This document shows, one piece after another, positions 1 to 54,134 of a DNA stretch of 54,134 nucleotides. The notes below the pieces were generated by a model that did not search any database, was not told the DNA's origin, and saw nothing but the letters and a program-made list of their open reading frames with translations. The DNA comes from Candidatus Hodarchaeota archaeon. GTDB lineage: Archaea > Asgardarchaeota > Heimdallarchaeia > Hodarchaeales > Hodarchaeaceae. The position numbers and the translations under genes were made by a program. The first letter of the stretch is position 1; the number at the start of each line of letters is the position of its first letter. Where the stretch lies: NCBI GenBank assembly GCA_016839785.1, contig JAEOTQ010000189.1, forward strand, positions 1 to 54,134. The letters are read 5' to 3'.

Positions 1-1958
1 AAAGCGTAATTTTTAATTTACTAACAGGACTTCATCAACATATTGGTAATTGGCCTGGGAAAACGATTGAAAAAGCAGTTGGTTCAGTATTTCATGAAGG
101 ATATGAGATCGAGATAATAGATTTGCCAGGGATTTACTCCTTGAGTACCTATTCTCTTGAAGAGATTATTTCACGTGAATTCATTATTACAGAAAAGCCT
201 GATGTTATTATTAATGTTGTTGATGGCTCTATTTTGGAACGAAATTTGTTCTTCACTTTACAGTTGATGGAACTAAATACTCCATTGATCTTGTTAGTCA
301 ATCAAATGGATATAGCAAAGAGTAAAGGAATTATAATAGATTTTAGGAAACTAGAGACAGCATTAGGTTTTCCTGTGATTCCAACTATAGCTACAAGAGG
401 AATTGGATTTAAAAGAGTTATAGAGAACATTGTAGCAATTTACAAGGGGATAAAAAAGGGCGATGCCAAAACAATATTTTATGGCCCTGAACTTGAAACT
501 CAAATTAGTAAGGTTCAAAAAGTACTAGAGATAAATAAACTACTCCCCACTTATCCTAAAAGGTGGCTTGCTCTCAAAATATTAGAAGAAGATGAAGAAA
601 TACTTAAACAAATACAAAGAGAACAGAAAGCTCCCCTCCAGCATTTTATAATAGATCAGAAACAACCAGAAGAGTATACTGATATCCTAGCTTTTAGTAA
701 GTCATTAATTAGTTCATTAGAGGAATTTCATGGTCATTCGTGTGGATCACTAATTACTTCAGAAAGATATGAGTTCGTGAATTGCATTATAAACGAGGTT
801 CAACAAATAAAAGCTGAAATTGCTCCCTCTCTTGGAGAACGCATTGATTCAATCATTCTTCATCCAGTTCTTGGTTATTTTATTTTATTTGTATTTGTGA
901 CTTCACTTTTACTTGGAGTGTTTTATATCGGGGATACTGTCTCCAGTTCACTGTTAGTTTTATTTGAAAATATGAAACCTTTCTATGTTAATATTTTCGG
1001 AGAAGCACTTCCATCAGAATTCATATGGGCTTCCATGGAAGGTTTCATGGGTGGTATCTCGATCGCGTTACCGTATATACTTCCTTTTTATTTAATCTTG
1101 GGCGTTTTAGAGGATTCAGGTTATATGACTCGAATTGCTTTCCTGATGGATCGTCTGATGCATACCATCGGATTACATGGAAAAGCTTTCATTCCCTGTA
1201 TGTTAGGAATCGGATGTAATGTACCTGCTTGTCTGGGTTGCCGCATACTGGAGCGTCAACGCGATCGAACACTGGCTATATTCATTGTCACTTTAATACC
1301 CTGTACTGCACAGACACTCATTATCTTCGCACTAGTAGGAAGATATATGGGATTTCATTGGGTTCTCCTTCTTTATTTGTTAAATTTGTTGGTTATCATT
1401 ATTTTAGGGAAATTAGCTCTGAAAATACTTCCTGGAGAACCTATGGGTCTTATTATGGAAATGGTTTTCTTAAAAAAGCCAAATACAAAAGTAGTACTAA
1501 TCCAAACATGGTTTAGACTTAAAGAGTTCATTTTTATTGCATTACCGTTGATAATCCTTGGGAACATAATTCTAAAAGCTTTGGAAATTTATGAGCTCTT
1601 AGACATAATAAATACTGTATTATCACCAGTAACTGTGACTTTGTTGGAACTTCCTGAAGAAATCGGAATTGCACTCATTTTTGGTATTTTTCGGAAGGAA
1701 TTAGCTGTCATTTTACTTGGAACCCTCTTTGGAACAATGGATTTTGCTAGTGTGATGAGTCCTGTTCAGATGATTGTATTTTCAATTGTTACCATGTTCT
1801 ATATTCCTTGTATTGCAGCAATTGCTGCTTTAAGGAGAGAATTGAGATGGAAAAAAACATTGGCTATAGTGGGATTTGAAATTTCATTCGCGATTATTCT
1901 CGGAGCTGTTGTGAGCAGAGTGTTTCATCTTTCTAGCGATCTGGGCTTGATATTCTAG
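1..1958 (+). CDS. feoB: Ferrous iron transport protein B (5'-truncated by the window edge)
   Basis: Frame is open from base 3 (SVIFNLLTGLHQHIGNWPGKTIEK...DLPGIYSL). FeoB G-domain motifs are present, followed by membrane gate domains with LEDSGYMTR and GIGCNVPA. Confidence 0.96.
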   Translation, partial: SVIFNLLTGLHQHIGNWPGKTIEKAVGSVFHEGYEIEIIDLPGIYSLSTYSLEEIISREFIITEKPDVIINVVDGSILERNLFFTLQLMELNTPLILLVNQMDIAKSKGIIIDFRKLETALGFPVIPTIATRGIGFKRVIENIVAIYKGIKKGDAKTIFYGPELETQISKVQKVLEINKLLPTYPKRWLALKILEEDEEILKQIQREQKAPLQHFIIDQKQPEEYTDILAFSKSLISSLEEFHGHSCGSLITSERYEFVNCIINEVQQIKAEIAPSLGERIDSIILHPVLGYFILFVFVTSLLLGVFYIGDTVSSSLLVLFENMKPFYVNIFGEALPSEFIWASMEGFMGGISIALPYILPFYLILGVLEDSGYMTRIAFLMDRLMHTIGLHGKAFIPCMLGIGCNVPACLGCRILERQRDRTLAIFIVTLIPCTAQTLIIFALVGRYMGFHWVLLLYLLNLLVIIILGKLALKILPGEPMGLIMEMVFLKKPNTKVVLIQTWFRLKEFIFIALPLIILGNIILKALEIYELLDIINTVLSPVTVTLLELPEEIGIALIFGIFRKELAVILLGTLFGTMDFASVMSPVQMIVFSIVTMFYIPCIAAIAALRRELRWKKTLAIVGFEISFAIILGAVVSRVFHLSSDLGLIF

Positions 1959-2167
1959 CTTTATCAAAACAGTTAATATAAGCACTTGAAGCAATCTAGG
2001 GAGGAAGAGAATTAATGCTGAAATTCATATATCAGGGTAAGATGATTCTGGAATCACTGAAGAAATCATTCTAGAACAGAATTGATACTGAAAACTTGAT
2101 TAATATTAAGTAGAATGAAAAATAACTTTCGTTCTGAGGCTGATATTTCCTATTGATAAATCATAAT

Positions 2168-2503
2168 TTATTCAATGTTTTCTAATAATTTTCGTAATGT
2201 AGTAACATACGTTTTAAACACATTTGTCCCTTCACTAGTGATCTCGACAATCGTCAATGGTCTCCATGAAATAACTTTGCGTATTGAAACATAACCCAGT
2301 TTTTTCAGCTTTCTAAGGTGATAATCAAGATTACCTGGTGTTAATTTAAGTAGGCGTTGTAGTTCACTAAAACCAACACTTCTATTAAGATAGAGTAGGA
2401 ATAAAATACTGAATCGTGGTTGTTTAGCAATATCTTCATTTTCACGAAGTGTAATATGATACGAGACCAGAGTTGCCTCTTCTGTATCTCTCGACTGATC
2501 CAT
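2168..2503 (-). CDS. Winged-helix transcriptional regulator (ArsR/HTH_34-like)
   Basis: FSELQRLLKLTPGNLDYHLRKLKKLGYV motif; overlaps the stop codon of the upstream membrane protein gene. Confidence 0.85.
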   Translation of the reverse strand: MDQSRDTEEATLVSYHITLRENEDIAKQPRFSILFLLYLNRSVGFSELQRLLKLTPGNLDYHLRKLKKLGYVSIRKVISWRPLTIVEITSEGTNVFKTYVTTLRKLLENIE

Positions 2504-3156
2504 TAGAAATTCCCATCGAGAATTTTTCCTGCCATATACATCGAATAAAATCCCCCTGACAAAAAGCTATATGCGAAAACAATGGCTGTGGATATTTGAG
2601 CAAGAACTATTAAATCTAGAAATACCATTAATGTTAAAGGAATCGATGACATAAGAAGAACAGTTCCTGATATCAGTAGTTCTTTGTATCTCCCATGAAT
2701 TTTTTCTAGAAGCAGATAGGAGAATATTAGTGCAATACTGCTTACTACTACGTATGAAACTATATGAAATGGTGCTATGATAAAATTCGGAATCTGAAAT
2801 AAGATAAACCATGTTAACCCTAGGAGGATCCCATGATAATGCCCAATAATAGACGAGGGTTCATCTTCTTCTTTAGTTCTTAGGGTCAATTTTGGGACTG
2901 AGAGAAAGATGTAAAGAGTAAAACTTGTACCGAATAATACACATAAACCTGTAGCTAAAAATTTTAAAAATATTTCCTCTACATCCAATAGAATGGATAA
3001 TTGGGTATTCAGCGTAAATATCGTTATTGTTAATGGCAGTAAGATGCCCCAGATAATCATTACTTTCCCCCATGCTCTACGGTACATGTAATCTGAATAT
3101 CTATCAATAATCAGGAAAGTATCACTTATATTTCCTAGATTTTTCATTATTCTCAC
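2503..3156 (-). CDS. Hypothetical multi-pass membrane protein
   Basis: About 6 hydrophobic segments; translationally coupled to the HTH gene. Confidence 0.7.
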   Translation of the reverse strand: MRIMKNLGNISDTFLIIDRYSDYMYRRAWGKVMIIWGILLPLTITIFTLNTQLSILLDVEEIFLKFLATGLCVLFGTSFTLYIFLSVPKLTLRTKEEDEPSSIIGHYHGILLGLTWFILFQIPNFIIAPFHIVSYVVVSSIALIFSYLLLEKIHGRYKELLISGTVLLMSSIPLTLMVFLDLIVLAQISTAIVFAYSFLSGGFYSMYMAGKILDGNF

Positions 3157-3521
3157 AGGCTTGTTATTATCATATATCTATATAACTACATGTCCTATTC
3201 TGCGTTACAAAGCTAATTTGCATTTAAGATCTAACTGAATTAACCAGAACAAAAAGAACACATTACCTTCTGACACTCTTTCAAAGAAGAATTTATCTTC
3301 CTGAATTGTATTTTAAGAGGATATGTTCCTTCATTAAAAAATATGGACTGTAGGTTGATAATCTACATCAATGAACCGTTTTACATTATTTATTAGGGTA
3401 GATAATTTATCCGTATTAATTCTGTAATCCAGAGTTTGTTTCTGTGTTACAGAAATTAAACCTATCTTAAAAAGATTAGTGGTAGTATTGTTTTAGATGC
3501 TTAAAAAAGGTGAAATTAAAA

Positions 3522-4472
3522 ATGAATGCCATTGTCGTTAAGAATCTAATAAAAGATTATGAAGAAATAAATATTTTGAATAGAATTAATTTAATTATTG
3601 AGGAAGGGGAATTCTTCACTCTGATGGGTCCTAATGGATCAGGAAAATCAACTCTGGTTTCCATCATTACTGGAACAACACTTCCGACTCAAGGAGCTGT
3701 TAACATTCATGGTTCCGATATATTTGACGAACCGAATAAAGTAAAATCCCTAATCGGCTATGTACCTCAGGAAAATTTTACTAGTCCACGTTTAACGGGT
3801 AAAGAAAACCTACTCTACTTCGCCCAGCTTTCTGGACTAAGTAAAAAAGCTGCAAAAGAATGGACGAAAGTAGTACTAGAAAAAATGGGACTTTCTGATG
3901 ATGCAAGCAAATTAGTATCAAAATATAGTGGGGGGATGCGTAAACGACTTGAGGTAGCTACAGCTCTTGTACCTGGTATTAAAATTCTTATATTAGACGA
4001 ACCAACGACAGGTTTCGATCCTGCAGCCAGAAAAATGTTATTAGATTCATTACTAGAGATTAACCGAGAGGGTATGACCATTTTTCTTGTTACACATATT
4101 GGTGAAGATGCAGAAGTTGCTAAAATTGTAGCTTTTATGAAGAATGGCGAAATAATTGTGCAAGATAGCCCAAGTGCATTAAAAACAAAGTTTAAGGAGC
4201 AGAATGCCATTGACATCAAATTACACATAAGAAATAGTGATATTCATAGAGCACTGGAACGCATTAACAAAGGTAGGAGGGTAATAGAGACAAAAGAGGG
4301 CTATAAAGTCTACTGCGAAAGTCCTGAAGAAATCTTTCCCTTAATACTTAGTTACCTGAATGATATTGGATGTTCTGCAAGTAAATTTGAGCTGAATCCC
4401 CCATCCCTTGAGGATATTTTCTTCTTTCATACACAGGAGAAGACACAAAAAAAGAAGGAGGAAGAAAAATGA
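3522..4472 (+). CDS. ABC transporter ATP-binding protein (ABC-2/DrrA-type exporter)
   Basis: Walker A GPNGSGKS, signature YSGGMRKR, Walker B ILILDEPT. ATG at 3522 follows a GGTGA RBS. Confidence 0.93.
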   Translation: MNAIVVKNLIKDYEEINILNRINLIIEEGEFFTLMGPNGSGKSTLVSIITGTTLPTQGAVNIHGSDIFDEPNKVKSLIGYVPQENFTSPRLTGKENLLYFAQLSGLSKKAAKEWTKVVLEKMGLSDDASKLVSKYSGGMRKRLEVATALVPGIKILILDEPTTGFDPAARKMLLDSLLEINREGMTIFLVTHIGEDAEVAKIVAFMKNGEIIVQDSPSALKTKFKEQNAIDIKLHIRNSDIHRALERINKGRRVIETKEGYKVYCESPEEIFPLILSYLNDIGCSASKFELNPPSLEDIFFFHTQEKTQKKKEEEK

Positions 4473-5236
4473 ATCAATTTTTTGCAGTATATAGTAAATC
4501 TCTCAAGGAATATATGAGGGATAAGGTGATTATAGGATCTACAATTGGAACGCCTTTATTATTCATATTTTTACTTCCTATTGTATTTTTTGGAAATATC
4601 CCTCAAGATTTTTTACCTACTCTAAAGGGTATGAATACTTTAGCACAAATCACATTAACTATTATGATTATTGGACAATCCAATCTCTCTGGTTCCATTG
4701 TTGCTGATAGAGAACGTGGTCTTTACAGAAAAATTGCTTCTCTGCCGCTTAATCCCGTTAAAGAAGTTCTAGGTAGAATTTTCGCCTCTTTGGTCTTCAG
4801 TATAATTGGGACATTCTTTCTCTTTATTATTGGTTATCTATACGGTGCAGAATTCAGAATTAATGTAATAGATCTAATAGTTGCAGTATTCTTCCTACTA
4901 TTAATCTTTGTAGCCTCTACAGGGATAGGTTTAATTATATCATCGGTTATTAATGGAGAATCAGCTGCAACGCATCTAGGGATTGGTATAAGCTTATTAA
5001 TATTTTTCATTGGAATAGGCATACCATACACCCAATTACCATCTCAATTACAGGATTTTTCTCGGATAAATCCATTAACTGCCGCTTTTGCACCTGTAGT
5101 ATATTTACTCGAAGGTCCAGGTGTGCTTGGGTATAATCCATTTACATTTGTTCAAATAACATCTACCATAATATTATCGACTCTTTTATTTGGTATTGGC
5201 CTCTATTTTTACAAAAATGTAGCTTGGAGAAAATGA
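4469..5236 (+). CDS. ABC-2 type transporter permease
   Basis: Six hydrophobic segments, DRERG and NPLT motifs; ATGA overlap with the ATPase gene. Confidence 0.9.
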   Translation: MNQFFAVYSKSLKEYMRDKVIIGSTIGTPLLFIFLLPIVFFGNIPQDFLPTLKGMNTLAQITLTIMIIGQSNLSGSIVADRERGLYRKIASLPLNPVKEVLGRIFASLVFSIIGTFFLFIIGYLYGAEFRINVIDLIVAVFFLLLIFVASTGIGLIISSVINGESAATHLGIGISLLIFFIGIGIPYTQLPSQLQDFSRINPLTAAFAPVVYLLEGPGVLGYNPFTFVQITSTIILSTLLFGIGLYFYKNVAWRK

Positions 5237-5305
5237 TAATCCAAATATGGAGCTTTTAGTACAGGGTCGAATTGGGGGTGTCAGTTTCTAATCAAAACTG
5301 CCCTG

Positions 5306-5854
5306 CTATTCTCCACTGGTTTTTTTGAATGTAAAAATTCCATTTTTCTCTCCAATGAATACCATAGAACCATCTTCAATCCAGGTAATCAATTGCTTTC
5401 TTGAAGATTTGATCGATATATACCCCTTTTTTCGTAATACTCTTTTTAATTCTGTTAAAATATTCTTAAACGCCAGTTCATTACGTAAGATTCTTGGTAC
5501 CCCGAAAAGAAATGCTAAATCAATACTCTGGTCAGGTAGTCCAGTACTCGCTGCATCAGCAGCAATAAGTGTAATATTCCTCCGATTTCTTTTATTTATT
5601 TTCAGTTGTACTCTTTTAATTGCTAATGGGTGATTATCTAAGGCATAAACTGTCCCTGTATCCCCTACAATTTTGGAGCAGGGAATTGTGAAATAGCCTG
5701 GTCCACACCCAATTTCCAAAACATTCTGCCCAGATTTAACACCTGCATTTTTTAGAGTTTCATAAGGATTACCAAATCTTCTTCGGAGTGGATTATCGTG
5801 AATCATAGACATTATCCAAAATGCCCAATTGGATCCATGCTTATCATTTTGCAT
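5306..5854 (-). CDS. Class I SAM-dependent methyltransferase
   Basis: VLEIGCGPG motif I, GLPDQSIDLAF, and ELKRVLRKKG post-motif. Confidence 0.88.
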   Translation of the reverse strand: MQNDKHGSNWAFWIMSMIHDNPLRRRFGNPYETLKNAGVKSGQNVLEIGCGPGYFTIPCSKIVGDTGTVYALDNHPLAIKRVQLKINKRNRRNITLIAADAASTGLPDQSIDLAFLFGVPRILRNELAFKNILTELKRVLRKKGYISIKSSRKQLITWIEDGSMVFIGEKNGIFTFKKTSGE

Positions 5855-5886
5855 GGTTATTTTGTTCGTGTGAATGGCGTAAAAAG

Positions 5887-5906
5887 TTTTGCATATTTAT
5901 GCAAAA
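5887..5906. promoter_or_regulatory. Perfect inverted repeat, candidate operator in a divergent promoter
   Basis: TTTTGCATA-TT-TATGCAAAA between divergent genes. Confidence 0.45.
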
Positions 5907-6146
5907 GTCCTTTCACTAAGAACTTTTAGTTGAATTCTACGACATTAAGAAAAAAGAGGGCTAGTTATCTAAAAATCCGTCTAACTTTCTTTTTTTTCAG
6001 ATAATTCCGCTAGCCTTTCCTCAATTAGTTCAATTTCCTTTTTCCTAACAATATTCTTTCTTGTCCTTAGCAATCTTAAGAGGAAGAGAATCCACACGGA
6101 GACTCATATCCTGGGTTCGACGATAAAGTTATTCATTATCTCCCTA

Positions 6147-7886
6147 TTGATAGGCTTTTTTGTAGGACAGGAAGAGATATTACTTTCATTCACGCTACCA
6201 TTCGATTTATCTTATTTAAATTTTGAAAGTTTCGTTTTAATAATTACGTTATTGTTTGGAATATTTTTAAATAGTTTAAAATTATCTTTATTTAAAAATT
6301 ATGGATTTGATGGATATCAAGCCTTTATAAAGAGCCTTTTCCGTGGTTTTTGGGTGATGGGAGTCACTCTTTATCTTTTAGTTGCATTTGATGTTTTACA
6401 GGAAGAAACACCCATCTTTGGATCACATTGGGAGATCTATATTTTCTACTTTCTAGTGACTTACCTTGCAATATCCTTCCTACCTTTTTCACATAATTCT
6501 CTCTCAAATTTAATCCATAAACGAAATTCACTAGTGAATTTCCGTGATAGTGCCCTTGGAACCTCTTTGACACTAATTATCCTCGATTTCATCTTTAATG
6601 AATTATCTGATCCATTTTGGAATTCATTGCTTCCGTTCCTCTTTTTAACTTCAATAATCTTGTTAATTATTCGAGATGAGGAAATACCATATCTGGAAAA
6701 ATTGTACGATAAATCATTAACCAAAACTAAAGAAATGGCAGATAAATTGAACAGTTCAGAGTTTCAAGTAGCGGAGGATGTTTTCATTCCAAAGAAAACT
6801 CTTGATATCATAAAGAAGGGATCTTCCAATCTTTCAGCTAATAAAAACTCAATATTAATCCCAGTAAGCATATCTCAAGACATCGTCACCGTTGAAGCTC
6901 TTGGTGATTTATCCTTAAATGTAAAAGACTCACTAGGTCGTATGAAAAAAGAGTCCACCGGAAAAACTACATTTATGATTTCTAGAAAGGAATGGCAAGA
7001 CCTTTCTCGGCGAATGAAGGTTGAAAAACTCGATAGTCTGGATTTATCAAAGCTTAGACTAGGTATTTTAACTAAAGATGAATTAATTGATGATATTAAG
7101 TCATCCTTCCAGCTTTACAAGGAAAAATTCAATACCATGGGAATAGATCGAATCGAAGCCAATTTGCAGATGATTAAAGGCAAATATAATATGAATGTTA
7201 GTGAGTCGAAAACTGAATTCAATTTTCCTGGAATAAAGTTAATTGATGAAAAAGATTCAATGTTATTTAAAATGGGGTCGATAGAAGCTATTGATGTAAA
7301 GAGAGAATTACCTAACGAGCAAAAAGCCAAATATTTCAACATAAAATTGCCATTTATAACAGCCTCAGAAATAGAGCATGATAGTAGATATTTTGCGATC
7401 AATATGCCTTTTGTCTCTGCCTTGGAAACTCCCAAAGGTATGATGATGAACATTTTCGGCTTTGATGTAACAGATGGGGACAAGCAAGCTATTCTGAACG
7501 ATTTGGATCGAATGCTTGGAGTTCAAGCAAAATTTCATGATTATTATCATTTTAGAATGTCAAATGTGCTATCTGTTGAAAAAAATCCAAATTTTGTCTT
7601 AACACAGAATAAAAATGACACTGATCCGAAGCTGCTTTTGGCTGGATCTGATGATTCCTTTTATATCGATGAAGAACTGCCAGATAGCGTCTTTTCTGAA
7701 CCAAAGCTGATTGAAGCCGTATCCACAGATTCTTCTATGATTATAGATATTGCTGAAGAGGACATTACAATGTTGGACGATGAAATGATTAAGAGAGAAA
7801 ACAATTTTAGAATCTGTTTAGATTTAAAGTTAGAGAAATTAATCAAAAGAATTGATAGTATTACTAAGAATGAATTCATTGAGTAA
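6147..7886 (+). CDS. Hypothetical membrane protein with a large soluble C-terminal region; the true gene probably spans 5930-7988 with two lesions
   Basis: N-terminal TM helices. Frame is open upstream to a T8 run at 5990-5997, and continues past TAA 7884-7886 as MGFDTNKEFLQWLSELPDD...GK. Confidence 0.65.
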   Translation: MIGFFVGQEEILLSFTLPFDLSYLNFESFVLIITLLFGIFLNSLKLSLFKNYGFDGYQAFIKSLFRGFWVMGVTLYLLVAFDVLQEETPIFGSHWEIYIFYFLVTYLAISFLPFSHNSLSNLIHKRNSLVNFRDSALGTSLTLIILDFIFNELSDPFWNSLLPFLFLTSIILLIIRDEEIPYLEKLYDKSLTKTKEMADKLNSSEFQVAEDVFIPKKTLDIIKKGSSNLSANKNSILIPVSISQDIVTVEALGDLSLNVKDSLGRMKKESTGKTTFMISRKEWQDLSRRMKVEKLDSLDLSKLRLGILTKDELIDDIKSSFQLYKEKFNTMGIDRIEANLQMIKGKYNMNVSESKTEFNFPGIKLIDEKDSMLFKMGSIEAIDVKRELPNEQKAKYFNIKLPFITASEIEHDSRYFAINMPFVSALETPKGMMMNIFGFDVTDGDKQAILNDLDRMLGVQAKFHDYYHFRMSNVLSVEKNPNFVLTQNKNDTDPKLLLAGSDDSFYIDEELPDSVFSEPKLIEAVSTDSSMIIDIAEEDITMLDDEMIKRENNFRICLDLKLEKLIKRIDSITKNEFIE

Positions 7887-8009
7887 ATGGGATTTGATAC
7901 CAATAAAGAATTCCTACAATGGTTATCTGAGCTCCCTGATGATATACCCATCAGAGTAGAGAAGGATATTGTGTATTTTGGAAAATGAAATAGATCGTTT
8001 AAAGGAGAT

Positions 8010-9059
8010 TTGTTGGAAATGGAATATGAAATTAAGATATTTGACCCTAAAAGTGCTTCAGATGCATTATGGGATAGTTTTTTGAGTTTAGAAGAAGAAA
8101 AATATCATGAAGAATATCCAGATGATCCTATTCCTGCAAAAGAAGAAACAAAAAAAACATTTCTATTCCCTAGTCCAAGATATACGAATATTTACTGGAT
8201 TGCACATCCCGAGGGAAAAGAAAATATACTTGGTTCTGCCAGCTTAATGATTTACGAAAAAAACCAGCCGTCTTATGAACAAAATAAGCATATGGCATTT
8301 TTACATATTGCCGTGAGGAAAAAATATCGTCGAAAAGGAATTGCGACCTCGATTCTGAAAAAAAACTTAGATTGGTTGAAACAGAATAGTAAAACCGTTC
8401 TACAAGGTGGTAGTCAACTGGAATCCGGAAAATTGTATTGTGCTTCTCTAAATGGAAAAAAAGCAATGACTGAAGAGGAAAGTCGACTATCACTAGACAA
8501 TATGAATTGGGATATGTTAAATGAGTGGAAGAATTCTGGTAGCCAACGAGCTAAAGGAGTAACGCTTGAGCAGTTCGAACAGGTTCCAGAAGAAGATATT
8601 GAAGAATTTTGTCAGCTTTTCACTGAAACCCTTAATCTGATACCCAGAGGGGAGTTAGAATGGGAAGCTAAAGAAACTCCTGAGGTACGAAAAGCCACAG
8701 AAGAACGACTTGCTAAATTAAAAACTACAAGAACAACCTTCGTCTCGAGAGAAAGTGAGGGTATACTCAGTGGATTAACAGAGACATTTTTGTTCAATGA
8801 TCGTCCCACACTTCTCTACCAAGGATTAACAGGAGTAAAGAAGGAATATCAAGGGAAAGGTCTTGGTAAATGGCTAAAAGCAGAAATGCTTTTCTATTGT
8901 AAAAAGAAGTTTCCTAACATTAAATTTGTCGCAACTGATTTTGCTCTTGTAAATGAGCCAATGATTGCAATAAACAGGAAACTTGGATTCAAGCACTACA
9001 GAACATGGGTTGACTACAAGTTCGATGTGGAAGAACTAGCCAAAACGGTATTACGTTAA
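8010..9059 (+). CDS. Tandem GNAT-family N-acetyltransferase
   Basis: Two acetyl-CoA binding motifs (VRKKYRRKGIA and VKKEYQGKGLG) and NEPMIAINRKLGF. Confidence 0.9.
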   Translation: MLEMEYEIKIFDPKSASDALWDSFLSLEEEKYHEEYPDDPIPAKEETKKTFLFPSPRYTNIYWIAHPEGKENILGSASLMIYEKNQPSYEQNKHMAFLHIAVRKKYRRKGIATSILKKNLDWLKQNSKTVLQGGSQLESGKLYCASLNGKKAMTEEESRLSLDNMNWDMLNEWKNSGSQRAKGVTLEQFEQVPEEDIEEFCQLFTETLNLIPRGELEWEAKETPEVRKATEERLAKLKTTRTTFVSRESEGILSGLTETFLFNDRPTLLYQGLTGVKKEYQGKGLGKWLKAEMLFYCKKKFPNIKFVATDFALVNEPMIAINRKLGFKHYRTWVDYKFDVEELAKTVLR

Positions 9060-9109
9060 TCATTCAATGGTATCTAGGAAGTAACGTTAATGATTTCTTC
9101 TTATAAGTC

Positions 9110-9637
9110 CTAACCTAATTGAAAAGTCTTGATGTTACCCTCAGGATTTCTCATGCTGTTAAAAACTTGAATATATTGATCCTCAGTTAGATTGGGTTTT
9201 TCTGAAATCTTAAGATGTTCAGATAAGAACCCTAAGGATAGAACATTTACAGCTCCAGTTACTTTGTTTTCATCAGCCCGACGAGTAATTGGTACTCTAT
9301 GCATCTTACCTTTTGTGATTGTTTTTTCTGCAATATCATCGATTGAGTCGGTGTCAACATAAGATATCGTATTTTCAGAAATACATTCGGCAGCGCGCTC
9401 AAAACCTTTTTGATCAAGAGCGATAAAGTAATCTGCGTCTGCATCGCAATAAGGATACGCTATTGGTTCCGAACTAATAACTACGTCACTGAAAATCGGA
9501 CCACCCCTTACAGAAGGTGTATAATCAACAGTAAGTGTAGCGTTAAGATCAGCCGCCATTGCAACTCTTACTAGTGCACTACCAAGGAATTTTATTCCTT
9601 GCCCCCCACGTCCGGAGAAACGAAATTTTACTTTCAT
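9110..9637 (-). CDS. korC: 2-oxoacid:ferredoxin oxidoreductase gamma subunit
   Basis: RFSGRGGQG and DYTPSVRGGPIFSDVVIS motifs; divergent from the delta-alpha-beta genes. Confidence 0.85.
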   Translation of the reverse strand: MKVKFRFSGRGGQGIKFLGSALVRVAMAADLNATLTVDYTPSVRGGPIFSDVVISSEPIAYPYCDADADYFIALDQKGFERAAECISENTISYVDTDSIDDIAEKTITKGKMHRVPITRRADENKVTGAVNVLSLGFLSEHLKISEKPNLTEDQYIQVFNSMRNPEGNIKTFQLG

Positions 9638-9911
9638 AAGTCAGTCATTCCTATTATTTTAAGGTAATCTATTGCTTTTGCTTGAATAACTTCCGTGTCT
9701 TACTTAAATATTTTGGAGATAAAAGTAGTTATATTGTAAATATGAGTAATTATTTTGTAGATATGAATAATCTGTCATATGTCTTTGATCAAGAAACAGA
9801 TTTAAAAACCTCAACATCAAAACGTGAATACAATAAAGATGTATTTACTGGATGATCAAATCAATTTATAGATAACAATCTATTGTTCAAATACCAAGAA
9901 GAGGAAAAGAA

Positions 9912-10193
9912 ATGTTAAACTCGAAAAGAACACCTATGTTAGAGCCTCCAAAAGCCGACAAAGAGTATGAAATTAAAGTTTATACTGATATTTGTGATGG
10001 GTGTGAGTTATGTGTAGAATTTTGTCCATGTAATGTCTTAGAAATTGATATGGACTCCTTTAACAGCCGAATGCTTCACTATGTTAAGGCTAGTGCTCTG
10101 GATAAGTGTACAGGCTGTAAACAATGTGAACGAATATGTCCCACGGTATCAATCATGGTATTAGAAAAAGAAGTACCTCAGGAGGATAAATAA
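9912..10193 (+). CDS. korD: 2-oxoacid:ferredoxin oxidoreductase delta subunit (2[4Fe-4S] ferredoxin-like)
   Basis: Two CxxCxxCxxxCP motifs; directly upstream of the alpha subunit. Confidence 0.85.
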   Translation: MLNSKRTPMLEPPKADKEYEIKVYTDICDGCELCVEFCPCNVLEIDMDSFNSRMLHYVKASALDKCTGCKQCERICPTVSIMVLEKEVPQEDK

Positions 10194-11357
10194 ATGCCTA
10201 GTACAAGCAAATCATCCTCTAAGTCAAAATTGATATTGACTACAGGAAATTATGCTTCAGCTGAAGGCGCTATTGCAGTTGGATGCCGCTTCTTTGCCGG
10301 CTACCCAATAACACCATCATCTGAAATAGCACACTATATGTCGCGTCGTCTTCCGCAAGTAGGAGGGTCATTCATCCAAATGGAAGATGAACTTGCGTCA
10401 ATCGTTGCAGTTGTGGGTGCTTCTTATGCAGGAGTCAAAGCGATGACTGCTACTTCAGGTCCAGGTTTGTCTTTGATGGCGGAAACTGTCGGATTGGGAT
10501 TTATGTTAGAGGCACCAATGGTAATTGTTACGGTTATGCGTGGCGGTCCCAGTACAGGGCAACCCACAAAGGCGTCACAGTCTGATGTGATGCAAACACG
10601 GTATTTATCCCATGGTGATTACGAAATGATTGTTCTAGCGCCTGCTACGGTGCAGGAATGTTACGATTTTTCAATTAAAGCGTTTAATCTGGCCGAAAAG
10701 TATAGAACACCAGTAATAGTTGCCACTGATGGAATAGTGGGGCAAATGATGGAACCAGTTTCTTATCATTCCAATTTTGAAGTAATTACTAGAAAAGGGC
10801 CTCAAGTTCCCCCAGATAAGTATCAACCTTTTGAAGTTCTTGACGATGACTTGGTACCTGGAATGGCAACTGCTGGGTCAGAATATAATTTCTACGTAAC
10901 AGGACTTACACATGACAATACTGGAAGTCCTGATATGACTCCCGAGAGGGAAATTGAACTTGTCAAACGTTTATGCGATAAAATACGACGTGCTCGTCCC
11001 GATATAAACGACTGGGAAGAAAAATATCTAGAAGATGCAGAAACAGTAATTCTCTCTTATGGTATAAATTCTCGTGGTAATCCAGAAGCCGTCGCGCAAG
11101 CTCGTAAAAAAGGACATAAAGTTGGGTATGTTCGACTTAAAACTATATGGCCATTCCCTGATGAACTTATGGAACGATTTGGAAAGTTAGGAGTAAAAAA
11201 GGTACTTGTAACTGAAATGAACTATGGTCAGATTATCCGAGAAGTCGAACGGTTTAGACACCTAGGATTTTCAGTTTCTGGGTTATTAGTACCCACTACA
11301 ATACCATTTAGTCCTGCTTTCATCTATGAAGGCTTAATGAAGGAGGTTAACAGATGA
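10194..11357 (+). CDS. korA: 2-oxoacid (probably 2-oxoglutarate):ferredoxin oxidoreductase alpha subunit
   Basis: FAGYPITPSSE, QMEDE, TATSGPGLSLM and RGGPSTG motifs. Confidence 0.9.
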   Translation: MPSTSKSSSKSKLILTTGNYASAEGAIAVGCRFFAGYPITPSSEIAHYMSRRLPQVGGSFIQMEDELASIVAVVGASYAGVKAMTATSGPGLSLMAETVGLGFMLEAPMVIVTVMRGGPSTGQPTKASQSDVMQTRYLSHGDYEMIVLAPATVQECYDFSIKAFNLAEKYRTPVIVATDGIVGQMMEPVSYHSNFEVITRKGPQVPPDKYQPFEVLDDDLVPGMATAGSEYNFYVTGLTHDNTGSPDMTPEREIELVKRLCDKIRRARPDINDWEEKYLEDAETVILSYGINSRGNPEAVAQARKKGHKVGYVRLKTIWPFPDELMERFGKLGVKKVLVTEMNYGQIIREVERFRHLGFSVSGLLVPTTIPFSPAFIYEGLMKEVNR

Positions 11358-12220
11358 CGACATCAAATGAAGTATTTGTACCAGATCTTGACTATCCAGA
11401 AGATCATCCGCTACATGGACGCTTAAACCTCAACAGGTTTATATTCTGCCCAGGTTGTTTAATTGGAACCGCAATTACGTCTATCACTACATGTTTAGTT
11501 GAGAGAGGATTAACACCTAAAGACTATGCAATTGTCTCAGGAATTGGTTGTACAGGGCGATCAAGTGGCTGTTTCAAAGCGCCCGCGTTTCACGCTACCC
11601 ATGGTCGTGCTATTCCTTTTGCAACGGGATTAAAACTTGCGAATCCAGATTTGGAAGTATTTGTATTGTCTGGAGATGGTGATCTGTTTGCTATCGGGGG
11701 TAATCATTTCATTCATGCATGTCGAAGAAATGTCGAAATCAATGTCATTTGTAACAATAATGGAATTTATGGTATGACTGGAGGACAGTGTGCTCCAACG
11801 ACTTCCATTGGTGATTTTACCTCAACTTCTCCATATGGAAATATTGAACCTCCTTTTAATCTAGTTTCCTTGGCAGCAGCAGCAGGTGCTTCTTTTGTTG
11901 CGCGTTGGCCTGGGTATGACACACTAAGATTAAGAGAAAGTATATTCAAAGCCATGGATAATCCTGGCTTTAGTTTCATTGAAGTTCTTGCTCCCTGTTT
12001 CACTCAATATGGGAGGAAAAACAAGAGGGGTGATGCAGTGAAAATGTTGGAATGGCTCAGGGAAATGGTCGTTATTGATAAAAATTGTCCACCTCATGAA
12101 GCAGAATATTCTCATGAAAACCAAAGAATAGTATGTGGAGAATTTGTCAATAATCCAAGGGAAGGGTTTTCAGAGAAAATTAAGAAACTTAGAGAGACAG
12201 CGCAAAGCAGGAAAAAGTGA
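11354..12220 (+). CDS. korB: 2-oxoacid:ferredoxin oxidoreductase beta subunit (TPP-binding)
   Basis: FCPGC, SGIGC, HGRAIP and GDGD...NNGIYGMTGGQ TPP motif. Confidence 0.9.
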   Translation: MTTSNEVFVPDLDYPEDHPLHGRLNLNRFIFCPGCLIGTAITSITTCLVERGLTPKDYAIVSGIGCTGRSSGCFKAPAFHATHGRAIPFATGLKLANPDLEVFVLSGDGDLFAIGGNHFIHACRRNVEINVICNNNGIYGMTGGQCAPTTSIGDFTSTSPYGNIEPPFNLVSLAAAAGASFVARWPGYDTLRLRESIFKAMDNPGFSFIEVLAPCFTQYGRKNKRGDAVKMLEWLREMVVIDKNCPPHEAEYSHENQRIVCGEFVNNPREGFSEKIKKLRETAQSRKK

Positions 12221-12241
12221 AAAGGCATCAGGTGAGAATCA

Positions 12242-14632
12242 ATGACAGAAAGTGTAGACAATGTTGAACAAGATGTGAAAGTGGGTGTTTTTCTATGCAA
12301 ATGTGGAAAGAATATCGCTGGATCAGTAGATATCGATAAAATTGCAGAGCAAGTTAAGGATTTACCTAATGTCGAACTAGTTCAAGTAAATACGTATACC
12401 TGCTCAGACCCAGGTCAAGTAGAAATTGAAACAGCAATAAAAGAACAAGGAATTGAAAGAATTGTTGTCTCTGCTTGTTCCCCACGCTTGCATGGTCCAA
12501 CTTGGAAAAAATTAATGAAAAGAAGCGGTATGAATCCAGAAGTTGTCGAAGTTGCTAATATTCGAGAACAATGCTCATGGGTTCATCTTCATGATAAAGA
12601 AGAGGCTACTGTTAAGGCGATGGAATTAACTGAAATGGCCGTAGCGAAAGCAGCAATGCTTGAACCTGCTGAAGCTACAGTAGTTCCTGTTGAAAAACGC
12701 GTTCTTATTATTGGCGGTGGTGTTGCAGGAATTCAAGCCGCCTTGGATTTAGCTGATGATTATAAAGTAGTTTTGGTTGAAAAAAGTCCCACTATAGGTG
12801 GGAACATGGCATTAATCGATAAAACTTTCCCTACGATGGATTGTTCAATTTGCATTTTGGGTCCTAAAATGGCAGATGTAGGCAATCATGATAATATTTC
12901 ATTAATTGCGAATGCGGAAGTCACTAAAATTTCGGGCTATGTGGGTAATTTTCAAGTTGAAGTTAAAAAACAACCCAGATATGTTGATGAAGATCTCTGT
13001 ACAGCATGCAATGACTGTGTGGATATTTGTCCTGTTAATGTTATTGATGAATATTCAGGAAACTTAGGATGGAGAAAAGCCATCTATATTCCGTATCCCC
13101 AAGCAGTCCCCGCCAGTTATATCATTGATACAGATAATTGTCTTGGTTTAGACGTTCTTGCTTGTGGAAAATGTAAGTCTACATGTGAGAAGGAAGCTAT
13201 TAATTATGAGGATTTGGAAAAAACCTACAAGTATAAAGTGGGTACCATTATTATCTCAACGGGTTTTGAGATGTTTGATGCCTCCAAGATTCCAGAATAC
13301 GGATGGGGCAATTATCCAAATGTAGTTACAACTTTTGAGTTTGAACGATTAATTAATGCTGCTGGTCCAACTTCAGGAGATCTCGTTCGTCCTAGTGATC
13401 TTAAACGTCCCAAAAGTGTAGCTTTTATTCAATGTGTCGGATCGCGTGATCAACGATATAATCCTTACTGCTCAAATTATTGCTGTATGGAGACTATAAA
13501 GGATACTCTGCTAATCAAAGAGCATTGGCCAGATGTCGACATCTCTGTCTTCTTCATTGACATAAGAGCATTTGGGAAAGGGTTTGAAGAACTTTATACT
13601 CGTTCTAGAAGAGAAGGTGTTAAGTACATTCGAGGACGTCCCTCTCAAGTTCAACAGACTGGTCCAAATAATAATCTTATTGTTTCAGTGGAAGATACTA
13701 TGACTGGAACGTTAATTAACAAGGAATTTGAAATGGTTGTGTTGTCAATTGGTGCTGAAGGTCCTAGTTCAAATATTCCTTTCCCAGTAGCAAAAGATAC
13801 TCATGAATTTTATATTGAATCGCACCCGAAGCTTCGTCCAGTAGATACACCCACAGATGGTATCTTCATTGCAGGAGGAGCTGAATCACCAAAAGATATT
13901 CGTGAAGCAGTTACCCAAGCAAGTGCTGCAGCAGGACGAGTCACCAGAGTCTTAACCAAAGGTGAGTTTTCGGTCGAACCTTTATACGCGGTAGTAAATG
14001 CTGAGCTCTGTAATTCATGTGGAATCTGTGCAACCCGATGTCCATATAATGCCATAACAGTAGATAAAGAGAAAAAGACCCCTGCTCATGTAATTCCCGT
14101 TCTATGTAAAGGTTGCGGTACATGTGCCGCTGATTGTCCCCAAGATGCTATAATGATGACGAATTTCACAGATGCAATGATTTTAAGGCAGGTCGATATC
14201 GCATTAAGGGACAATGCCGATGAGAAAGTCATGATTTTTGCTTGTAACTGGTGCTCATACGGAGGGGCTGATTTGGCTGGAACTAGTCGAATTCAGTATC
14301 CTACCAATTCACGTGTAGTGCGAGTTATGTGTTCTGGCAGAATTGACGTAGATTTTATCAAGCGTGCTTTTGAACTCGGAGCTGGTTCTGTAATGCTGAC
14401 AGGTTGCCATCCCCAAGATTGTCATTACATCTCTGGTAACGATTTCGCCATTAAACGTGAACGAAAGATTCGTCGCTGGATGAAGAAGCAAGGAATATCT
14501 GATGATCGCTTTATCATTGAATGGATGTCCGCTGCTGAAGGAAAGAAGTTTGCAGATGTAGTTACCAAAATGGCTGGAATTGCAAAGAAGAACCACAAAG
14601 CAAAACACGTCTCTGAGAAAGCAACAGCATAA
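12242..14632 (+). CDS. hdrA: Heterodisulfide reductase subunit A fused to a C-terminal MvhD domain
   Basis: VFLCKCG, ANIREQCSWVH, GGGVAG FAD site, DKTFPTMDCSIC, EFERL, QCVGSRD...YCSNYCC, two ferredoxin domains, then MvhD motifs CNWCSY, VMCSGR, GCHPQDCHY. Confidence 0.93.
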   Translation: MTESVDNVEQDVKVGVFLCKCGKNIAGSVDIDKIAEQVKDLPNVELVQVNTYTCSDPGQVEIETAIKEQGIERIVVSACSPRLHGPTWKKLMKRSGMNPEVVEVANIREQCSWVHLHDKEEATVKAMELTEMAVAKAAMLEPAEATVVPVEKRVLIIGGGVAGIQAALDLADDYKVVLVEKSPTIGGNMALIDKTFPTMDCSICILGPKMADVGNHDNISLIANAEVTKISGYVGNFQVEVKKQPRYVDEDLCTACNDCVDICPVNVIDEYSGNLGWRKAIYIPYPQAVPASYIIDTDNCLGLDVLACGKCKSTCEKEAINYEDLEKTYKYKVGTIIISTGFEMFDASKIPEYGWGNYPNVVTTFEFERLINAAGPTSGDLVRPSDLKRPKSVAFIQCVGSRDQRYNPYCSNYCCMETIKDTLLIKEHWPDVDISVFFIDIRAFGKGFEELYTRSRREGVKYIRGRPSQVQQTGPNNNLIVSVEDTMTGTLINKEFEMVVLSIGAEGPSSNIPFPVAKDTHEFYIESHPKLRPVDTPTDGIFIAGGAESPKDIREAVTQASAAAGRVTRVLTKGEFSVEPLYAVVNAELCNSCGICATRCPYNAITVDKEKKTPAHVIPVLCKGCGTCAADCPQDAIMMTNFTDAMILRQVDIALRDNADEKVMIFACNWCSYGGADLAGTSRIQYPTNSRVVRVMCSGRIDVDFIKRAFELGAGSVMLTGCHPQDCHYISGNDFAIKRERKIRRWMKKQGISDDRFIIEWMSAAEGKKFADVVTKMAGIAKKNHKAKHVSEKATA

Positions 14633-14690
14633 TTAAGCCATTTTCTATTCATTTTTTCCCTTTTTTTCTATCTCTGTATTTTTATTCAAA
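14633..14690 (+). terminator. U-rich archaeal terminator region
   Basis: Multiple T tracts directly after the hdrA stop. Confidence 0.5.
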
Positions 14691-15065
14691 TAATATGCCT
14701 TAAGAACCATTTTAATCAATTTTGTTAAATAAATAACATCCCCAATGGCGTTATCGAACCTTATTGATTTTGTACCTGATCACGAATAATATACTTCCAA
14801 ACCGATTTACCCATATTGGTAGAATCATTATAGTCTCCAACTGGATCAATATATTTCACGATATACAATCCGCCTGTGGTACCTGCTTCAGGGTCCCTAA
14901 TCCATGCATGAATGGGATAGCACTCAAAACGCGTTTTATTTTCTTCAGATTATTCTTCTGGTATACTCAACCAGATAGGTGATGTTGGCCGTGTGTAATC
15001 ACTGGTTGGATCATCCTTATCACAACGTATACGCTGAGGTGCTGAAATATTAAAGATATGATTAA
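14690..15065 (-). pseudogene. Probable gene remnant of unknown family
   Basis: Minus-strand frame reads HIFNISAPQRIRCDKDDPTSDY...IPEE*SEENKTRFECYPIHAWIRDPEAGTTGGLYIVKYIDPVGDY..., protein-like, with an internal TAA at 14950-14952 and no clear start. Confidence 0.35.
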
Positions 15066-15183
15066 TTAGATGATTTATTTCAGGTATCAACACTTTTTAA
15101 TATATGTTCAACCAAAGATAATCTTAAATAATGGATTTGATATTAGTCTATTTAGAACTAAACAAATATAAAAATGATTTGAA

Positions 15184-15816
15184 ATGCTCATTTTATCAAA
15201 ACCTACTTATCCAGAATTTCAAGAATTGTTTTCAAATGACTCGGCCGTTAAAATATTGGCTGCATTATTTCAAATGAGTAACAAACGCAGCTCAGCTGCA
15301 AAACTAGCGTCGATTCTTGGAATTCACATAAGTACAGCCAAAAAACATCTTGAAGCACTTCACAAACATGGCTTTCTGAATAAACATGCAACAAAGAATC
15401 AACCCGGAAAGCCCACATATTATACCCTTAAAACAGATCAAAATTTAATTCTATTAGATCTTAATATCATAACAAAAACTGTAGATTTTAATATTAATGT
15501 TCCAAACGTCTTCATTCGTGAAAAAAAGGGGCTTTACCCACGTATTCAATTCATTTTTGAGAAAGATACAAGTATCAAGACTATTAAAATCAGTATGCGT
15601 ACCAAGGCACACCGTACTATAACTAGAGATCTAAATCTTACAGAAGATGAAGGAAAGTTCTTGAAATACCTTCCTCATCCAACCATGGAGCCATGTTCCT
15701 TAGTAGAGGCATGTAAAAATGCCAACATTACTGGATCAATCCGAATCAAGTCAATATATAATTTTGTTGAAAAATTAACAGACATAGGAATAATTGAGAT
15801 TATTAAAGAGGCATAA
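15184..15816 (+). CDS. Winged-helix (ArsR-like) transcriptional regulator with a C-terminal extension
   Basis: SAAKLASILGIHISTAKKHLEALHKHG HTH and GKPTYYT wing. Confidence 0.75.
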   Translation: MLILSKPTYPEFQELFSNDSAVKILAALFQMSNKRSSAAKLASILGIHISTAKKHLEALHKHGFLNKHATKNQPGKPTYYTLKTDQNLILLDLNIITKTVDFNINVPNVFIREKKGLYPRIQFIFEKDTSIKTIKISMRTKAHRTITRDLNLTEDEGKFLKYLPHPTMEPCSLVEACKNANITGSIRIKSIYNFVEKLTDIGIIEIIKEA

Positions 15817-15834
15817 GATTGGAGTTCAAAAGGG

Positions 15835-16869
15835 ATGAAAAAAAAAAGAGGTGATAATTCAAGTGGAAATGAGTTAAATCCTCGTTTAACTGCTGCATAT
15901 ACTCCAGAATTTAAATTATTCAAACAAAACTTGAACAAAAGATATTATTTGCTAATTTTATTATTTATATTTGAAATTCTACTTTATTTTGCCCAGTCAA
16001 ATAATCCAGAATTTACACCACTTTTCAATTTTTTCTCCACCTCGGTCGTGTTAGTCTTAAATGTTTATTTGTATGTTTTGCTTTGTATTCCTTTAATTTG
16101 GATGTTATTCATAATAACAAGGAGAATAAAAAGTTGGATTTTTGGTATACAAATAATAGTCTATATGCAGGTCGCTCTCGTCTTTTTAATATATCAAATT
16201 ATTGCTGGACCTGATTATTTTCCTATTGTCAGGAGTATTTTGTCTGCTGTATTTTCTACACCCCTGTTAGGAATCATTTTTTTTTACTATCCAGGATTGG
16301 TTTTTGTGGAATTATTATTAATACGTCATCCATTATTTACTACTGGAAGAGATAAAGCCTCTTATTTTGGAAAATCAACAATTTTATCTTCTCAAGCTAC
16401 AAAGATAGATAGTACTGAAAACGGTTATTCTCAAAAAGCTCTTTTTTCAGAATTTAATAGATTAGCTTCTGGTGTTCAATCTGTAAAAGAATTCCAAATA
16501 TTAGGAACAGCCTATGCAAAATTCTTAGGAAAAAAAGGACTAATTATTTACTGGGAAATAACAAACGCAGCTATAAAATTATATCCAAGGTTTCTCATTT
16601 GGTGGCCATCCCTTTTATTCAATCCATTAGGAATGATTTATTTTTTAAATAATATAAGAAAACGTAAAAACCTAACTGTAGTAGAAATAACCTACGACCC
16701 CCCTCAGATTTCTATTCAGGTGTCCCCTGCAGATTACGAAATTCTCGCCAAGGACGTCACCTTTCATCTCCTAGGTCAAAAAGTATTAAAGAAAATAAAA
16801 GAATCACTATTGGCATTTCTGAACGATGATCAGGAAGTTGCATACAATACATTGTTTGGCAATACCTAA
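15835..16869 (+). CDS. Hypothetical membrane protein
   Basis: 4-5 N-terminal TM segments and a soluble C-terminal domain. Confidence 0.65.
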   Translation: MKKKRGDNSSGNELNPRLTAAYTPEFKLFKQNLNKRYYLLILLFIFEILLYFAQSNNPEFTPLFNFFSTSVVLVLNVYLYVLLCIPLIWMLFIITRRIKSWIFGIQIIVYMQVALVFLIYQIIAGPDYFPIVRSILSAVFSTPLLGIIFFYYPGLVFVELLLIRHPLFTTGRDKASYFGKSTILSSQATKIDSTENGYSQKALFSEFNRLASGVQSVKEFQILGTAYAKFLGKKGLIIYWEITNAAIKLYPRFLIWWPSLLFNPLGMIYFLNNIRKRKNLTVVEITYDPPQISIQVSPADYEILAKDVTFHLLGQKVLKKIKESLLAFLNDDQEVAYNTLFGNT

Positions 16870-17083
16870 TTATTCCTTGATACAAACTTTCTTGAGTATC
16901 AATTGCGAAGAAATGCTTTTTTCATTATCCTTTTTTTTTTATACATTTTGATTTTTAGCATGAATTCTTAAGCTGGACGGGAAAAAATTAATAAAATTGC
17001 AATTAAATTCCTTTCTCGTTTATCTGAAAATTCACAGTAATTTTATTATCTTGTAAATAAACTTAAACTAAGGGATTCAAATC

Positions 17084-19012
17084 ATGGTTTCAATTGCAAA
17101 AAAAATTCTACAAGACCACCTTGTTGAAGGTAAGTATGAAATAGGAGAAGAAATAGGTATCCGGATCGATCATACTCTAACCCAGGATGCTACAGGAACA
17201 ATGGCTTATCTTCAATTCGAGGCAATGGGGCTTGATAAAGTAAAGACAGAACTATCTGTTTCGATTGTAGATCACAATACGACTCAATCAGATTTTAAAA
17301 ATCCAGATGATCATCGTTACTTACAATCTGTTGCCGCAAAATATGGAATCCAATTTTCAAGACCAGGGAACGGTATTTGTCATCAAGTGTTCCTTGAACG
17401 GTTTGCTACTCCAAGTAAAACGTTAATTGGATCCGATTCTCATACTCCGACGGCTGGAGGGATGGGTACTATTGCTATAGGTGCTGGAGGCCTAGATGTA
17501 GCTGTAGCAATGGGTGGTGGCCCATTTTATCTGAAAACTCCCAAGATTGTCGGAGTAAAATTATCTGGAGCATTGCCAGATTATGTTGCCGCGAAAGATG
17601 TCATCTTAGAAATCCTCCGTAGAATCAATGTCAAAGGCGGAGTAGGGAAAATCCTTGAATATTTCGGTCCAGGGGTCAAAACACTTTCAGTACCTGAAAG
17701 AGCAACCATTACTAATATGGGAGCAGAAACAGGAGCAACGACCTCTATTTTTCCATCAGATGAAGTGACAAAAGAATTTTTAAAATGGCAAAAAAGAGAA
17801 TCAGACTGGGTAGAGCTTCCAGCAGGTGAAGATGGAGATTTTGATGAGATTATTGAGATAGATCTTTCAGAAATTGAACCTCTTGTAGCGAAGCCTCATT
17901 CTCCAGGAAATGTTGTACCGTTATCCGAACTTTATGGAATGAAGGTTGATCAGGTAGCAATAGGTTCTTGTACGAACAGTTCACTCAAGGATATGCTTAC
18001 TGTGGCTGCTCTTCTTAAAGGACGCAAAATTCATTCAGATACCGTTTTAGGAATATCTCCAGGATCTAGACAAGTCTTGATGGAATTGGCTAAAAATGGA
18101 TCTTTAGCTGATGCAATCACGGCTGGTGCCCGAATACTCGAGAGCGCCTGCGGTCCATGTATCGGAATGGGATTTGCTCCTAAGACCGATGCTGTGGCAG
18201 TGCGTACATTTAATCGTAACTTTTTTGGACGAACTGGAACAAAAAGTGCAAATGCATATCTTGTAAGTCCTGAAGTGGCTGTTGCTGCCGCGGTGTTTGG
18301 AGAATTTACTGATCCTAATAAATTGGGTGCTTATCCTAAGATCAATATTCCCAATGAGATAGAAATCGATGATTCAATGATCCTTAAACCTTCCGCATCA
18401 CCAGCAGATATTTCGATCATTCGTGGACCAAATATAGCTCCATTACCTGAGTTTCAATCCCTCCAAGATGATTTTGAATTCAAGGTTCTCATAAAAACAG
18501 AGGATGATGTTACCACTGATCATATCATGCCTGCTGGGTCAAAAATTCTACCTCTCCGGTCAAATCTCCCTGAAATTAGTAAACATGTGTTTGAACAGGT
18601 AGATGCTTCTTTTCCAGAAAGAGCGCTCAAAAGCAAGGAAGAAGGTGGTGGAATCATAATTGGTGGTGAAAATTACGGTCAGGGTTCTAGTCGAGAACAC
18701 GCTGCGTTAGCTCCTATGTATTTGGGAATAAAGACGGTTCTTACAAAATCCTTTGCTCGTATACATCGGGATAATCTCGTTAACTTTGGTATCTTGCCTT
18801 TAACCTTCAAAAATGATGGAGACTATGATCGAATAAAAAGCGGTGATATTCTCGAAATTAAAGGAGCCCAAAAGGCATTAAAAGAGAATCTACCGATTTC
18901 AGTTCATAATCGAACTCAGAATTTTGATATAGAGACTTCATATGATTTTTCAGAACGGGAACGCGAAATTCTTTTAGCTGGGGGAAAGCTCCGTTATACA
19001 GTAGCATCCTAA
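17084..19012 (+). CDS. acnA: Aconitate hydratase (short, approx. 640-aa type)
   Basis: TLTQDATGT, GICHQ, GSDSHT, IGSCTN, CGPCIG, RTFNRNF, TTDHI and NYGQGSSREHAA motifs. Confidence 0.93.
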   Translation: MVSIAKKILQDHLVEGKYEIGEEIGIRIDHTLTQDATGTMAYLQFEAMGLDKVKTELSVSIVDHNTTQSDFKNPDDHRYLQSVAAKYGIQFSRPGNGICHQVFLERFATPSKTLIGSDSHTPTAGGMGTIAIGAGGLDVAVAMGGGPFYLKTPKIVGVKLSGALPDYVAAKDVILEILRRINVKGGVGKILEYFGPGVKTLSVPERATITNMGAETGATTSIFPSDEVTKEFLKWQKRESDWVELPAGEDGDFDEIIEIDLSEIEPLVAKPHSPGNVVPLSELYGMKVDQVAIGSCTNSSLKDMLTVAALLKGRKIHSDTVLGISPGSRQVLMELAKNGSLADAITAGARILESACGPCIGMGFAPKTDAVAVRTFNRNFFGRTGTKSANAYLVSPEVAVAAAVFGEFTDPNKLGAYPKINIPNEIEIDDSMILKPSASPADISIIRGPNIAPLPEFQSLQDDFEFKVLIKTEDDVTTDHIMPAGSKILPLRSNLPEISKHVFEQVDASFPERALKSKEEGGGIIIGGENYGQGSSREHAALAPMYLGIKTVLTKSFARIHRDNLVNFGILPLTFKNDGDYDRIKSGDILEIKGAQKALKENLPISVHNRTQNFDIETSYDFSEREREILLAGGKLRYTVAS

Positions 19013-19050
19013 GTGGTAAACTACCACTTCCCTTTTTTCATTCCAATTTT
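19011..19050 (+). terminator. Hairpin plus U-tract terminator
   Basis: AAGTGGTA-AAC-TACCACTT followed by CCCTTTTTT right after the aconitase stop. Confidence 0.6.
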
Positions 19051-19272
19051 TTAACGTCGAGTTAATCGGACGAGTACAAATATTCCAGGAACTACAACAA
19101 AAACCAAGCTAGCAATTAGAATCACTAGAATTAAGTAAGATCCATCAGGATTAGTGGTTGTTTCAGGCTCAGTTGTTCTGAGCACAAAATTGACGATAAA
19201 AAAGAGTACTCCCATTATCAGTATGAAAACACTAATGGCGATTCTGTATATTTTGTCCAATCGATAACTCAC
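19051..19272 (-). CDS. Small two-TM membrane protein
   Basis: Two hydrophobic helices linked by a Thr-rich loop; basic C-terminus. Confidence 0.6.
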   Translation of the reverse strand: MSYRLDKIYRIAISVFILIMGVLFFIVNFVLRTTEPETTTNPDGSYLILVILIASLVFVVVPGIFVLVRLTRR

Positions 19273-19308
19273 CTTTAAGCTATAGATTTGAAATCCAGTC
19301 TAATTAGC

Positions 19309-19752
19309 TTACTTTCCCATTTTATTAATAATTTGCTGATGAGATTCACCATGAATATGAGCATGAAACTCAGTTGAATCACAATACTCACATTGTCGAA
19401 CCTTGGAACGATCCTCTGGGAACCTCCACGTGTGACCACATTTATCACAATGGAAGAAATCCGAAGGGTTTGATATCCGAATAGCAAATCCAAGTACTAA
19501 AGCTTTGGCTATTTTATTGTGAGCTTCTTCTAAATGCCGTGAAACAGTTGATTGGGAAATATTCATTTCCTCAGCAACCTCGATCTGTTTCTTGCCTTCT
19601 AAATCAGTTAGTCGGATCGTTTCTAGCTCTTCGAGAGTAATATCCACTTCACCAGAGATATCCTTCATAGGAATCCCGCGTGGTTTAAAGTAAAACTGGG
19701 TTGGATCACATTTAATAATTCTTGAACTTTTAGGGCGTGGTAAAGTTTTCAA
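19309..19752 (-). CDS. DUF134 family HTH protein with a C-terminal zinc ribbon
   Basis: PRPK..R, YFKPRGIP, EELETIRLTDLEG..Q.EVAEEMNISQST, CDKC...CEYC. Start uncertain (TTG at 19752). Confidence 0.85.
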   Translation of the reverse strand: MKTLPRPKSSRIIKCDPTQFYFKPRGIPMKDISGEVDITLEELETIRLTDLEGKKQIEVAEEMNISQSTVSRHLEEAHNKIAKALVLGFAIRISNPSDFFHCDKCGHTWRFPEDRSKVRQCEYCDSTEFHAHIHGESHQQIINKMGK

Positions 19753-20055
19753 CTCCACGGAACACTTGTAAAACACAATTCAATAGGAGATTTCTCAGAT
19801 AATCTCTCGACACCATATATTGATAAACTGAGTGGACACGGAAAAAGGGGATTAAACGAGTTTCTCAAAAACTTCCGAAATGAAATTTATACACTAATTT
19901 TCAACAATTCTCACAAAAGTGTGTGTTGAAGATTTAACTGGTCCTAAAACCTCTATCGGGTATTTAAAAGCAGAACTTTTGGGGAAAAATTAAAAGTATT
20001 CCAAAATGACTAAATTGGAAAAAAAAGACAAGAAACTTGAATAAATTAAACGGCC

Positions 20056-20397
20056 TTAAACATCATCTTTCTTAGATAATGCCTCAAGTCTCTTTTCTAT
20101 ATTTTCAATTTCCTTTTTCAGTCCACTCAAGGTCTCTTCTAGATATCTAGTTTCATCCTCAGGGGTGAAATGAGGTGAAAAAGGAGGTATCGGTGTTGGT
20201 TGATCTAGCGGGTAAAAATTTCGTCCTGGATAAAATCCTCGACCTCCTCCCCAACCTCGTCCTCCTCCATAACCACGACCCCACCCAATACCAGAACCTT
20301 TTGCATAACCAGGTGCAGAATAACCTGAACAATAACCTAATCCTCGACCTGACCGAGGCCCTTGTCCCCATGGACCTGTTCTATTTCCTCTTGGCAA
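20056..20397 (-). CDS. DUF5320 family Gly/Arg-rich protein
   Basis: MPRGNRTGPWGQGPRSGRGLGYC N-terminus (TTG start after GGTGA), GRG repeats, C-terminal coiled coil. Confidence 0.85.
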   Translation of the reverse strand: MPRGNRTGPWGQGPRSGRGLGYCSGYSAPGYAKGSGIGWGRGYGGGRGWGGGRGFYPGRNFYPLDQPTPIPPFSPHFTPEDETRYLEETLSGLKKEIENIEKRLEALSKKDDV

Positions 20398-20418
20398 TTT
20401 TATCACCAACGAGCTATT

Positions 20419-20445
20419 GCACAAAAGGCTATATAAATTTTGTGC
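20419..20445. promoter_or_regulatory. Inverted repeat flanking a TATA-like box upstream of the DUF5320 gene
   Basis: GCACAAAA-N11-TTTTGTGC; the spacer reads TTTATATAG on the minus strand. Confidence 0.5.
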
Positions 20446-20644
20446 TAATGAACAAAAAATAGATATTAATTTTAACTTCTTGAAATCATCTATATTTGCA
20501 TTATTTATAGCTAAATCCGAAATTATGGGTGATTGATTGGGAAAAATTAATTAAGTGATTCAAAATCTAAATTGAATAGAGAATAATATTTTTTGCAATC
20601 GCTCATTTCTCTAAATAATAATCCCTGAATTAACTTATTGGAGT

Positions 20645-20974
20645 GTGATTAAAATTAGAGGTCCCCATGGAGGCAGAGGTAGAGGAGGAGGAAGAGGAAG
20701 GCAATTTAGAGGGGGAAGACCTCGAATTCAACCACATATTGATCGTGAGTGGAGTTCTACCTCAGGTGAAATTGTGTTAAAGCTTACAAATGTCGAATTA
20801 GAGGCACTTCGTTTAGTGGATAAACTTGGTTTAACCCAAGAACAAGCTGCTGCACGAATGCATATATCAAGAGGGTCATTATGGCGAATTCTTCAAGAAG
20901 CGAGGACCAATGTGATCTCTGCACTAACTGCTGGAAAATCACATATTCATGTACAAATTCGTGATGGAAGCTAA
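20645..20974 (+). CDS. DUF134 family HTH protein with an RGG-rich N-terminus
   Basis: ELEALRLVDKLGLTQEQAAARMHISRGSLWRIL; N-terminal GGRGRGGGRGR. Confidence 0.82.
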   Translation: MIKIRGPHGGRGRGGGRGRQFRGGRPRIQPHIDREWSSTSGEIVLKLTNVELEALRLVDKLGLTQEQAAARMHISRGSLWRILQEARTNVISALTAGKSHIHVQIRDGS

Positions 20975-20997
20975 TAAACACAGAATGAAGTCTTTCT

Positions 20998-21393
20998 TCA
21001 ATCCATTCCAGAAACCTTCAGGGGTTTAATACGATAAATTACCCTTATTTCTTCACTCGTTCTGTAAGGATACTTATCCATTCCAAGATATTTTTTCGCT
21101 AGTAAATCAATATGCTCATCTGCTCCTTCAGTAGTACGTTCTTCAACTTTCCCCCTAATTGCTACATAACTGTAAGGATTGTCAGGGTCCTGAATGGATA
21201 AGGCTACAACAGGTTGTGCTTTCAGGTTACGATCTTTTAAGCGATCAATTGCAGAATTGATCCTTATAAACCCATTTTCCACGTCGAACCATACAGGCGT
21301 TGTCTGAGGTGAACCATCTGCCATGATAGTCGCTAGATGTGCAAATCCCTTCTTACCCAATATATGTTCATACTTTGTCAACATTTTAATCAT
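20998..21393 (-). CDS. PPOX-class (pyridoxamine 5'-phosphate oxidase-like) putative F420-dependent oxidoreductase
   Basis: AHLATIMADGSPQTTPVW, KDRNL, DPDNPYSYVAIRG and LAKKYLG..YP motifs. Confidence 0.88.
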   Translation of the reverse strand: MIKMLTKYEHILGKKGFAHLATIMADGSPQTTPVWFDVENGFIRINSAIDRLKDRNLKAQPVVALSIQDPDNPYSYVAIRGKVEERTTEGADEHIDLLAKKYLGMDKYPYRTSEEIRVIYRIKPLKVSGMD

Positions 21394-21571
21394 CTTTAGA
21401 TCTCTAATGTTACACTGAATCAAAAATTATTTTAAATCAATCTCTCTGAAATTCTGAGTTCAAATAGTGTATATTAGCAAATACATCACAGTTTATTTGG
21501 GATTTCGCATAGGGGATCTTAAATAATTATCAATTGTTATGTTGATCTATAATCTAGTAGGTGAAAATAAA

Positions 21572-22471
21572 ATGAGCAAAACTGAAGTAAATGTCGTGCT
21601 GGGTGGAAATGGTAATATAGGGAGTTATGTAATTACGGAATTGCTTTCTAGAGGCAAAAGTGTTCGTTTGGTGTCTAGAAGTGGAAGATCTATATTCGAT
21701 AATTCTGTAGAAGTTGTAAAAGCTGATAGCTTTGACTTAGAAAGTTTGAAAAACGCGTTTAAAGGTGCAACTAAAATATATCATTGTTTAGGACTTCCTT
21801 ATCAAGATTTTCCTAAATTAGAGCAAGTAATGAAAAATGTTCTTAGTGCTGCTACTGAGGAAGGGAATCATATCAAAATTATTTATGCAGATAATTTATA
21901 TGCCTATGGGGAACGAAATATAGGGAACGGTGGATTAACTGAAAATATGAAACACTTAGCAGAGGGAAAAAAAGGAAAAATTAAGGCTACAATTGGAAAA
22001 GGATCAGATTTTTTCGGTCCTGGAGCTACAAACTCTATACTTGGAATGTATGTATTTGATGTTCTTGCCAACGGGAAGAATGTACGACTCCTAGGAAATC
22101 TCGATAAAAGACATAGTTTTATCTATCTACCAGATTTTGCAAAAGGCTTAGTCACTCTAGGAGAAAATGAGAACTCATTTGGAGAAGTCTGGCATTTACC
22201 GCACACTAGTTCCCTTCCAACGAGAAAATTCGTACAGATGATCTTGAAAGAAGCAAAAAAAGAGGATAAAAAAATATCTGCGATGCCAAAACTGATGCTT
22301 CTTATTGGAACTCTATTTAATAAAACTGCGAGGGAATTTAATGAAGTTGCTTATCAATGGGAGAAAGATTTTGTTGTTGATGATAGTAAATTTAGAGAGA
22401 CCTTCGATATTACGTATACACCGACCACAGAAGCAATTACTGAAACTGTGGGTTTTTATCTAGAATCATAG
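21572..22471 (+). CDS. NAD-dependent epimerase/dehydratase (atypical SDR), possibly with an internal deletion
   Basis: GGNGNIG Rossmann motif, DNLYAYG, SDFFGPG, HSFIYLPD. Confidence 0.85.
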   Translation: MSKTEVNVVLGGNGNIGSYVITELLSRGKSVRLVSRSGRSIFDNSVEVVKADSFDLESLKNAFKGATKIYHCLGLPYQDFPKLEQVMKNVLSAATEEGNHIKIIYADNLYAYGERNIGNGGLTENMKHLAEGKKGKIKATIGKGSDFFGPGATNSILGMYVFDVLANGKNVRLLGNLDKRHSFIYLPDFAKGLVTLGENENSFGEVWHLPHTSSLPTRKFVQMILKEAKKEDKKISAMPKLMLLIGTLFNKTAREFNEVAYQWEKDFVVDDSKFRETFDITYTPTTEAITETVGFYLES

Positions 22472-22591
22472 AATATTTCTTATCAAAACAAAATTGCTTA
22501 ATTCTCCCCTTCCTCCCTTTTTTTCTCTCGAAGTTAGTAGATGTTCTCAAAGATACCAGAAATAGGAACTGATTTTTGAACTGGGAGTTAC

Positions 22592-23221
22592 TCACTTGGA
22601 AATTTTCATAGTCATTTCAAGTCCATTAGGAAGAAAGGGTAAGGTTACACTTGACAGCTTTGGATGAGTATTAATGAACTCCATAAGTTCCTCACATATT
22701 TCTGGATCATCTTTATGGATATCTGGACAGTCAAGAACATTATCGGAAAGGATAACTCCTCCCATGCGAAGTTTCTTTAAAGAAAGTTTGATAAAATCAA
22801 TGTAATCACGTTTATCGGCATCTAAAAAAACAATATCGAGGGGATCGGTTATTTTGTTCAGAACCTCTCGTGCATCCCCTAAAATAAGCTCAACATTATC
22901 TTCCAGTCGGGTTATCTTTAAATTTTCCTCTGCCCGAACTATCTTCTCTGGTAATATATCAACTGAGATTACTTTCCCATTTTCTTCCTTGGCAGCAGAA
23001 GCAAGCCAAATTGTTGAATAACCAAATGATGTCCCTATTTCTAGAATTCTTGTTGCTTTCATTGCACGACTTAATAGATAAAGGAACTTCCCCTCTTCTC
23101 GGGTTATTGCCAATGATCGTTCTTTTTTAAGAATCTGTTCTCCTCTTAACTCTTTCTGAATTTCATATTCCCTATATTTTTCAAGTTGTGCTAATACCGT
23201 TTCTATCTTTTTTGGAAGCAT
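22592..23221 (-). CDS. O-methyltransferase (caffeoyl-CoA/COMT-like family)
   Basis: ILEIGTSFGYSTIWLA, VFLDADK..Y and DNV motifs. Confidence 0.9.
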   Translation of the reverse strand: MLPKKIETVLAQLEKYREYEIQKELRGEQILKKERSLAITREEGKFLYLLSRAMKATRILEIGTSFGYSTIWLASAAKEENGKVISVDILPEKIVRAEENLKITRLEDNVELILGDAREVLNKITDPLDIVFLDADKRDYIDFIKLSLKKLRMGGVILSDNVLDCPDIHKDDPEICEELMEFINTHPKLSSVTLPFLPNGLEMTMKISK

Positions 23222-23444
23222 AATATATCCCTCAGAGCTTTATTTCTTCAATTAAAACAAGAAAACGGAAATTTGATAGACAATTTCCATCGAAGTTCGA
23301 ATATCCTCCTGAATAAAGGGGATTATGTTGATTTCAATCTTTGAATTTTCTGGATGTCCTAGTAAAAGAGAAAGTGATAGATCTTCTTTATCCGATATTC
23401 CGAATATAGATAGTAAGAAATAGATAGATGGTAAGAATGTATTC

Positions 23445-23852
23445 TCAGGTATAGTTGAGAAATGCTTCATCAAAAAGAGGATGAAGATTTCTTAGGCTTT
23501 CGGAATCAACATTCCAATTTAGAAGAATATTATCAAAAGTAATCAATTCTTTAGCTAATTTCGAGAGAGTTTCCCGTATCTCTTCTGTGCTAGCTTGACA
23601 AATTGCGTAAAGAAGGAAGATGGTTCCGTTGTTGTTACAAGTAAATTGTTCAAGTATTATAATGAACTCTTCTATTTCAAGAACTTTTGGAACAGTTACC
23701 ACCTTTGACGGATTCAATCCCTGAATAGAGGATAAGATCTCTCCAACAAGAAGTGGATTGATTGATAAGTCATCAGGATTCATAAATTGCTTACGAATTA
23801 TCGAAAATCCCTCGGTAATAAGACCTACCTCAAAAATTGCATTAGGAAACAT
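23445..23852 (-). CDS. Putative longin-like small domain protein
   Basis: 135 aa; apparent beta-beta-alpha-beta-beta-beta-alpha-alpha pattern with INPLLVGEILSSIQ, resembling the 'L.SGFLSAI' helix of Asgard longin-like proteins. Confidence 0.5.
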   Translation of the reverse strand: MFPNAIFEVGLITEGFSIIRKQFMNPDDLSINPLLVGEILSSIQGLNPSKVVTVPKVLEIEEFIIILEQFTCNNNGTIFLLYAICQASTEEIRETLSKLAKELITFDNILLNWNVDSESLRNLHPLFDEAFLNYT

Positions 23853-23903
23853 ATTAATTGAATTCCGAATAAAAAAAAAGGAGGTAGGAAGAAATTATCC
23901 TAG

Positions 23904-25103
23904 TTATTGGTAACCTTTCCACTTTTGTTCAAGATCAGGAGATTTAATGGTCTCAATGATATACTTGGCCATTTCTTCACCAGTTACACCAGTATCTCGA
24001 CCTGTAACAACCATTTTCTTTTCATATTGGGAACAAATATCCAATGCTCTATCAAGCTTTGCAGATTCGTCTGTGTACCCAATGTGATTAAGAAGCATGG
24101 CAGCTGCCTTGATCATACTGGTAGGATCCGCATATTTTTCACGGCCCTCATCAACCATTTTTAAAGCGCTTCCGTGAACAGCTTCAAACATGGAATATCT
24201 CTTACCAATGTTAGCTGCGCCAGCAGTACCTAATCCACCTTGAATCTGAGCTGCTTCATCTGTTATAATGTCACCATATAGATTAGGTGCGGTAATAACT
24301 CGGAAAGAGCTCTGTCGAGCAGGATCGATTAATTTGGCGGTCATTATGTCAATATACCAATCATCCCATTCAACTTGTGGATATTCCTTTGCTACCTGCT
24401 CTGCCATCGCAAGAAACTTTCCATCGGTTCTTTTAACAACATTGGCTTTTGTAACAACAGTTACCTTGTTAATATTGTTCTTACTTGCATATTCAAACGC
24501 TGCACGAATAATCCGTTCAGAACCTTGATTTGTGATTACTTTGAAATCGACTGCAAGGTCATCAGAAACATCTACACCTTTACTCCCTAAAACATATGCA
24601 CCTTCAGTGTTTTCTCGGTAAAACATCCAGTCAATATTCTTTTCAGGGACGCGAACAGGGCGAACATTAGCAAATAAATCTAGTTCACGTCTCATGGAAA
24701 CATTAGCACTTTCAATATTGGGCCAGCCATATTTATTGCCCTTCCAAGGGGTTGTAGTTGGACCCTTTAATATTGTGTGACACTCTTTTAATTCAGCTAA
24801 AACATCATCAGGAATTGCTTTCATTACTTTAACTCGATTTTCTATCGTCAGTCCATCGATTCTGCGTATCTCAACTTTTCCTGATTTAATTTCAGAATCA
24901 AGTAAAAAGTTGAGGACTATGATCGCAGCTTCAGTAATAGCTGGTCCAATACCATCACCACTACAGGCTCCGATGATGATTTTATCTAGACTGGAAAAAT
25001 CTGTCCAATCGGGTTCATGTTTCATTCTTTCTACCCGTTCGAGTTGTTCTCGTACAAGGTTCGCAAAATGGTCAGTTGCTTTCTTAACTTGTTCTTCTGT
25101 CAT
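23904..25103 (-). CDS. icd: Isocitrate dehydrogenase (isocitrate/isopropylmalate dehydrogenase family)
   Basis: GDGIGP, LKGPTTTP, SANVSMRRELDLFANVRP, RENTEG.Y, KANV, NLYGDIITDEAA, FEAVHGSA. SxN plus the Arg pattern favours isocitrate. Confidence 0.85.
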   Translation of the reverse strand: MTEEQVKKATDHFANLVREQLERVERMKHEPDWTDFSSLDKIIIGACSGDGIGPAITEAAIIVLNFLLDSEIKSGKVEIRRIDGLTIENRVKVMKAIPDDVLAELKECHTILKGPTTTPWKGNKYGWPNIESANVSMRRELDLFANVRPVRVPEKNIDWMFYRENTEGAYVLGSKGVDVSDDLAVDFKVITNQGSERIIRAAFEYASKNNINKVTVVTKANVVKRTDGKFLAMAEQVAKEYPQVEWDDWYIDIMTAKLIDPARQSSFRVITAPNLYGDIITDEAAQIQGGLGTAGAANIGKRYSMFEAVHGSALKMVDEGREKYADPTSMIKAAAMLLNHIGYTDESAKLDRALDICSQYEKKMVVTGRDTGVTGEEMAKYIIETIKSPDLEQKWKGYQ

Positions 25104-25337
25104 AAGTCTCCACCATTACAAATTTTATTCGACATTAGGTTTATTGTGATTTTATTGAAAAATTTGAACGAAGGGTAAAATTCTACTCTGTAAATAGAAT
25201 TTTCTCCTGATATTCTCGTTCTACAACCGTTGTTTTTCGTTTCCAATTGGAGGAGTACAAGTTCAAATCATTTTTTCCTAATGCTAAAGAGAAAAATATG
25301 AACAGTTCCAAGGTAAATGAAAAGAGAGAAGTCTGCG

Positions 25338-25565
25338 TCAGCTACTGGACGCACGTATTGGGTTTAATCTCCCTGCTAGCATTTGTTGTCGATAATCTTT
25401 GGACACTGTGACCAGTAAACTAGCTGCTTGACGACGAATTCCATAACTCTCGTGAACTGCTAGTGACTCTAGAGTGATATATTGATCCTCGGTCATGTTC
25501 CCACCCTTTTTAACAATATTACGGATTTCCACTAATCTTTGTCTGATGTTTTTTATTTTACGCAT
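25338..25565 (-). CDS. Small hypothetical protein
   Basis: 75-aa ORF with an AGGTGA RBS upstream of the ATG; helical, with a HEAT-like GIRRQAASLL segment. Confidence 0.6.
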   Translation of the reverse strand: MRKIKNIRQRLVEIRNIVKKGGNMTEDQYITLESLAVHESYGIRRQAASLLVTVSKDYRQQMLAGRLNPIRASSS

Positions 25566-26046
25566 ACCATTTCACCTATGTATCCCTATACTAACCACTG
25601 GTTAATAAGATCCGATTATTGTCTTCCTAGAAGATATCTTTGCCCCAGAAACTACCCACTCTTTTTGTATAAGTGAAAACGAATGCCTGAATAGATCATT
25701 TTAATAATAGGAAGGAAAATATACCCACGCTGTGCTTATCAGTTGGCTGGAAGGTAATTTCTATTCTCTCCCCGATCACAAAGGACAAGCACCATTCTAT
25801 AAAAGGAAGTCTAGAGAAATTACTCTTGGTTTTTACAATAATCGATAGATTTACTTTGCTTTTTTGAAATTCTGTTTAAAGACTGTAGCTTGTACAATGC
25901 CATTCGCCTCAAATTACGGAAAAAATACACAAATCAATTAATCACAAACAGGAAACAGACCAATGAAAGCCAAATACAATCTAGCGAAAGACAAATTTAA
26001 CAACGGTCGGATCCTTTTAGCAATCTTTACATAATCGGGTATTTCA

Positions 26047-27258
26047 ATGAAGAAAGACTTTTTCACTATATTAATCATCATTTTTACTGAAGTATTAGGT
26101 TGGAGTTTAATCCTACCATTTTTACCATATTTAGCTACTGATTTAGGTGCTACACCTACCGTTGTAGGGATAATTGTAGCATCATTTGCATTATGTCAAT
26201 TTATCTCAGCACCCATTATCGGAAAACTGAGTGACAAGTATGGGCGAAAACCTCTTCTGTTAATAAGCCAATTTTCCACGTTTATTGGCTTTATTTTACT
26301 GGGTGTAGCAGACTCATTATTCCTTGTGTTATTGTCTCGCATCATCGATGGTTTATTTGGAAGTAATATGACCCTTTCTAGAGCATATTTAGGGGATATA
26401 ACTCGTGACGAGGACAAGAAGACGCAAACCAAATCATTTGGGTATATGAGTACGGCTTTCGGAATAGGTTTTTTTATTGGTCCAGCCATTGGGGGATTCC
26501 TGGCCACAATAGATTATAGTATTCCATCTTTTCTAGCTGCTGGCATTTCAGGAATCACATTGATAATGATCGTATTACTGTTGGAAGAAACAGTCATTAA
26601 CGATAAAGAGTTCAAATTAGTAATCGATGATTTCATTCCGCTAAAAGATTTATTTGAAGGATTTTCAAATCCAGAATTACAATTACTCTTATTTTACTTC
26701 CTTACATTCGTGCTTTCATTTTCTCTAATAACAGCAAATCTAGGGCTTTTCTCCGAGTATCAGTTAGGAGTAGGCCCTGATACGGTGGGTCTTTATCTTA
26801 TGTTTGTAGGGCTAATTAGAGTCGTATTTCAATTGTTAATCTTCCCTAAACTGGTAAATTTCGTGTCGAGAGAGATATTATTTATTTTAGGCCAACTGTC
26901 TATCTTTTTAGCTTACACTCAGATAATTTTTGTTATCTCTGGGATGTACATGTTTGTGATCATGGGCTTATTTTCCATTGGGGCTGGAATTGTAAGACCC
27001 ACCCTTACCAGTGAAATCAGTAGTAAAACTGATTTAAGAAATCGGGGAAAAGTGATGGGAGTTGCAGATTCCCTTCAAAGCCTCTCCCAAATTCTTACAC
27101 CTATCCTAGGTGGATGGATAATTGAAACGATATTTCCAGGATCATTGGGCATCCTGTCAGCAACACTGTTGCTTCCATCCATCGCAGTTTCACTATTCCT
27201 ATTCACAAATCGTGTGAGAGAATCGAAGAACAACTCTTCCTTTGAAGTGGGACAATAA
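26047..27258 (+). CDS. MFS transporter (TetA/DHA1-like)
   Basis: GKLSDKYGRKP motif A, GFFIGPAIGG motif C, about 12 TMs. Confidence 0.92.
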   Translation: MKKDFFTILIIIFTEVLGWSLILPFLPYLATDLGATPTVVGIIVASFALCQFISAPIIGKLSDKYGRKPLLLISQFSTFIGFILLGVADSLFLVLLSRIIDGLFGSNMTLSRAYLGDITRDEDKKTQTKSFGYMSTAFGIGFFIGPAIGGFLATIDYSIPSFLAAGISGITLIMIVLLLEETVINDKEFKLVIDDFIPLKDLFEGFSNPELQLLLFYFLTFVLSFSLITANLGLFSEYQLGVGPDTVGLYLMFVGLIRVVFQLLIFPKLVNFVSREILFILGQLSIFLAYTQIIFVISGMYMFVIMGLFSIGAGIVRPTLTSEISSKTDLRNRGKVMGVADSLQSLSQILTPILGGWIIETIFPGSLGILSATLLLPSIAVSLFLFTNRVRESKNNSSFEVGQ

Positions 27259-27292
27259 TCTGGTGAACCTATTCCAAGAGATTTTCCCAGAT

Positions 27293-28971
27293 TCAGTATT
27301 GCTTTTTCCTTTTGAAAATTGTGAATAGAACACCTGCAATGAGACTACTTAAAAGAAATCCTGGTGCTGTAGAGGTAGGTTCGATAGTAGTCGTAGTAGT
27401 AGCTGTGGAAGGTGAGGGAATTTGTGAGTAGGCCGTACATCCAGATGAATTAATTAATGGGCCTAGATAAACCACCTCTTCCATCACTAGTGGTGTACCT
27501 ATCGTAATACTCTGTATATCACTAAGTCCACGATTATTCGCTGAGTCGTTAGCAACAACATAATATTGGACTCCAGAATTATTTAGAAGAGATGGGATTG
27601 TATACTCATACTGATCCTGATTTAAACTCATTGGAGCATTTTCCCAGTCAATTCCATCTTTGGAATAGAAAATAATGACGGTTGTAGGAGATGAATCACC
27701 TACGAGATTGGTGGTGATTTCTAAGTCTCCACCTGCAACTGGGGACGCTGGAGAATGAGAAGTCGTTATTGAAAGAGAGCCTGTGATTTCATAAGGAGTA
27801 GGAAATTCAAACGTATCAAATAAGACGCCTTCATCAAATTTAAGAGAGTAATTGCCTAAAGCATAGGCATCTATCTGTATTCGATTCCAATCAACGGAAA
27901 TGATAGAATATCCATACCCATATGCTGCAAAAGAAGGTTTTCCTTGAAAAAGCACTTGTTCACCTGTTTCAGGATTGATTTGACGAGAACTTGGAATGTA
28001 CAATGTAGCACCCCCTCCAGCTACAACTACTTGGGAAATGTTTCGTTCTCCAAGAAGTATACGATCATAGAGGTGATCATGGCTAGCTAAATATGCAGTA
28101 ATTGAATTGTTTTCTAAAATTTCCCATAATTCAGTTGCTTGTTCTGGTTCACCAATCAGCTCGGCAAATCTTAAGAGTCCTCTTCCTGAATCCCAGCGGG
28201 AATTAAATGCATAATGTGAAATAACAAATTTGTACTCTGCGTTTGAGCTGGCGAGATCATTTTTTAGCCATTCTAGCTGTTCACCGACTAATTGGTAATT
28301 TGTTTCCAATGGATCGATAATAGTGAAATGAGAAAATCCATAATCAAAAGAATAATACCGTTCATTTCCCCAATGGGAAAAATATCTTCAAAGGTAACCT
28401 CTGCAATATTTTCTGGATCATCGTGGTTCCCAATGGCTGCATACATAGGAATTTCGTGCTGAGCATCATCCCTTACTGTACGGAAATTATCACATTGTTC
28501 TTCGCGTAGTTCTGGTTTAGCTCCATCTCCAGCTTCAATAAGATCCCCTGCTTCAATAATAAAATCAGGTTGATGTTTCAGCATATCAGATATAATTGTA
28601 TAATAGGTTTCAGTTACATCTGTTGTTTGATGAGTCCCACGATTATCACCATAAAATCCAAAGGAAAAAGCTTGAGGTGCACCATCCGAAGGTGCAGTCC
28701 GAAATGAGTAATTTTCAGAATCTCTGAATAAACTATAAGAATATGAAGAATTGGGTTGTAATTTATCAAAAAGTATCTCATGAATCGTGAAGTTATACGG
28801 ATACCCTGGATTCTTTGTTTTATATTATATGACCGCCGAAGTTTCGTCAACCCTATTGACATTCGGGCCCCAGATTGGACAGATGGGAGAGCTTAATTGA
28901 GCTGAAATGGGAGCTAAAATGAATGCAGATGCATACACCGTTATTAATGCAGTAATTGTACCTTTTTTCAA
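27293..28971 (-). pseudogene. Secreted surface-anchored metallophosphoesterase (purple acid phosphatase-like), interrupted
   Basis: TTG start at 28971 with a signal peptide; FN3-like domain; YGDNR, AGDLI, GNHD and SHDH motifs; PGF-type C-terminus. In-frame TAA at 28825-28827 and a frameshift in the G4 run at 28368-28371. Confidence 0.8.
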
Positions 28972-29114
28972 AAATTCATCACCATAATAGGAAAAATGAA
29001 TAGATAATTAGAAGTAAACCTCGTTTTAGAAATTCAGATTAAATACTTGACGAATTCTAGGATTTGACCAAAGAACAAAAACTGTTAAATCGTCAAAGCA
29101 AGTCTTTTGTGGCG

Positions 29115-30107
29115 ATGATTGTGGCATTTAAACTAGACAAAATACCTAAAATTAACTTATGTTTGTTACCTACTCCTATCGTTCCATTAGATCAACTATC
29201 AGATTATCTCGGAGGCCCACGAATTTATATGAAGCGAGATGATCTTACAGGAGTTGCTTTTGGAGGAAATAAAAATCGGAAGCTGGAGTATTTATTAGCC
29301 GATGCCCTTCAACTAGGCGCTGACGTAATTATTACTGAAGGTGCCGTTAACTCGAACCATTGTCTCCAAACAGCGGCTTGTGCGGCTAAACTTGGATTAG
29401 ATTGCGAATTGGTCTTATCAGGAGAAGAACCTGAGAATATAACTGGAAACTTTATGCTCTTCAAAATACTTGGAGTCCCTATTTATAGAGTGGATGATTC
29501 CTCTGAAAGAAGAAGATTGATGAAAAAAAGAGAAAAAGAGTTGATTTCTTCTGGTAAAAAGCCATATATTGTTCCTACTGGGGGATCAAATGCCATTGGT
29601 GCTTTAGGCTATGTAAATTGCGTTTTAGAGGTAGTGAATCAAGCTCAACAGATGAACATGGAATTTACTCATTTTGTACATGCCGCGGGGAGTAGTGGTA
29701 CTCAGGCGGGGATGCTGATTGGAAGAGAATTATATTCTCCAAAGTTAAGCATTGTGACCATAAGCGGGGGAATATCTGGTGAATTTTTAACCATAGAGAC
29801 TAAACAAATCATTAGGGATTTTGAGGCTCAGTTTAATGTAGGATTAGACCTAGATCAAATTTCAGTAGAAGTAGAAACTCGCTATGCAGGTCCTGGATAT
29901 GAAATACCTAGTAAAGAAATGGTGGAAACTGTGAAACTGGTTGCACAATTAGAAGGGGTTTTTCTTGATCCAGTCTATAATGGGAAGGCAATGGTAGGGC
30001 TCATTGATATGATTAGATCAGAGAAAATATCAAAAAAGAATTCAGTCCTATTTCTACATTCAGGTGGAGGTCCATCAATTTTTAATTATAGCCATATATT
30101 TAGTTAA
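29115..30107 (+). CDS. D-cysteine desulfhydrase / ACC deaminase family PLP enzyme
   Basis: PTPI, KRDDLTG.AFGGNK.RKLEY, SNH, GSSGTQAG and LDPVY.GK motifs. Confidence 0.9.
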   Translation: MIVAFKLDKIPKINLCLLPTPIVPLDQLSDYLGGPRIYMKRDDLTGVAFGGNKNRKLEYLLADALQLGADVIITEGAVNSNHCLQTAACAAKLGLDCELVLSGEEPENITGNFMLFKILGVPIYRVDDSSERRRLMKKREKELISSGKKPYIVPTGGSNAIGALGYVNCVLEVVNQAQQMNMEFTHFVHAAGSSGTQAGMLIGRELYSPKLSIVTISGGISGEFLTIETKQIIRDFEAQFNVGLDLDQISVEVETRYAGPGYEIPSKEMVETVKLVAQLEGVFLDPVYNGKAMVGLIDMIRSEKISKKNSVLFLHSGGGPSIFNYSHIFS

Positions 30108-30149
30108 AATTCGACGATTGATGAAGAAACCCAAAGAAGGTGAGTAGGT

Positions 30150-30488
30150 ATGATAGTAGAAAAGTCAGAATGGAAAGTTCCGTTAGAAAGCAGCAAGGAA
30201 CATAAGAAATTATGGGATGGAATGATTGCGAAACAGAAAAGTGAACGCCATCGTTGGTTCTACACAGTATCAAGATTCTACTCTTACATAGAGGATGATA
30301 TTGAATACTGGATGTATTTTGATGAATATGACTCAGAAGATAGCTATAAGAAATGGCATGCTGAATTTGAAGAGATGTCAAAGGCAGAAGAGTTTCAACA
30401 ATTCATCAAAGAATGGACAGCACTTACGATAAAGGATTCAATGATCACCACGACATGGACTGAACATGAAGACCTACGAGTGGAATAG
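30150..30488 (+). CDS. Small hypothetical protein, possibly a dimeric alpha+beta barrel (NIPSNAP-like)
   Basis: RBS AGGTGA; W/Y-rich pattern YWMYFDEYDSEDSYKKW. Confidence 0.55.
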   Translation: MIVEKSEWKVPLESSKEHKKLWDGMIAKQKSERHRWFYTVSRFYSYIEDDIEYWMYFDEYDSEDSYKKWHAEFEEMSKAEEFQQFIKEWTALTIKDSMITTTWTEHEDLRVE

Positions 30489-30520
30489 ATTAAAAAAAAG
30501 AGAAGTGGGAAGAAGAAATT

Positions 30521-32353
30521 CTAATCGGCGAAAAGAATTTCATCCCAAGGCTGACGATATAAAGCTGCTCGTTGGCGTTTTTGATCAAAAATATGACCCA
30601 TCATACCAATAGAACGACCAAGAACAAAGAAACCATTTAACATTTCAGTGTCAACAACATCGTTCTTTTCTTCTTCAGACAGATCTAAATTTTCAAGTAA
30701 ATCCATAAAGCAGATACCTATGCACCCATCGACGTTGAGGATTAAATTATTCCGTTTGGAGGTAGTAATCTTTTCTACTTCAAGGGCATAGTCCAAGAAT
30801 GGATGTTTTTCAAAGTTATTAAAAACAAACTCTTTAAGGAGCTTGACACGGACATCAGGATTTTGAACAGATTTTATTCGGTGCCCAATTCCAGGAATAT
30901 TGATACCTACGACATTCTTCATATAATCGACAAATTCCTGTGGTGCCATCTTTTTGTCCATTGCCAATTTGATATATTTTGCAGTATCAGAAATAGCTCC
31001 ACCAAACCGTGGACCTATTGTTAAGATTCCAGTTGCTAGAGCAGACATTAAATCTTTTCCTGCTCGGGCGGTGACAATCGCATTATGAGCACCAGATACA
31101 GCAGGACCGTGGTCTGATGTCAGCTTAATAACAATTTCAATATAGTCCTGAGCAAACTTTGGCAATTCCTTCTTAAACCACAATATTCCAATGGTGTACC
31201 CAATAGATTTGTTTTCACTAACCAGAGTATCCAATCCCACTCCTGAAAACATGGGAACATCCCCTCGTTCATCAGAAATAGTGCTAATAACGTCCGTAGG
31301 TCGTCGAACAATTCCTAGTTTGGCAGCTTGGGCATAATCCATAGGTAATTTTGGGGGTTCAAACTCATCTACAGGATCAATTTTTCCTTCGGCTTTAAGT
31401 TTTTCAAAGGTTTCTTTGATCTTATCACCTAAATCGTCATAAGAATCAGGAACAATAACACCTACTTCAGCAAGAGCTTTATTCTTAGCATGAGCTGTTT
31501 CTAGATCACTACCTGCCATAGCACCCGCATGACCGAATTGTAAGCCTGCAGGAAGAAGCGCTGCTGCTGTACCAATACACCACATAACGAGGGGTTTGGT
31601 AAGTCTACCATCTTTTATTGCATTGACGATGTCAATTTCTCCAGTACCACCCACTTCACCTAAGCACACCATCATTTTGATTTTGGGATTGACCTCGTAT
31701 CTTAGGAGATGATCAAGTAAAGAAGAACCAGCATATCGATCGCCTCCGATAGCAATACCTTCAAAGACTCCATCAGAATTCTGAGCAATCATAAAGTTCA
31801 TTTCATTGCTCATCCCTCCGCTTTTGGAGACAAAACCAACACTTCCTGGCCGGTAAAGCTTGGATAAAACAACATTTTCTATTGTACCAGCAGTATTTCC
31901 GATTTTAAATGCACCTGCTTGAATTCCTCCAACAGTAGCAGGACCAATGATTACTTTTCCTTTTTCCTTTGCGAGCTTATTCATTTCTCTACTTCTTCGT
32001 TCAGGAATTCCTTCAGCAATAACTGCGACAGTTTTAATTGTCTCTGCATTCAATGCTTCCATAGTTGTAGGATAGGCTGAACGGAAAGATGAGAAGTTGA
32101 TGAGAACGTCAGCATCAGGATGATTTTTAATGGCTAGGGCTAATTTCCGATAAATTGGGACGACTATCTCAGTACCACCCCAGAAGACTTTATGGTAACC
32201 AATAGCACCAGCTTGACTGGGACGAATAATTGCTGCGACTGAAGATGTTTTTCGTTTGCACACAAAATCAAAGTCAAGCATTCGTTGAATAGCATTTCGC
32301 TGAAAACCATAAATTATGGCTTTAGTGTTCCGATTAAATAATTCTCTTGTCAT
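30521..32353 (-). CDS. aclA: ATP citrate lyase large subunit (CoA-binding, phospho-His and citryl-CoA lyase domains)
   Basis: QRMLDFDF, NFSSFRSA, IIGPATVGG, SKSGGMSNE, QFGHAGA (phospho-His), DHGPAVSGAHN, PGIGHRIKS, LILNVDG. Confidence 0.96.
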   Translation of the reverse strand: MTRELFNRNTKAIIYGFQRNAIQRMLDFDFVCKRKTSSVAAIIRPSQAGAIGYHKVFWGGTEIVVPIYRKLALAIKNHPDADVLINFSSFRSAYPTTMEALNAETIKTVAVIAEGIPERRSREMNKLAKEKGKVIIGPATVGGIQAGAFKIGNTAGTIENVVLSKLYRPGSVGFVSKSGGMSNEMNFMIAQNSDGVFEGIAIGGDRYAGSSLLDHLLRYEVNPKIKMMVCLGEVGGTGEIDIVNAIKDGRLTKPLVMWCIGTAAALLPAGLQFGHAGAMAGSDLETAHAKNKALAEVGVIVPDSYDDLGDKIKETFEKLKAEGKIDPVDEFEPPKLPMDYAQAAKLGIVRRPTDVISTISDERGDVPMFSGVGLDTLVSENKSIGYTIGILWFKKELPKFAQDYIEIVIKLTSDHGPAVSGAHNAIVTARAGKDLMSALATGILTIGPRFGGAISDTAKYIKLAMDKKMAPQEFVDYMKNVVGINIPGIGHRIKSVQNPDVRVKLLKEFVFNNFEKHPFLDYALEVEKITTSKRNNLILNVDGCIGICFMDLLENLDLSEEEKNDVVDTEMLNGFFVLGRSIGMMGHIFDQKRQRAALYRQPWDEILFAD

Positions 32354-32366
32354 TTTAAATCCTCCT

Positions 32367-33650
32367 TTAGCTGTCTCCTTTGAGTGATAATGGTACGATC
32401 CGTGTCATATGAGTGTACCTATCATAAACCTCAATAGGAACGCCAATCTCTTCACCGACATCTTTCATTAGTTTGAGGCCTTCCTTTTCATTAGGGCCGC
32501 CTCTTCGGACATATATTTTCACGTTAGCATTCTTTAATTTGTTAGCAGATTTACGTAATGCTGCTACAATACCCATGAAGGTTGCTTTCACATCTGTGAA
32601 GTTTGCAATACCTCCACCGATAAGTAAGATTTTAGGTCGTCCTTGAGGATCAGGTTTTTCTGTTAACACATCAATTACGGTTTGTGCATAGAGTTCTGTA
32701 TGTTCTCTATTGGGATTACCAGAATATTCACCGTAATTACCTAATTCTTTCGCAAATCCCATATCAGCTATTGTATCTGTATATACAACTGAACCACCAC
32801 CACCAGCTACCATAGTCCAAACACGGGCATCTCTATTTAAAATAGTAAATTTCAAAGATGCACCTGTTTTTTCATCCATATCGGCTACAAATTGCTCTTC
32901 TTTAGATAAAACTTGACCAAATGCTCGGGGAAATTTAATGGGCTTGTCTGGATTTGCCCAGGTCTCAATATGTTGGAAGCTTGCAGTATCATCTAATTTC
33001 GCTTTCAGATCTAAGGGAACTACTTTTCCTTCGGGGGTTACAGCAAACGGATTAATTTCAAGAAAGGCAAAATCTTGATCTATATAAACCTTTAATAAAC
33101 CTTTAATGAAGGCAATCAAAGTATCTTTGAGATCACCTAAATCTGGTAATTTACTAGCGAAATCAAACGAATCTACATCAGTACCTATAGGAACAGGAAC
33201 ATGAGTGACTTTATCCCAGTTTTCTTCAACAAATATACCGCCTTCAAAGGAAAAGTGAATGGTATCACTATCCATATCTGAAGTTATTGATACATAAAAT
33301 TCCTTTTCATGGGGTACAAAGGGTTCAACTAGGAATCGGGTAAGAGTTCCTTTTATTCCACCTAATTCGATTTCTTTGTTCATCCTCTCATTAATAAATG
33401 CTTTCAATCCCTCTAGATTGGCATCCAATAATAAAAGGTTAGCTTTACCTCGTTTTCCGAAAAGCTGATCAGGTTTTGCCGCTAGCTTATCTGTATTGAG
33501 CCAAGGATTCTCGGCTACTAATTTGTCCCAATCAGTATCAGGAGTTAATACAGCAAGTTTCCCGTGATAATTGTATGCGGGAAAATACTTTGGCAGTTCC
33601 GTCATCAGTAATTTTTTAGCAGAAAATTCATATATACTCTTTTGTGCCAT
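32367..33650 (-). CDS. aclB: ATP citrate lyase small subunit (ATP-grasp and citrate-binding domains)
   Basis: KPDQLFGKRGK, LEINPF, KLDDTA, VWTMVAGGGGSVVYTD, NYGEYSG, GGIANFTDV, RRGGPN. Confidence 0.96.
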   Translation of the reverse strand: MAQKSIYEFSAKKLLMTELPKYFPAYNYHGKLAVLTPDTDWDKLVAENPWLNTDKLAAKPDQLFGKRGKANLLLLDANLEGLKAFINERMNKEIELGGIKGTLTRFLVEPFVPHEKEFYVSITSDMDSDTIHFSFEGGIFVEENWDKVTHVPVPIGTDVDSFDFASKLPDLGDLKDTLIAFIKGLLKVYIDQDFAFLEINPFAVTPEGKVVPLDLKAKLDDTASFQHIETWANPDKPIKFPRAFGQVLSKEEQFVADMDEKTGASLKFTILNRDARVWTMVAGGGGSVVYTDTIADMGFAKELGNYGEYSGNPNREHTELYAQTVIDVLTEKPDPQGRPKILLIGGGIANFTDVKATFMGIVAALRKSANKLKNANVKIYVRRGGPNEKEGLKLMKDVGEEIGVPIEVYDRYTHMTRIVPLSLKGDS

Positions 33651-33817
33651 TTTTCTTCCTCTCTAAGTCGATTAGAAAAGATTCGCTTTAGTGAGACGGA
33701 AATAAAGACTAAATTAAATTCTTTTTGTGTGAAAACAGGAAAGATATGAAACTTCACTAATTGAAGAATATTTTGAGAGAAGGCACTATTTGATGATTAA
33801 TGAACTGATGAGAATAA

Positions 33818-34285
33818 TTATACTTCCGATAGAACCACACTAGTGATTGTCTTCTCAACACCTTCAATATTACGGAGTTTTTTCACTACAAATGAATTTA
33901 ACTCTTCGACATCGGAAACTGACACCTTAATGATGAGATCGGTTTCCCCAGTTACTATCGCGACCTCATCAACTTCTGTAAGGGCTTTTATTTGTCTGGC
34001 GACTTTAGGTTGACTAATTTTCTCACCAGTTGAAGTCCGATAAGAGATTGTACAAAAAATATAGGCTGACAATCCCTTCCCGACTAATCTGTTGTTCAAC
34101 TTAATAGTAAATTTTTCAATTACACCGTCAGAATCAAGTTTTTTGATACGATTATAGACAGTGGTTTGAGGAATTTTTGTTTGCTTGAAAATGTCATTCG
34201 AGGTTAAACGAGAATTCTCAGTCAGGAGATTGATGATGAGCTGGTCTTTGTCATCTAGCTCTCGAATAAGTCTTGATCTTACCAT
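33818..34285 (-). CDS. Lrp/AsnC family transcriptional regulator
   Basis: LDDKD..I..LL.ENSR, TTVYNRIKKL...GVIEKF HTH and a C-terminal RAM domain (VTGETDL). Confidence 0.92.
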   Translation of the reverse strand: MVRSRLIRELDDKDQLIINLLTENSRLTSNDIFKQTKIPQTTVYNRIKKLDSDGVIEKFTIKLNNRLVGKGLSAYIFCTISYRTSTGEKISQPKVARQIKALTEVDEVAIVTGETDLIIKVSVSDVEELNSFVVKKLRNIEGVEKTITSVVLSEV

Positions 34286-34415
34286 ATGTATACATTTTCC
34301 ATACTTCATATAAATCTTGTTAAAATTGGAGATATTATCCACTTTTTCAACAATAATTTTTTATGAAAACGAGAATAATGGAATATCTGCTAATAAAATT
34401 AATTTCGTGAATACA

Positions 34416-35360
34416 ATGACATCAAAGTCAGTTCAAGTAGTTAAATCGCCAATATTCTCTACAAGCGAAGACCTAGCGACAACTTTGCGAATACAAAGTG
34501 TGATCATGAAATCTGTTCATGATTTTTTGTACAAAAAAGATATAATCCAACTCATGCCTGTAATCCTCTCCCCAATTACTGATCCTTTGAACCATCCTGT
34601 TCATAAGGCAGAAATTGAGTATTTGGGACAAAATCTACAATTGACCAAAAGCATGATTTTTCATAAACAAATTGCTATTGCTCAGTTAGATGTCACGGGT
34701 CTATATATCGTTTCACCAAATGTCAGATTAGAATCAGGTGCTAAATACCTAACTAGTGATAAACATCTTTTGGAATTTTCCCAGGTGGATATTGAATTAC
34801 GATATGGATCCTCTGAGGATTTCCTCTCCTTATTAGAAGAAATGATTGGTTTTACTTTCTCAAAAGTACTTGCAGAGTGTAAGGACGAGTTGGATAAATT
34901 GAAAGTGGATTTAAGAGTCCCTTCTCTCCCATTTAAGAGGTTTACAAGTCATGAATTACTTGACAAATACGGGAATAATTTTGAAACTATAATTTCCTCA
35001 ATAGAAAGAGATCCTTTTTGGATTATGGATTTTGAGAGAGAATTTTATGATAAAGAAGATCCATCACGAAAAGGACACTATCTGAACTATGATTTGGTGT
35101 ATCCAGAAGGTTTTGGAGAGGGCCTTTCAGGTGGTGAACGAGATTTCCAGTATGAGATATTATTGAGAAAGCTTACAGAACGTAATCAGAGTCCCGAAGA
35201 CTTTTCTTACTATCTGGAATTAGCTAGAAGCGAGAAATTAATTCCAAGTGCTGGAGGAGGATTAGGTGTTGAACGTCTTGTCCGTTTCATTACCAAGAAG
35301 AAAAGGATTTCAGAGATTACTCCATTTCCGAAAAAACTTGGAGAGAAGATCTTAATATGA
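34416..35360 (+). CDS. asnA: Archaeal-type asparagine synthetase A (class II aaRS catalytic-domain paralogue)
   Basis: SPITDPL, LTKSMIFHKQ, SPNVRLE, HLLEFSQVDIE, REFYD, EGLSGGER, SAGGGLGVERL; no anticodon-binding domain. Confidence 0.88.
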   Translation: MTSKSVQVVKSPIFSTSEDLATTLRIQSVIMKSVHDFLYKKDIIQLMPVILSPITDPLNHPVHKAEIEYLGQNLQLTKSMIFHKQIAIAQLDVTGLYIVSPNVRLESGAKYLTSDKHLLEFSQVDIELRYGSSEDFLSLLEEMIGFTFSKVLAECKDELDKLKVDLRVPSLPFKRFTSHELLDKYGNNFETIISSIERDPFWIMDFEREFYDKEDPSRKGHYLNYDLVYPEGFGEGLSGGERDFQYEILLRKLTERNQSPEDFSYYLELARSEKLIPSAGGGLGVERLVRFITKKKRISEITPFPKKLGEKILI

Positions 35361-35375
35361 CACTAATTTCTCGGT

Positions 35376-36047
35376 CTACAATTTTTCAGACTCATCACGG
35401 AGCTGGATCCATTTTTCAATTACTCGGGTAGCCCCTTGTTCAAAGAAATCTTTCTTGGTATGAACTTTTGACTGATTTAATCCAATTCTATCAGGAATCA
35501 AAAATTGTTTATATGCCGAAAAATAACCTGGAAAGTCATCAACTACTCTAATAACATTAAATTGCTCTGTAATTGAGGATAATAATCGTTTTCTGGCATC
35601 TAGAAGCGATCCTTTTCCCCAATCTGCTGGATCAAACATGATAAGATCGCTATTATCTGTTGGAAAACCAAATTCCTCAAGCTCTCTCAAGGTATTTTCC
35701 TGAATAATATTTAATCTACCAGTTAGATAGACTATTTTCCATTCGTTTTCCCAAATTTGGAGTACTTCGGCGGCATGAGGGATCGGTCTATTAAATTTTA
35801 GTGATTCAATACCAGCTTCGTTTTTGCATAATAAGAGATTTAAGAATTGAGCTGTTAGCTTCTTAGCTTGAGTTCTTTGGATCTCAGATGCATATTTGAG
35901 AAATATTTTCTCATGGGTGAGAACCCCCAAATCCTCTAATGGTATTTCTCGCTCTAAAACAATCTCCATAATATGTTTTGTACGAGGCTTTGTGTCAATA
36001 AGCGTATCATCAATATCTACTATTACACAGTTCACTTCTACCACCAA
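35376..36047 (-). CDS. HAD-superfamily hydrolase
   Basis: DIDDTLID motif I, YLTGR motif II, VVDD motif IV. Confidence 0.82.
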   Translation of the reverse strand: MVVEVNCVIVDIDDTLIDTKPRTKHIMEIVLEREIPLEDLGVLTHEKIFLKYASEIQRTQAKKLTAQFLNLLLCKNEAGIESLKFNRPIPHAAEVLQIWENEWKIVYLTGRLNIIQENTLRELEEFGFPTDNSDLIMFDPADWGKGSLLDARKRLLSSITEQFNVIRVVDDFPGYFSAYKQFLIPDRIGLNQSKVHTKKDFFEQGATRVIEKWIQLRDESEKL

Positions 36048-36079
36048 ATTTTAATCATGAAACCAGAATTAACCAAGCA

Positions 36080-37453
36080 TTATCGTTTTTTTCTGATCAC
36101 TATTGTGCAACTGATACTAAAGAAGATTAAGAGTATTTGGAAACCAGATGTGGAATTAACTGATGTTGTAGTTGTACCTTGGGATGTACTTAGATCTGAG
36201 GTAGTTGTTGGAGCAGCTCCAGGCTGCATCTCGACCGTGGTATTTACTAATGTTGAATATCCTTTTGTATCATCAACTCTGACAGTAAATTCGTGAGTTC
36301 CAGCCAGTAGGTCATCTAAAGGGTAGATAATTGAGCGTCCACTTACCCAAGTTCCACTTTGAACAGGGGAACTTTCCAAATAAATCGTATAATTGTCATG
36401 GTGGTCGTCATCGAACTTCCAACTAATATTATACCCATCAGTCTCTTGGTATGCGACTGGATTATCTATAGCTAATAACCTCGGTGCTATTTCATCAACA
36501 ATCGGGATAATCATTGAGAAATTGTACGTAGTTCCATCAACATAAACTAGTTCTACGTTAAAACCCGCTTCTGTGGCTTCGAAAATTGAGATATGATTTC
36601 CTTCACCATATTCATCTTCATCCTGCCAATCAAGAACAGGATGTTCTGGAATTGGTCGAACAATTGTGGTGGCGCCTACGCCTGATGTGATGTGATCAAT
36701 TCCATATCGATTCCCATGATAGAAGCAATGATCATGACCGACAAGAACCATATCTACTCCATATTCAATGAAGATTTCTTCCCAAACGTCTCTTATTGTT
36801 GGGTGGGCCCACGCATAACCTGGGTGAGATCCATACATACCTCTATGAAACATTGCAACAATTCTCTCTGTTGTTGTTGATGTTAAATCGGAAATAAGCC
36901 AATCCATTTGAGCATCTTGACGGGAAGTATTTTGATCCTCAAAGTAGTATTCTGAATTTAATATAATGAAATGGGTATCATTTTGAGCGCTATTAAAAGA
37001 ATAATAAATTTCATTACCAGGGTTATTAACATTAGCTCGCCATGTATTAAGATCTTTTTCATCATTTCCAATATCATACGCCTTGTAATCATGATTACCT
37101 ACAGCGCTATAAATTGGAACTGAATTATTAATACTCGTCATAAGTGGCCAATAATAAGTGTCATAGTCATCCTGTTCAGATCCAAATTCAACATGATCTC
37201 CGCTATGCAGAATGAAGTCTATGTCTTGTTCTTGTATTGTCGTTTGGACTAACGCATAAACTGCCTCTGGACCAGAGTTATCGCCTGTTGAGCTTTCTTG
37301 AGTATCAGTTATTTTAATGAATTTATATGGGGTAAAAGCACTTATTTTGTGGACTGTCGCGATTTCAAGATCGTAATCAATAGCGACTACAGAATTAGGG
37401 GTTTGTATAAGCAATAGAAAAATAGGTAAGAGTAGTACTAATTTGTTTTTCAT
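36080..37453 (-). CDS. Secreted surface-anchored metallophosphoesterase (paralogue 1)
   Basis: Signal peptide; DTQ, GDHV, GNHD and GHDH motifs; Ig-like domain; Thr-rich linker; SGF-TM-basic tail. Confidence 0.88.
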   Translation of the reverse strand: MKNKLVLLLPIFLLLIQTPNSVVAIDYDLEIATVHKISAFTPYKFIKITDTQESSTGDNSGPEAVYALVQTTIQEQDIDFILHSGDHVEFGSEQDDYDTYYWPLMTSINNSVPIYSAVGNHDYKAYDIGNDEKDLNTWRANVNNPGNEIYYSFNSAQNDTHFIILNSEYYFEDQNTSRQDAQMDWLISDLTSTTTERIVAMFHRGMYGSHPGYAWAHPTIRDVWEEIFIEYGVDMVLVGHDHCFYHGNRYGIDHITSGVGATTIVRPIPEHPVLDWQDEDEYGEGNHISIFEATEAGFNVELVYVDGTTYNFSMIIPIVDEIAPRLLAIDNPVAYQETDGYNISWKFDDDHHDNYTIYLESSPVQSGTWVSGRSIIYPLDDLLAGTHEFTVRVDDTKGYSTLVNTTVEMQPGAAPTTTSDLSTSQGTTTTSVNSTSGFQILLIFFSISCTIVIRKKR

Positions 37454-37473
37454 CCTGAGTCCTCTAGATTAGG

Positions 37474-38856
37474 TTATCTTCGACGTTTGCGAATAAGCAT
37501 TCCCGTTAGTGACATTAATAAGAGAGCTGTGACTATGTTCCATCCTGGTGCAGGTTTTGTAGTAGTTGTAGTTAAGCTAGAAGTCGTTGTTGTACTACTA
37601 CTGGTAATAGGTGCTGCTCCAGGCAGAACTTTCATACTTGTATTTACACTAAATGAGTACCCCTTAGTATCTTCAACCGTTATGGTAAACATATGTGTTC
37701 CAGCAGTCAGGGTATCAACTGAATAACTAATAGGCCGACCACTCAACCATAATCCCGTTTGAACACTGTTATTCTCAAGAAAGATTGAATAATTATCAGG
37801 ATAATCATCATCAAAAATCCAACTGATTTCAAATCCATCAGTTTCTTCATAAGCGGTTGAATTATCTATAGAAAGAAGACGAGGAGAATAGATATCAATG
37901 ATTGGAACATCAACTGTAAAATTTAATCCAGTACCATCGGTAAAAATCAATTCGACATTAAATCCTGTCTCAGTTGCTTCAAAGATAGAAATATGATTAC
38001 CTTCAAGAGCCATATCTCCTTCTTGCCATCCGACGTCTGGATGATCTGGTATAGGACGGACCCCAGTTGTTGCGGCATTACCAGAGGTAATATGATCAAT
38101 ACCATAACGGTGGCCATAATAAAAACAATGGTCATGTCCTGCTAAGACAACATCAATTCCATATTGAATAAAGATATCTTCAAAAGCGGTAACAATAGGA
38201 GGTTTTTCAGCTGCATGTCCTGGATGAGCTCCATACATGCCTCTATGTATTAAAACCACTATTCGTTCAAGTGGATTAGAATTTAAGTCGGAAATCAACC
38301 AATCTATTTGAGCCTGTTGTCGTGTTGCGTTTATATCCTCAAAATAATATTCTGAATTTAGAACAATATAATGGGTATCATTTTGTGGACCATCAAATGA
38401 AAAATATATCTCATTCCCTGGATTATAGACGTTTTCTAACCAGGTATTCAAATCGTCTTCGTCACCACTACTGGTGTACCCTCTATAGTCATGATTTCCA
38501 ACAGCTATGTAAATAGGTATTCCAGAATTATTGATTGAGCTCATTAAGGGCCAATAGTAAGTATCATATTCTTCTTGAACGGCACCAAATTCAACCATAT
38601 CTCCTCCATGAAGGATGAATTCAAAATCATGTTCTTGAATAGCTGTTTCTACCAAACTAAACACTGCTTCTGGTCCAGAATTATCACCTGTGGTACTTTC
38701 CTGTGAATCGGATATTTTTAAGAATTTGTAAGGAATAAATACAGGTCCGTTGTCAATTATTTCTCTGTCAAGATTGACATCAATAGAATAGACAGGTTTA
38801 GGGGACGAAATGATTATGAGACTGAACATTAAGAATACTAGAGAAATTTTTTTCAT
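37474..38856 (-). CDS. Secreted surface-anchored metallophosphoesterase (paralogue 2)
   Basis: Colinear with 36080-37453; DSQ, GDMV, GNHD, GHDH motifs; PGW-TM-RKRRR tail. Confidence 0.88.
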   Translation of the reverse strand: MKKISLVFLMFSLIIISSPKPVYSIDVNLDREIIDNGPVFIPYKFLKISDSQESTTGDNSGPEAVFSLVETAIQEHDFEFILHGGDMVEFGAVQEEYDTYYWPLMSSINNSGIPIYIAVGNHDYRGYTSSGDEDDLNTWLENVYNPGNEIYFSFDGPQNDTHYIVLNSEYYFEDINATRQQAQIDWLISDLNSNPLERIVVLIHRGMYGAHPGHAAEKPPIVTAFEDIFIQYGIDVVLAGHDHCFYYGHRYGIDHITSGNAATTGVRPIPDHPDVGWQEGDMALEGNHISIFEATETGFNVELIFTDGTGLNFTVDVPIIDIYSPRLLSIDNSTAYEETDGFEISWIFDDDYPDNYSIFLENNSVQTGLWLSGRPISYSVDTLTAGTHMFTITVEDTKGYSFSVNTSMKVLPGAAPITSSSTTTTSSLTTTTTKPAPGWNIVTALLLMSLTGMLIRKRRR

Positions 38857-39034
38857 AGAACATCCACAACTATTTCTTCTACTCTGTGGGTAAAAATATT
38901 GTTATCACTGAAAAAGATTCTTGAGTTGGAAATTTGAAACAAAGAAAAGTTAGAGAAAATTTGTGAAATAGGGAGGACTACCAAATTATTTCCGTGAAGT
39001 CTTTGAAACTTTGGAGATTTTTCTTTACGGAATA

Positions 39035-39736
39035 TTAATTGGTCGTAATCCAACCAAAATAGATAAATCCGTACTGTAGTTGTTTCAATTCATCAGAAAA
39101 GAGTAATTGTTCGTATCTAATGGAATCTCTGACGAAAAAACCATAGGTATACCGAAATTCTTGCGTGATCTGAAATCCAGAAAATGTAATATTTGTAACA
39201 ATGGATTTGATTTTCTCTGGTTGAAGATAGTAATATTCCTTCCTAGTATCCGTAAAACTGTAAGAATGAGAGATCTGGTTGTAAATAAAGAAAAAATTGA
39301 TATAAGAGGCAATTTTCAGGGGCAAATTTTCTCCAGAAATGTTTGTTAATGTTTTGACTTCCGCAGAATAATCACACACAATGTTGGATCCGATAATTTC
39401 CTTACTTCGATTCCAGGGAAGTACTTTATCTTTTGATGCCTCTATATAATATGAATTCCAGACTGTGTACGAAAGAGGGGGATTAGGAACAGTGAATGTG
39501 CGGTTTGAATATGGTAGCGTAAAAGGAAGACTAAGATATTCAAGAATCGAGTTATTGAAACCTAATTCCTCCACAAAATTCATATCTTCAACGATTAAGA
39601 GCATTTCTTCCTCCTCTTGTGCCTCCCAATCTCGAGATTCGTTTATCATAACTTCTGTCTCTGAACACCCCGATAATAAAATTATTAGAACAATAAACAA
39701 TCCAGAACTCGATTTTCTCTTATTTATACACTTCAT
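39035..39736 (-). CDS. Hypothetical secreted protein, putative lipoprotein
   Basis: Basic N-terminus, hydrophobic stretch and a lipobox-like LSGC. Confidence 0.55.
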   Translation of the reverse strand: MKCINKRKSSSGLFIVLIILLSGCSETEVMINESRDWEAQEEEEMLLIVEDMNFVEELGFNNSILEYLSLPFTLPYSNRTFTVPNPPLSYTVWNSYYIEASKDKVLPWNRSKEIIGSNIVCDYSAEVKTLTNISGENLPLKIASYINFFFIYNQISHSYSFTDTRKEYYYLQPEKIKSIVTNITFSGFQITQEFRYTYGFFVRDSIRYEQLLFSDELKQLQYGFIYFGWITTN

Positions 39737-39814
39737 ACCTAACGTACCTTTGAAAATTCATCCTCTCATCTACGTGAGTGAAGTAATTACAGATAGTTTA
39801 ACTTATGTCTTTTC

Positions 39815-40243
39815 TTATTGCATGAAACTTTCTTTGATTATTATCCCAAATCTTGCGATTAACAGAAGACCTCCACCAATACATGCAATGTTAATAGGAA
39901 GTAATAGAACATCATACTGATAGAGATTATGTTGTAAGTAAAAGCTAGTATCTATTAATCCCAAAAATACTAATCCTCCCCCTGCAGCAATCCCAGTGAA
40001 AAGACCATAGGATTTTTGCTGCCAGATCCCATATGCTGAGATAAAAAGAAGGAGAACTACCCATGCATCAGGTAGAGGGAATGCTTTTTCAAAGGCTACA
40101 TAAGTTTCGTAAAGGGGATTAGATGGTCCGATTGACTTTAGAATATCCAGAAACCATCCAATCCAAAACAGGATGATAGTTAATCCACCTATAACTTCAA
40201 GGAGTGCGAGTCTTTGATCCATCTGATTATATATAGCTTTCAT
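39815..40243 (-). CDS. Hypothetical four-TM membrane protein
   Basis: Four hydrophobic segments; FEKAFPLPD loop motif. Confidence 0.7.
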   Translation of the reverse strand: MKAIYNQMDQRLALLEVIGGLTIILFWIGWFLDILKSIGPSNPLYETYVAFEKAFPLPDAWVVLLLFISAYGIWQQKSYGLFTGIAAGGGLVFLGLIDTSFYLQHNLYQYDVLLLPINIACIGGGLLLIARFGIIIKESFMQ

Positions 40244-40295
40244 ACCCTAATTTCTCCTGCAAGAGCATCAATTGAGTATCGCAGTTTGAAATCTT

Positions 40296-40787
40296 TTATT
40301 TTGAGTATCCTATATAGCCGAAATCGTCGTCTTCTTCAACCATATCCCAGAATTCTTGAACATTTAATGTGAGTTTTTCAACGATCATCTTGTGGATCGT
40401 TTTTAATAACGCGTGGTGTTTGATTTCATCATTGAGGATAGCTTTCACAATGATTTTTTCTGTTTCGTCATCCAAGGTTTCAAAATATTCTTGATAGGTC
40501 TTAATCGCTTGAGCTTCCAATTGGATATGTTCAGTGATACTATCTTTGATATCCTGACCAATTTCCTCTGAAACTGACGGAGTAGCTTTGGTATGCATAC
40601 TTACCAATGCACTTAACATGCTAGCATGCTTCTTTGAATCAAGAGCTATACTCTGTACGAGTTCGCGAATAAGGATATTTTCTGTGTCTTTAACTGCGTT
40701 TTCAGCTTTATCATAGATAACGTTTTCTAAGTCGATTTGCTGGTTGTAAAAATCTACTCTCTCTTGCTTACTCATAGTCTTTCTCAC
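40296..40787 (-). CDS. Ferritin-like (rubrerythrin-like) four-helix protein
   Basis: Paired E...D/ExxH motifs (LEN...DSKKH; LEA...DEIKHH). Confidence 0.78.
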   Translation of the reverse strand: MRKTMSKQERVDFYNQQIDLENVIYDKAENAVKDTENILIRELVQSIALDSKKHASMLSALVSMHTKATPSVSEEIGQDIKDSITEHIQLEAQAIKTYQEYFETLDDETEKIIVKAILNDEIKHHALLKTIHKMIVEKLTLNVQEFWDMVEEDDDFGYIGYSK

Positions 40788-40911
40788 CTAAAAAAGTTAG
40801 ATAGGCATTTGCTTTTTCGCTCTTATATAATTAATTCGGTTAATCTGGTTAGGGAAGAAAACTTATTAGAAAGGGCCAGATAATCACACCAAATCAATCT
40901 TGGTGATTAAA

Positions 40912-42264
40912 ATGTCATGGAAAGATATTAAATTGCTGTATGGGGATGATTTAATAACCGATTTTATCCCAGCCGATATGAATGCCAAAGTACTTGAAGC
41001 TGAAGGCATTACACCGAATTTTACAGATGTACGGGTTAGATTCAGCTATGTGCTGAATAACCCTGTTGATTCTGAACCATTAGAAGAAATGGTTAAGAAA
41101 CGTGAAAGACCAACAATAATGATACTAGTAGACGATGCAACCCGCCCAAACAAGCATACTAAAGTGCTCTTACCCATGCTATTAGAAAAATTATTTGATT
41201 ACGGTGTGGAGAAGGGAAATATCCGGATTATGGTAGCCTCGGGAAGTCAGTCCCCTCCATCAGACGAGTTGCTCGAAAATAAGATTTTGGGCTCGGAAAT
41301 CTATCAAGCGTGGAAGAACAATGTTATAATACATAAACAGGCTGAAAATTGTAAAAATCTAGGAACTTCAGCTCTCGGGACACCTATTGAAGTGGATATT
41401 GATGTCCTAGAATCAGGATTGGTCATTGCTGTTACTGATAGCGAGTACCATTACTTTGCTGGAGTCGCTGGAACGGTCAAATCGTTTTTTCCAGGATGTT
41501 CGGGTAAGGAAACAATTGCTCGAAACCATCCACAAATGTTTGATCCTGTTCATGGTTTTAAACCTGAATGTCGTCTTGGAAATACCAAGGGAAATCCCGT
41601 TATCCAAGATATGATTGAAATGGCGAAGATGACGAAAAAATTGGTGCCTGTATTTTGTATTGATGCAGTTCTGGATGGCGAGGATAATATTGTCATTCTT
41701 AACGGTGGAGACATTAATTCTCTACATGAACAAGTTCTAGAAGAATTAAAGCCACTTAGAATTGTGAATGTGGATGAACCCGCTGATCTAGTTATTGTCT
41801 CCACTGGAGCGTTATCTATTAACCTGTACCAAGGTGGAAAAGGATTCCATGCTGGATGGAATGCTGTGAAAGAAGGTGGTGATGTTATACTTCTTGCTCA
41901 TTGTCCCTTAGGTGTTGGTTCTGATAATTATAAGGACACTATGATTGAGATACAAAATATGGATCTTGATGAAGCCATGGGTTATGTTATCGAAAACAAA
42001 TGTAGTATTGATAACTTCAAGATCGGGAATCAAAAAGTGGTTGACCTCATCAGAATTTTAAAGCGGTGTACGTGTCATATGATCACAGAAATGGATCAAA
42101 AGGAACTAGAAGAGATATTCCGAATTAAATATGTTCCACATACTGGAAGTATTCAACAAAGTCTCCGTGATTGGCTTAACAACTTCAGGGAACAAAAAAA
42201 CCGTGATCCACTAGTTTATGTCCTTCCTGACGCAGGAAATTACATAAATGTGAAGAATAGATAA
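40912..42264 (+). CDS. larA: LarA-family nickel-pincer-dependent racemase/epimerase
   Basis: LVDDATRP, LGTSALGTP, HYFAGVAGTVKSFFPG, IARNH, NLYQGGKG and CPLGVG motifs. Confidence 0.85.
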   Translation: MSWKDIKLLYGDDLITDFIPADMNAKVLEAEGITPNFTDVRVRFSYVLNNPVDSEPLEEMVKKRERPTIMILVDDATRPNKHTKVLLPMLLEKLFDYGVEKGNIRIMVASGSQSPPSDELLENKILGSEIYQAWKNNVIIHKQAENCKNLGTSALGTPIEVDIDVLESGLVIAVTDSEYHYFAGVAGTVKSFFPGCSGKETIARNHPQMFDPVHGFKPECRLGNTKGNPVIQDMIEMAKMTKKLVPVFCIDAVLDGEDNIVILNGGDINSLHEQVLEELKPLRIVNVDEPADLVIVSTGALSINLYQGGKGFHAGWNAVKEGGDVILLAHCPLGVGSDNYKDTMIEIQNMDLDEAMGYVIENKCSIDNFKIGNQKVVDLIRILKRCTCHMITEMDQKELEEIFRIKYVPHTGSIQQSLRDWLNNFREQKNRDPLVYVLPDAGNYINVKNR

Positions 42265-42617
42265 TTTCTTCCTCCTCTCTTTTTTCTTATTCTAACTCAA
42301 TAGTTTCTTTCATTATTTGTAGATAAGTTCTTTAAGGAAGGTTTCTTGTTTAGAAAATCTAATACAATTTTGATTGATTTTAAATTCAGTTTGAATCGAA
42401 AAATTCGAAAGAGTCTCTTTTTAGAATCGCTGATCAAATTTTCCCACAACAGAAATCATAAGGGTCAATAAATGGTGGTACATATTAATTTCGAGAAAGG
42501 ATTAAGTTTTTGGTTAAGAGTTAAGTAAATCAGAAAGAGAATAAAGTGTGCTGAATGTGGTGAAAGAATATCAAAAGATCTATAGAAGTACCAAGAGAAA
42601 GTACCCTTAATTTTCTA

Positions 42618-43676
42618 GTGAATCTAGCGACTCTATCTCTATTTACTTTTATTCCCTTGTGGGGTAGGGAACTAAATCTAACAAACGAAGAAATTGCTCT
42701 CGCTGCCACTTTATATGCAGTAGTTGCATTTACCACTAGCATAATTACTGGACGATTATCCGATATCTTAGCAACAAGAAAATTCTTTGTGGTAGGGGGA
42801 TCACTAACAGGAGCAATTACTTTAATAGGATTACTTATTCCAGACAAATTTTTTTTCATACTCTTCCGAGCTGCGGGTGGATTAGGCTTTGGAATGCTCA
42901 TACCATCTTTGGTAGCTCTTGTATCCGATAAACAGAATAAAATTGGTAGCTTTTCATCCTTTGGGTCATTTGGTTGGGCCCTAGGGGTACTTGTTAGTGG
43001 GATTTTGGGTTTGTTTTGGCTCCCTTCAATTTTTATATTCGGTGTTCTTGCACTCACAGGTGCAAGTGTATTAGCTATTACCTTAGAAGACGAGTACTCA
43101 TCTAGTCGACAATTAGTCCAAGACCAGTTAGTTAGAATATTCTGGGAACGCAAATCAGCTTATCTCTCGCTAGGGATAAGACATAGCTTTGCCAATGCAA
43201 TTTGGACCTTTTGGGCTTTATTTTTAGCAGACTTAGGAGCAAATACGTTCTGGATAGCAATTATACAGTTTACAAATGCTTTTACACAGTTTATTATCAT
43301 GCAAAAATATACTGATCGTTTAAAGAGTGAATCAATGATCACTTTAGGCCTTTTACTTTCAGCTGTAGCGTTTTTTAGTTTCACAATCCCCCCTGATTTC
43401 TGGGGAATCATTCCTATGCAAATTATATTGGGGATATCTTGGGCTTTCTTGTATGTTGGTACTCTTCGTTATAGCATGGAAAAAACTGAGTATGACAAAT
43501 CTACGTCAGCAGGAATTCTTGCGAGTACACAAGCTATTTCAGGTATATTTGGATCAGTTATTGCCCTTGTTGTCATCTCAGTAGGTGGGTCGTACATTGA
43601 TCTCATGTACATTGCAACTATTGCAACAATATTCACCTTAATTGGGTTTGTAGTTAACCGATCTCAAGGAAATTAA
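42618..43676 (+). CDS. MFS transporter
   Basis: GRLSDILATRK motif A-like loop and about 12 TMs; the frame is open upstream to 42564. Confidence 0.88.
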   Translation: MNLATLSLFTFIPLWGRELNLTNEEIALAATLYAVVAFTTSIITGRLSDILATRKFFVVGGSLTGAITLIGLLIPDKFFFILFRAAGGLGFGMLIPSLVALVSDKQNKIGSFSSFGSFGWALGVLVSGILGLFWLPSIFIFGVLALTGASVLAITLEDEYSSSRQLVQDQLVRIFWERKSAYLSLGIRHSFANAIWTFWALFLADLGANTFWIAIIQFTNAFTQFIIMQKYTDRLKSESMITLGLLLSAVAFFSFTIPPDFWGIIPMQIILGISWAFLYVGTLRYSMEKTEYDKSTSAGILASTQAISGIFGSVIALVVISVGGSYIDLMYIATIATIFTLIGFVVNRSQGN

Positions 43677-43747
43677 TGATTACTGATAGGAAAAGTCAAA
43701 TTGGAACCCTTGGTCGATCATTAGGAATCCTAAGATAGAAGCCAAAT

Positions 43748-44286
43748 TTAACGTACCATCAGGAGTGCATACCTATTCATTACTTCTGTATACTCGGTCA
43801 GAACCTTAATTGGGTATCCTACCTGCTTAACTGTAGAAAATAAATCTACTCCTAATGCTTCTGGGGTTGGTCGTGACTGTTTAGGATGGTTAAAATCCCT
43901 TAAATAACTTGTACATTCTTCACATATAGAACAGTTATCCACAGGTAGCATAAAGGCTTTTACATAACCTTTTAAGAAAACCTTATTCTCAAGCTTTAAC
44001 AACTTCATATTTATTGTTTTTAACCATTTATGCCTTTCCTCAGGATCTTCAAATTGCTTTTCAATATGAAATATCACTGATTCTTCATATTCTTGGAAAA
44101 TTTTTTACAATCTTTTATAGAAGGAGTGTTAGGAGGACAAGATGCATTTTGTCCAAAATCTGGACAGCCAAAGGTACATTTCATTCGTACCCAGTGAGCA
44201 ACCACAATTTTCTTTGGATCATTCCACTTAAAATCGTCAAATCCCTTCTATCGAAAGATTTCTTCTAAATCTTGCTTGAATGACAT
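43748..44286 (-). pseudogene. DUF2284 family Cys-rich metal-binding protein, interrupted
   Basis: WVRMKCTFGCPDFG..SCPP, CSICEEC and SRPTPEALGVD motifs; in-frame TAG at 44248-44250 and a frameshift in a T run at about 44097-44100. Confidence 0.82.
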
Positions 44287-44492
44287 ATTTGTAAAAACTT
44301 CGTTCCAGAGTATAAGTCTTAGGACTTCGGTAAAACCAGAAATTGAAAAGACTGAAGAAAGGAAAAGATTACTGTCTCAAAGGAAAAATAAAATTATTAT
44401 TCTCGAATGATTAATTATCTGGATTCTTTACCGATATAGTAGTGTTAATAATCCTGCAAATTCTTATAAATTTCAAGGAAGTTCTGGATAGT

Positions 44493-46145
44493 ATGTCAGG
44501 AGAACACAAACATACTGACTTTGACTTTCAACAAGTAGAGCAACTCATCAAGGAGGGAAAGCTCGACGAGGCGAAGAGGAGCCTTGCTTTCTTTAAGGAA
44601 AAGGAAGACAAATCACTTAGTCATAGAACAAAGGTTACTCTTCTCAAAGGTCAGATCAATAAAGCGAAAGGGAGTTTGGATCAAGCTTTAGTAACCTTCC
44701 AGAAGAGTTTAACGATGAGTGAAGAGCTAGGTGATAAACTCCAAATTGCTAAATCGTTAGATGGCATTGCACGAGTTTATTCCAGCAGAGGAATTAAAGA
44801 TCGTGCATTAGAATATTTTGAGAAAAGCCTGAACCTATTTAAGGAGATTGGTGATGCCCACGATATTGCATGGAGCTTTTGGAATATTGGATCCATTTAT
44901 TGTAAAGCAGGAGATTTAGTAAAATCCTCAGATTATTTTGAGCTTAGCAAACAGTTTTTTGAAAAAATTGGGGATAATAAAGGGAATGGTCAGGCACTAT
45001 ATTGCTTGAGTGCAATGGCGCATGACAAAGGGGAACTGGATCGCGCTTTGGAGTATCAAAATCAAAGCTTAATTCATTATAAGAAAGTAGGCAACACGAT
45101 TAAAATTTCTAAATCTTTTATCAAATTAGGGTTTATTTTTATTTCAAAGGGGGACCTTAATCAGGCTCAAGATTATCTTCAACAGAGCCTTGAAATCTCC
45201 GAGGGAATTGATGCACATCATAAAGCATGGGCTCTAGTAGGTATAGGTGAAATTTATCGCCTGAAAGGAGAACTAGATCGGGCTTTAAAATGTTTAAAAC
45301 AGAGTTTAGCTCTACGTGAAGAATTTAGTCAAAATCAGGACATTGCTGAATGCCTATACTATATAGGTAAAATTTTATTACAACAAGGAGAATTGAATCA
45401 AGCATGGGAATATCTAGAGAAAAGTTTAGGTCTTCTCGAAGAAAAAAATAATTTCTTATTTATAACAGGCATTCTTCTTGATTTGATATCATTAGTAATT
45501 GAACAAGAAGAACACGAACAATCAAATAAGTACTTACATCGTTTAAAATTGATAAATGATCAAGAGAAAAACATGATTATTAACCAACGTTATCGATTAG
45601 CACGAGCTTTGATCTTAAGAGATAGTCCTCGGATTAGAGATAAAGCGTTATCTCAAAAAATATTCCAACAAATAACTGAAGAGGAAATTGTAGATCATAG
45701 AATTACAGTTGCTGCAATGTATAATCTTTGTGAATCACTATTAGATGAACTCAAAGCCTACGGAGAAAATTCAGTAATGTTAGAAGCAAAATCTTTAGCA
45801 AAACAGATAACTTCTCTAGCCCAAAAGCAATTTTCTTCCCTCTTAGCTATCGATGCGTTGATTTTGCAAGCCAAATTGGCTCTGGTAGAGGGAAACCTTA
45901 GTGATGCCGAGGAATTCCTTGAACAAGCTAAATTCACCGCTGAAGAAAGAGATTTAGGAAAATATATCATCTCAAAGGTATATGCTGAGAAAAGAAATCT
46001 TGACGATCAATATGATGAATGGGAAAATTTAATCAAATCTAACGCATCGTTTAAGAAACGATTAGAACAAGCACAGCTGAAAGATTATCTTTATGAAGCA
46101 TTAAAATTAGCACGTGTAGGAAAAGACCACAAAATCTGTGAATAA
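44493..46145 (+). CDS. Tetratricopeptide-repeat protein
   Basis: About 7 tandem 40-aa repeats of the type A.SL..IG.IY...G.LD.ALEY..KSL, then a helical C-terminus. Confidence 0.9.
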   Translation: MSGEHKHTDFDFQQVEQLIKEGKLDEAKRSLAFFKEKEDKSLSHRTKVTLLKGQINKAKGSLDQALVTFQKSLTMSEELGDKLQIAKSLDGIARVYSSRGIKDRALEYFEKSLNLFKEIGDAHDIAWSFWNIGSIYCKAGDLVKSSDYFELSKQFFEKIGDNKGNGQALYCLSAMAHDKGELDRALEYQNQSLIHYKKVGNTIKISKSFIKLGFIFISKGDLNQAQDYLQQSLEISEGIDAHHKAWALVGIGEIYRLKGELDRALKCLKQSLALREEFSQNQDIAECLYYIGKILLQQGELNQAWEYLEKSLGLLEEKNNFLFITGILLDLISLVIEQEEHEQSNKYLHRLKLINDQEKNMIINQRYRLARALILRDSPRIRDKALSQKIFQQITEEEIVDHRITVAAMYNLCESLLDELKAYGENSVMLEAKSLAKQITSLAQKQFSSLLAIDALILQAKLALVEGNLSDAEEFLEQAKFTAEERDLGKYIISKVYAEKRNLDDQYDEWENLIKSNASFKKRLEQAQLKDYLYEALKLARVGKDHKICE

Positions 46146-46241
46146 GAAACTAGCATCGCAACATAAAATGTTTAACTTAAAGCTATTCAATTTTTTATGA
46201 GACGACTATCTCAGTATCTTGAAAGAACAAGGTGAGACATT

Positions 46242-46778
46242 GTGAATGATTTAGAAAAAGTAGAAATTATTGTAAATTCTTTTCTGGAGCAATATGGAGC
46301 AGCATTTAAGGCTGTAGAAAAAATTATTAATCTATGTCCAGATAATTTATGGACGGAGCTAAAAACTGGACCTGAATTTTATAAGATAATCTACCACATT
46401 TTGTTTTTTGCAGATATTTATCTTAGTTCCTCCAAAGAGGAAAGTGACAGTTTTTCTCCAAAATTTAATCACGCAGAAGATTTTCGAGTTTCAAAAGAGA
46501 ACTTTCACCCCAAAGAGTGGAAAAAACCATTATCGAAGAGTGAGTTACTAGAATATCTCGACGAAGTCAGGATTAAAGCTCAAAAGAAGATTGAGAATCT
46601 TTCTATCGAACAGCTGGTTTCAGAGTCAGTTTTTGAGTGGCACGGATCCTCACAATCAAGTTCTTTGATCTATAATCTGAGACATATAATGTTACATATT
46701 GGAGCACTGCAAGCGAGGTTACGGATCGATGGAGTTGGTGGGAGATTTTGGGTTAGTCGAAGTTCAATCATCGAATAG
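46242..46778 (+). CDS. DinB family protein
   Basis: CPDNLW, IIYH.LF..D.YL and YNLRHIMLHIG (His triad). Confidence 0.82.
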   Translation: MNDLEKVEIIVNSFLEQYGAAFKAVEKIINLCPDNLWTELKTGPEFYKIIYHILFFADIYLSSSKEESDSFSPKFNHAEDFRVSKENFHPKEWKKPLSKSELLEYLDEVRIKAQKKIENLSIEQLVSESVFEWHGSSQSSSLIYNLRHIMLHIGALQARLRIDGVGGRFWVSRSSIIE

Positions 46779-46782
46779 TGAA

Positions 46783-47808
46783 ATGAAAATTTTGAAGAAG
46801 ATGGAATTAGTGAAAGTTAAAGCGAATCCAAAGGCTAATCGACCTATAGATGTGAAGGATGAAGTACTTGAAGCTGAAAAACGGATCCGAAGTTACATCA
46901 GAGAGACACCCCTCGAATTTTCACCCAGTTTGAGTAAGGAAGGTGGGTGTTTGGTCTATCTTAAACTGGAGAATCTTCAGCACACAGGATCGTTTAAAGT
47001 GCGTGGAGCCTTCAACAAAATACTCTCCATTCCCAAGCAAAAGGAAGTCGTAACTGCTTCTTCTGGTAATCATGGATTAGCTGTTGCATACGCTCTCCAT
47101 ACTCTTGGAGGAACAGGGACAATTTACTTACCTACTACTACAGCTCAAGTCAAAATTGAAAAATTGAAAGATTTTAATGTTAACATTGAGAATTTTGGCT
47201 CAGATTGTGTCGAAACAGAAGTGTTTGCAAGAAATACAGTGGATCATTCTGATGAAAAAGAATTTATTTCCCCATATAATGATCCACAAATAATTGGGGG
47301 ACAAGGTACAATTGCAGTAGAGCTACAACAGCAATTATCAGAAATAGATGTAGTTTTTGTAGCTGTAGGTGGTGGAGGATTAATTTCAGGAATTGCAGGT
47401 TATTTAAAAGAATATAATCCAGATATAGAAATCGTTGCCTGTCTTCCTGAAAATTCAGCGGTAATGTATCATTCAATCAAAGCAGGAAAAATACTTGAAA
47501 TGGACAGTAAATCAACATTGAGTGATGGTACGGCAGGAGGGATTGAACCAGGAGCAATAACCTTTGAACTGTGTCAGCGGCTCGTGGATCACTTTATCCT
47601 TGTAACAGAGGAAGAAATTAAAAACGCAATGATATACGTGATCGAAAATCATCATATGATCGTGGAAGGAGCTGCAGGGGTTGCAGTTGCATCTTTTCTG
47701 AAAGAAAAGAAATGGTACAAGGATAAGAATGTTGTGTTAGTTATATGCGGTGGAAATATTGGCTTTGATCGATTGAAAGAGCTGATATGTAACCCAGACA
47801 ACCGCTAA
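46783..47808 (+). CDS. Threonine/serine dehydratase family PLP enzyme (no regulatory domain)
   Basis: LKLENLQHTGSFKVRGA, ASSGNHG, GQGTIA.E, VGGGGLISG and ICGGN motifs. Confidence 0.92.
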   Translation: MKILKKMELVKVKANPKANRPIDVKDEVLEAEKRIRSYIRETPLEFSPSLSKEGGCLVYLKLENLQHTGSFKVRGAFNKILSIPKQKEVVTASSGNHGLAVAYALHTLGGTGTIYLPTTTAQVKIEKLKDFNVNIENFGSDCVETEVFARNTVDHSDEKEFISPYNDPQIIGGQGTIAVELQQQLSEIDVVFVAVGGGGLISGIAGYLKEYNPDIEIVACLPENSAVMYHSIKAGKILEMDSKSTLSDGTAGGIEPGAITFELCQRLVDHFILVTEEEIKNAMIYVIENHHMIVEGAAGVAVASFLKEKKWYKDKNVVLVICGGNIGFDRLKELICNPDNR

Positions 47809-48102
47809 ATGGTTTATAATCAACCTGTATAAATCCTTGTGGAAACCTCTCTAGTAATGAAATAATTCCCATTTAGATATCTCAAAGTTACACAATACAA
47901 TTTTGCATTTATCACTAGAATTAACATCTCAAAATGAGGACAGACTGCTGTAGAAAATATAATTTACAGTTAAAAATTGGTCGTAAAACTTACGTTTTAA
48001 GACGTATTAACTTGTCCATCAAAATTTATCATTATTAGCTATTATCAAATTAGTACATCAACGTTTCGTGGCCACACCAGTCCTCGTGTTTATTTCTAAC
48101 AG

Positions 48103-48810
48103 TTATTTCCGAGTGGAGAAGGGGAACCCTTTCTTTCGCTTTCTCAAAATGTATGTTGATAACATTACTAGGAATACTTGTAAAGGGAAAAATTCGAATC
48201 CTGATATAAGACCTGGTGATCCAGCTGTAAGTTCCATTTCTGTCAAGGTATGTGTAGCATTCGTTTGTTTGCTATAAGAATAGACATGCCATCCAGTTTT
48301 CCAATTCTTTTCATCGATAGAGATATAATCCCCACTTTCGGTATATAATTCATGAGAAATGACTAGAAGATCCCCATTTAAAGAATAGTTATTGAATTTC
48401 CCAGAATTAAGTTTTGCGTACTCCTCCCAATAACTTTTATTATCTGTTGTTTTAGTTACCACACTAGCTTCTTTAGTAGGAAATTTCACTCCATTCAGCG
48501 ATATTTGAATTAATGCATTATCATCCAAGGCGATGATTTCATATTCCACGGTCGATCCTTTTTTTACTGTCAATTCGACCTTTGACCCGTTCTCTGCTGT
48601 GTGCATACCAGTAATAGTATGGGCACTACCATCTTCATCTGGATCATAGACATTAAATACCTTGGTATAAGTCATTTTCTTTATATCACCTACCTCTACT
48701 TTCCATTCAAATTCTGAATCGTTTGTAACAGTCATTGTTGCAGAAACAATTGAGGTATATACTAAAAGTAATATAATGAAGGTGAAAAATATAGTTAATT
48801 GTCTATTCAC
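48103..48810 (-). CDS. Secreted surface protein with a C-terminal anchor
   Basis: Signal peptide, beta-rich domain, SGFE-TM-RKRKK tail. Confidence 0.7.
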   Translation of the reverse strand: MNRQLTIFFTFIILLLVYTSIVSATMTVTNDSEFEWKVEVGDIKKMTYTKVFNVYDPDEDGSAHTITGMHTAENGSKVELTVKKGSTVEYEIIALDDNALIQISLNGVKFPTKEASVVTKTTDNKSYWEEYAKLNSGKFNNYSLNGDLLVISHELYTESGDYISIDEKNWKTGWHVYSYSKQTNATHTLTEMELTAGSPGLISGFEFFPLQVFLVMLSTYILRKRKKGFPFSTRK

Positions 48811-48992
48811 GAGAGATCCTCCTTTCGTTACTTCAATAAGTACTTCTTACAATATATGGAATAAGAGCGAGGAATAATTATTATAAATCTACTGGAGATT
48901 TCTTGAGTTGCGAGGTCTCTAGACTTGGGAATTCATTAGTAGGATCTCTTTGTAGCAAATATTTCTAGGTGTAAGAGATTGGAGGTAGATAT

Positions 48993-49715
48993 TCACTTTC
49001 CTGTAAGTAACTTCGATCTAAGATAATTCAATCCTTCCATTAGAAGATCTTGATTCAATTCACAGACTTTAAGAGGCCTAATCCACTGTAATTGCTTTGT
49101 TTCCCATTCTTCATTTCCAATGATCTTATCCTCTGATGATAAAACATTACTTAGTGTCTCAACTTCCACAATCAAGCATGTACCCAACTTAGACGCTTCC
49201 CGAACCATTGCCACTAAACAGAATGACTCCTGATGTACCTCAATTGATATTTCCTCTCTTAGCTCCCGCATACATGCTTCTAATATTGAATGTGCGCTAT
49301 CTCTTTTTTCGAATATTCCTCCAGGTATTGCCAAGTAACCTGGTTTATATTCAGATGTGTGGGCTCTTTCCCCAATCAGAAAGTAAGAATGTGAAGGATC
49401 TGTTATGATTGTTTGAAATCCTAAACTACCATATTTTGGAACCCTAAGATTTTCCATTAAGTGAACTTGAATGCTTGAGAATCGAATGGTTTGGGTATAA
49501 AGGGTGAGAAAATCTTTCTCTAGATTGAAATTGTCTAAAACTAAAATTTCTCCATCATATAAATGAGGATACTGTTTACACAGTGAGTTCCATAGAATCT
49601 TTCGTCGTTCCTCAAATGATGGGGAAAAATCAAAGGTTGAGTTTGGATCAAAAACCCAAGTAACCGATGAAAGCGGAATCCGACCCTCCCACAAGATTTC
49701 TTCGATATCACCCAT
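48993..49715 (-). CDS. NUDIX hydrolase
   Basis: Nudix box PGGIFE...ACMRELREEISI. Confidence 0.85.
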   Translation of the reverse strand: MGDIEEILWEGRIPLSSVTWVFDPNSTFDFSPSFEERRKILWNSLCKQYPHLYDGEILVLDNFNLEKDFLTLYTQTIRFSSIQVHLMENLRVPKYGSLGFQTIITDPSHSYFLIGERAHTSEYKPGYLAIPGGIFEKRDSAHSILEACMRELREEISIEVHQESFCLVAMVREASKLGTCLIVEVETLSNVLSSEDKIIGNEEWETKQLQWIRPLKVCELNQDLLMEGLNYLRSKLLTGK

Positions 49716-49867
49716 AAGTATCAGTCATCTACACACCAGTTTAAGGAGATAAGGGAAGAATTCCCTGAATTAGGGTTTTTTCTTATGTTGTTATTCTAAA
49801 GCGGATACAATGGTTGCAGTAATCTAATATATCTTAAAAGCTATCATTTTCAATAATTCATTCTCCA

Positions 49868-51352
49868 TTGATGAAAAGAGGCCTCAAGTTGAACAAGAAA
49901 ACAAAAGTGCTCATCAGTCTTCTCGTTTTGCAGATTCTGCAGATAAATACGGGTGCTAATACGGGCGATAATGCTTCTATTGTCAAATTCTCTGAAAATA
50001 GATTATTATCAAGTAGTGATTTCCCTTATACCCATCATGTGGAGCCAACAATTGCTATTAGTGGTAATGGGACAATATTCACTGGGTGGAAAGAGGCTTA
50101 CACCCACAATGGAGGAGGAGTTAGAGTAAGTTTCTCCAAGTCAGTTGATAATGGACTTTCTTGGTCTGATCCATTTAATATGCCTAATTTTATTTCAGAT
50201 ACTGGTCAATCTGACCCATGGTTAGTATGGTACGAAGAAACTGAAAGTTTGTATTATGCGTATCTGGAATTTTCACTAAATTCTCCCCTTGGGGAAGGCC
50301 TTTCGCAAATAACTGTCGCAAAAAGTAGTGATTATGGTGAAACATGGACTTTATCAACGGCAACCTATGGAGATGGATTTGCAGATAAGGAAACCATAAC
50401 GGTTAGTAATGATGGAATACTTTATGTAGCATATGATGATATTAATATGACGTCTGGAGCAACTTATGTCCGGTTAACTCGTTCCGATGATGGTGGAAGT
50501 TCATTTGAAGAAATCAAATTAATAACCGATTCTGTAACATATCCCGTAGATCATCTTGCTCCTTATGTTACAACTGATAGTAATAACAGTGTATTTATTG
50601 CTTGGCTATGGTTCACGGATGCTATTTGGGGAGATATTTATGTGACTTCCTCAATGAATCAAGGGCTGAATTTCAAATCCCCAGTTGATATCAACCAAAA
50701 CGATGAAAACAGCACATTTGAAACCTCTCCTGATGGAAGACCAACAAAAGGCTCGATTCCTGTTATTCATTTTGATCAGAATGATAGATTATATATCCTT
50801 TGGGCTGAAAAATTCGAAGTCGATGGTTTATGGGATATTTATTTGCGTTTTTCAGATGATTTTGGATTATCCTGGAGTCAACGCTATCAAGTGAACCCTG
50901 ATACAACTGGGAACCAATGGGAACCAGATATGGATATTGATTCTCAAGGAATATTACATATCACTTATTATGATGATGAAGGAGGTACATCTTTTAAACC
51001 GTTCTACAGGCAAGTAGAGTTCCCTCAGATAGGAGAACCCATATTCAATCCTCCAATTGATATTTCAAATGGAGTAAGTACTGCAAATGTGTTCACTAGA
51101 CCAGTTGATTATTTCACAATCCGAGTAGACTCATATGATACTCCTCATGTTGTCTGGTCAGATGGAAGAAATAGTGAGATGGATATTTATTATGCACATG
51201 GCGTGAAATCTACAGAAACAGAACCTACAACACTGAGTACGACATTAAACATAACTGCTCGTAACACTTCTAGTGGGATGAGTATGCTTACACCATTGGC
51301 AATTGTACTGCTGATTAAAAATAGGAAAAAACGCAAGAGTTTTGAGAAATAA
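49868..51352 (+). CDS. Secreted BNR/Asp-box (sialidase-like beta-propeller) surface protein
   Basis: Repeated S.D.G.(S/T)W boxes (SVDNGLSW, SSDYGETW, SDDGGSSF, SDDFGLSW); Thr-rich linker, TM helix and basic tail. Confidence 0.85.
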   Translation: MMKRGLKLNKKTKVLISLLVLQILQINTGANTGDNASIVKFSENRLLSSSDFPYTHHVEPTIAISGNGTIFTGWKEAYTHNGGGVRVSFSKSVDNGLSWSDPFNMPNFISDTGQSDPWLVWYEETESLYYAYLEFSLNSPLGEGLSQITVAKSSDYGETWTLSTATYGDGFADKETITVSNDGILYVAYDDINMTSGATYVRLTRSDDGGSSFEEIKLITDSVTYPVDHLAPYVTTDSNNSVFIAWLWFTDAIWGDIYVTSSMNQGLNFKSPVDINQNDENSTFETSPDGRPTKGSIPVIHFDQNDRLYILWAEKFEVDGLWDIYLRFSDDFGLSWSQRYQVNPDTTGNQWEPDMDIDSQGILHITYYDDEGGTSFKPFYRQVEFPQIGEPIFNPPIDISNGVSTANVFTRPVDYFTIRVDSYDTPHVVWSDGRNSEMDIYYAHGVKSTETEPTTLSTTLNITARNTSSGMSMLTPLAIVLLIKNRKKRKSFEK

Positions 51353-51355
51353 CCC

Positions 51356-52174
51356 TTATTTCTTTCCTATAACGAATAATTGAGATGCAGGAGCTGAACC
51401 ATATTGCTTGATGCGTGTTTTGATCTTTTCTCCCTCTAATAACAATTTCTTGATTAGGAATCTATTCTCTAAAATGCCGTCATCAAGGCCCTTCTGCAGT
51501 TTTTCCAGATTTTTGTTAACCTCTTTTAATGCAAAGTTAATAATGTTGGGATTTTTTGGATTATCACATTTAAATTTGTCATCACACGTAATACACTTGA
51601 CATAATGAGTAGATTCAAGAATAATTCGATTTTTAAGATTTAATCGTCCTATAAATTGGAGAATTTCTTGTTTTGTCAAAGTTCTGTTATGAGAAATACC
51701 AAACAAGGAATCAACCTTCGCACCCCAGTGATGGCTTAAAATATCTGATTTCTGAGCATCAGTTTGAACCCCATCACGATACATTTCTTGAAGTAATAGG
51801 TACCCATTCGGTTTTAACACGCGATTCATTTCAATTAGCACTTTTTCAATAGAGGCTAAATGATGTAATGAATGGGACATACATACAGTGTCAAATGTCG
51901 AATCATTGAAATAAAGTAATTCAGCGTTCATTTCAATAAATTCAACATGATAATTAGTGAAACGATCGTCATTCCATTCCTTCTTTGAAATATCTATTCC
52001 TATAAAGAAATCATAATCCAACAGCAGGTCTATCAAAGTACGAATGAAACCACCACCTTGGGTTGCAACATCAAGTACCTTTCCACCTGAAATTGATTCT
52101 AAATGGTTTTTAATATCTAAGGCTCCCGAATTTGCCAAATCTTTTGGTAAGTATTCCACTATGGAAAACTCCAA
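51356..52174 (-). CDS. Class I SAM-dependent methyltransferase
   Basis: VLDVATQGG, FNDSTFDTV, SLHH, EMNRVLKPNG; Cys-rich insert CITCDDKFKC. Confidence 0.85.
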   Translation of the reverse strand: MEFSIVEYLPKDLANSGALDIKNHLESISGGKVLDVATQGGGFIRTLIDLLLDYDFFIGIDISKKEWNDDRFTNYHVEFIEMNAELLYFNDSTFDTVCMSHSLHHLASIEKVLIEMNRVLKPNGYLLLQEMYRDGVQTDAQKSDILSHHWGAKVDSLFGISHNRTLTKQEILQFIGRLNLKNRIILESTHYVKCITCDDKFKCDNPKNPNIINFALKEVNKNLEKLQKGLDDGILENRFLIKKLLLEGEKIKTRIKQYGSAPASQLFVIGKK

Positions 52175-52237
52175 CGACTATGAGTTGATACGAAGCTCTT
52201 TGAGAAATTAAGATCTTAAAATCTCTACTATGGTGGC

Positions 52238-52290
52238 AAAAGAAAAAAAAGATGAATCCTTCCAAATTATACTAGCTTCGTTGGAGGATT
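52238..52290 (-). terminator. Hairpin plus U-tract terminator
   Basis: AATCCTTCCAA...TTGGAGGATT inverted repeat, followed by T tracts on the minus strand. Confidence 0.5.
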
Positions 52291-52294
52291 TTCA

Positions 52295-52792
52295 CTAATT
52301 CACAAATAAATCCTTTTTTGAGTTAACATAGGCAATGACGATTCCTCCAATAATAACTGCCATAACAAGACTCATCATCAACATACCTTGGACTGCTGCT
52401 CTTGTTGCTGCTTTATCTATCCTAAATCCATAAGGAACAAAGGTATTATCAATTGTCATTTGGACAATCGTATCTAACATAAAAAACGCCATGAATACTA
52501 CTCCTAGGATGTTTATGCAATATAAAATAATAGCGGCATATCCACTCCATGTCTTCATATTCCAAAGTCCGTACACAACAAAAATTTGGAAAAGCACAAT
52601 AGATAAGCTATAGACTCCTAAAATAGGTGCTAAACTTAGGTTTGCTATTCCATCAGCGGTATTAACTAAGATTCCTAATGCTATTAGGACCGTCAATATG
52701 GTTACACCTGTGGGTCTCCCAGTTTGATGACTAGGACGAGTCGCTGGCTGATAAGTCGTGGTTTGATATGGGGATTTAGTTAATTCTTCCAT
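52295..52792 (-). CDS. Four-TM membrane protein; the N-terminal zinc ribbon appears disrupted
   Basis: RPTGVTIL..L and GLWNMKTW motifs; in-frame upstream CPSC, with an out-of-frame MRFCSN start at 52841. Confidence 0.7.
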   Translation of the reverse strand: MEELTKSPYQTTTYQPATRPSHQTGRPTGVTILTVLIALGILVNTADGIANLSLAPILGVYSLSIVLFQIFVVYGLWNMKTWSGYAAIILYCINILGVVFMAFFMLDTIVQMTIDNTFVPYGFRIDKAATRAAVQGMLMMSLVMAVIIGGIVIAYVNSKKDLFVN

Positions 52793-53040
52793 GGTAGGTA
52801 TCTTTTCATTGCAACTAGGACAAATTTGAACAAAATCTCATTTATTACCCTCATTATGTTGTTTTTGAAAAAAAGAGTTTAATTTGCGATTAGTTGCTTT
52901 ATTTGAGTCTTTTGCGAGTCTCTTGGTTTCTTATATAGTATTTATACTCTTTTTAAAGAAACTTCTAACAATTTCCAAATGTTCTATTGCCAGCAACCAA
53001 ATTTAATAAACGAAAAGTGTTGAATATCCAATGAGTAGAA

Positions 53041-53346
53041 TTGACAAAGGAAGAAATTCAGGAAGACAGAGAATGGAAGATATTGGGTTTCACCGATGAA
53101 ATAAAAAACTTAGTCAACTTGAAATTAATGGAAGATTGCTATAGCTACTGGTTCCGATATAGAAGCATACCTTGGTATAAAAAACGAAGAATTAAAGGAG
53201 TAGACCCAAAGTATTTAATCGAAGAAGCCCTTAAAACTTTACAATTAGAAGTAAACGTGCGTAGAGAAAAGCAAAACAATTATAATTCCTATTATTGGTT
53301 GGTTGAACCTCGACCAAATAGTTCGGATAGAAAATTAGAGAAGTAA
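53041..53346 (+). CDS. Hypothetical protein
   Basis: 101-aa ORF filling the intergenic gap; no recognised motif. Confidence 0.5.
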   Translation: MTKEEIQEDREWKILGFTDEIKNLVNLKLMEDCYSYWFRYRSIPWYKKRRIKGVDPKYLIEEALKTLQLEVNVRREKQNNYNSYYWLVEPRPNSSDRKLEK

Positions 53347-53353
53347 AATTATT

Positions 53354-53896
53354 CTATCCAGGTAAATTTCGGAGGACTTTCTGTACCAAATCGAAAAAAA
53401 TCCTTGGAATTATCTTCCCCCCAAATTTAGCAGATGCTTCATAAAATGCAGATCCTTGGGCTCTTGCATACCGCCTACCATCTTTCTCTGGTACAGTCCT
53501 TCGTCCAGCTAGATCAATTTTATTTCCAATGACTGAGATTATTTTATCTTCCCCCGCAACTCCCCGGTACTCCTTCAACCAACGATCTAGGTCTTTTAAT
53601 GTCTCCGGACGGGTAATATCATAGACTGCAATACACCCTAAAGAGCCTTCAAAATATGTCTTGCGTAAGCTGCCAAATTTTTCTTCTCCTGCGGTATCCA
53701 TCAGCACTATTCTGATTGGTTTAGCATCAACGATGACCCCTCGCTTGACAGTAATATCTACTCCAAGTGTAGGTAAATAGTCCTCAGAAAAAGTATTTTC
53801 CGTATATCTACGGATTAGAGAAGTCTTCCCAACTGAATAAGTGCCTACTGAATTAAGTTTGATGATTATTTCATTTGACAAGATTGACTTCGCCAT
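53354..53896 (-). CDS. Rab-like small GTPase (Ras superfamily)
   Basis: G1 GTYSVGKTS, G2 YLPTLGVD, G3 DTAGEE, G4 NKID, G5 SAK; no C-terminal Cys prenylation motif. Confidence 0.92.
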   Translation of the reverse strand: MAKSILSNEIIIKLNSVGTYSVGKTSLIRRYTENTFSEDYLPTLGVDITVKRGVIVDAKPIRIVLMDTAGEEKFGSLRKTYFEGSLGCIAVYDITRPETLKDLDRWLKEYRGVAGEDKIISVIGNKIDLAGRRTVPEKDGRRYARAQGSAFYEASAKFGGKIIPRIFFDLVQKVLRNLPG

Positions 53897-54134
53897 CCAG
53901 TTACTAGTAATTTCAGTTAAAAGCAATTCGAAAAAAACTATTCTACATCAACCCAATTCATCTTGGAATTCACAATAATTAAGGGCTACAAAATGGCTAT
54001 CGGAGGATTTACTACACTATCTATATAAAATGTGTACTTTCTTTTTCTAAAAAGTCGAAAAACAGTTACAATATAGTGTAATTTATGTGAAATTTGTATT
54101 TACAGACAAGAATTTGTGAAGTGAGGTCACTCAT

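Follow-up and report, generated by a model that had tools for sequence, protein, structure and literature searches.

Four consecutive citric acid cycle steps encoded in one region of a Hodarchaeota genome, and their linkage in related Asgard archaea

Introduction

A precedent for the locus studied here is given by the reductive tricarboxylic acid (rTCA) gene clusters of tubeworm symbionts and Thioflavicoccus, in which aclAB, acn, idh and korABCD are interspersed with flxABCD-hdrABC, and for which it is proposed that electrons reach the oxoglutarate enzyme directly (PMC6315080). For Lokiarchaeia, an rTCA cycle has been inferred from the joint presence of isocitrate dehydrogenase (IDH), 2-oxoacid:ferredoxin oxidoreductase (Kor) and ATP-citrate lyase (ACL) (10.1101/385732). 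Both the presence of ACL in Asgard archaea and the rTCA inference from ACL, Kor and IDH are already published. Here we analyse a stretch of 54,134 nucleotides (the window) from Candidatus Hodarchaeota archaeon (contig JAEOTQ010000189.1). The bacterial clusters have a Kor-Hdr link inside the ACL cluster (PMC6315080); in the window a Kor-HdrA2 unit is found near acl.

Results and Discussion

Gene content and layout

The window encodes four consecutive citric acid cycle steps: 2-oxoglutarate oxidoreductase, isocitrate dehydrogenase, aconitase and ATP-citrate lyase. Open reading frames and Pfam and NCBIfam matches place all four within positions 9110-33650, as the initial annotation had reported; a further gene relevant to the comparison with relatives lies beyond them.

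9110..9637, minus strand: korC-like, gamma subunit of a 2-oxoacid:ferredoxin oxidoreductase (PF01558, 79.7 bits)
9912..10193, plus strand: korD, delta subunit, 2x[4Fe-4S] ferredoxin-like, 93 aa (Fer4-family Pfam matches)
10194..11357, plus strand: korA, alpha subunit (PF01855, 235.7 bits; PF17147; NF006412, 493.5 bits, cut-off 411)
11354..12220, plus strand: korB, beta (TPP-binding) subunit (PF02775, 114.6 bits)
12242..14632, plus strand: hdrA2, HdrA fused to MvhD (NF040770, 1088.8 bits, under its cut-off of 1100; PF02662, 144.3 bits)
17084..19012, plus strand: acn, aconitate hydratase, single-chain, mitochondrial-like (NF005558, 960.3 bits, cut-off 612; TIGR01342, 943 bits, cut-off 719.15)
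23904..25103, minus strand: idh, isocitrate dehydrogenase, probably NADP-linked (PF00180, Iso_dh, 220.1 bits)
25104..30520, no single strand: intervening block between idh and aclA, 5.4 kb (Pfam, NCBIfam)
30521..32353, minus strand: aclA, CoA-binding, phosphohistidine and citryl-CoA lyase parts (PF00285, PF00549, PF02629)
32367..33650, minus strand: aclB, ATP-grasp and citrate-binding subunit (PF16114, 264.3 bits; PF24948, 231.5 bits, cut-off 83)
40900..42264, plus strand: LarA-like, nickel-pincer 2-hydroxyacid racemase family (PF09861, 128.1 bits; PF21113)

The genes korD and korA abut, korA and korB overlap by 4 bp, and gaps of 21 bp and 13 bp separate korB from hdrA2 and aclB from the aclA that follows it; acn and idh are lone, convergent genes. 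This geometry fits four predicted transcription units (kor/hdrA2, acn, idh and aclBA), in line with the loose clustering noted earlier. The block between idh and aclA encodes an MFS transporter, a PLP-dependent enzyme of the D-cysteine-desulfhydrase family and two unknown ORFs, of 338 and 112 aa. Four units that occupy both strands and are spaced by 2.4 to 5.4 kb of unrelated genes could be housekeeping genes that lie near one another on one contig by accident, as might be argued also from the Loki-type family f14, where kor-hdrA2 shares a contig with acn in 0/15 genomes and with aclA in 0/19. Yet the co-location exceeds chance (under uniform placement in 4.04 Mb, p ~2e-6 that three other specified loci lie no more than 24.5 kb to either side of the first), and the linkage is kept, and is tighter, in relatives; with the filling of one operon slot by non-orthologous IDHs, described below, this makes an accidental arrangement disfavoured and highly improbable.

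The individual enzymes

Profile and homologue matches show Kor as a predicted four-subunit 2-oxoacid:ferredoxin oxidoreductase (korC plus korD-korA-korB) with an HdrA-MvhD fusion flavoprotein as its end neighbour. In the window korC stands on the strand opposite to korDAB, while in Loki-type loci it precedes korD in the same direction; its orthologues are 90% identical in one locus (L137) and 60-65% in the Loki-type loci, and all NCBIfam gamma-subunit equivalogs stay under cut-off (top NF006323, 76.8 against 235). The initial annotation overlooked korD, which has two CxxCxxCxxxCP motifs whose 8 Cys do not vary across 9/9 aligned orthologues (alignment A3) and which lies immediately 5' of korA in 9/9 relatives' loci with a called ORF. 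The top solved homologues of KorA are 1yd7_A (329.7 bits) and 8ys5_A, "2-oxoglutarate synthase subunit alpha" (273.3 bits); that of KorB is 8ys5_C, "2-oxoglutarate ferredoxin oxidoreductase subunit beta" (205.1 bits). Since the 2-oxoglutarate-specific equivalogs are not reached (NF007206, 368.3 against 579 for KorA; NF007207, 233.3 against 364 for KorB), the substrate is assigned by context and by the best solved beta-subunit homologue. KorB also carries a GDG motif at residue 107. The HdrA2 protein covers positions 1-770 of the 777 of the NF040770 (HdrA2) profile, with PF02662 on residues 663-778; residues 11-659 resemble solved HdrA 5odc_A (734.3 bits), of the bifurcating type, and residues 660-778 resemble MvhD 9sw2_D (138.1 bits). 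No HdrB/C gene adjoins hdrA2 to provide the second arm of a bifurcation, CCG-domain genes being found on other contigs of the genome. The order korA-korB-hdrA2 is contiguous in 28/28 genomes with both korA and hdrA2 on one contig, with korA 5' of hdrA2 on the same strand and 871-916 bp away.

Aconitase is closest among solved structures to the mitochondrial enzyme (1aco_A, 345.2 bits, residues 4-636), with SCTN at 295 and CGPC at 356, which we take to be the cluster ligands. IDH remains under all NCBIfam cut-offs (top NF006673, 247.2 against 509), and the solved structure that it matches best is 6lky_A, annotated "putative isocitrate dehydrogenase, NAD-dependent" (190.3 bits). Aligned with E. 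coli Icd (alignment A1), it keeps S113, N115, R119, R129, R153, Y160, K230, D283, D307 and D311. A homoisocitrate or isopropylmalate function, which would have severed the pathway link, is contradicted by the isocitrate-type Ser113/Asn115, and a LeuB-like paralogue is a separate gene on contig C153. At E. coli position 344 the window enzyme has Lys, and IDHs of this type have Lys/Arg rather than Asp, a sign of NADP use; the cofactor is probably NADP. Its nearest relatives (81-90% identity) come from MAGs titled Heimdallarchaeota or Hodarchaeota, with which it falls in an 11-row clade (support 100/99), in agreement with the probable Asgard origin first proposed; a Ras-family GTPase is also encoded, at 53354-53926. 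Anaerobic bacteria share the wider clade of this IDH type, its nearest non-Asgard relatives coming from Clostridia and Dehalococcoidia, and among bacteria-titled loci with this IDH an aconitase neighbour (at least 56% identity) occurs in 3 and an acl neighbour in none.

The two-subunit ACL is nearest to the Methanothrix and human enzymes. AclA, with GHAGA at residues 274-278, matches M. concilii ACLY 6hxi_B/6znw_B at 769.8/766.2 bits and human ACLY 6hxh_A at 742.5, against 434.5 for the Chlorobium-type 6hxj_B and 83.8 for citryl-CoA synthetase 6hxq_A; AclB matches 6hxi_A at 484.9 bits, human ACLY at about 350 and 6hxj_A at 172.4.

A compact cluster in relatives

We sampled 301 genomes in the phylum, of which 80 bear ACL and 58 of those this IDH type. 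One contig carries both aclA and idh in 52 of these 58 genomes, at most 400 bp apart in 42 and at most 7 kb in 51; aclB-aclA-idh is a predicted operon in relatives and the core of a conserved TCA gene cluster. Within the genus, a multi-kb insert between aclA and idh is seen only in two genomes: that of the window, where it measures 5420 bp, and that of its closest relative, G190, where it measures 6648 bp and has the same MFS and PALP genes. The loose layout of the window is a derived state of a compact cluster conserved in the Heimdall/Hod-type genus, which a sequence-only reading could not reveal. In 4/4 same-genus genomes fetched (a biased choice, picked for an sdhA match near acl) the order is sucD-sucC-fumB-fumA-sdhB-sdhA-sdhD-sdhC ... 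larA ... aclB-aclA-idh, followed, in the 3 where the contig continues, by convergent acn and then hdrA2-korB-korA-korD. The larA orthologues that flank aclB in four loci (L147, L148, L149 and L150), between sdhCDAB and aclB, are 78-80% identical to the window gene. In two other families (2 loci, L144 and L145) the slot after aclA is taken by an IDH of E. coli type, which is not orthologous to that of the window and shares 51% and 62% identity with Icd; this argues for selection on ACL-IDH coupling. In one of these families (1 locus, L144) an HdrA-like 1036-aa gene lies directly 5' of acn-aclB-aclA-idh.

Loki-type genomes differ in what surrounds the module. The 17 ACL-bearing genomes of genus g25 mostly keep IDH, aconitase and Kor-HdrA2, yet SucC, SdhA above cut-off and citrate synthase are each found in 2. 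Because the module persists there without the rest of the cycle, a full reductive cycle would not be its conserved role. Most ACL-bearing Loki-type genomes are without SdhA above cut-off, and 34/43 ACL-bearing genomes of family f14 are without a citrate synthase match at E<=1e-40, so that acn-aclBA-idh is in most their only visible path to 2-oxoglutarate. In 5/5 Loki-type loci examined, the genes next after korC-korD-korA-korB-hdrA2 encode a thioesterase and, in convergent orientation, the alpha subunit of an ADP-forming acyl-CoA synthetase, which points to oxidative use (2-oxoacid to acyl-CoA to acid plus ATP).

The wider genome and the direction of flux

The window genome (84.5% complete) carries SucCD and a class I fumarase on contig C229, SdhA-SdhB-FumC (with the class II fumarase) on C62 and, separate from ACL, a full-length citrate synthase on C69. 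Its two malate dehydrogenase candidates are an LDH-like protein encoded on C137, in which Arg replaces Gln102, and an Ldh_2-family protein on C183. The dicarboxylate branch, whose lack would have spoken against an rTCA cycle, is therefore represented, and the gene complement shows a complete predicted cycle, closable via citrate synthase or via ACL. Por, the remaining enzyme sought, has candidates in two Por/Vor-like four-subunit oxidoreductases, but the PorA and PorB equivalog cut-offs are missed (439.5 against 550; 381.5 against 405).

With a candidate gene for each step, and almost all cycle genes in one cluster in relatives, the window could belong to a complete autotrophic rTCA cycle, in which CO2 is fixed via Kor, IDH and pyruvate synthase, ACL remakes oxaloacetate and HdrA-MvhD gives reduced low-potential carriers; the Lokiarchaeia inference (10.1101/385732) and the Hdr-linked symbiont cluster (PMC6315080) are precedents. 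We regard this as unlikely. No lithotrophic electron source was seen, [NiFe]-hydrogenase-family matches in the genome being limited to two, weak and partial (25.7 and 22.2 bits), which also leaves powering by HdrA-MvhD in the Mvh-hydrogenase sense unsupported; neither CdhC nor a PycB/OadA-type HMGL-domain carboxylase was found in the genome. Citrate synthase, the missed Por cut-offs and the g25 pattern further weigh against autotrophy, and seven POR_N-family loci, with a heme-copper terminal oxidase in 8/21 genomes of the genus, fit a heterotroph.

The converse, oxidative use would have ACL form citrate and conserve ATP, aconitase, IDH and Kor lead to 2-oxoglutarate (glutamate) and succinyl-CoA (ATP), and HdrA2 dispose of reduced carriers. 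The Loki-type genomes and loci and the bacterial neighbourhoods of this IDH favour it, and in Desulfobacter postgatei ACL runs towards citrate. It is nonetheless doubtful for the window: the residue at IDH position 344 suits both directions, and citrate-forming ACL would be redundant with the separate citrate synthase here and in 10/19 same-genus ACL-bearing genomes, a pointer to cleavage. As the ACL reaction is near equilibrium, this redundancy is a weak argument. The Hdr-Kor-ACL precedent comes from CO2-fixing organisms (PMC6315080).

Overall, we think it reasonably probable that the window belongs to a TCA gene set able to run both ways in a facultative heterotroph, where ACL and IDH would serve to cleave citrate and Kor-HdrA2 would handle electrons of low potential. 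Citrate synthase would serve the oxidative direction, while IDH, aconitase and ACL may convert 2-oxoglutarate, CO2 and NADPH via isocitrate and citrate to acetyl-CoA and oxaloacetate, with one ATP spent and the 2-oxoglutarate supplied from glutamate or, via Kor, from succinyl-CoA. KorCDAB would give electrons to, or take them from, the HdrA-MvhD flavoprotein, which may couple the very low-potential 2-oxoglutarate/succinyl-CoA pair to flavin-based electron bifurcation or confurcation; reductive flux could be partial or complete, on demand, and would not imply obligate autotrophy. Pointers to cleavage are Lys/Arg at IDH 344, an HdrA of the solved bifurcating type, the HdrA-like gene of L144 and the tubeworm-symbiont precedent. 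The initial annotation was right to caution that the sequence does not tell the direction; its interpretation is partly supported, in that the enzyme identities and the pathway link hold. Hydrogenase-type powering is not supported, and the comparative data argue against complete rTCA as conserved role.

The sdhCDAB beside acl in relatives is of the quinone type (Sdh_cyt subunits), which, together with the terminal oxidase of the genus, fits an oxidative, respiratory cycle; in the 84.5%-complete window genome neither COX1 nor this second sdhCDAB was found. A weak hint that aclA and aclB are expressed, DNA carry-over being possible, comes from RNA-library run X9, whose short contigs match both genes with 0-3 differences, one of them crossing the aclB/aclA junction (32341-32491).

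Layout of the Citrate-Branch Genes

The initial annotation had placed four citrate-branch steps, namely a 2-oxoacid:ferredoxin oxidoreductase (Kor), an isocitrate-type dehydrogenase (IDH), aconitase, and ATP-citrate lyase (ACL), in a loose cluster at 9110-33650. The cluster is confirmed, and is more than a product of chance. Genes were called from an open reading frame (ORF) listing together with Pfam and NCBIfam scans of the window, which makes up an entire contig (C168) of an assembly of 4,041,893 bases (248 contigs, 84.52% complete, 3.37% contaminated); the features to which we refer are as follows.

9110-9637 (-): korC-like gene (Pfam/NCBIfam)
9912-10193 (+): korD, 93 aa, two [4Fe-4S] motifs
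10194-11357 (+): korA (Pfam/NCBIfam)
11354-12220 (+): korB (Pfam/NCBIfam)
12242-14632 (+): hdrA2, an HdrA-MvhD fusion (Pfam/NCBIfam)
between hdrA2 and aconitase: helix-turn-helix gene and unknown 344-aa gene
17084-19012 (+): acn, aconitase (NCBIfam)
19309-20974: two DUF134 helix-turn-helix genes around a DUF5320 gene
20998-21423 (-): F420-dependent PPOX-class oxidoreductase (TIGR03618, 104.9 bits, cut-off 79.05)
between aconitase and the Iso_dh gene: epimerase-family gene and O-methyltransferase
23904-25103 (-): idh, Iso_dh protein (Pfam)
between idh and aclA: MFS transporter, unknown gene, PLP enzyme, and second unknown gene
30521-32353 (-): aclA (Pfam)
32367-33650 (-): aclB (Pfam)
33818-34342: Lrp/AsnC regulator, upstream of aclB
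36080-37453 and 37474-38856 (-): two tandem calcineurin-like phosphoesterase paralogues, 457 and 460 aa
40900-42264 (+): LarA-like gene, 7 kb from aclB
53354-53926 (-): Ras-family small GTPase (PF00071, 135.4 bits), typical of Asgard genomes

Gene spacing and strands are consistent with the four separate transcription units proposed earlier, a layout made plausible by korD, korA, korB, and hdrA2 abutting or overlapping (0 bp, a 4-bp overlap, and 21 bp, respectively) and by the 13 bp that part aclB from aclA. The main enzymes of the earlier gene inventory stand; korD was absent from its list, and its presence at 9912-10193 rules out a Kor without a delta subunit in which the ferredoxin domain of HdrA2 would stand in. 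The DUF134/DUF5320 trio is found again in the nearest relative (locus L136), where it too separates idh from acn, and the PPOX-class gene hints at F420 use by the organism. The Lrp/AsnC gene was considered as a conserved acl regulator and rejected, having no match beside aclB in the relatives' loci. No ORF longer than 79 aa and no Rfam match was found in the 943 bp between idh and the MFS gene (25104-26046), nor any Rfam family or tRNA in the window. A scan for bacterial-type signals, a class that does not cover archaeal promoters, was uninformative: promoter-like sites numbered 65 (63.4 expected) and terminator-like sites 14 (13.2 expected).

Identity of the Enzymes

AclB carries the ACL-specific citrate-binding and ATP-grasp domains (PF16114, 264.3 bits, cut-off 26.8; PF24948, 231.5 bits, cut-off 83), and AclA unites PF02629, PF00549, and PF00285 in one 610-aa chain, that is, a CoA-binding/CoA-ligase part and a C-terminal citryl-CoA lyase part. 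Against solved chains AclA scores 769.8 bits with Methanothrix concilii ACLY-B (6hxi_B), 742.5 with human ACLY, and 434.5 with the Chlorobium-type chain (6hxj_B), compared with 105.6 for the succinyl-CoA synthetase (SCS) alpha chain and 83.8 for citryl-CoA synthetase (6hxq_A) among non-ACL chains; AclB ranks its solved homologues in the same way (484.9 bits to the M. concilii subunit). Residues 274-278 of AclA read GHAGA, which we take to be the catalytic phosphohistidine motif of ACL. AclAB is thus assigned as a two-subunit ATP-citrate lyase, with citrate-cleaving activity predicted. It resembles Methanothrix (Methanosaeta) concilii ACLY-A/B (6hxi, 6znw) in its two subunits, full-length match, and GHAGA motif; yet organism and genomic context differ. 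Aconitase passes two curated models (960.3 bits, cut-off 612; TIGR01342, 943 bits, cut-off 719.15; PRK07229/TIGR01342 type), matching the solved mitochondrial enzyme over residues 4-636 (345.2 bits) with SCTN and CGPC motifs.

The identity of IDH was the weak point, because the Iso_dh protein reaches no NCBIfam cut-off (NF006673, 247.2 bits vs 509; LEU3_arch, 243.3 vs 409.8); its clade is not covered by any curated model. We aligned it with Escherichia coli icd and leuB, four orthologues, the second Iso_dh protein of the genome (a paralogue on contig C153), and, from other families, two IDHs whose genes are linked to acl. In E. coli numbering, Ser113 and Asn115, which presumably bind the isocitrate gamma-carboxylate, and the set that we take to be catalytic (R119, R129, R153, Y160, K230, D283, D307, D311) are all kept. 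Position 115 is Ile in the C153 paralogue and Leu in E. coli LeuB; that paralogue scores best with homoisocitrate/isopropylmalate models, and two LeuCD-like pairs share its contig. The initial annotation had recognized that a homoisocitrate or isopropylmalate enzyme at this locus would undo the pathway link; with Ser113/Asn115 in the window protein and a LeuB-like paralogue elsewhere, the isocitrate assignment therefore holds. Genomic coupling points the same way, since idh directly follows aclA in 42 of 58 genomes and the LeuCD-like pairs lie on C153 instead. Position 344 is Lys in the window, Arg or Lys in the orthologues, and Asp in LeuB; on our assumption that Lys or Arg there goes with NADP, this suggests an NADP-linked enzyme. 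The nearest solved chain, 6lky, is however titled NAD-dependent.

All four Kor subunit types were identified (alpha, beta with TPP, gamma, and delta with 2x[4Fe-4S]). The alpha subunit passes a generic model (NF006412, 493.5 bits vs 411); since the 2-oxoglutarate-specific cut-offs are not reached (NF007206, 368.3 vs 579; NF007207, 233.3 vs 364), the enzyme is filed as a four-subunit 2-oxoacid:ferredoxin oxidoreductase. The best solved KorB homologue is a 2-oxoglutarate enzyme (8ys5_C), and from this and the gene context we infer 2-oxoglutarate to be the substrate. In HdrA2, residues 11-659 match a canonical HdrA (5odc_A, 734.3 bits) and residues 660-778 match MvhD (138.1 bits); NF040770 aligns over profile positions 1-770 of 777 with 1088.8 bits, 11 bits under its cut-off of 1100.

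Conservation of the acl-idh Operon

A search of genome contigs with IDH gave 80 loci, titled as Heimdallarchaeota/Hodarchaeota metagenome-assembled genomes (81-90% identity), Promethearchaeota (68-77%), and Dehalococcoidia, Clostridia, and others (63-67%). aclB-aclA lies directly upstream of idh in 26 of the 80, none of them titled as bacterial. In the IQ-TREE phylogeny the window IDH falls in a clade of 11 Heimdall/Hod-titled rows (support 100/99), and a second, purely bacterial clade comprises 29 rows (100/100); the union of all Asgard rows is weak (66/89). A survey of a 301-genome sample of the phylum found AclA (E<=1e-60) in 80 genomes: in 19 of 20 genomes of the window's Heimdall/Hod-type genus, 43 of 68 in the Loki-type family f14, and, in families f11, f25, and f27, in 8/76, 3/3, and 6/7. 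The 25 remaining families of this sample yielded no AclA match, and they include every other sampled family in the window's class (for example f3, 0/29, and f4, 0/11). Among the 80 ACL-bearing genomes, this idh type is present in 58, this aconitase in 65, and a close korA in 33.

The aclA-idh linkage is tight: both genes share a contig in 52 of the 58 genomes, with a gap of at most 400 bp in 42 and at most 7 kb in 51. Multi-kb inserts occur in the window (5420 bp) and in the nearest relative (6648 bp, with the same MFS and PLP genes). The order acn-aclB-aclA(-idh) on one strand is seen in f11, f25, f27, part of f14, and one same-genus genome (G130), and acn lies 1316-1441 bp from aclA on the same strand in 15 genomes. 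In two loci of f11 and f25, aclA is followed instead by an IDH gene of the E. coli type, whose product shares 51% and 62% identity with Icd: a non-orthologous replacement in the same slot. Directly upstream of acn-aclB-aclA-idh in an f11 locus, on the same strand, are a 1036-aa double HdrA-like flavoprotein gene (L144:9571-12681, -) and a DUF2096 gene; this one f11 genome has a second, independent Hdr-ACL neighbourhood.

A larger arrangement emerges in four same-genus genomes, a biased choice made for an sdhA match near acl (loci L147-L150). All four carry sucD-sucC-fumB-fumA-sdhB-sdhA-sdhD-sdhC, a LarA-like gene, and aclB-aclA-idh; in the three whose contigs continue, a convergent acn follows, then hdrA2-korB-korA-korD. 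The 1036-aa gene between acn and hdrA2 in relatives, considered as a further Hdr, proved to be a beta-galactosidase. In the window's genome the cluster is broken up: the suc and fum genes stand at the end of contig C229, with an ABC transporter gene after them, and a search of this 84.5%-complete genome for acl-linked sdhCDAB found none. The phylum was already known to carry these genes, to which the window adds a new member of a conserved cluster in rearranged form. The LarA-like orthologues, of the nickel-pincer hydroxyacid racemase family, that lie between sdhCDAB and aclB in all four loci (L147:12610-14073, L148:3063-4469, L149:11901-13259, and L150:8235-9617) may encode a cycle-linked racemase acting on malate or 2-hydroxyglutarate. 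A SucC/AclB-like paralogue of 431-473 aa (about 211-240 bits with TIGR01016) occurs in 11 same-genus genomes, for example at G256:C1:4062306-4063496, and was not found in the window's genome at E<=1e-60.

The kor-hdrA2 Unit and a Proposed Complex

The HdrA search kept 34 rows of at least 74% identity, some partial, and many paralogues at or below 50% were dropped. HdrA2 and a close korA occur together in 31 genomes, on the same contig in 28; in all 28, korA lies upstream of hdrA2 on the same strand at 871-916 bp, the length of korB. Five Loki-type loci (L138-L142) have the order korC-korD-korA-korB-hdrA2. A close korA (at least 65% identity) is found in 37 genomes including the window's, 33 of them ACL-bearing, compared with 80 of 301 overall; the unit thus appears to travel with ACL, a count to which we attach no statistical test because the genomes are kin from three families (f1, f2, f14). 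In f14 the unit shares a contig with acn in 0 of 15 genomes and with aclA in 0 of 19.

In the Loki-type loci (e.g. L139:4230-10228 and 10229-11662) the unit is followed by a convergent gene for an ADP-forming acyl-CoA synthetase alpha subunit (5/5; TIGR02717, 277.1 bits, below cut-off) and, in 3/5, by a 4HBT thioesterase gene, neighbours that hint at oxidative 2-oxoacid use with substrate-level phosphorylation. Thermococcus-type 2-oxoglutarate oxidoreductase and ADP-forming succinyl-CoA synthetase serve glutamate fermentation; the Loki-type loci, where the synthetase alpha gene neighbours korCDAB(-hdrA2), resemble this system, whereas the window's genus has no such synthetase gene next to the unit, and to our knowledge the Thermococcus system has no HdrA. 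This Loki-type context favours an oxidative reading, in which ACL would form citrate, a reading that we nevertheless consider unlikely.

The fusion architecture of HdrA2 is that of the Methanosarcina protein (NF040770), which belongs to an F420H2-oxidising, bifurcating HdrA2B2C2; yet the window's host is no methanogen, HdrB2C2 is not adjacent, and what is conserved beside hdrA2 is a 2-oxoacid oxidoreductase. No CCG-domain gene, as would mark an HdrBC partner, lies beside hdrA2 in the window or the relatives' loci (n=10); 13 CCG-domain (HdrB-like) matches fall on six other contigs of the genome. On contig C89 (about 17.3-34.0 kb), two HdrB-like CCG genes and an HdrA-like frame of 1043 aa are found some 9 kb away from a two-subunit 2-oxoacid oxidoreductase. 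We tentatively raise the possibility, which we rate as rather doubtful, that KorCDAB and HdrA-MvhD form one physical complex that lacks HdrBC and works as a 2-oxoglutarate oxidoreductase with flavin-based electron bifurcation or confurcation. The [2Fe-2S] domain of MvhD would dock on the KorD ferredoxin subunit, as MvhD meets hydrogenase in methanogens. Were this so, a mid-potential donor could drive succinyl-CoA carboxylation in the reductive direction, and Asgard archaea would carry within this complex a solution to the need of the reductive TCA cycle (rTCA) for low-potential electrons. Experiments would be best spent on the conserved korCDAB-hdrA2 unit.

The Rest of the Genome and the Direction of the Pathway

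Family searches of the whole assembly, followed by NCBIfam scans of the matches, located further enzymes on other contigs (C-numbers; L-numbers are fetched loci).

C69, L038:4393-6249 (-): citrate synthase fused to PduL-like phosphate acyltransferase, one 618-aa frame
C194, L039:1401-2210 (-): citryl-CoA-lyase-like protein, 269 aa (NF004869, 279.8 bits, above cut-off)
C194, L039:2509-4164 (+): CitF-like citrate CoA-transferase, 551 aa, divergent (TIGR01584, 487.5, just below cut-off)
C229: SucD-SucC and class I fumarase alpha/beta
C62: SdhA-SdhB-FumC (SdhA/FrdA-type, TIGR01812, 706.2 bits vs 567.3)
C208: NadB
C245: AcnA
C137: LDH-like protein, Arg at the Gln102 position
C183: Ldh_2-family protein

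The initial annotation had held that a missing dicarboxylate branch would tell against a full reductive cycle; the branch is not missing, as the genome encodes candidates for SucCD, SdhAB, fumarases, and malate dehydrogenase (MDH). The LDH-like protein is probably an MDH, because Arg replaces Gln102, which we take to be the lactate-specificity residue. In the C69 fusion, residues ~10-395 match citrate synthase (TIGR01800, 412.9 bits) and residues 422-605 PduL (NF011652, 242.6 bits); frames of 615-623 aa stand at the citrate synthase match in five other same-genus genomes (G262, G256, G250, G217, and the nearest relative, G190), and the fusion could channel acyl-phosphate via acetyl-CoA to citrate. 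The two C194 proteins possibly provide a second, ATP-independent route of citrate cleavage. Two Por/Vor-like four-subunit enzymes, both below equivalog cut-offs, and three two-subunit 2-oxoacid oxidoreductases complete the set. A 989-aa fusion of FAD-linked oxidase and GlpC-like CCG parts adjoins sucCD on C229 (L035:5125-8094, +), also in relatives; its match to a YdiJ-like D-2-hydroxyglutarate dehydrogenase model (386.7 bits) is below cut-off. CdhC, heme-copper oxidase, and a PycB-type carboxylase were not found in the 84.5%-complete genome, nor was any clear [NiFe] hydrogenase (two matches, of 25.7 and 22.2 bits).

As for rTCA marker enzymes, ACL is present, Kor is identified at the generic level, and C62 encodes an SdhA/FrdA-type flavoprotein with SdhB, whose direction cannot be read from sequence. 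Autotrophy by this cycle would further call for a pyruvate synthase, for which the two sub-threshold Por/Vor-like enzymes are candidates, and for an inorganic electron source, where the 84.5%-complete genome showed no clear hydrogenase. Of the 80 ACL-bearing genomes, full-length citrate synthase (at least 400 bits) occurs in 21, SdhA/FrdA above cut-off in 30, and SucC in 46. A contrast with the citrate branch is seen in one Loki-type genus (g25), with 17 ACL-bearing genomes 84-100% complete: IDH is found in 16, aconitase in 15, and kor-hdrA2 in 13, compared with 2/17 each for citrate synthase, SucC, and SdhA above cut-off. By this count of predicted genes the four steps persist there in linear form, unaccompanied by the dicarboxylate branch, and their conserved role therefore cannot be a closed reductive cycle; we regard autotrophy by the full cycle as improbable. 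The window's genus, for its part, encodes the full TCA set, often with citrate synthase in addition, and a heme-copper oxidase occurs in 8 of its 21 genomes, the nearest relative included. This fits a facultative (micro)aerobic heterotroph, a lifestyle published for Heimdallarchaeia in the accessible text of a preprint (10.1101/385732).

We favour a division of labour in which citrate synthase would be the oxidative entry and ACL-aconitase-IDH a citrate-cleaving route, used when succinate oxidation is impossible or when C2 and C4 units are needed from 2-oxoglutarate, with Kor-HdrA2 handling the low-potential step. Overall, the earlier interpretation is partly supported: enzyme identities and the pathway link are upheld, and direction remains inferential.

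Published Systems and Significance

The closest precedent, as far as the accessible part of the paper goes, is in tubeworm symbionts ('Ca. Endoriftia') and Thioflavicoccus mobilis, where aclAB, acn, idh, and mdh are clustered and the four-subunit korABCD, like tfrAB, is interleaved with flxABCD-hdrABC; the authors propose an Hdr complex feeding electrons directly to the oxoglutarate enzyme (PMC6315080). However, these are Gammaproteobacteria with type II ACL, the full flxABCD-hdrABC, and tfrAB, whereas the window has a single HdrA-MvhD fusion after korB and no adjacent HdrBC or Flx, its relatives have a quinone-type SdhCDAB as fumarate enzyme, and the Asgard host also has citrate synthase. HdrA-MvhD fusions in Asgard archaea are already described in the accessible literature. 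In the portions available of the following sources, a 2018 preprint derived rTCA in Lokiarchaeia from IDH, Kor, and ACL, and oxidative TCA in Heimdallarchaeia (10.1101/385732), a 2022 preprint reported ACL in most Asgard phyla (10.1101/2022.10.25.513756), and a 2025 paper reported ACLA/B in various Asgardarchaeota (PMC11976288). These reconstructions share with ours the enzymes, the phylum, and the three-way uncertainty of direction; yet in the text available they report presence, not gene order. In the openly accessible literature covered, we came across no description of an aclBA-idh operon in Asgard archaea, nor of the supercluster or of korCDAB-hdrA2 as a unit.

The useful new points are organisational: a conserved aclBA-idh operon with non-orthologous IDH replacement, a near-complete TCA supercluster in a single Heimdall/Hod-type genus, and an invariant korCDAB-hdrA2. 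Together they allow the question of direction to be put to defined enzyme and expression tests. No known group is more closely related to the host lineage of eukaryotes than the Asgard archaea, and the cytosolic citrate branch of eukaryotes consists of ACL, aconitase, and NADP-IDH. Whether Asgard ACL cleaves or makes citrate bears on host-metabolism models of eukaryogenesis and on dark carbon fixation in sediments.

Environmental Reads

In RNA-library run X9, 14 of the 30 bins of 14700-34400 were without cover, gaps that are uninformative because the contigs come from a metagenome-scale library. RNA-library contigs of 151-277 bases match aclA and aclB at 0-3 differences, and one contig spans the aclB/aclA junction; this hints weakly at transcription, carries neither strand nor level, and could reflect DNA carry-over. 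DNA runs with small word shares (X5-X15) were left out of habitat claims. For 23800-33700, the shares of sampled words reach 0.82 and 0.77 in two marine-sediment metagenome runs of one study, maybe the source.

Follow-up and report, generated by a model that had tools for sequence, protein, structure and literature searches.

A Kor-type 2-oxoacid:ferredoxin oxidoreductase operon with a conserved HdrA-MvhD fusion gene in a Hodarchaeota archaeon

2-Oxoacid:ferredoxin oxidoreductases operate at about -500 mV, and the means by which anaerobes supply or dispose of such electrons set bounds on fermentation, syntrophy and carbon fixation by the reductive TCA cycle. To our knowledge, the characterisation of an HdrA partner has in every case brought to light a new electron-bifurcating reaction, the known partners being hydrogenase, formate dehydrogenase, formylmethanofuran dehydrogenase, MetFV and Flox. 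The energy metabolism of the Hodarchaeales/Promethearchaeota feeds into models of the origin of eukaryotes. Several described systems are close to the locus reported here, among them the four-subunit 2-oxoglutarate:ferredoxin oxidoreductase KorABCD/OorDABC and HdrA2 of Methanosarcina acetivorans (HdrA2B2C2, type Ia), an HdrA with a C-terminal MvhD domain. In the supercomplexes of MvhAGD-HdrABC with formylmethanofuran dehydrogenase (5ODC, 7BKB, 8RVU), low-potential electrons of the HdrA flavin are passed straight to a CO2-handling enzyme; the accessible part of PMC12054007 mentions that such Hdr supercomplexes have been purified, and HdrA exports low-potential electrons via its inserted ferredoxin domain according to an excerpt of PMC9012536. 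In bacteria, a cluster named "HdrAL/POR" (Sfum_0012-0018) has been reported from Syntrophobacter fumaroxidans and is left uncharacterised in the accessible text of the report, where its proteins are given as undetected in the proteomes under the conditions tested (PMC5947623).

We analysed a stretch of 54,134 nucleotides from Candidatus Hodarchaeota archaeon (GCA_016839785.1, JAEOTQ010000189.1:1-54134), hereafter the window, which contains the following features:

9110-9637, minus strand: korC, gamma subunit (PF01558 POR, 3.9e-22, and NCBIfam gamma-subunit models), divergent from the operon
9638-9911, no strand: divergent korC/korD intergenic region, 274 bp, A+T-rich
9912-10193, plus strand: korD, 93 aa, delta subunit, ferredoxin-like with two [4Fe-4S] motifs
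10194-11357, plus strand: korA, 387 aa, alpha subunit, abutting korD (0 bp)
11354-12220, plus strand: korB, 288 aa, beta, TPP-binding subunit, overlapping korA by 4 bp
12221-12241, plus strand: korB/hdrA spacer, 21 bp, with AGGTGA at 12230-12235, 6 nt upstream of the ATG
12242-14632, plus strand: hdrA-mvhD fusion, 796 aa, type Ia, 'HdrA2'-like
14633-14690, plus strand: T-rich stretch 3' of the stop codon, likely archaeal oligo-T termination region
17084-19012, plus strand: aconitase (Pfam Aconitase, 5.7e-113)
23904-25103, minus strand: isocitrate dehydrogenase (Pfam Iso_dh, 6.4e-65)
30521-33650, minus strand: ATP-citrate lyase, AclB at 30521-32353 and AclA at 32367-33650

The korD, korA and korB genes and the gene for the 796-aa HdrA-MvhD fusion form a tight, co-directional unit at 9912-14632, and every gene assignment was confirmed by Pfam and NCBIfam. 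ORF calls and sequence agreed with an earlier sequence-only reading as to this layout, the 21-bp spacer and the AGGTGA motif. That reading had also described korD, korA and korB correctly, while overlooking the divergent korC, and the U-rich run with which it closed the unit was found as well: the TAA stop codon of hdrA-mvhD (14630-14632) is followed by T-runs of 4, 6, 7 and 5 within 55 nt. T-runs were present only 3' of hdrA-mvhD. Oligo-T stretches are established as archaeal termination signals, and on the pattern of archaeal termination in general the stretch at 14633-14690 likely terminates transcription; a scan for hairpin-type terminators 3' of hdrA-mvhD, which models bacterial terminators only, gave no match. 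The sequence of the region at 9638-9911 is presumed to hold the putative promoters of korC and of korD-korA-korB-hdrA. Contigs from RNA libraries, which can contain DNA, cover korD, korA, the korA/korB junction and hdrA, and none of them spans the korB-hdrA junction (12220-12242). Across 35 related loci a heuristic choice of start codons put the korB-hdrA spacer between -29 and 32 bp (median 18).

Like KorABCD/OorDABC, the set in the window comprises all four subunits with the expected domains, that is alpha (POR_N, PFOR_II), beta (TPP-binding), gamma (POR) and delta (two [4Fe-4S]), but here the gamma gene stands apart and the operon carries an additional, fifth redox protein. A tblastn search of the genome gave no KorC-like gene other than korC, whose position differs between relatives. 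KorA matched POR_N (7.2e-70), PFOR_II and NF006412 (493.5 bits against a cut-off of 411), KorB matched TPP_enzyme_C (4.6e-33), and KorD matched Fer4 families, with eight cysteines invariant in 12 homologues drawn from kor-hdrA loci. The solved chains nearest to KorA are 1YD7_A, 8YS5_A and 6N2N_A, 8YS5 and 6N2N being 2-oxoglutarate synthases, and the chain nearest to KorB, 8YS5_C, is the beta subunit of a 2-oxoglutarate ferredoxin oxidoreductase. The NCBIfam models specific for 2-oxoglutarate:ferredoxin oxidoreductase nevertheless scored below their cut-offs for alpha (368.3 against 579), beta (233.3 against 364) and delta (50.9 against 125; OGOR_delta and OorD were both below cut-off), and the substrate was therefore judged from the TCA-cycle neighbours. 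Aconitase, isocitrate dehydrogenase and ATP-citrate lyase (AclB with Citrate_synt, Ligase_CoA and CoA_binding domains, AclA with Citrate_bind and Citrate_synth_N) all lie within 21 kb in the window and are also found near the operon in genomes of the same genus: aconitase in loci L152, L154 and L186, isocitrate dehydrogenase adjoining the operon in L152 and L154, and AclB in the latter two as well. These neighbours point to 2-oxoglutarate as the putative substrate of Kor.

The fusion protein has Pyr_redox_2/FAD, 4Fe-4S and FlpD (MvhD) domains in Pfam and NCBIfam searches. Its HdrA part (residues 11-659) aligned end to end with 5ODC_A (E 1.3e-219), and its MvhD domain (residues 660-778, nt 14219-14575) aligned with the MvhD chains of 9SW2, 8RVU, 7BKB and 5ODC with E-values down to 2.5e-39. 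FlpD (PF02662, 2.4e-42) covers residues 663-778, giving the C-terminal MvhD fusion typical of HdrA2 and type Ia proteins, and the NCBIfam HdrA2 model NF040770 scored 1088.8 bits, marginally below its cut-off of 1100. The thioredoxin-reductase-like FAD domain carries the flavin Glu/Lys pair: E368, in the EFERL segment, and K420, after YCSNYCC, correspond to E356 and K409 of HdrA in PDB 5ODC, so that the retention of both segments noted in the sequence-only reading stands. Among 16 homologues K420 never varies and E368 reaches at least 90% conservation; in the accessible part of PMC12054007, E356 and K409 (5ODC numbering) are described as holding the bifurcating FAD. The N-terminal cluster domain, the inserted ferredoxin and the C-terminal ferredoxin domains of HdrA are all present with their cysteine ligands; the residues that ligate six [4Fe-4S] clusters are intact, as are the cysteines of MvhD. 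Cysteines invariant in the 16 homologues are C19, C21, C54, C79, C201, C204, C253, C256, C259, C263, C300, C308, C311, C315, C398, C410, C414, C415, C590, C593, C596, C600, C622, C625, C628 and C632; in the second motif of the inserted domain the first cysteine spacing is five residues longer than in 5ODC. The window protein thus shares with HdrA2 of M. acetivorans the HdrA plus C-terminal MvhD architecture and likewise retains the FAD and [4Fe-4S] sites and the [2Fe-2S] MvhD domain, whereas its gene, rather than standing alone, shares an operon with korDAB, and its HdrB/C partner, if any, is encoded non-adjacently.

The closest named proteins are from Hodarchaeales and Promethearchaeota. The survey from the HdrA side took in 29 loci from as many other genomes of the phylum (12 belonging to family f1, 17 to f14); in 28 of them korB immediately precedes the hdrA-mvhD orthologue in the same orientation, the exception being a locus that ends at the start of hdrA. 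Starting from KorA, all 18 loci (18 genomes, six families of the class) have korA-korB(-korC) followed downstream by a gene for HdrA, with HdrA and MvhD fused in some families and separate in others. Gene order varies, hdrA2 preceding korDABC in G012 and following it in G259, with korDAB-hdrA2-hdrC-hdrB in G092. In the complete chromosome of G256, korC, which encodes a true subunit, is 2.3 Mb distant while hdrA-mvhD stays beside korDAB. In a wider collection from outside the phylum 29 of 80 loci were kor-linked; the link was seen for 27 of 36 homologues that had 49% identity or more and an upstream sequence of at least 7 kb, and the figure below 49% was 1 of 29. A FastTree tree of 122 rows placed 58 of the 59 linked rows in one clade (95% local support). 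The adjacency is therefore shared with other genomes and does not belong to this one alone.

Persistence of a link through changes in gene order and fusion state is the usual signature of functional coupling, and this synteny lends good support to Kor and the HdrA flavin being functionally coupled. It is highly improbable, in our estimation, that the adjacency is functionally meaningless, a product of inherited synteny or of hitch-hiking in lateral transfer. The f1/f2 module is closer to that of f14, a family of another class (75% identity for HdrA, 74% for KorA), than to those of its own class (46% and 54%), so that the block has moved as a unit, and such movement can preserve chance neighbours. 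However, the gene order at linked loci differs, mvhD may be fused or split, and the link is seen both in L149 and in the main clade, which are separate HdrA lineages of the tree, as well as in several bacterial phyla.

We favour, with some reserve, the reading that korD-korA-korB, together with korC, and hdrA-mvhD constitute one conserved functional unit in which electrons are exchanged between Kor and the HdrA FAD, probably in a complex. Kor would most likely act on 2-oxoglutarate, and its very low-potential electrons would be exchanged with the HdrA FAD via chains of iron-sulfur clusters, the likely path leading from the clusters of KorD into those on the ferredoxin side of HdrA. Transfer would probably occur inside a physical complex rather than via the free ferredoxin pool. 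HdrA would then connect the Kor electrons to a second redox partner, which in this archaeon may be an HdrCB encoded elsewhere or a two-electron carrier such as F420. The reaction could run as 2-oxoglutarate oxidation with confurcation or as a bifurcation-driven reductive carboxylation of succinyl-CoA; the sequence-only reading had named reductive carboxylation and the reoxidation of ferredoxin as candidate roles.

The sequence-only reading had found no hdrB/C, mvhA/G or fdh genes in the window. This was borne out by domain searches, in which neither the 51 ORFs of at least 90 aa in the window nor its contig (C168) gave a match to CCG (HdrB), NiFe large-subunit or molybdopterin domains. The wider statement 'no HdrBC or hydrogenase' held for the window, but HdrB/HdrC sets are encoded on contigs C89 and C193, each beside another HdrA. 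Neither an Mvh-type nor an [FeFe] hydrogenase was found in the genome, which is 84.5% complete; MvhA, the group 3c [NiFe] hydrogenase subunit of MvhADG-HdrABC, and MvhG were among the proteins not found. PF00374 gave only two matches, both weak and N-terminal (25.7 and 22.2 bits), and the proteins proved NuoD-like, with Complex1_49kDa, and encoded in Nuo-like clusters.

The HdrB/C sets bear on a looser form of coupling, to which we give a minor though appreciable probability, in which Kor reduces free ferredoxin while HdrA-MvhD and the distant HdrC/HdrB act as a ferredoxin-dependent (hetero)disulfide reductase in the manner of Methanosarcina HdrA2B2C2, the genes being co-expressed as producer and consumer with no complex. 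M. acetivorans HdrA2B2C2 is a ferredoxin- and F420H2-dependent heterodisulfide reductase according to the accessible part of PMC5296606, and hdrA2 is described as mostly unclustered in ANME in an excerpt of PMC9012536. No hdrBC genes lie inside the operon in f1, f2 or f14 loci, but the next Asgard relatives outside these families have hdrA2-hdrC-hdrB, as in the G092 operon, and the C193 HdrC and HdrB are 33-47% identical to the partners in these nearest relatives; a conventional HdrA2B2C2-like partnership in trans is thus possible. Homologues of HdrA-MvhD that are 50-55% identical occur in hdrA2-hdrC-hdrB operons with no kor within 8 kb in families f11, f17 and f20, and in the other unlinked families (f12, f13, f23, f24 and f25) hdrCB lie within a few kb or were not detected; this type of protein therefore works without Kor. 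On the other hand, in a locus of the same genus (L168 of G208) hdrC-hdrB of the C193 type follow their own divergent HdrA-MvhD (32% identity), and a fragment at the end of contig C193 in the window genome (G000) shows the same arrangement, so that the kor-linked copy looks orphaned from HdrCB. Since the window organism is not a methanogen, CoM-S-S-CoB is an unlikely substrate. A further point against loose coupling is that hdrA-mvhD is more tightly linked to Kor than korC is, as the G256 chromosome illustrates.

Structure prediction of KorD with HdrA-MvhD, proposed as a check in the sequence-only reading, gave a weak pass, which speaks to that extent against loose coupling: the score was 0.52 (runs 0.52, 0.44 and 0.59), against 0.00 for the best of three controls, with at least 67% of contacts agreeing between runs and a partner pLDDT of at least 75. 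Of 80 solved complexes 58 attained the mark used, as did 2 of 110 mismatched pairs, and only 7 of the 80 solved complexes, plus both passing mismatches, passed at 0.60 or under. Ferredoxin-like partners of HdrA have already been solved, so the pass may stem from likeness, and the model hints only weakly at a physical Kor-HdrA complex. Of 521 longer KorB homologues, the best 120 included no Kor-HdrA fusion protein.

The absence of hdrBC from the operon in f1, f2 and f14 would also suit a scheme in which Kor plus HdrA-MvhD acts, without bifurcation, as an oxidoreductase between 2-oxoacids and F420 or another two-electron carrier, HdrA gathering single electrons from Kor and giving a hydride with no HdrBC involved. 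Purified HdrA2 alone catalyses ferredoxin-dependent F420 reduction, for which NAD is no substitute, in the accessible part of PMC5296606, and two genes for the F420 ligase CofE (PF01996) are present in the genome. We regard this scheme as improbable: it leaves the retained MvhD domain and bifurcation residues without a role, a search turned up no F420 module of the FrhB/FdhB type, and type Ia HdrA is described in the accessible part of PMC12054007 as having no conventional F420 site and an unresolved mechanism.

The clusters of bacteria further suggest a three-way reaction rather than such two-way transfer. HdrAL/POR-like clusters of Desulfobacterota, Chloroflexota and Planctomycetota encode a Kor-type oxidoreductase (KorA about 50% identical) and an HdrA-MvhD homologue (about 50-53% identical), but unlike the window they have further genes between kor and hdrA, one for an NAD(P)H oxidoreductase of about 1120 aa that is HdrL-like (17 of 29 linked loci) and one for an MvhD-HdrC-HdrB fusion (21 of 29). 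In the unit that we favour, these two would be the second partner in bacteria, encoded in the cluster itself. Neither was present in the window or in the Asgard f1, f2 and f14 loci, and a search of the window genome gave a close orthologue of neither, the best identities being 31-32%. The suggestion that the module was possibly undescribed applies to part of it: the bacterial version already bears the name HdrAL/POR in the accessible part of PMC5947623, while we found no description in the literature of the minimal archaeal form, kor with hdrA-mvhD alone. Sfum_0012-0018 and the L041 cluster have seven genes each, a match in number only.

A stronger version of the favoured unit, which we consider unlikely, is a hard-wired, ferredoxin-free supercomplex in which flavin-based bifurcation at HdrA would power reductive carboxylation, turning succinyl-CoA into 2-oxoglutarate, or the reverse, a confurcating 2-oxoglutarate oxidase. 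Such a supercomplex would be the TCA-cycle counterpart of the methanogen Hdr-formylmethanofuran dehydrogenase supercomplex. In contrast to MvhAGD-HdrABC and its supercomplexes, no MvhA/G was found in the window genome, Fmd plays no part, and the proposed partner is a TPP-dependent 2-oxoacid oxidoreductase; the likeness would thus be one of possible working mode and not of membership.

Since many archaea and bacteria share the Kor-HdrA pairing, it is probably the sign of an uncharacterised handling of very low-potential electrons, and the unit would add an enzyme of central metabolism to the known HdrA partners. Its range takes in six families of the window's class, a second class of Asgard archaea and several phyla of bacteria. 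Its conservation extends from Asgard archaea of the Heimdallarchaeia-like kind as far as Desulfobacterota and Chloroflexota, and in this genus it lies within an island of ATP-citrate lyase, aconitase and isocitrate dehydrogenase genes.

The ORF list and family scans confirmed that korD, korA, korB and hdrA-mvhD share one direction, as the sequence-only reading had described, and added a divergent gene that it had overlooked, korC. With korC counted in, the 2-oxoacid:ferredoxin oxidoreductase (Kor) has all four subunits:

9110-9637, divergent: korC, gamma subunit (PF01558)
9912-10193, + strand: korD, 93 amino acids, two CxxCxxCxxxCP motifs
10194-11357, + strand: korA, POR_N and PFOR_II domains
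11354-12220, + strand: korB, TPP-binding domain
12242-14632, + strand: hdrA-mvhD, 796 amino acids

KorA scored 493.5 bits against NCBIfam NF006412, '2-oxoacid:acceptor oxidoreductase subunit alpha' (cut-off 411). The tight operon previously proposed was borne out by its junctions (in order, 0 bp, a 4-bp overlap and 21 bp), by an AGGTGA in the korB-hdrA spacer six bases 5' of the ATG and by four T-runs 3' of the hdrA-mvhD stop codon; korC is separated from korD by a 274-bp A+T-rich spacer. A bacterial-type promoter and terminator scan returned nothing meaningful for an archaeon. Contigs from public RNA libraries map to korD, korA, hdrA and the korA/korB junction; they come from run X10, whose contigs stem from relatives about 90-98% alike, and in one case, an exact match, from run X9. 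No RNA-library contig of X9 or X10 bridged the korB-hdrA spacer, the sole bridging contig being DNA (run X1, 11831-12423), and since the RNA libraries may hold DNA, the X9 and X10 contigs show neither expression nor co-transcription.

By alignment, the 796-amino-acid protein consists of a full-length HdrA joined to MvhD: residues 11-659 match the HdrA of PDB 5ODC without large gaps (E 1.3e-219) and residues 660-778 match MvhD chains, with a score against the NCBIfam HdrA2 model (1088.8 bits) slightly below the cut-off of 1100. Residues E356 and K409 of the solved HdrA are said to hold the bifurcating flavin (PMC12054007), and their counterparts E368 and K420 are, together with the Cys ligands of the N-terminal, inserted and C-terminal ferredoxin domains, invariant or nearly so among 16 homologues; the earlier observations that an 'EFERL' segment and the Lys after 'YCS..CC' are retained were therefore correct. 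The protein differs from the solved HdrA in the first Cys spacing of the second motif of the inserted ferredoxin domain, which is five residues longer (residues 300-315, C-x7-C-x2-C-x3-C versus C-x2-C-x2-C-x3-C). The C-x7 form is common to all 59 kor-linked rows, that is, HdrA homologues with korA or korB nearby, and to some unlinked rows (for example, in family f11), indicating a clade trait; because of the unlinked rows it was rejected as diagnostic of Kor binding. An HdrA-MvhD homologue on a Desulfobacterium sp. scaffold (L041) has an in-frame TGA (8593-8600) at the Cys204 position of the window protein (DCSI-C-ILGPKM), which likely encodes selenocysteine; single in-frame TGA codons were also present in several Asgard HdrA matches of the phylum search.

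The adjacency of kor and hdrA is more than chance, as seen from the HdrA side, from the Kor side and outside the phylum. A search of 301 genomes of the Asgardarchaeota with HdrA gave orthologues at 29 loci from 29 other genomes (74-96% identity; 12 in family f1 and 17 in f14), and KorB was directly upstream on the same strand in 28 of them, the 29th ending two bases from the hdrA match. The association is thus not a peculiarity of this genome, a possibility that the sequence-only reading had itself raised. The korB-hdrA spacer, estimated in 35 loci, had a median of 18 bp (range -29 to 32 bp). Starting from Kor, a threshold of E <= 1e-90 gave KorA homologues in 53 of the 71 genomes of Heimdallarchaeia, the window's class. 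In each of 18 loci sampled from 18 genomes (families f1, f2, f3, f4, f6 and f7), korA-korB(-korC) was followed on the same strand by an HdrA gene no more than about 3.5 kb away; HdrA and MvhD are fused in f1 and f2, and mvhD is a gene of its own in those f3 and f7 loci that show both. Outside the phylum, a genome collection at species level supplied 80 loci, and the DNA fetched for 29 of them contained korA or korB. Homologues with 49% identity or more were linked to kor in 28 of 51 cases, a figure that becomes 27 of 36 when counting is restricted to loci with 7 kb or more of upstream DNA; under 49% identity the figure was 1 of 29.

A quick FastTree phylogeny of 122 rows placed 58 of the 59 linked rows in one 85-row clade (local support 95), in which contig truncation affects many of the unlinked members. 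The one linked row outside it (L149, family f7) fell on the other side of the tree, so the kor link exists in two HdrA lineages. Gene order varied with lineage, being hdrA2 (an HdrA2-like gene with MvhD fused) then korDABC in genome G012, korDABC then hdrA2 in G259, and korDAB, a 700-bp gap and hdrA2-hdrC-hdrB in G092. The position of korC varies, being divergent in the window and in G190, co-directional in f14, 2.3 Mb from korDAB-hdrA2 in the complete same-genus chromosome G256 and, in G102 (locus L181), at the head of a korC-hdrCB-hdrA-mvhD operon facing korDAB-hdrA2; hdrA-mvhD therefore stays with korDAB more consistently than does korC, itself the gene of a Kor subunit. As weak negative evidence, no Rosetta-stone fusion of Kor with HdrA was found among the best 120 of 521 longer KorB homologues, where the fusions were KorB-KorC and KorA-KorB only. 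At locus L167 of G256 (8344-11404), korC lies about 1.2 kb from hdrC-hdrB; this was not counted as a further Kor-Hdr link, given sulfur-relay neighbours (DsrE and an SQR-like flavoprotein) and the absence of the arrangement from genome G208.

Identities between the f1/f2 module and that of f14, a family of a different class, are about 75% for HdrA and 74% for KorA, versus 46% and 54% with f3 and f7 of its own class, and Asgard and bacterial proteins are about 50-55% identical for HdrA and for KorA alike. Judged from these sequences, the kor-hdrA block probably moved laterally as a unit. This would fit a self-contained functional module, and related loci would then not count as independent evidence.

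The typical arrangement in Desulfobacterota, Chloroflexota, Planctomycetota and others places korA-korB-korC about 5-7 kb upstream of hdrA-mvhD. The interval in L041 holds two genes. The first encodes a protein of 1122 amino acids and of the 'HdrL' type (as defined in PMC2702500), which combines ferredoxin motifs with a GltD-like NAD(P)H module (Fer4_20, Pyr_redox_2); the second encodes a 528-amino-acid MvhD-HdrC-HdrB fusion. Among the 29 linked loci outside the phylum, 17 had an HdrL-like and 21 an MvhD-HdrCB gene; no close orthologues of bacterial HdrL and MvhD-HdrCB were found in the window genome. In Syntrophobacter fumaroxidans a cluster presumably of this kind was named HdrAL/POR (Sfum_0012-0018) and reported as not detected by proteomics (PMC5947623), so that the bacterial linkage appears to have been noticed but not studied; the supplements of that paper list no entry for Sfum_0012, Sfum_0015 or Sfum_0018. 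We found no description of an archaeal korDAB-hdrA/mvhD operon in the literature, and it is unmentioned in the HdrA parts of papers on Asgard archaea, ANME and HdrA diversity (PMC7015854, 10.1101/2025.02.26.640444, PMC11291895, PMC9012536, PMC12054007, PMC11237513); the bacterial cluster possibly appears in Pereira et al. (2011) and Appel et al. (2021). The suggestion of a possibly undescribed module may hold for the archaeal operon, the bacterial version having already been named. We regard the operon as a minimal and apparently new archaeal version of an association that has a name in bacteria, where it was never characterised; it belongs with the known HdrA-based bifurcating systems.

The genome itself (4.04 Mb, 248 contigs, 84.5% complete) encodes CCG-domain (HdrB-type) proteins on six other contigs; its true Hdr loci are as follows:

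Contig C89: HdrB, an HdrC/B fusion, a 1043-amino-acid double HdrA and MvhD
Contig C193: HdrA, MvhD and TusA; at the contig end, an MvhD fragment, then HdrC and HdrB

HdrC and HdrB of C193 show 33-47% identity to hdrC-hdrB behind hdrA2 in families f5, f11, f17 and f20. In the same-genus G208, HdrC and HdrB of this type follow a second, divergent HdrA-MvhD (32% identity), so the kor-linked copy may lack a dedicated HdrCB. Group 3 [NiFe] and [FeFe] hydrogenases and FrhB/FdhB were not found in the 84.5%-complete genome, where PF00374 matched nothing but the NuoD-like subunits in a pair of Nuo-like clusters (C48, C13); the genome also encodes two CofE-type F420 ligases and, next to GltD-like genes on C129, a molybdopterin protein. 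Of a conventional HdrABC-MvhAG complex encoded elsewhere, which had been named as a finding that would count against the proposed module, one half is present (HdrBC genes, C89 and C193) and the other, the Mvh hydrogenase, was not found. Hdr loci of the genus also adjoin sulfur-relay genes, for TusA, DsrE-like proteins, an SQR/FCSD-like flavoprotein and a sulfur transporter, which hints at a protein-bound sulfur carrier as their disulfide substrate:

C193 (L158): 2379-3155 and 4507-5757
C190 (L159): 184-937
G256 (L167): 4980-9713

The earlier observation stands and has been widened, and its interpretation finds partial support: functional coupling of Kor and HdrA-MvhD is likely. The structure prediction suggested earlier, of HdrA-MvhD with KorD, gave a weak pass, scoring 0.52 (runs 0.52, 0.44 and 0.59) versus 0.00 for the best of three controls, with runs agreeing in at least 67% of contacts and a partner pLDDT of at least 75. 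Of 80 solved complexes, 58 pass the mark, as do 2 of 110 mismatched pairs; passes at 0.60 or under come from only 7 of the 80 and from both of these mismatches. The model thus lends weak support to a KorD/HdrA-MvhD complex, and the pass may reflect likeness to solved HdrA-ferredoxin-type interfaces. A looser coupling through ferredoxin, with HdrCB acting in trans, would find HdrBC genes on C89 and C193 and has to be set beside the conserved adjacency and the KorD model; we consider it rather unlikely. That Kor and HdrA-MvhD form a direct electron-transfer unit is, in our judgement, somewhat probable.

Electrons are reported to have two exits from Hdr, HdrBC and, for those at low potential, the inserted ferredoxin domain (PMC9012536), and Hdr supercomplexes with formylmethanofuran dehydrogenase exist (PMC12054007). 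HdrA2 alone was reported to reduce F420 with ferredoxin, and with HdrB2C2 to form a ferredoxin- and F420H2-dependent heterodisulfide reductase (PMC5296606). In a direct unit, the Kor delta-subunit clusters would connect to the low-potential branch of HdrA, and 2-oxoglutarate oxidation would feed the flavin, in confurcation with a thiol donor or by simple transfer to F420 or another carrier; in the other direction, bifurcation would supply Kor with the electrons for a reductive carboxylation. The bacterial clusters would supply the missing parts, NAD(P)H via HdrL and disulfide via HdrCB, so that a three-way reaction of the Mvh-Hdr-Fmd kind would fit.

A TCA-cycle island (17084-33650) lies 2.5-19 kb downstream of the operon:

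17084-19012: aconitase
23904-25103: isocitrate dehydrogenase
30521-33650: ATP-citrate lyase, both subunits

Aconitase is near the operon in the same-genus genomes G256, G139 and G302, with isocitrate dehydrogenase and AclB also near in the first two; in f14 the island is not kept near it. Contig C229 carries a SucC-like gene (349 bits, below cut-off) with a SucD-like neighbour, and C62 a succinate dehydrogenase/fumarate reductase flavoprotein. Kor scores lie under the cut-offs of the 2-oxoglutarate-specific NCBIfam models; from the TCA-cycle gene context, 2-oxoglutarate is most likely the Kor substrate. ATP-citrate lyase, already reported from Asgard archaea (10.1101/2022.10.25.513756, PMC11976288), leaves room for the reductive reading.

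Downstream of the window's aconitase, a DUF5320 gene stands between two DUF134 genes (19309-20974), and a DUF5320 gene adjoins korC in G256 (L167, 10404-10760). Farther along are two tandem calcineurin-like metallophosphoesterases of 457 and 460 amino acids (36080-38856, - strand), a LarA-like gene of the lactate racemase family (40900-42264, + strand) and a Ras/Roc-family small GTPase of 190 amino acids (53354-53926, - strand; Pfam Ras 1.8e-39), a eukaryote-like signature protein of Asgard archaea.
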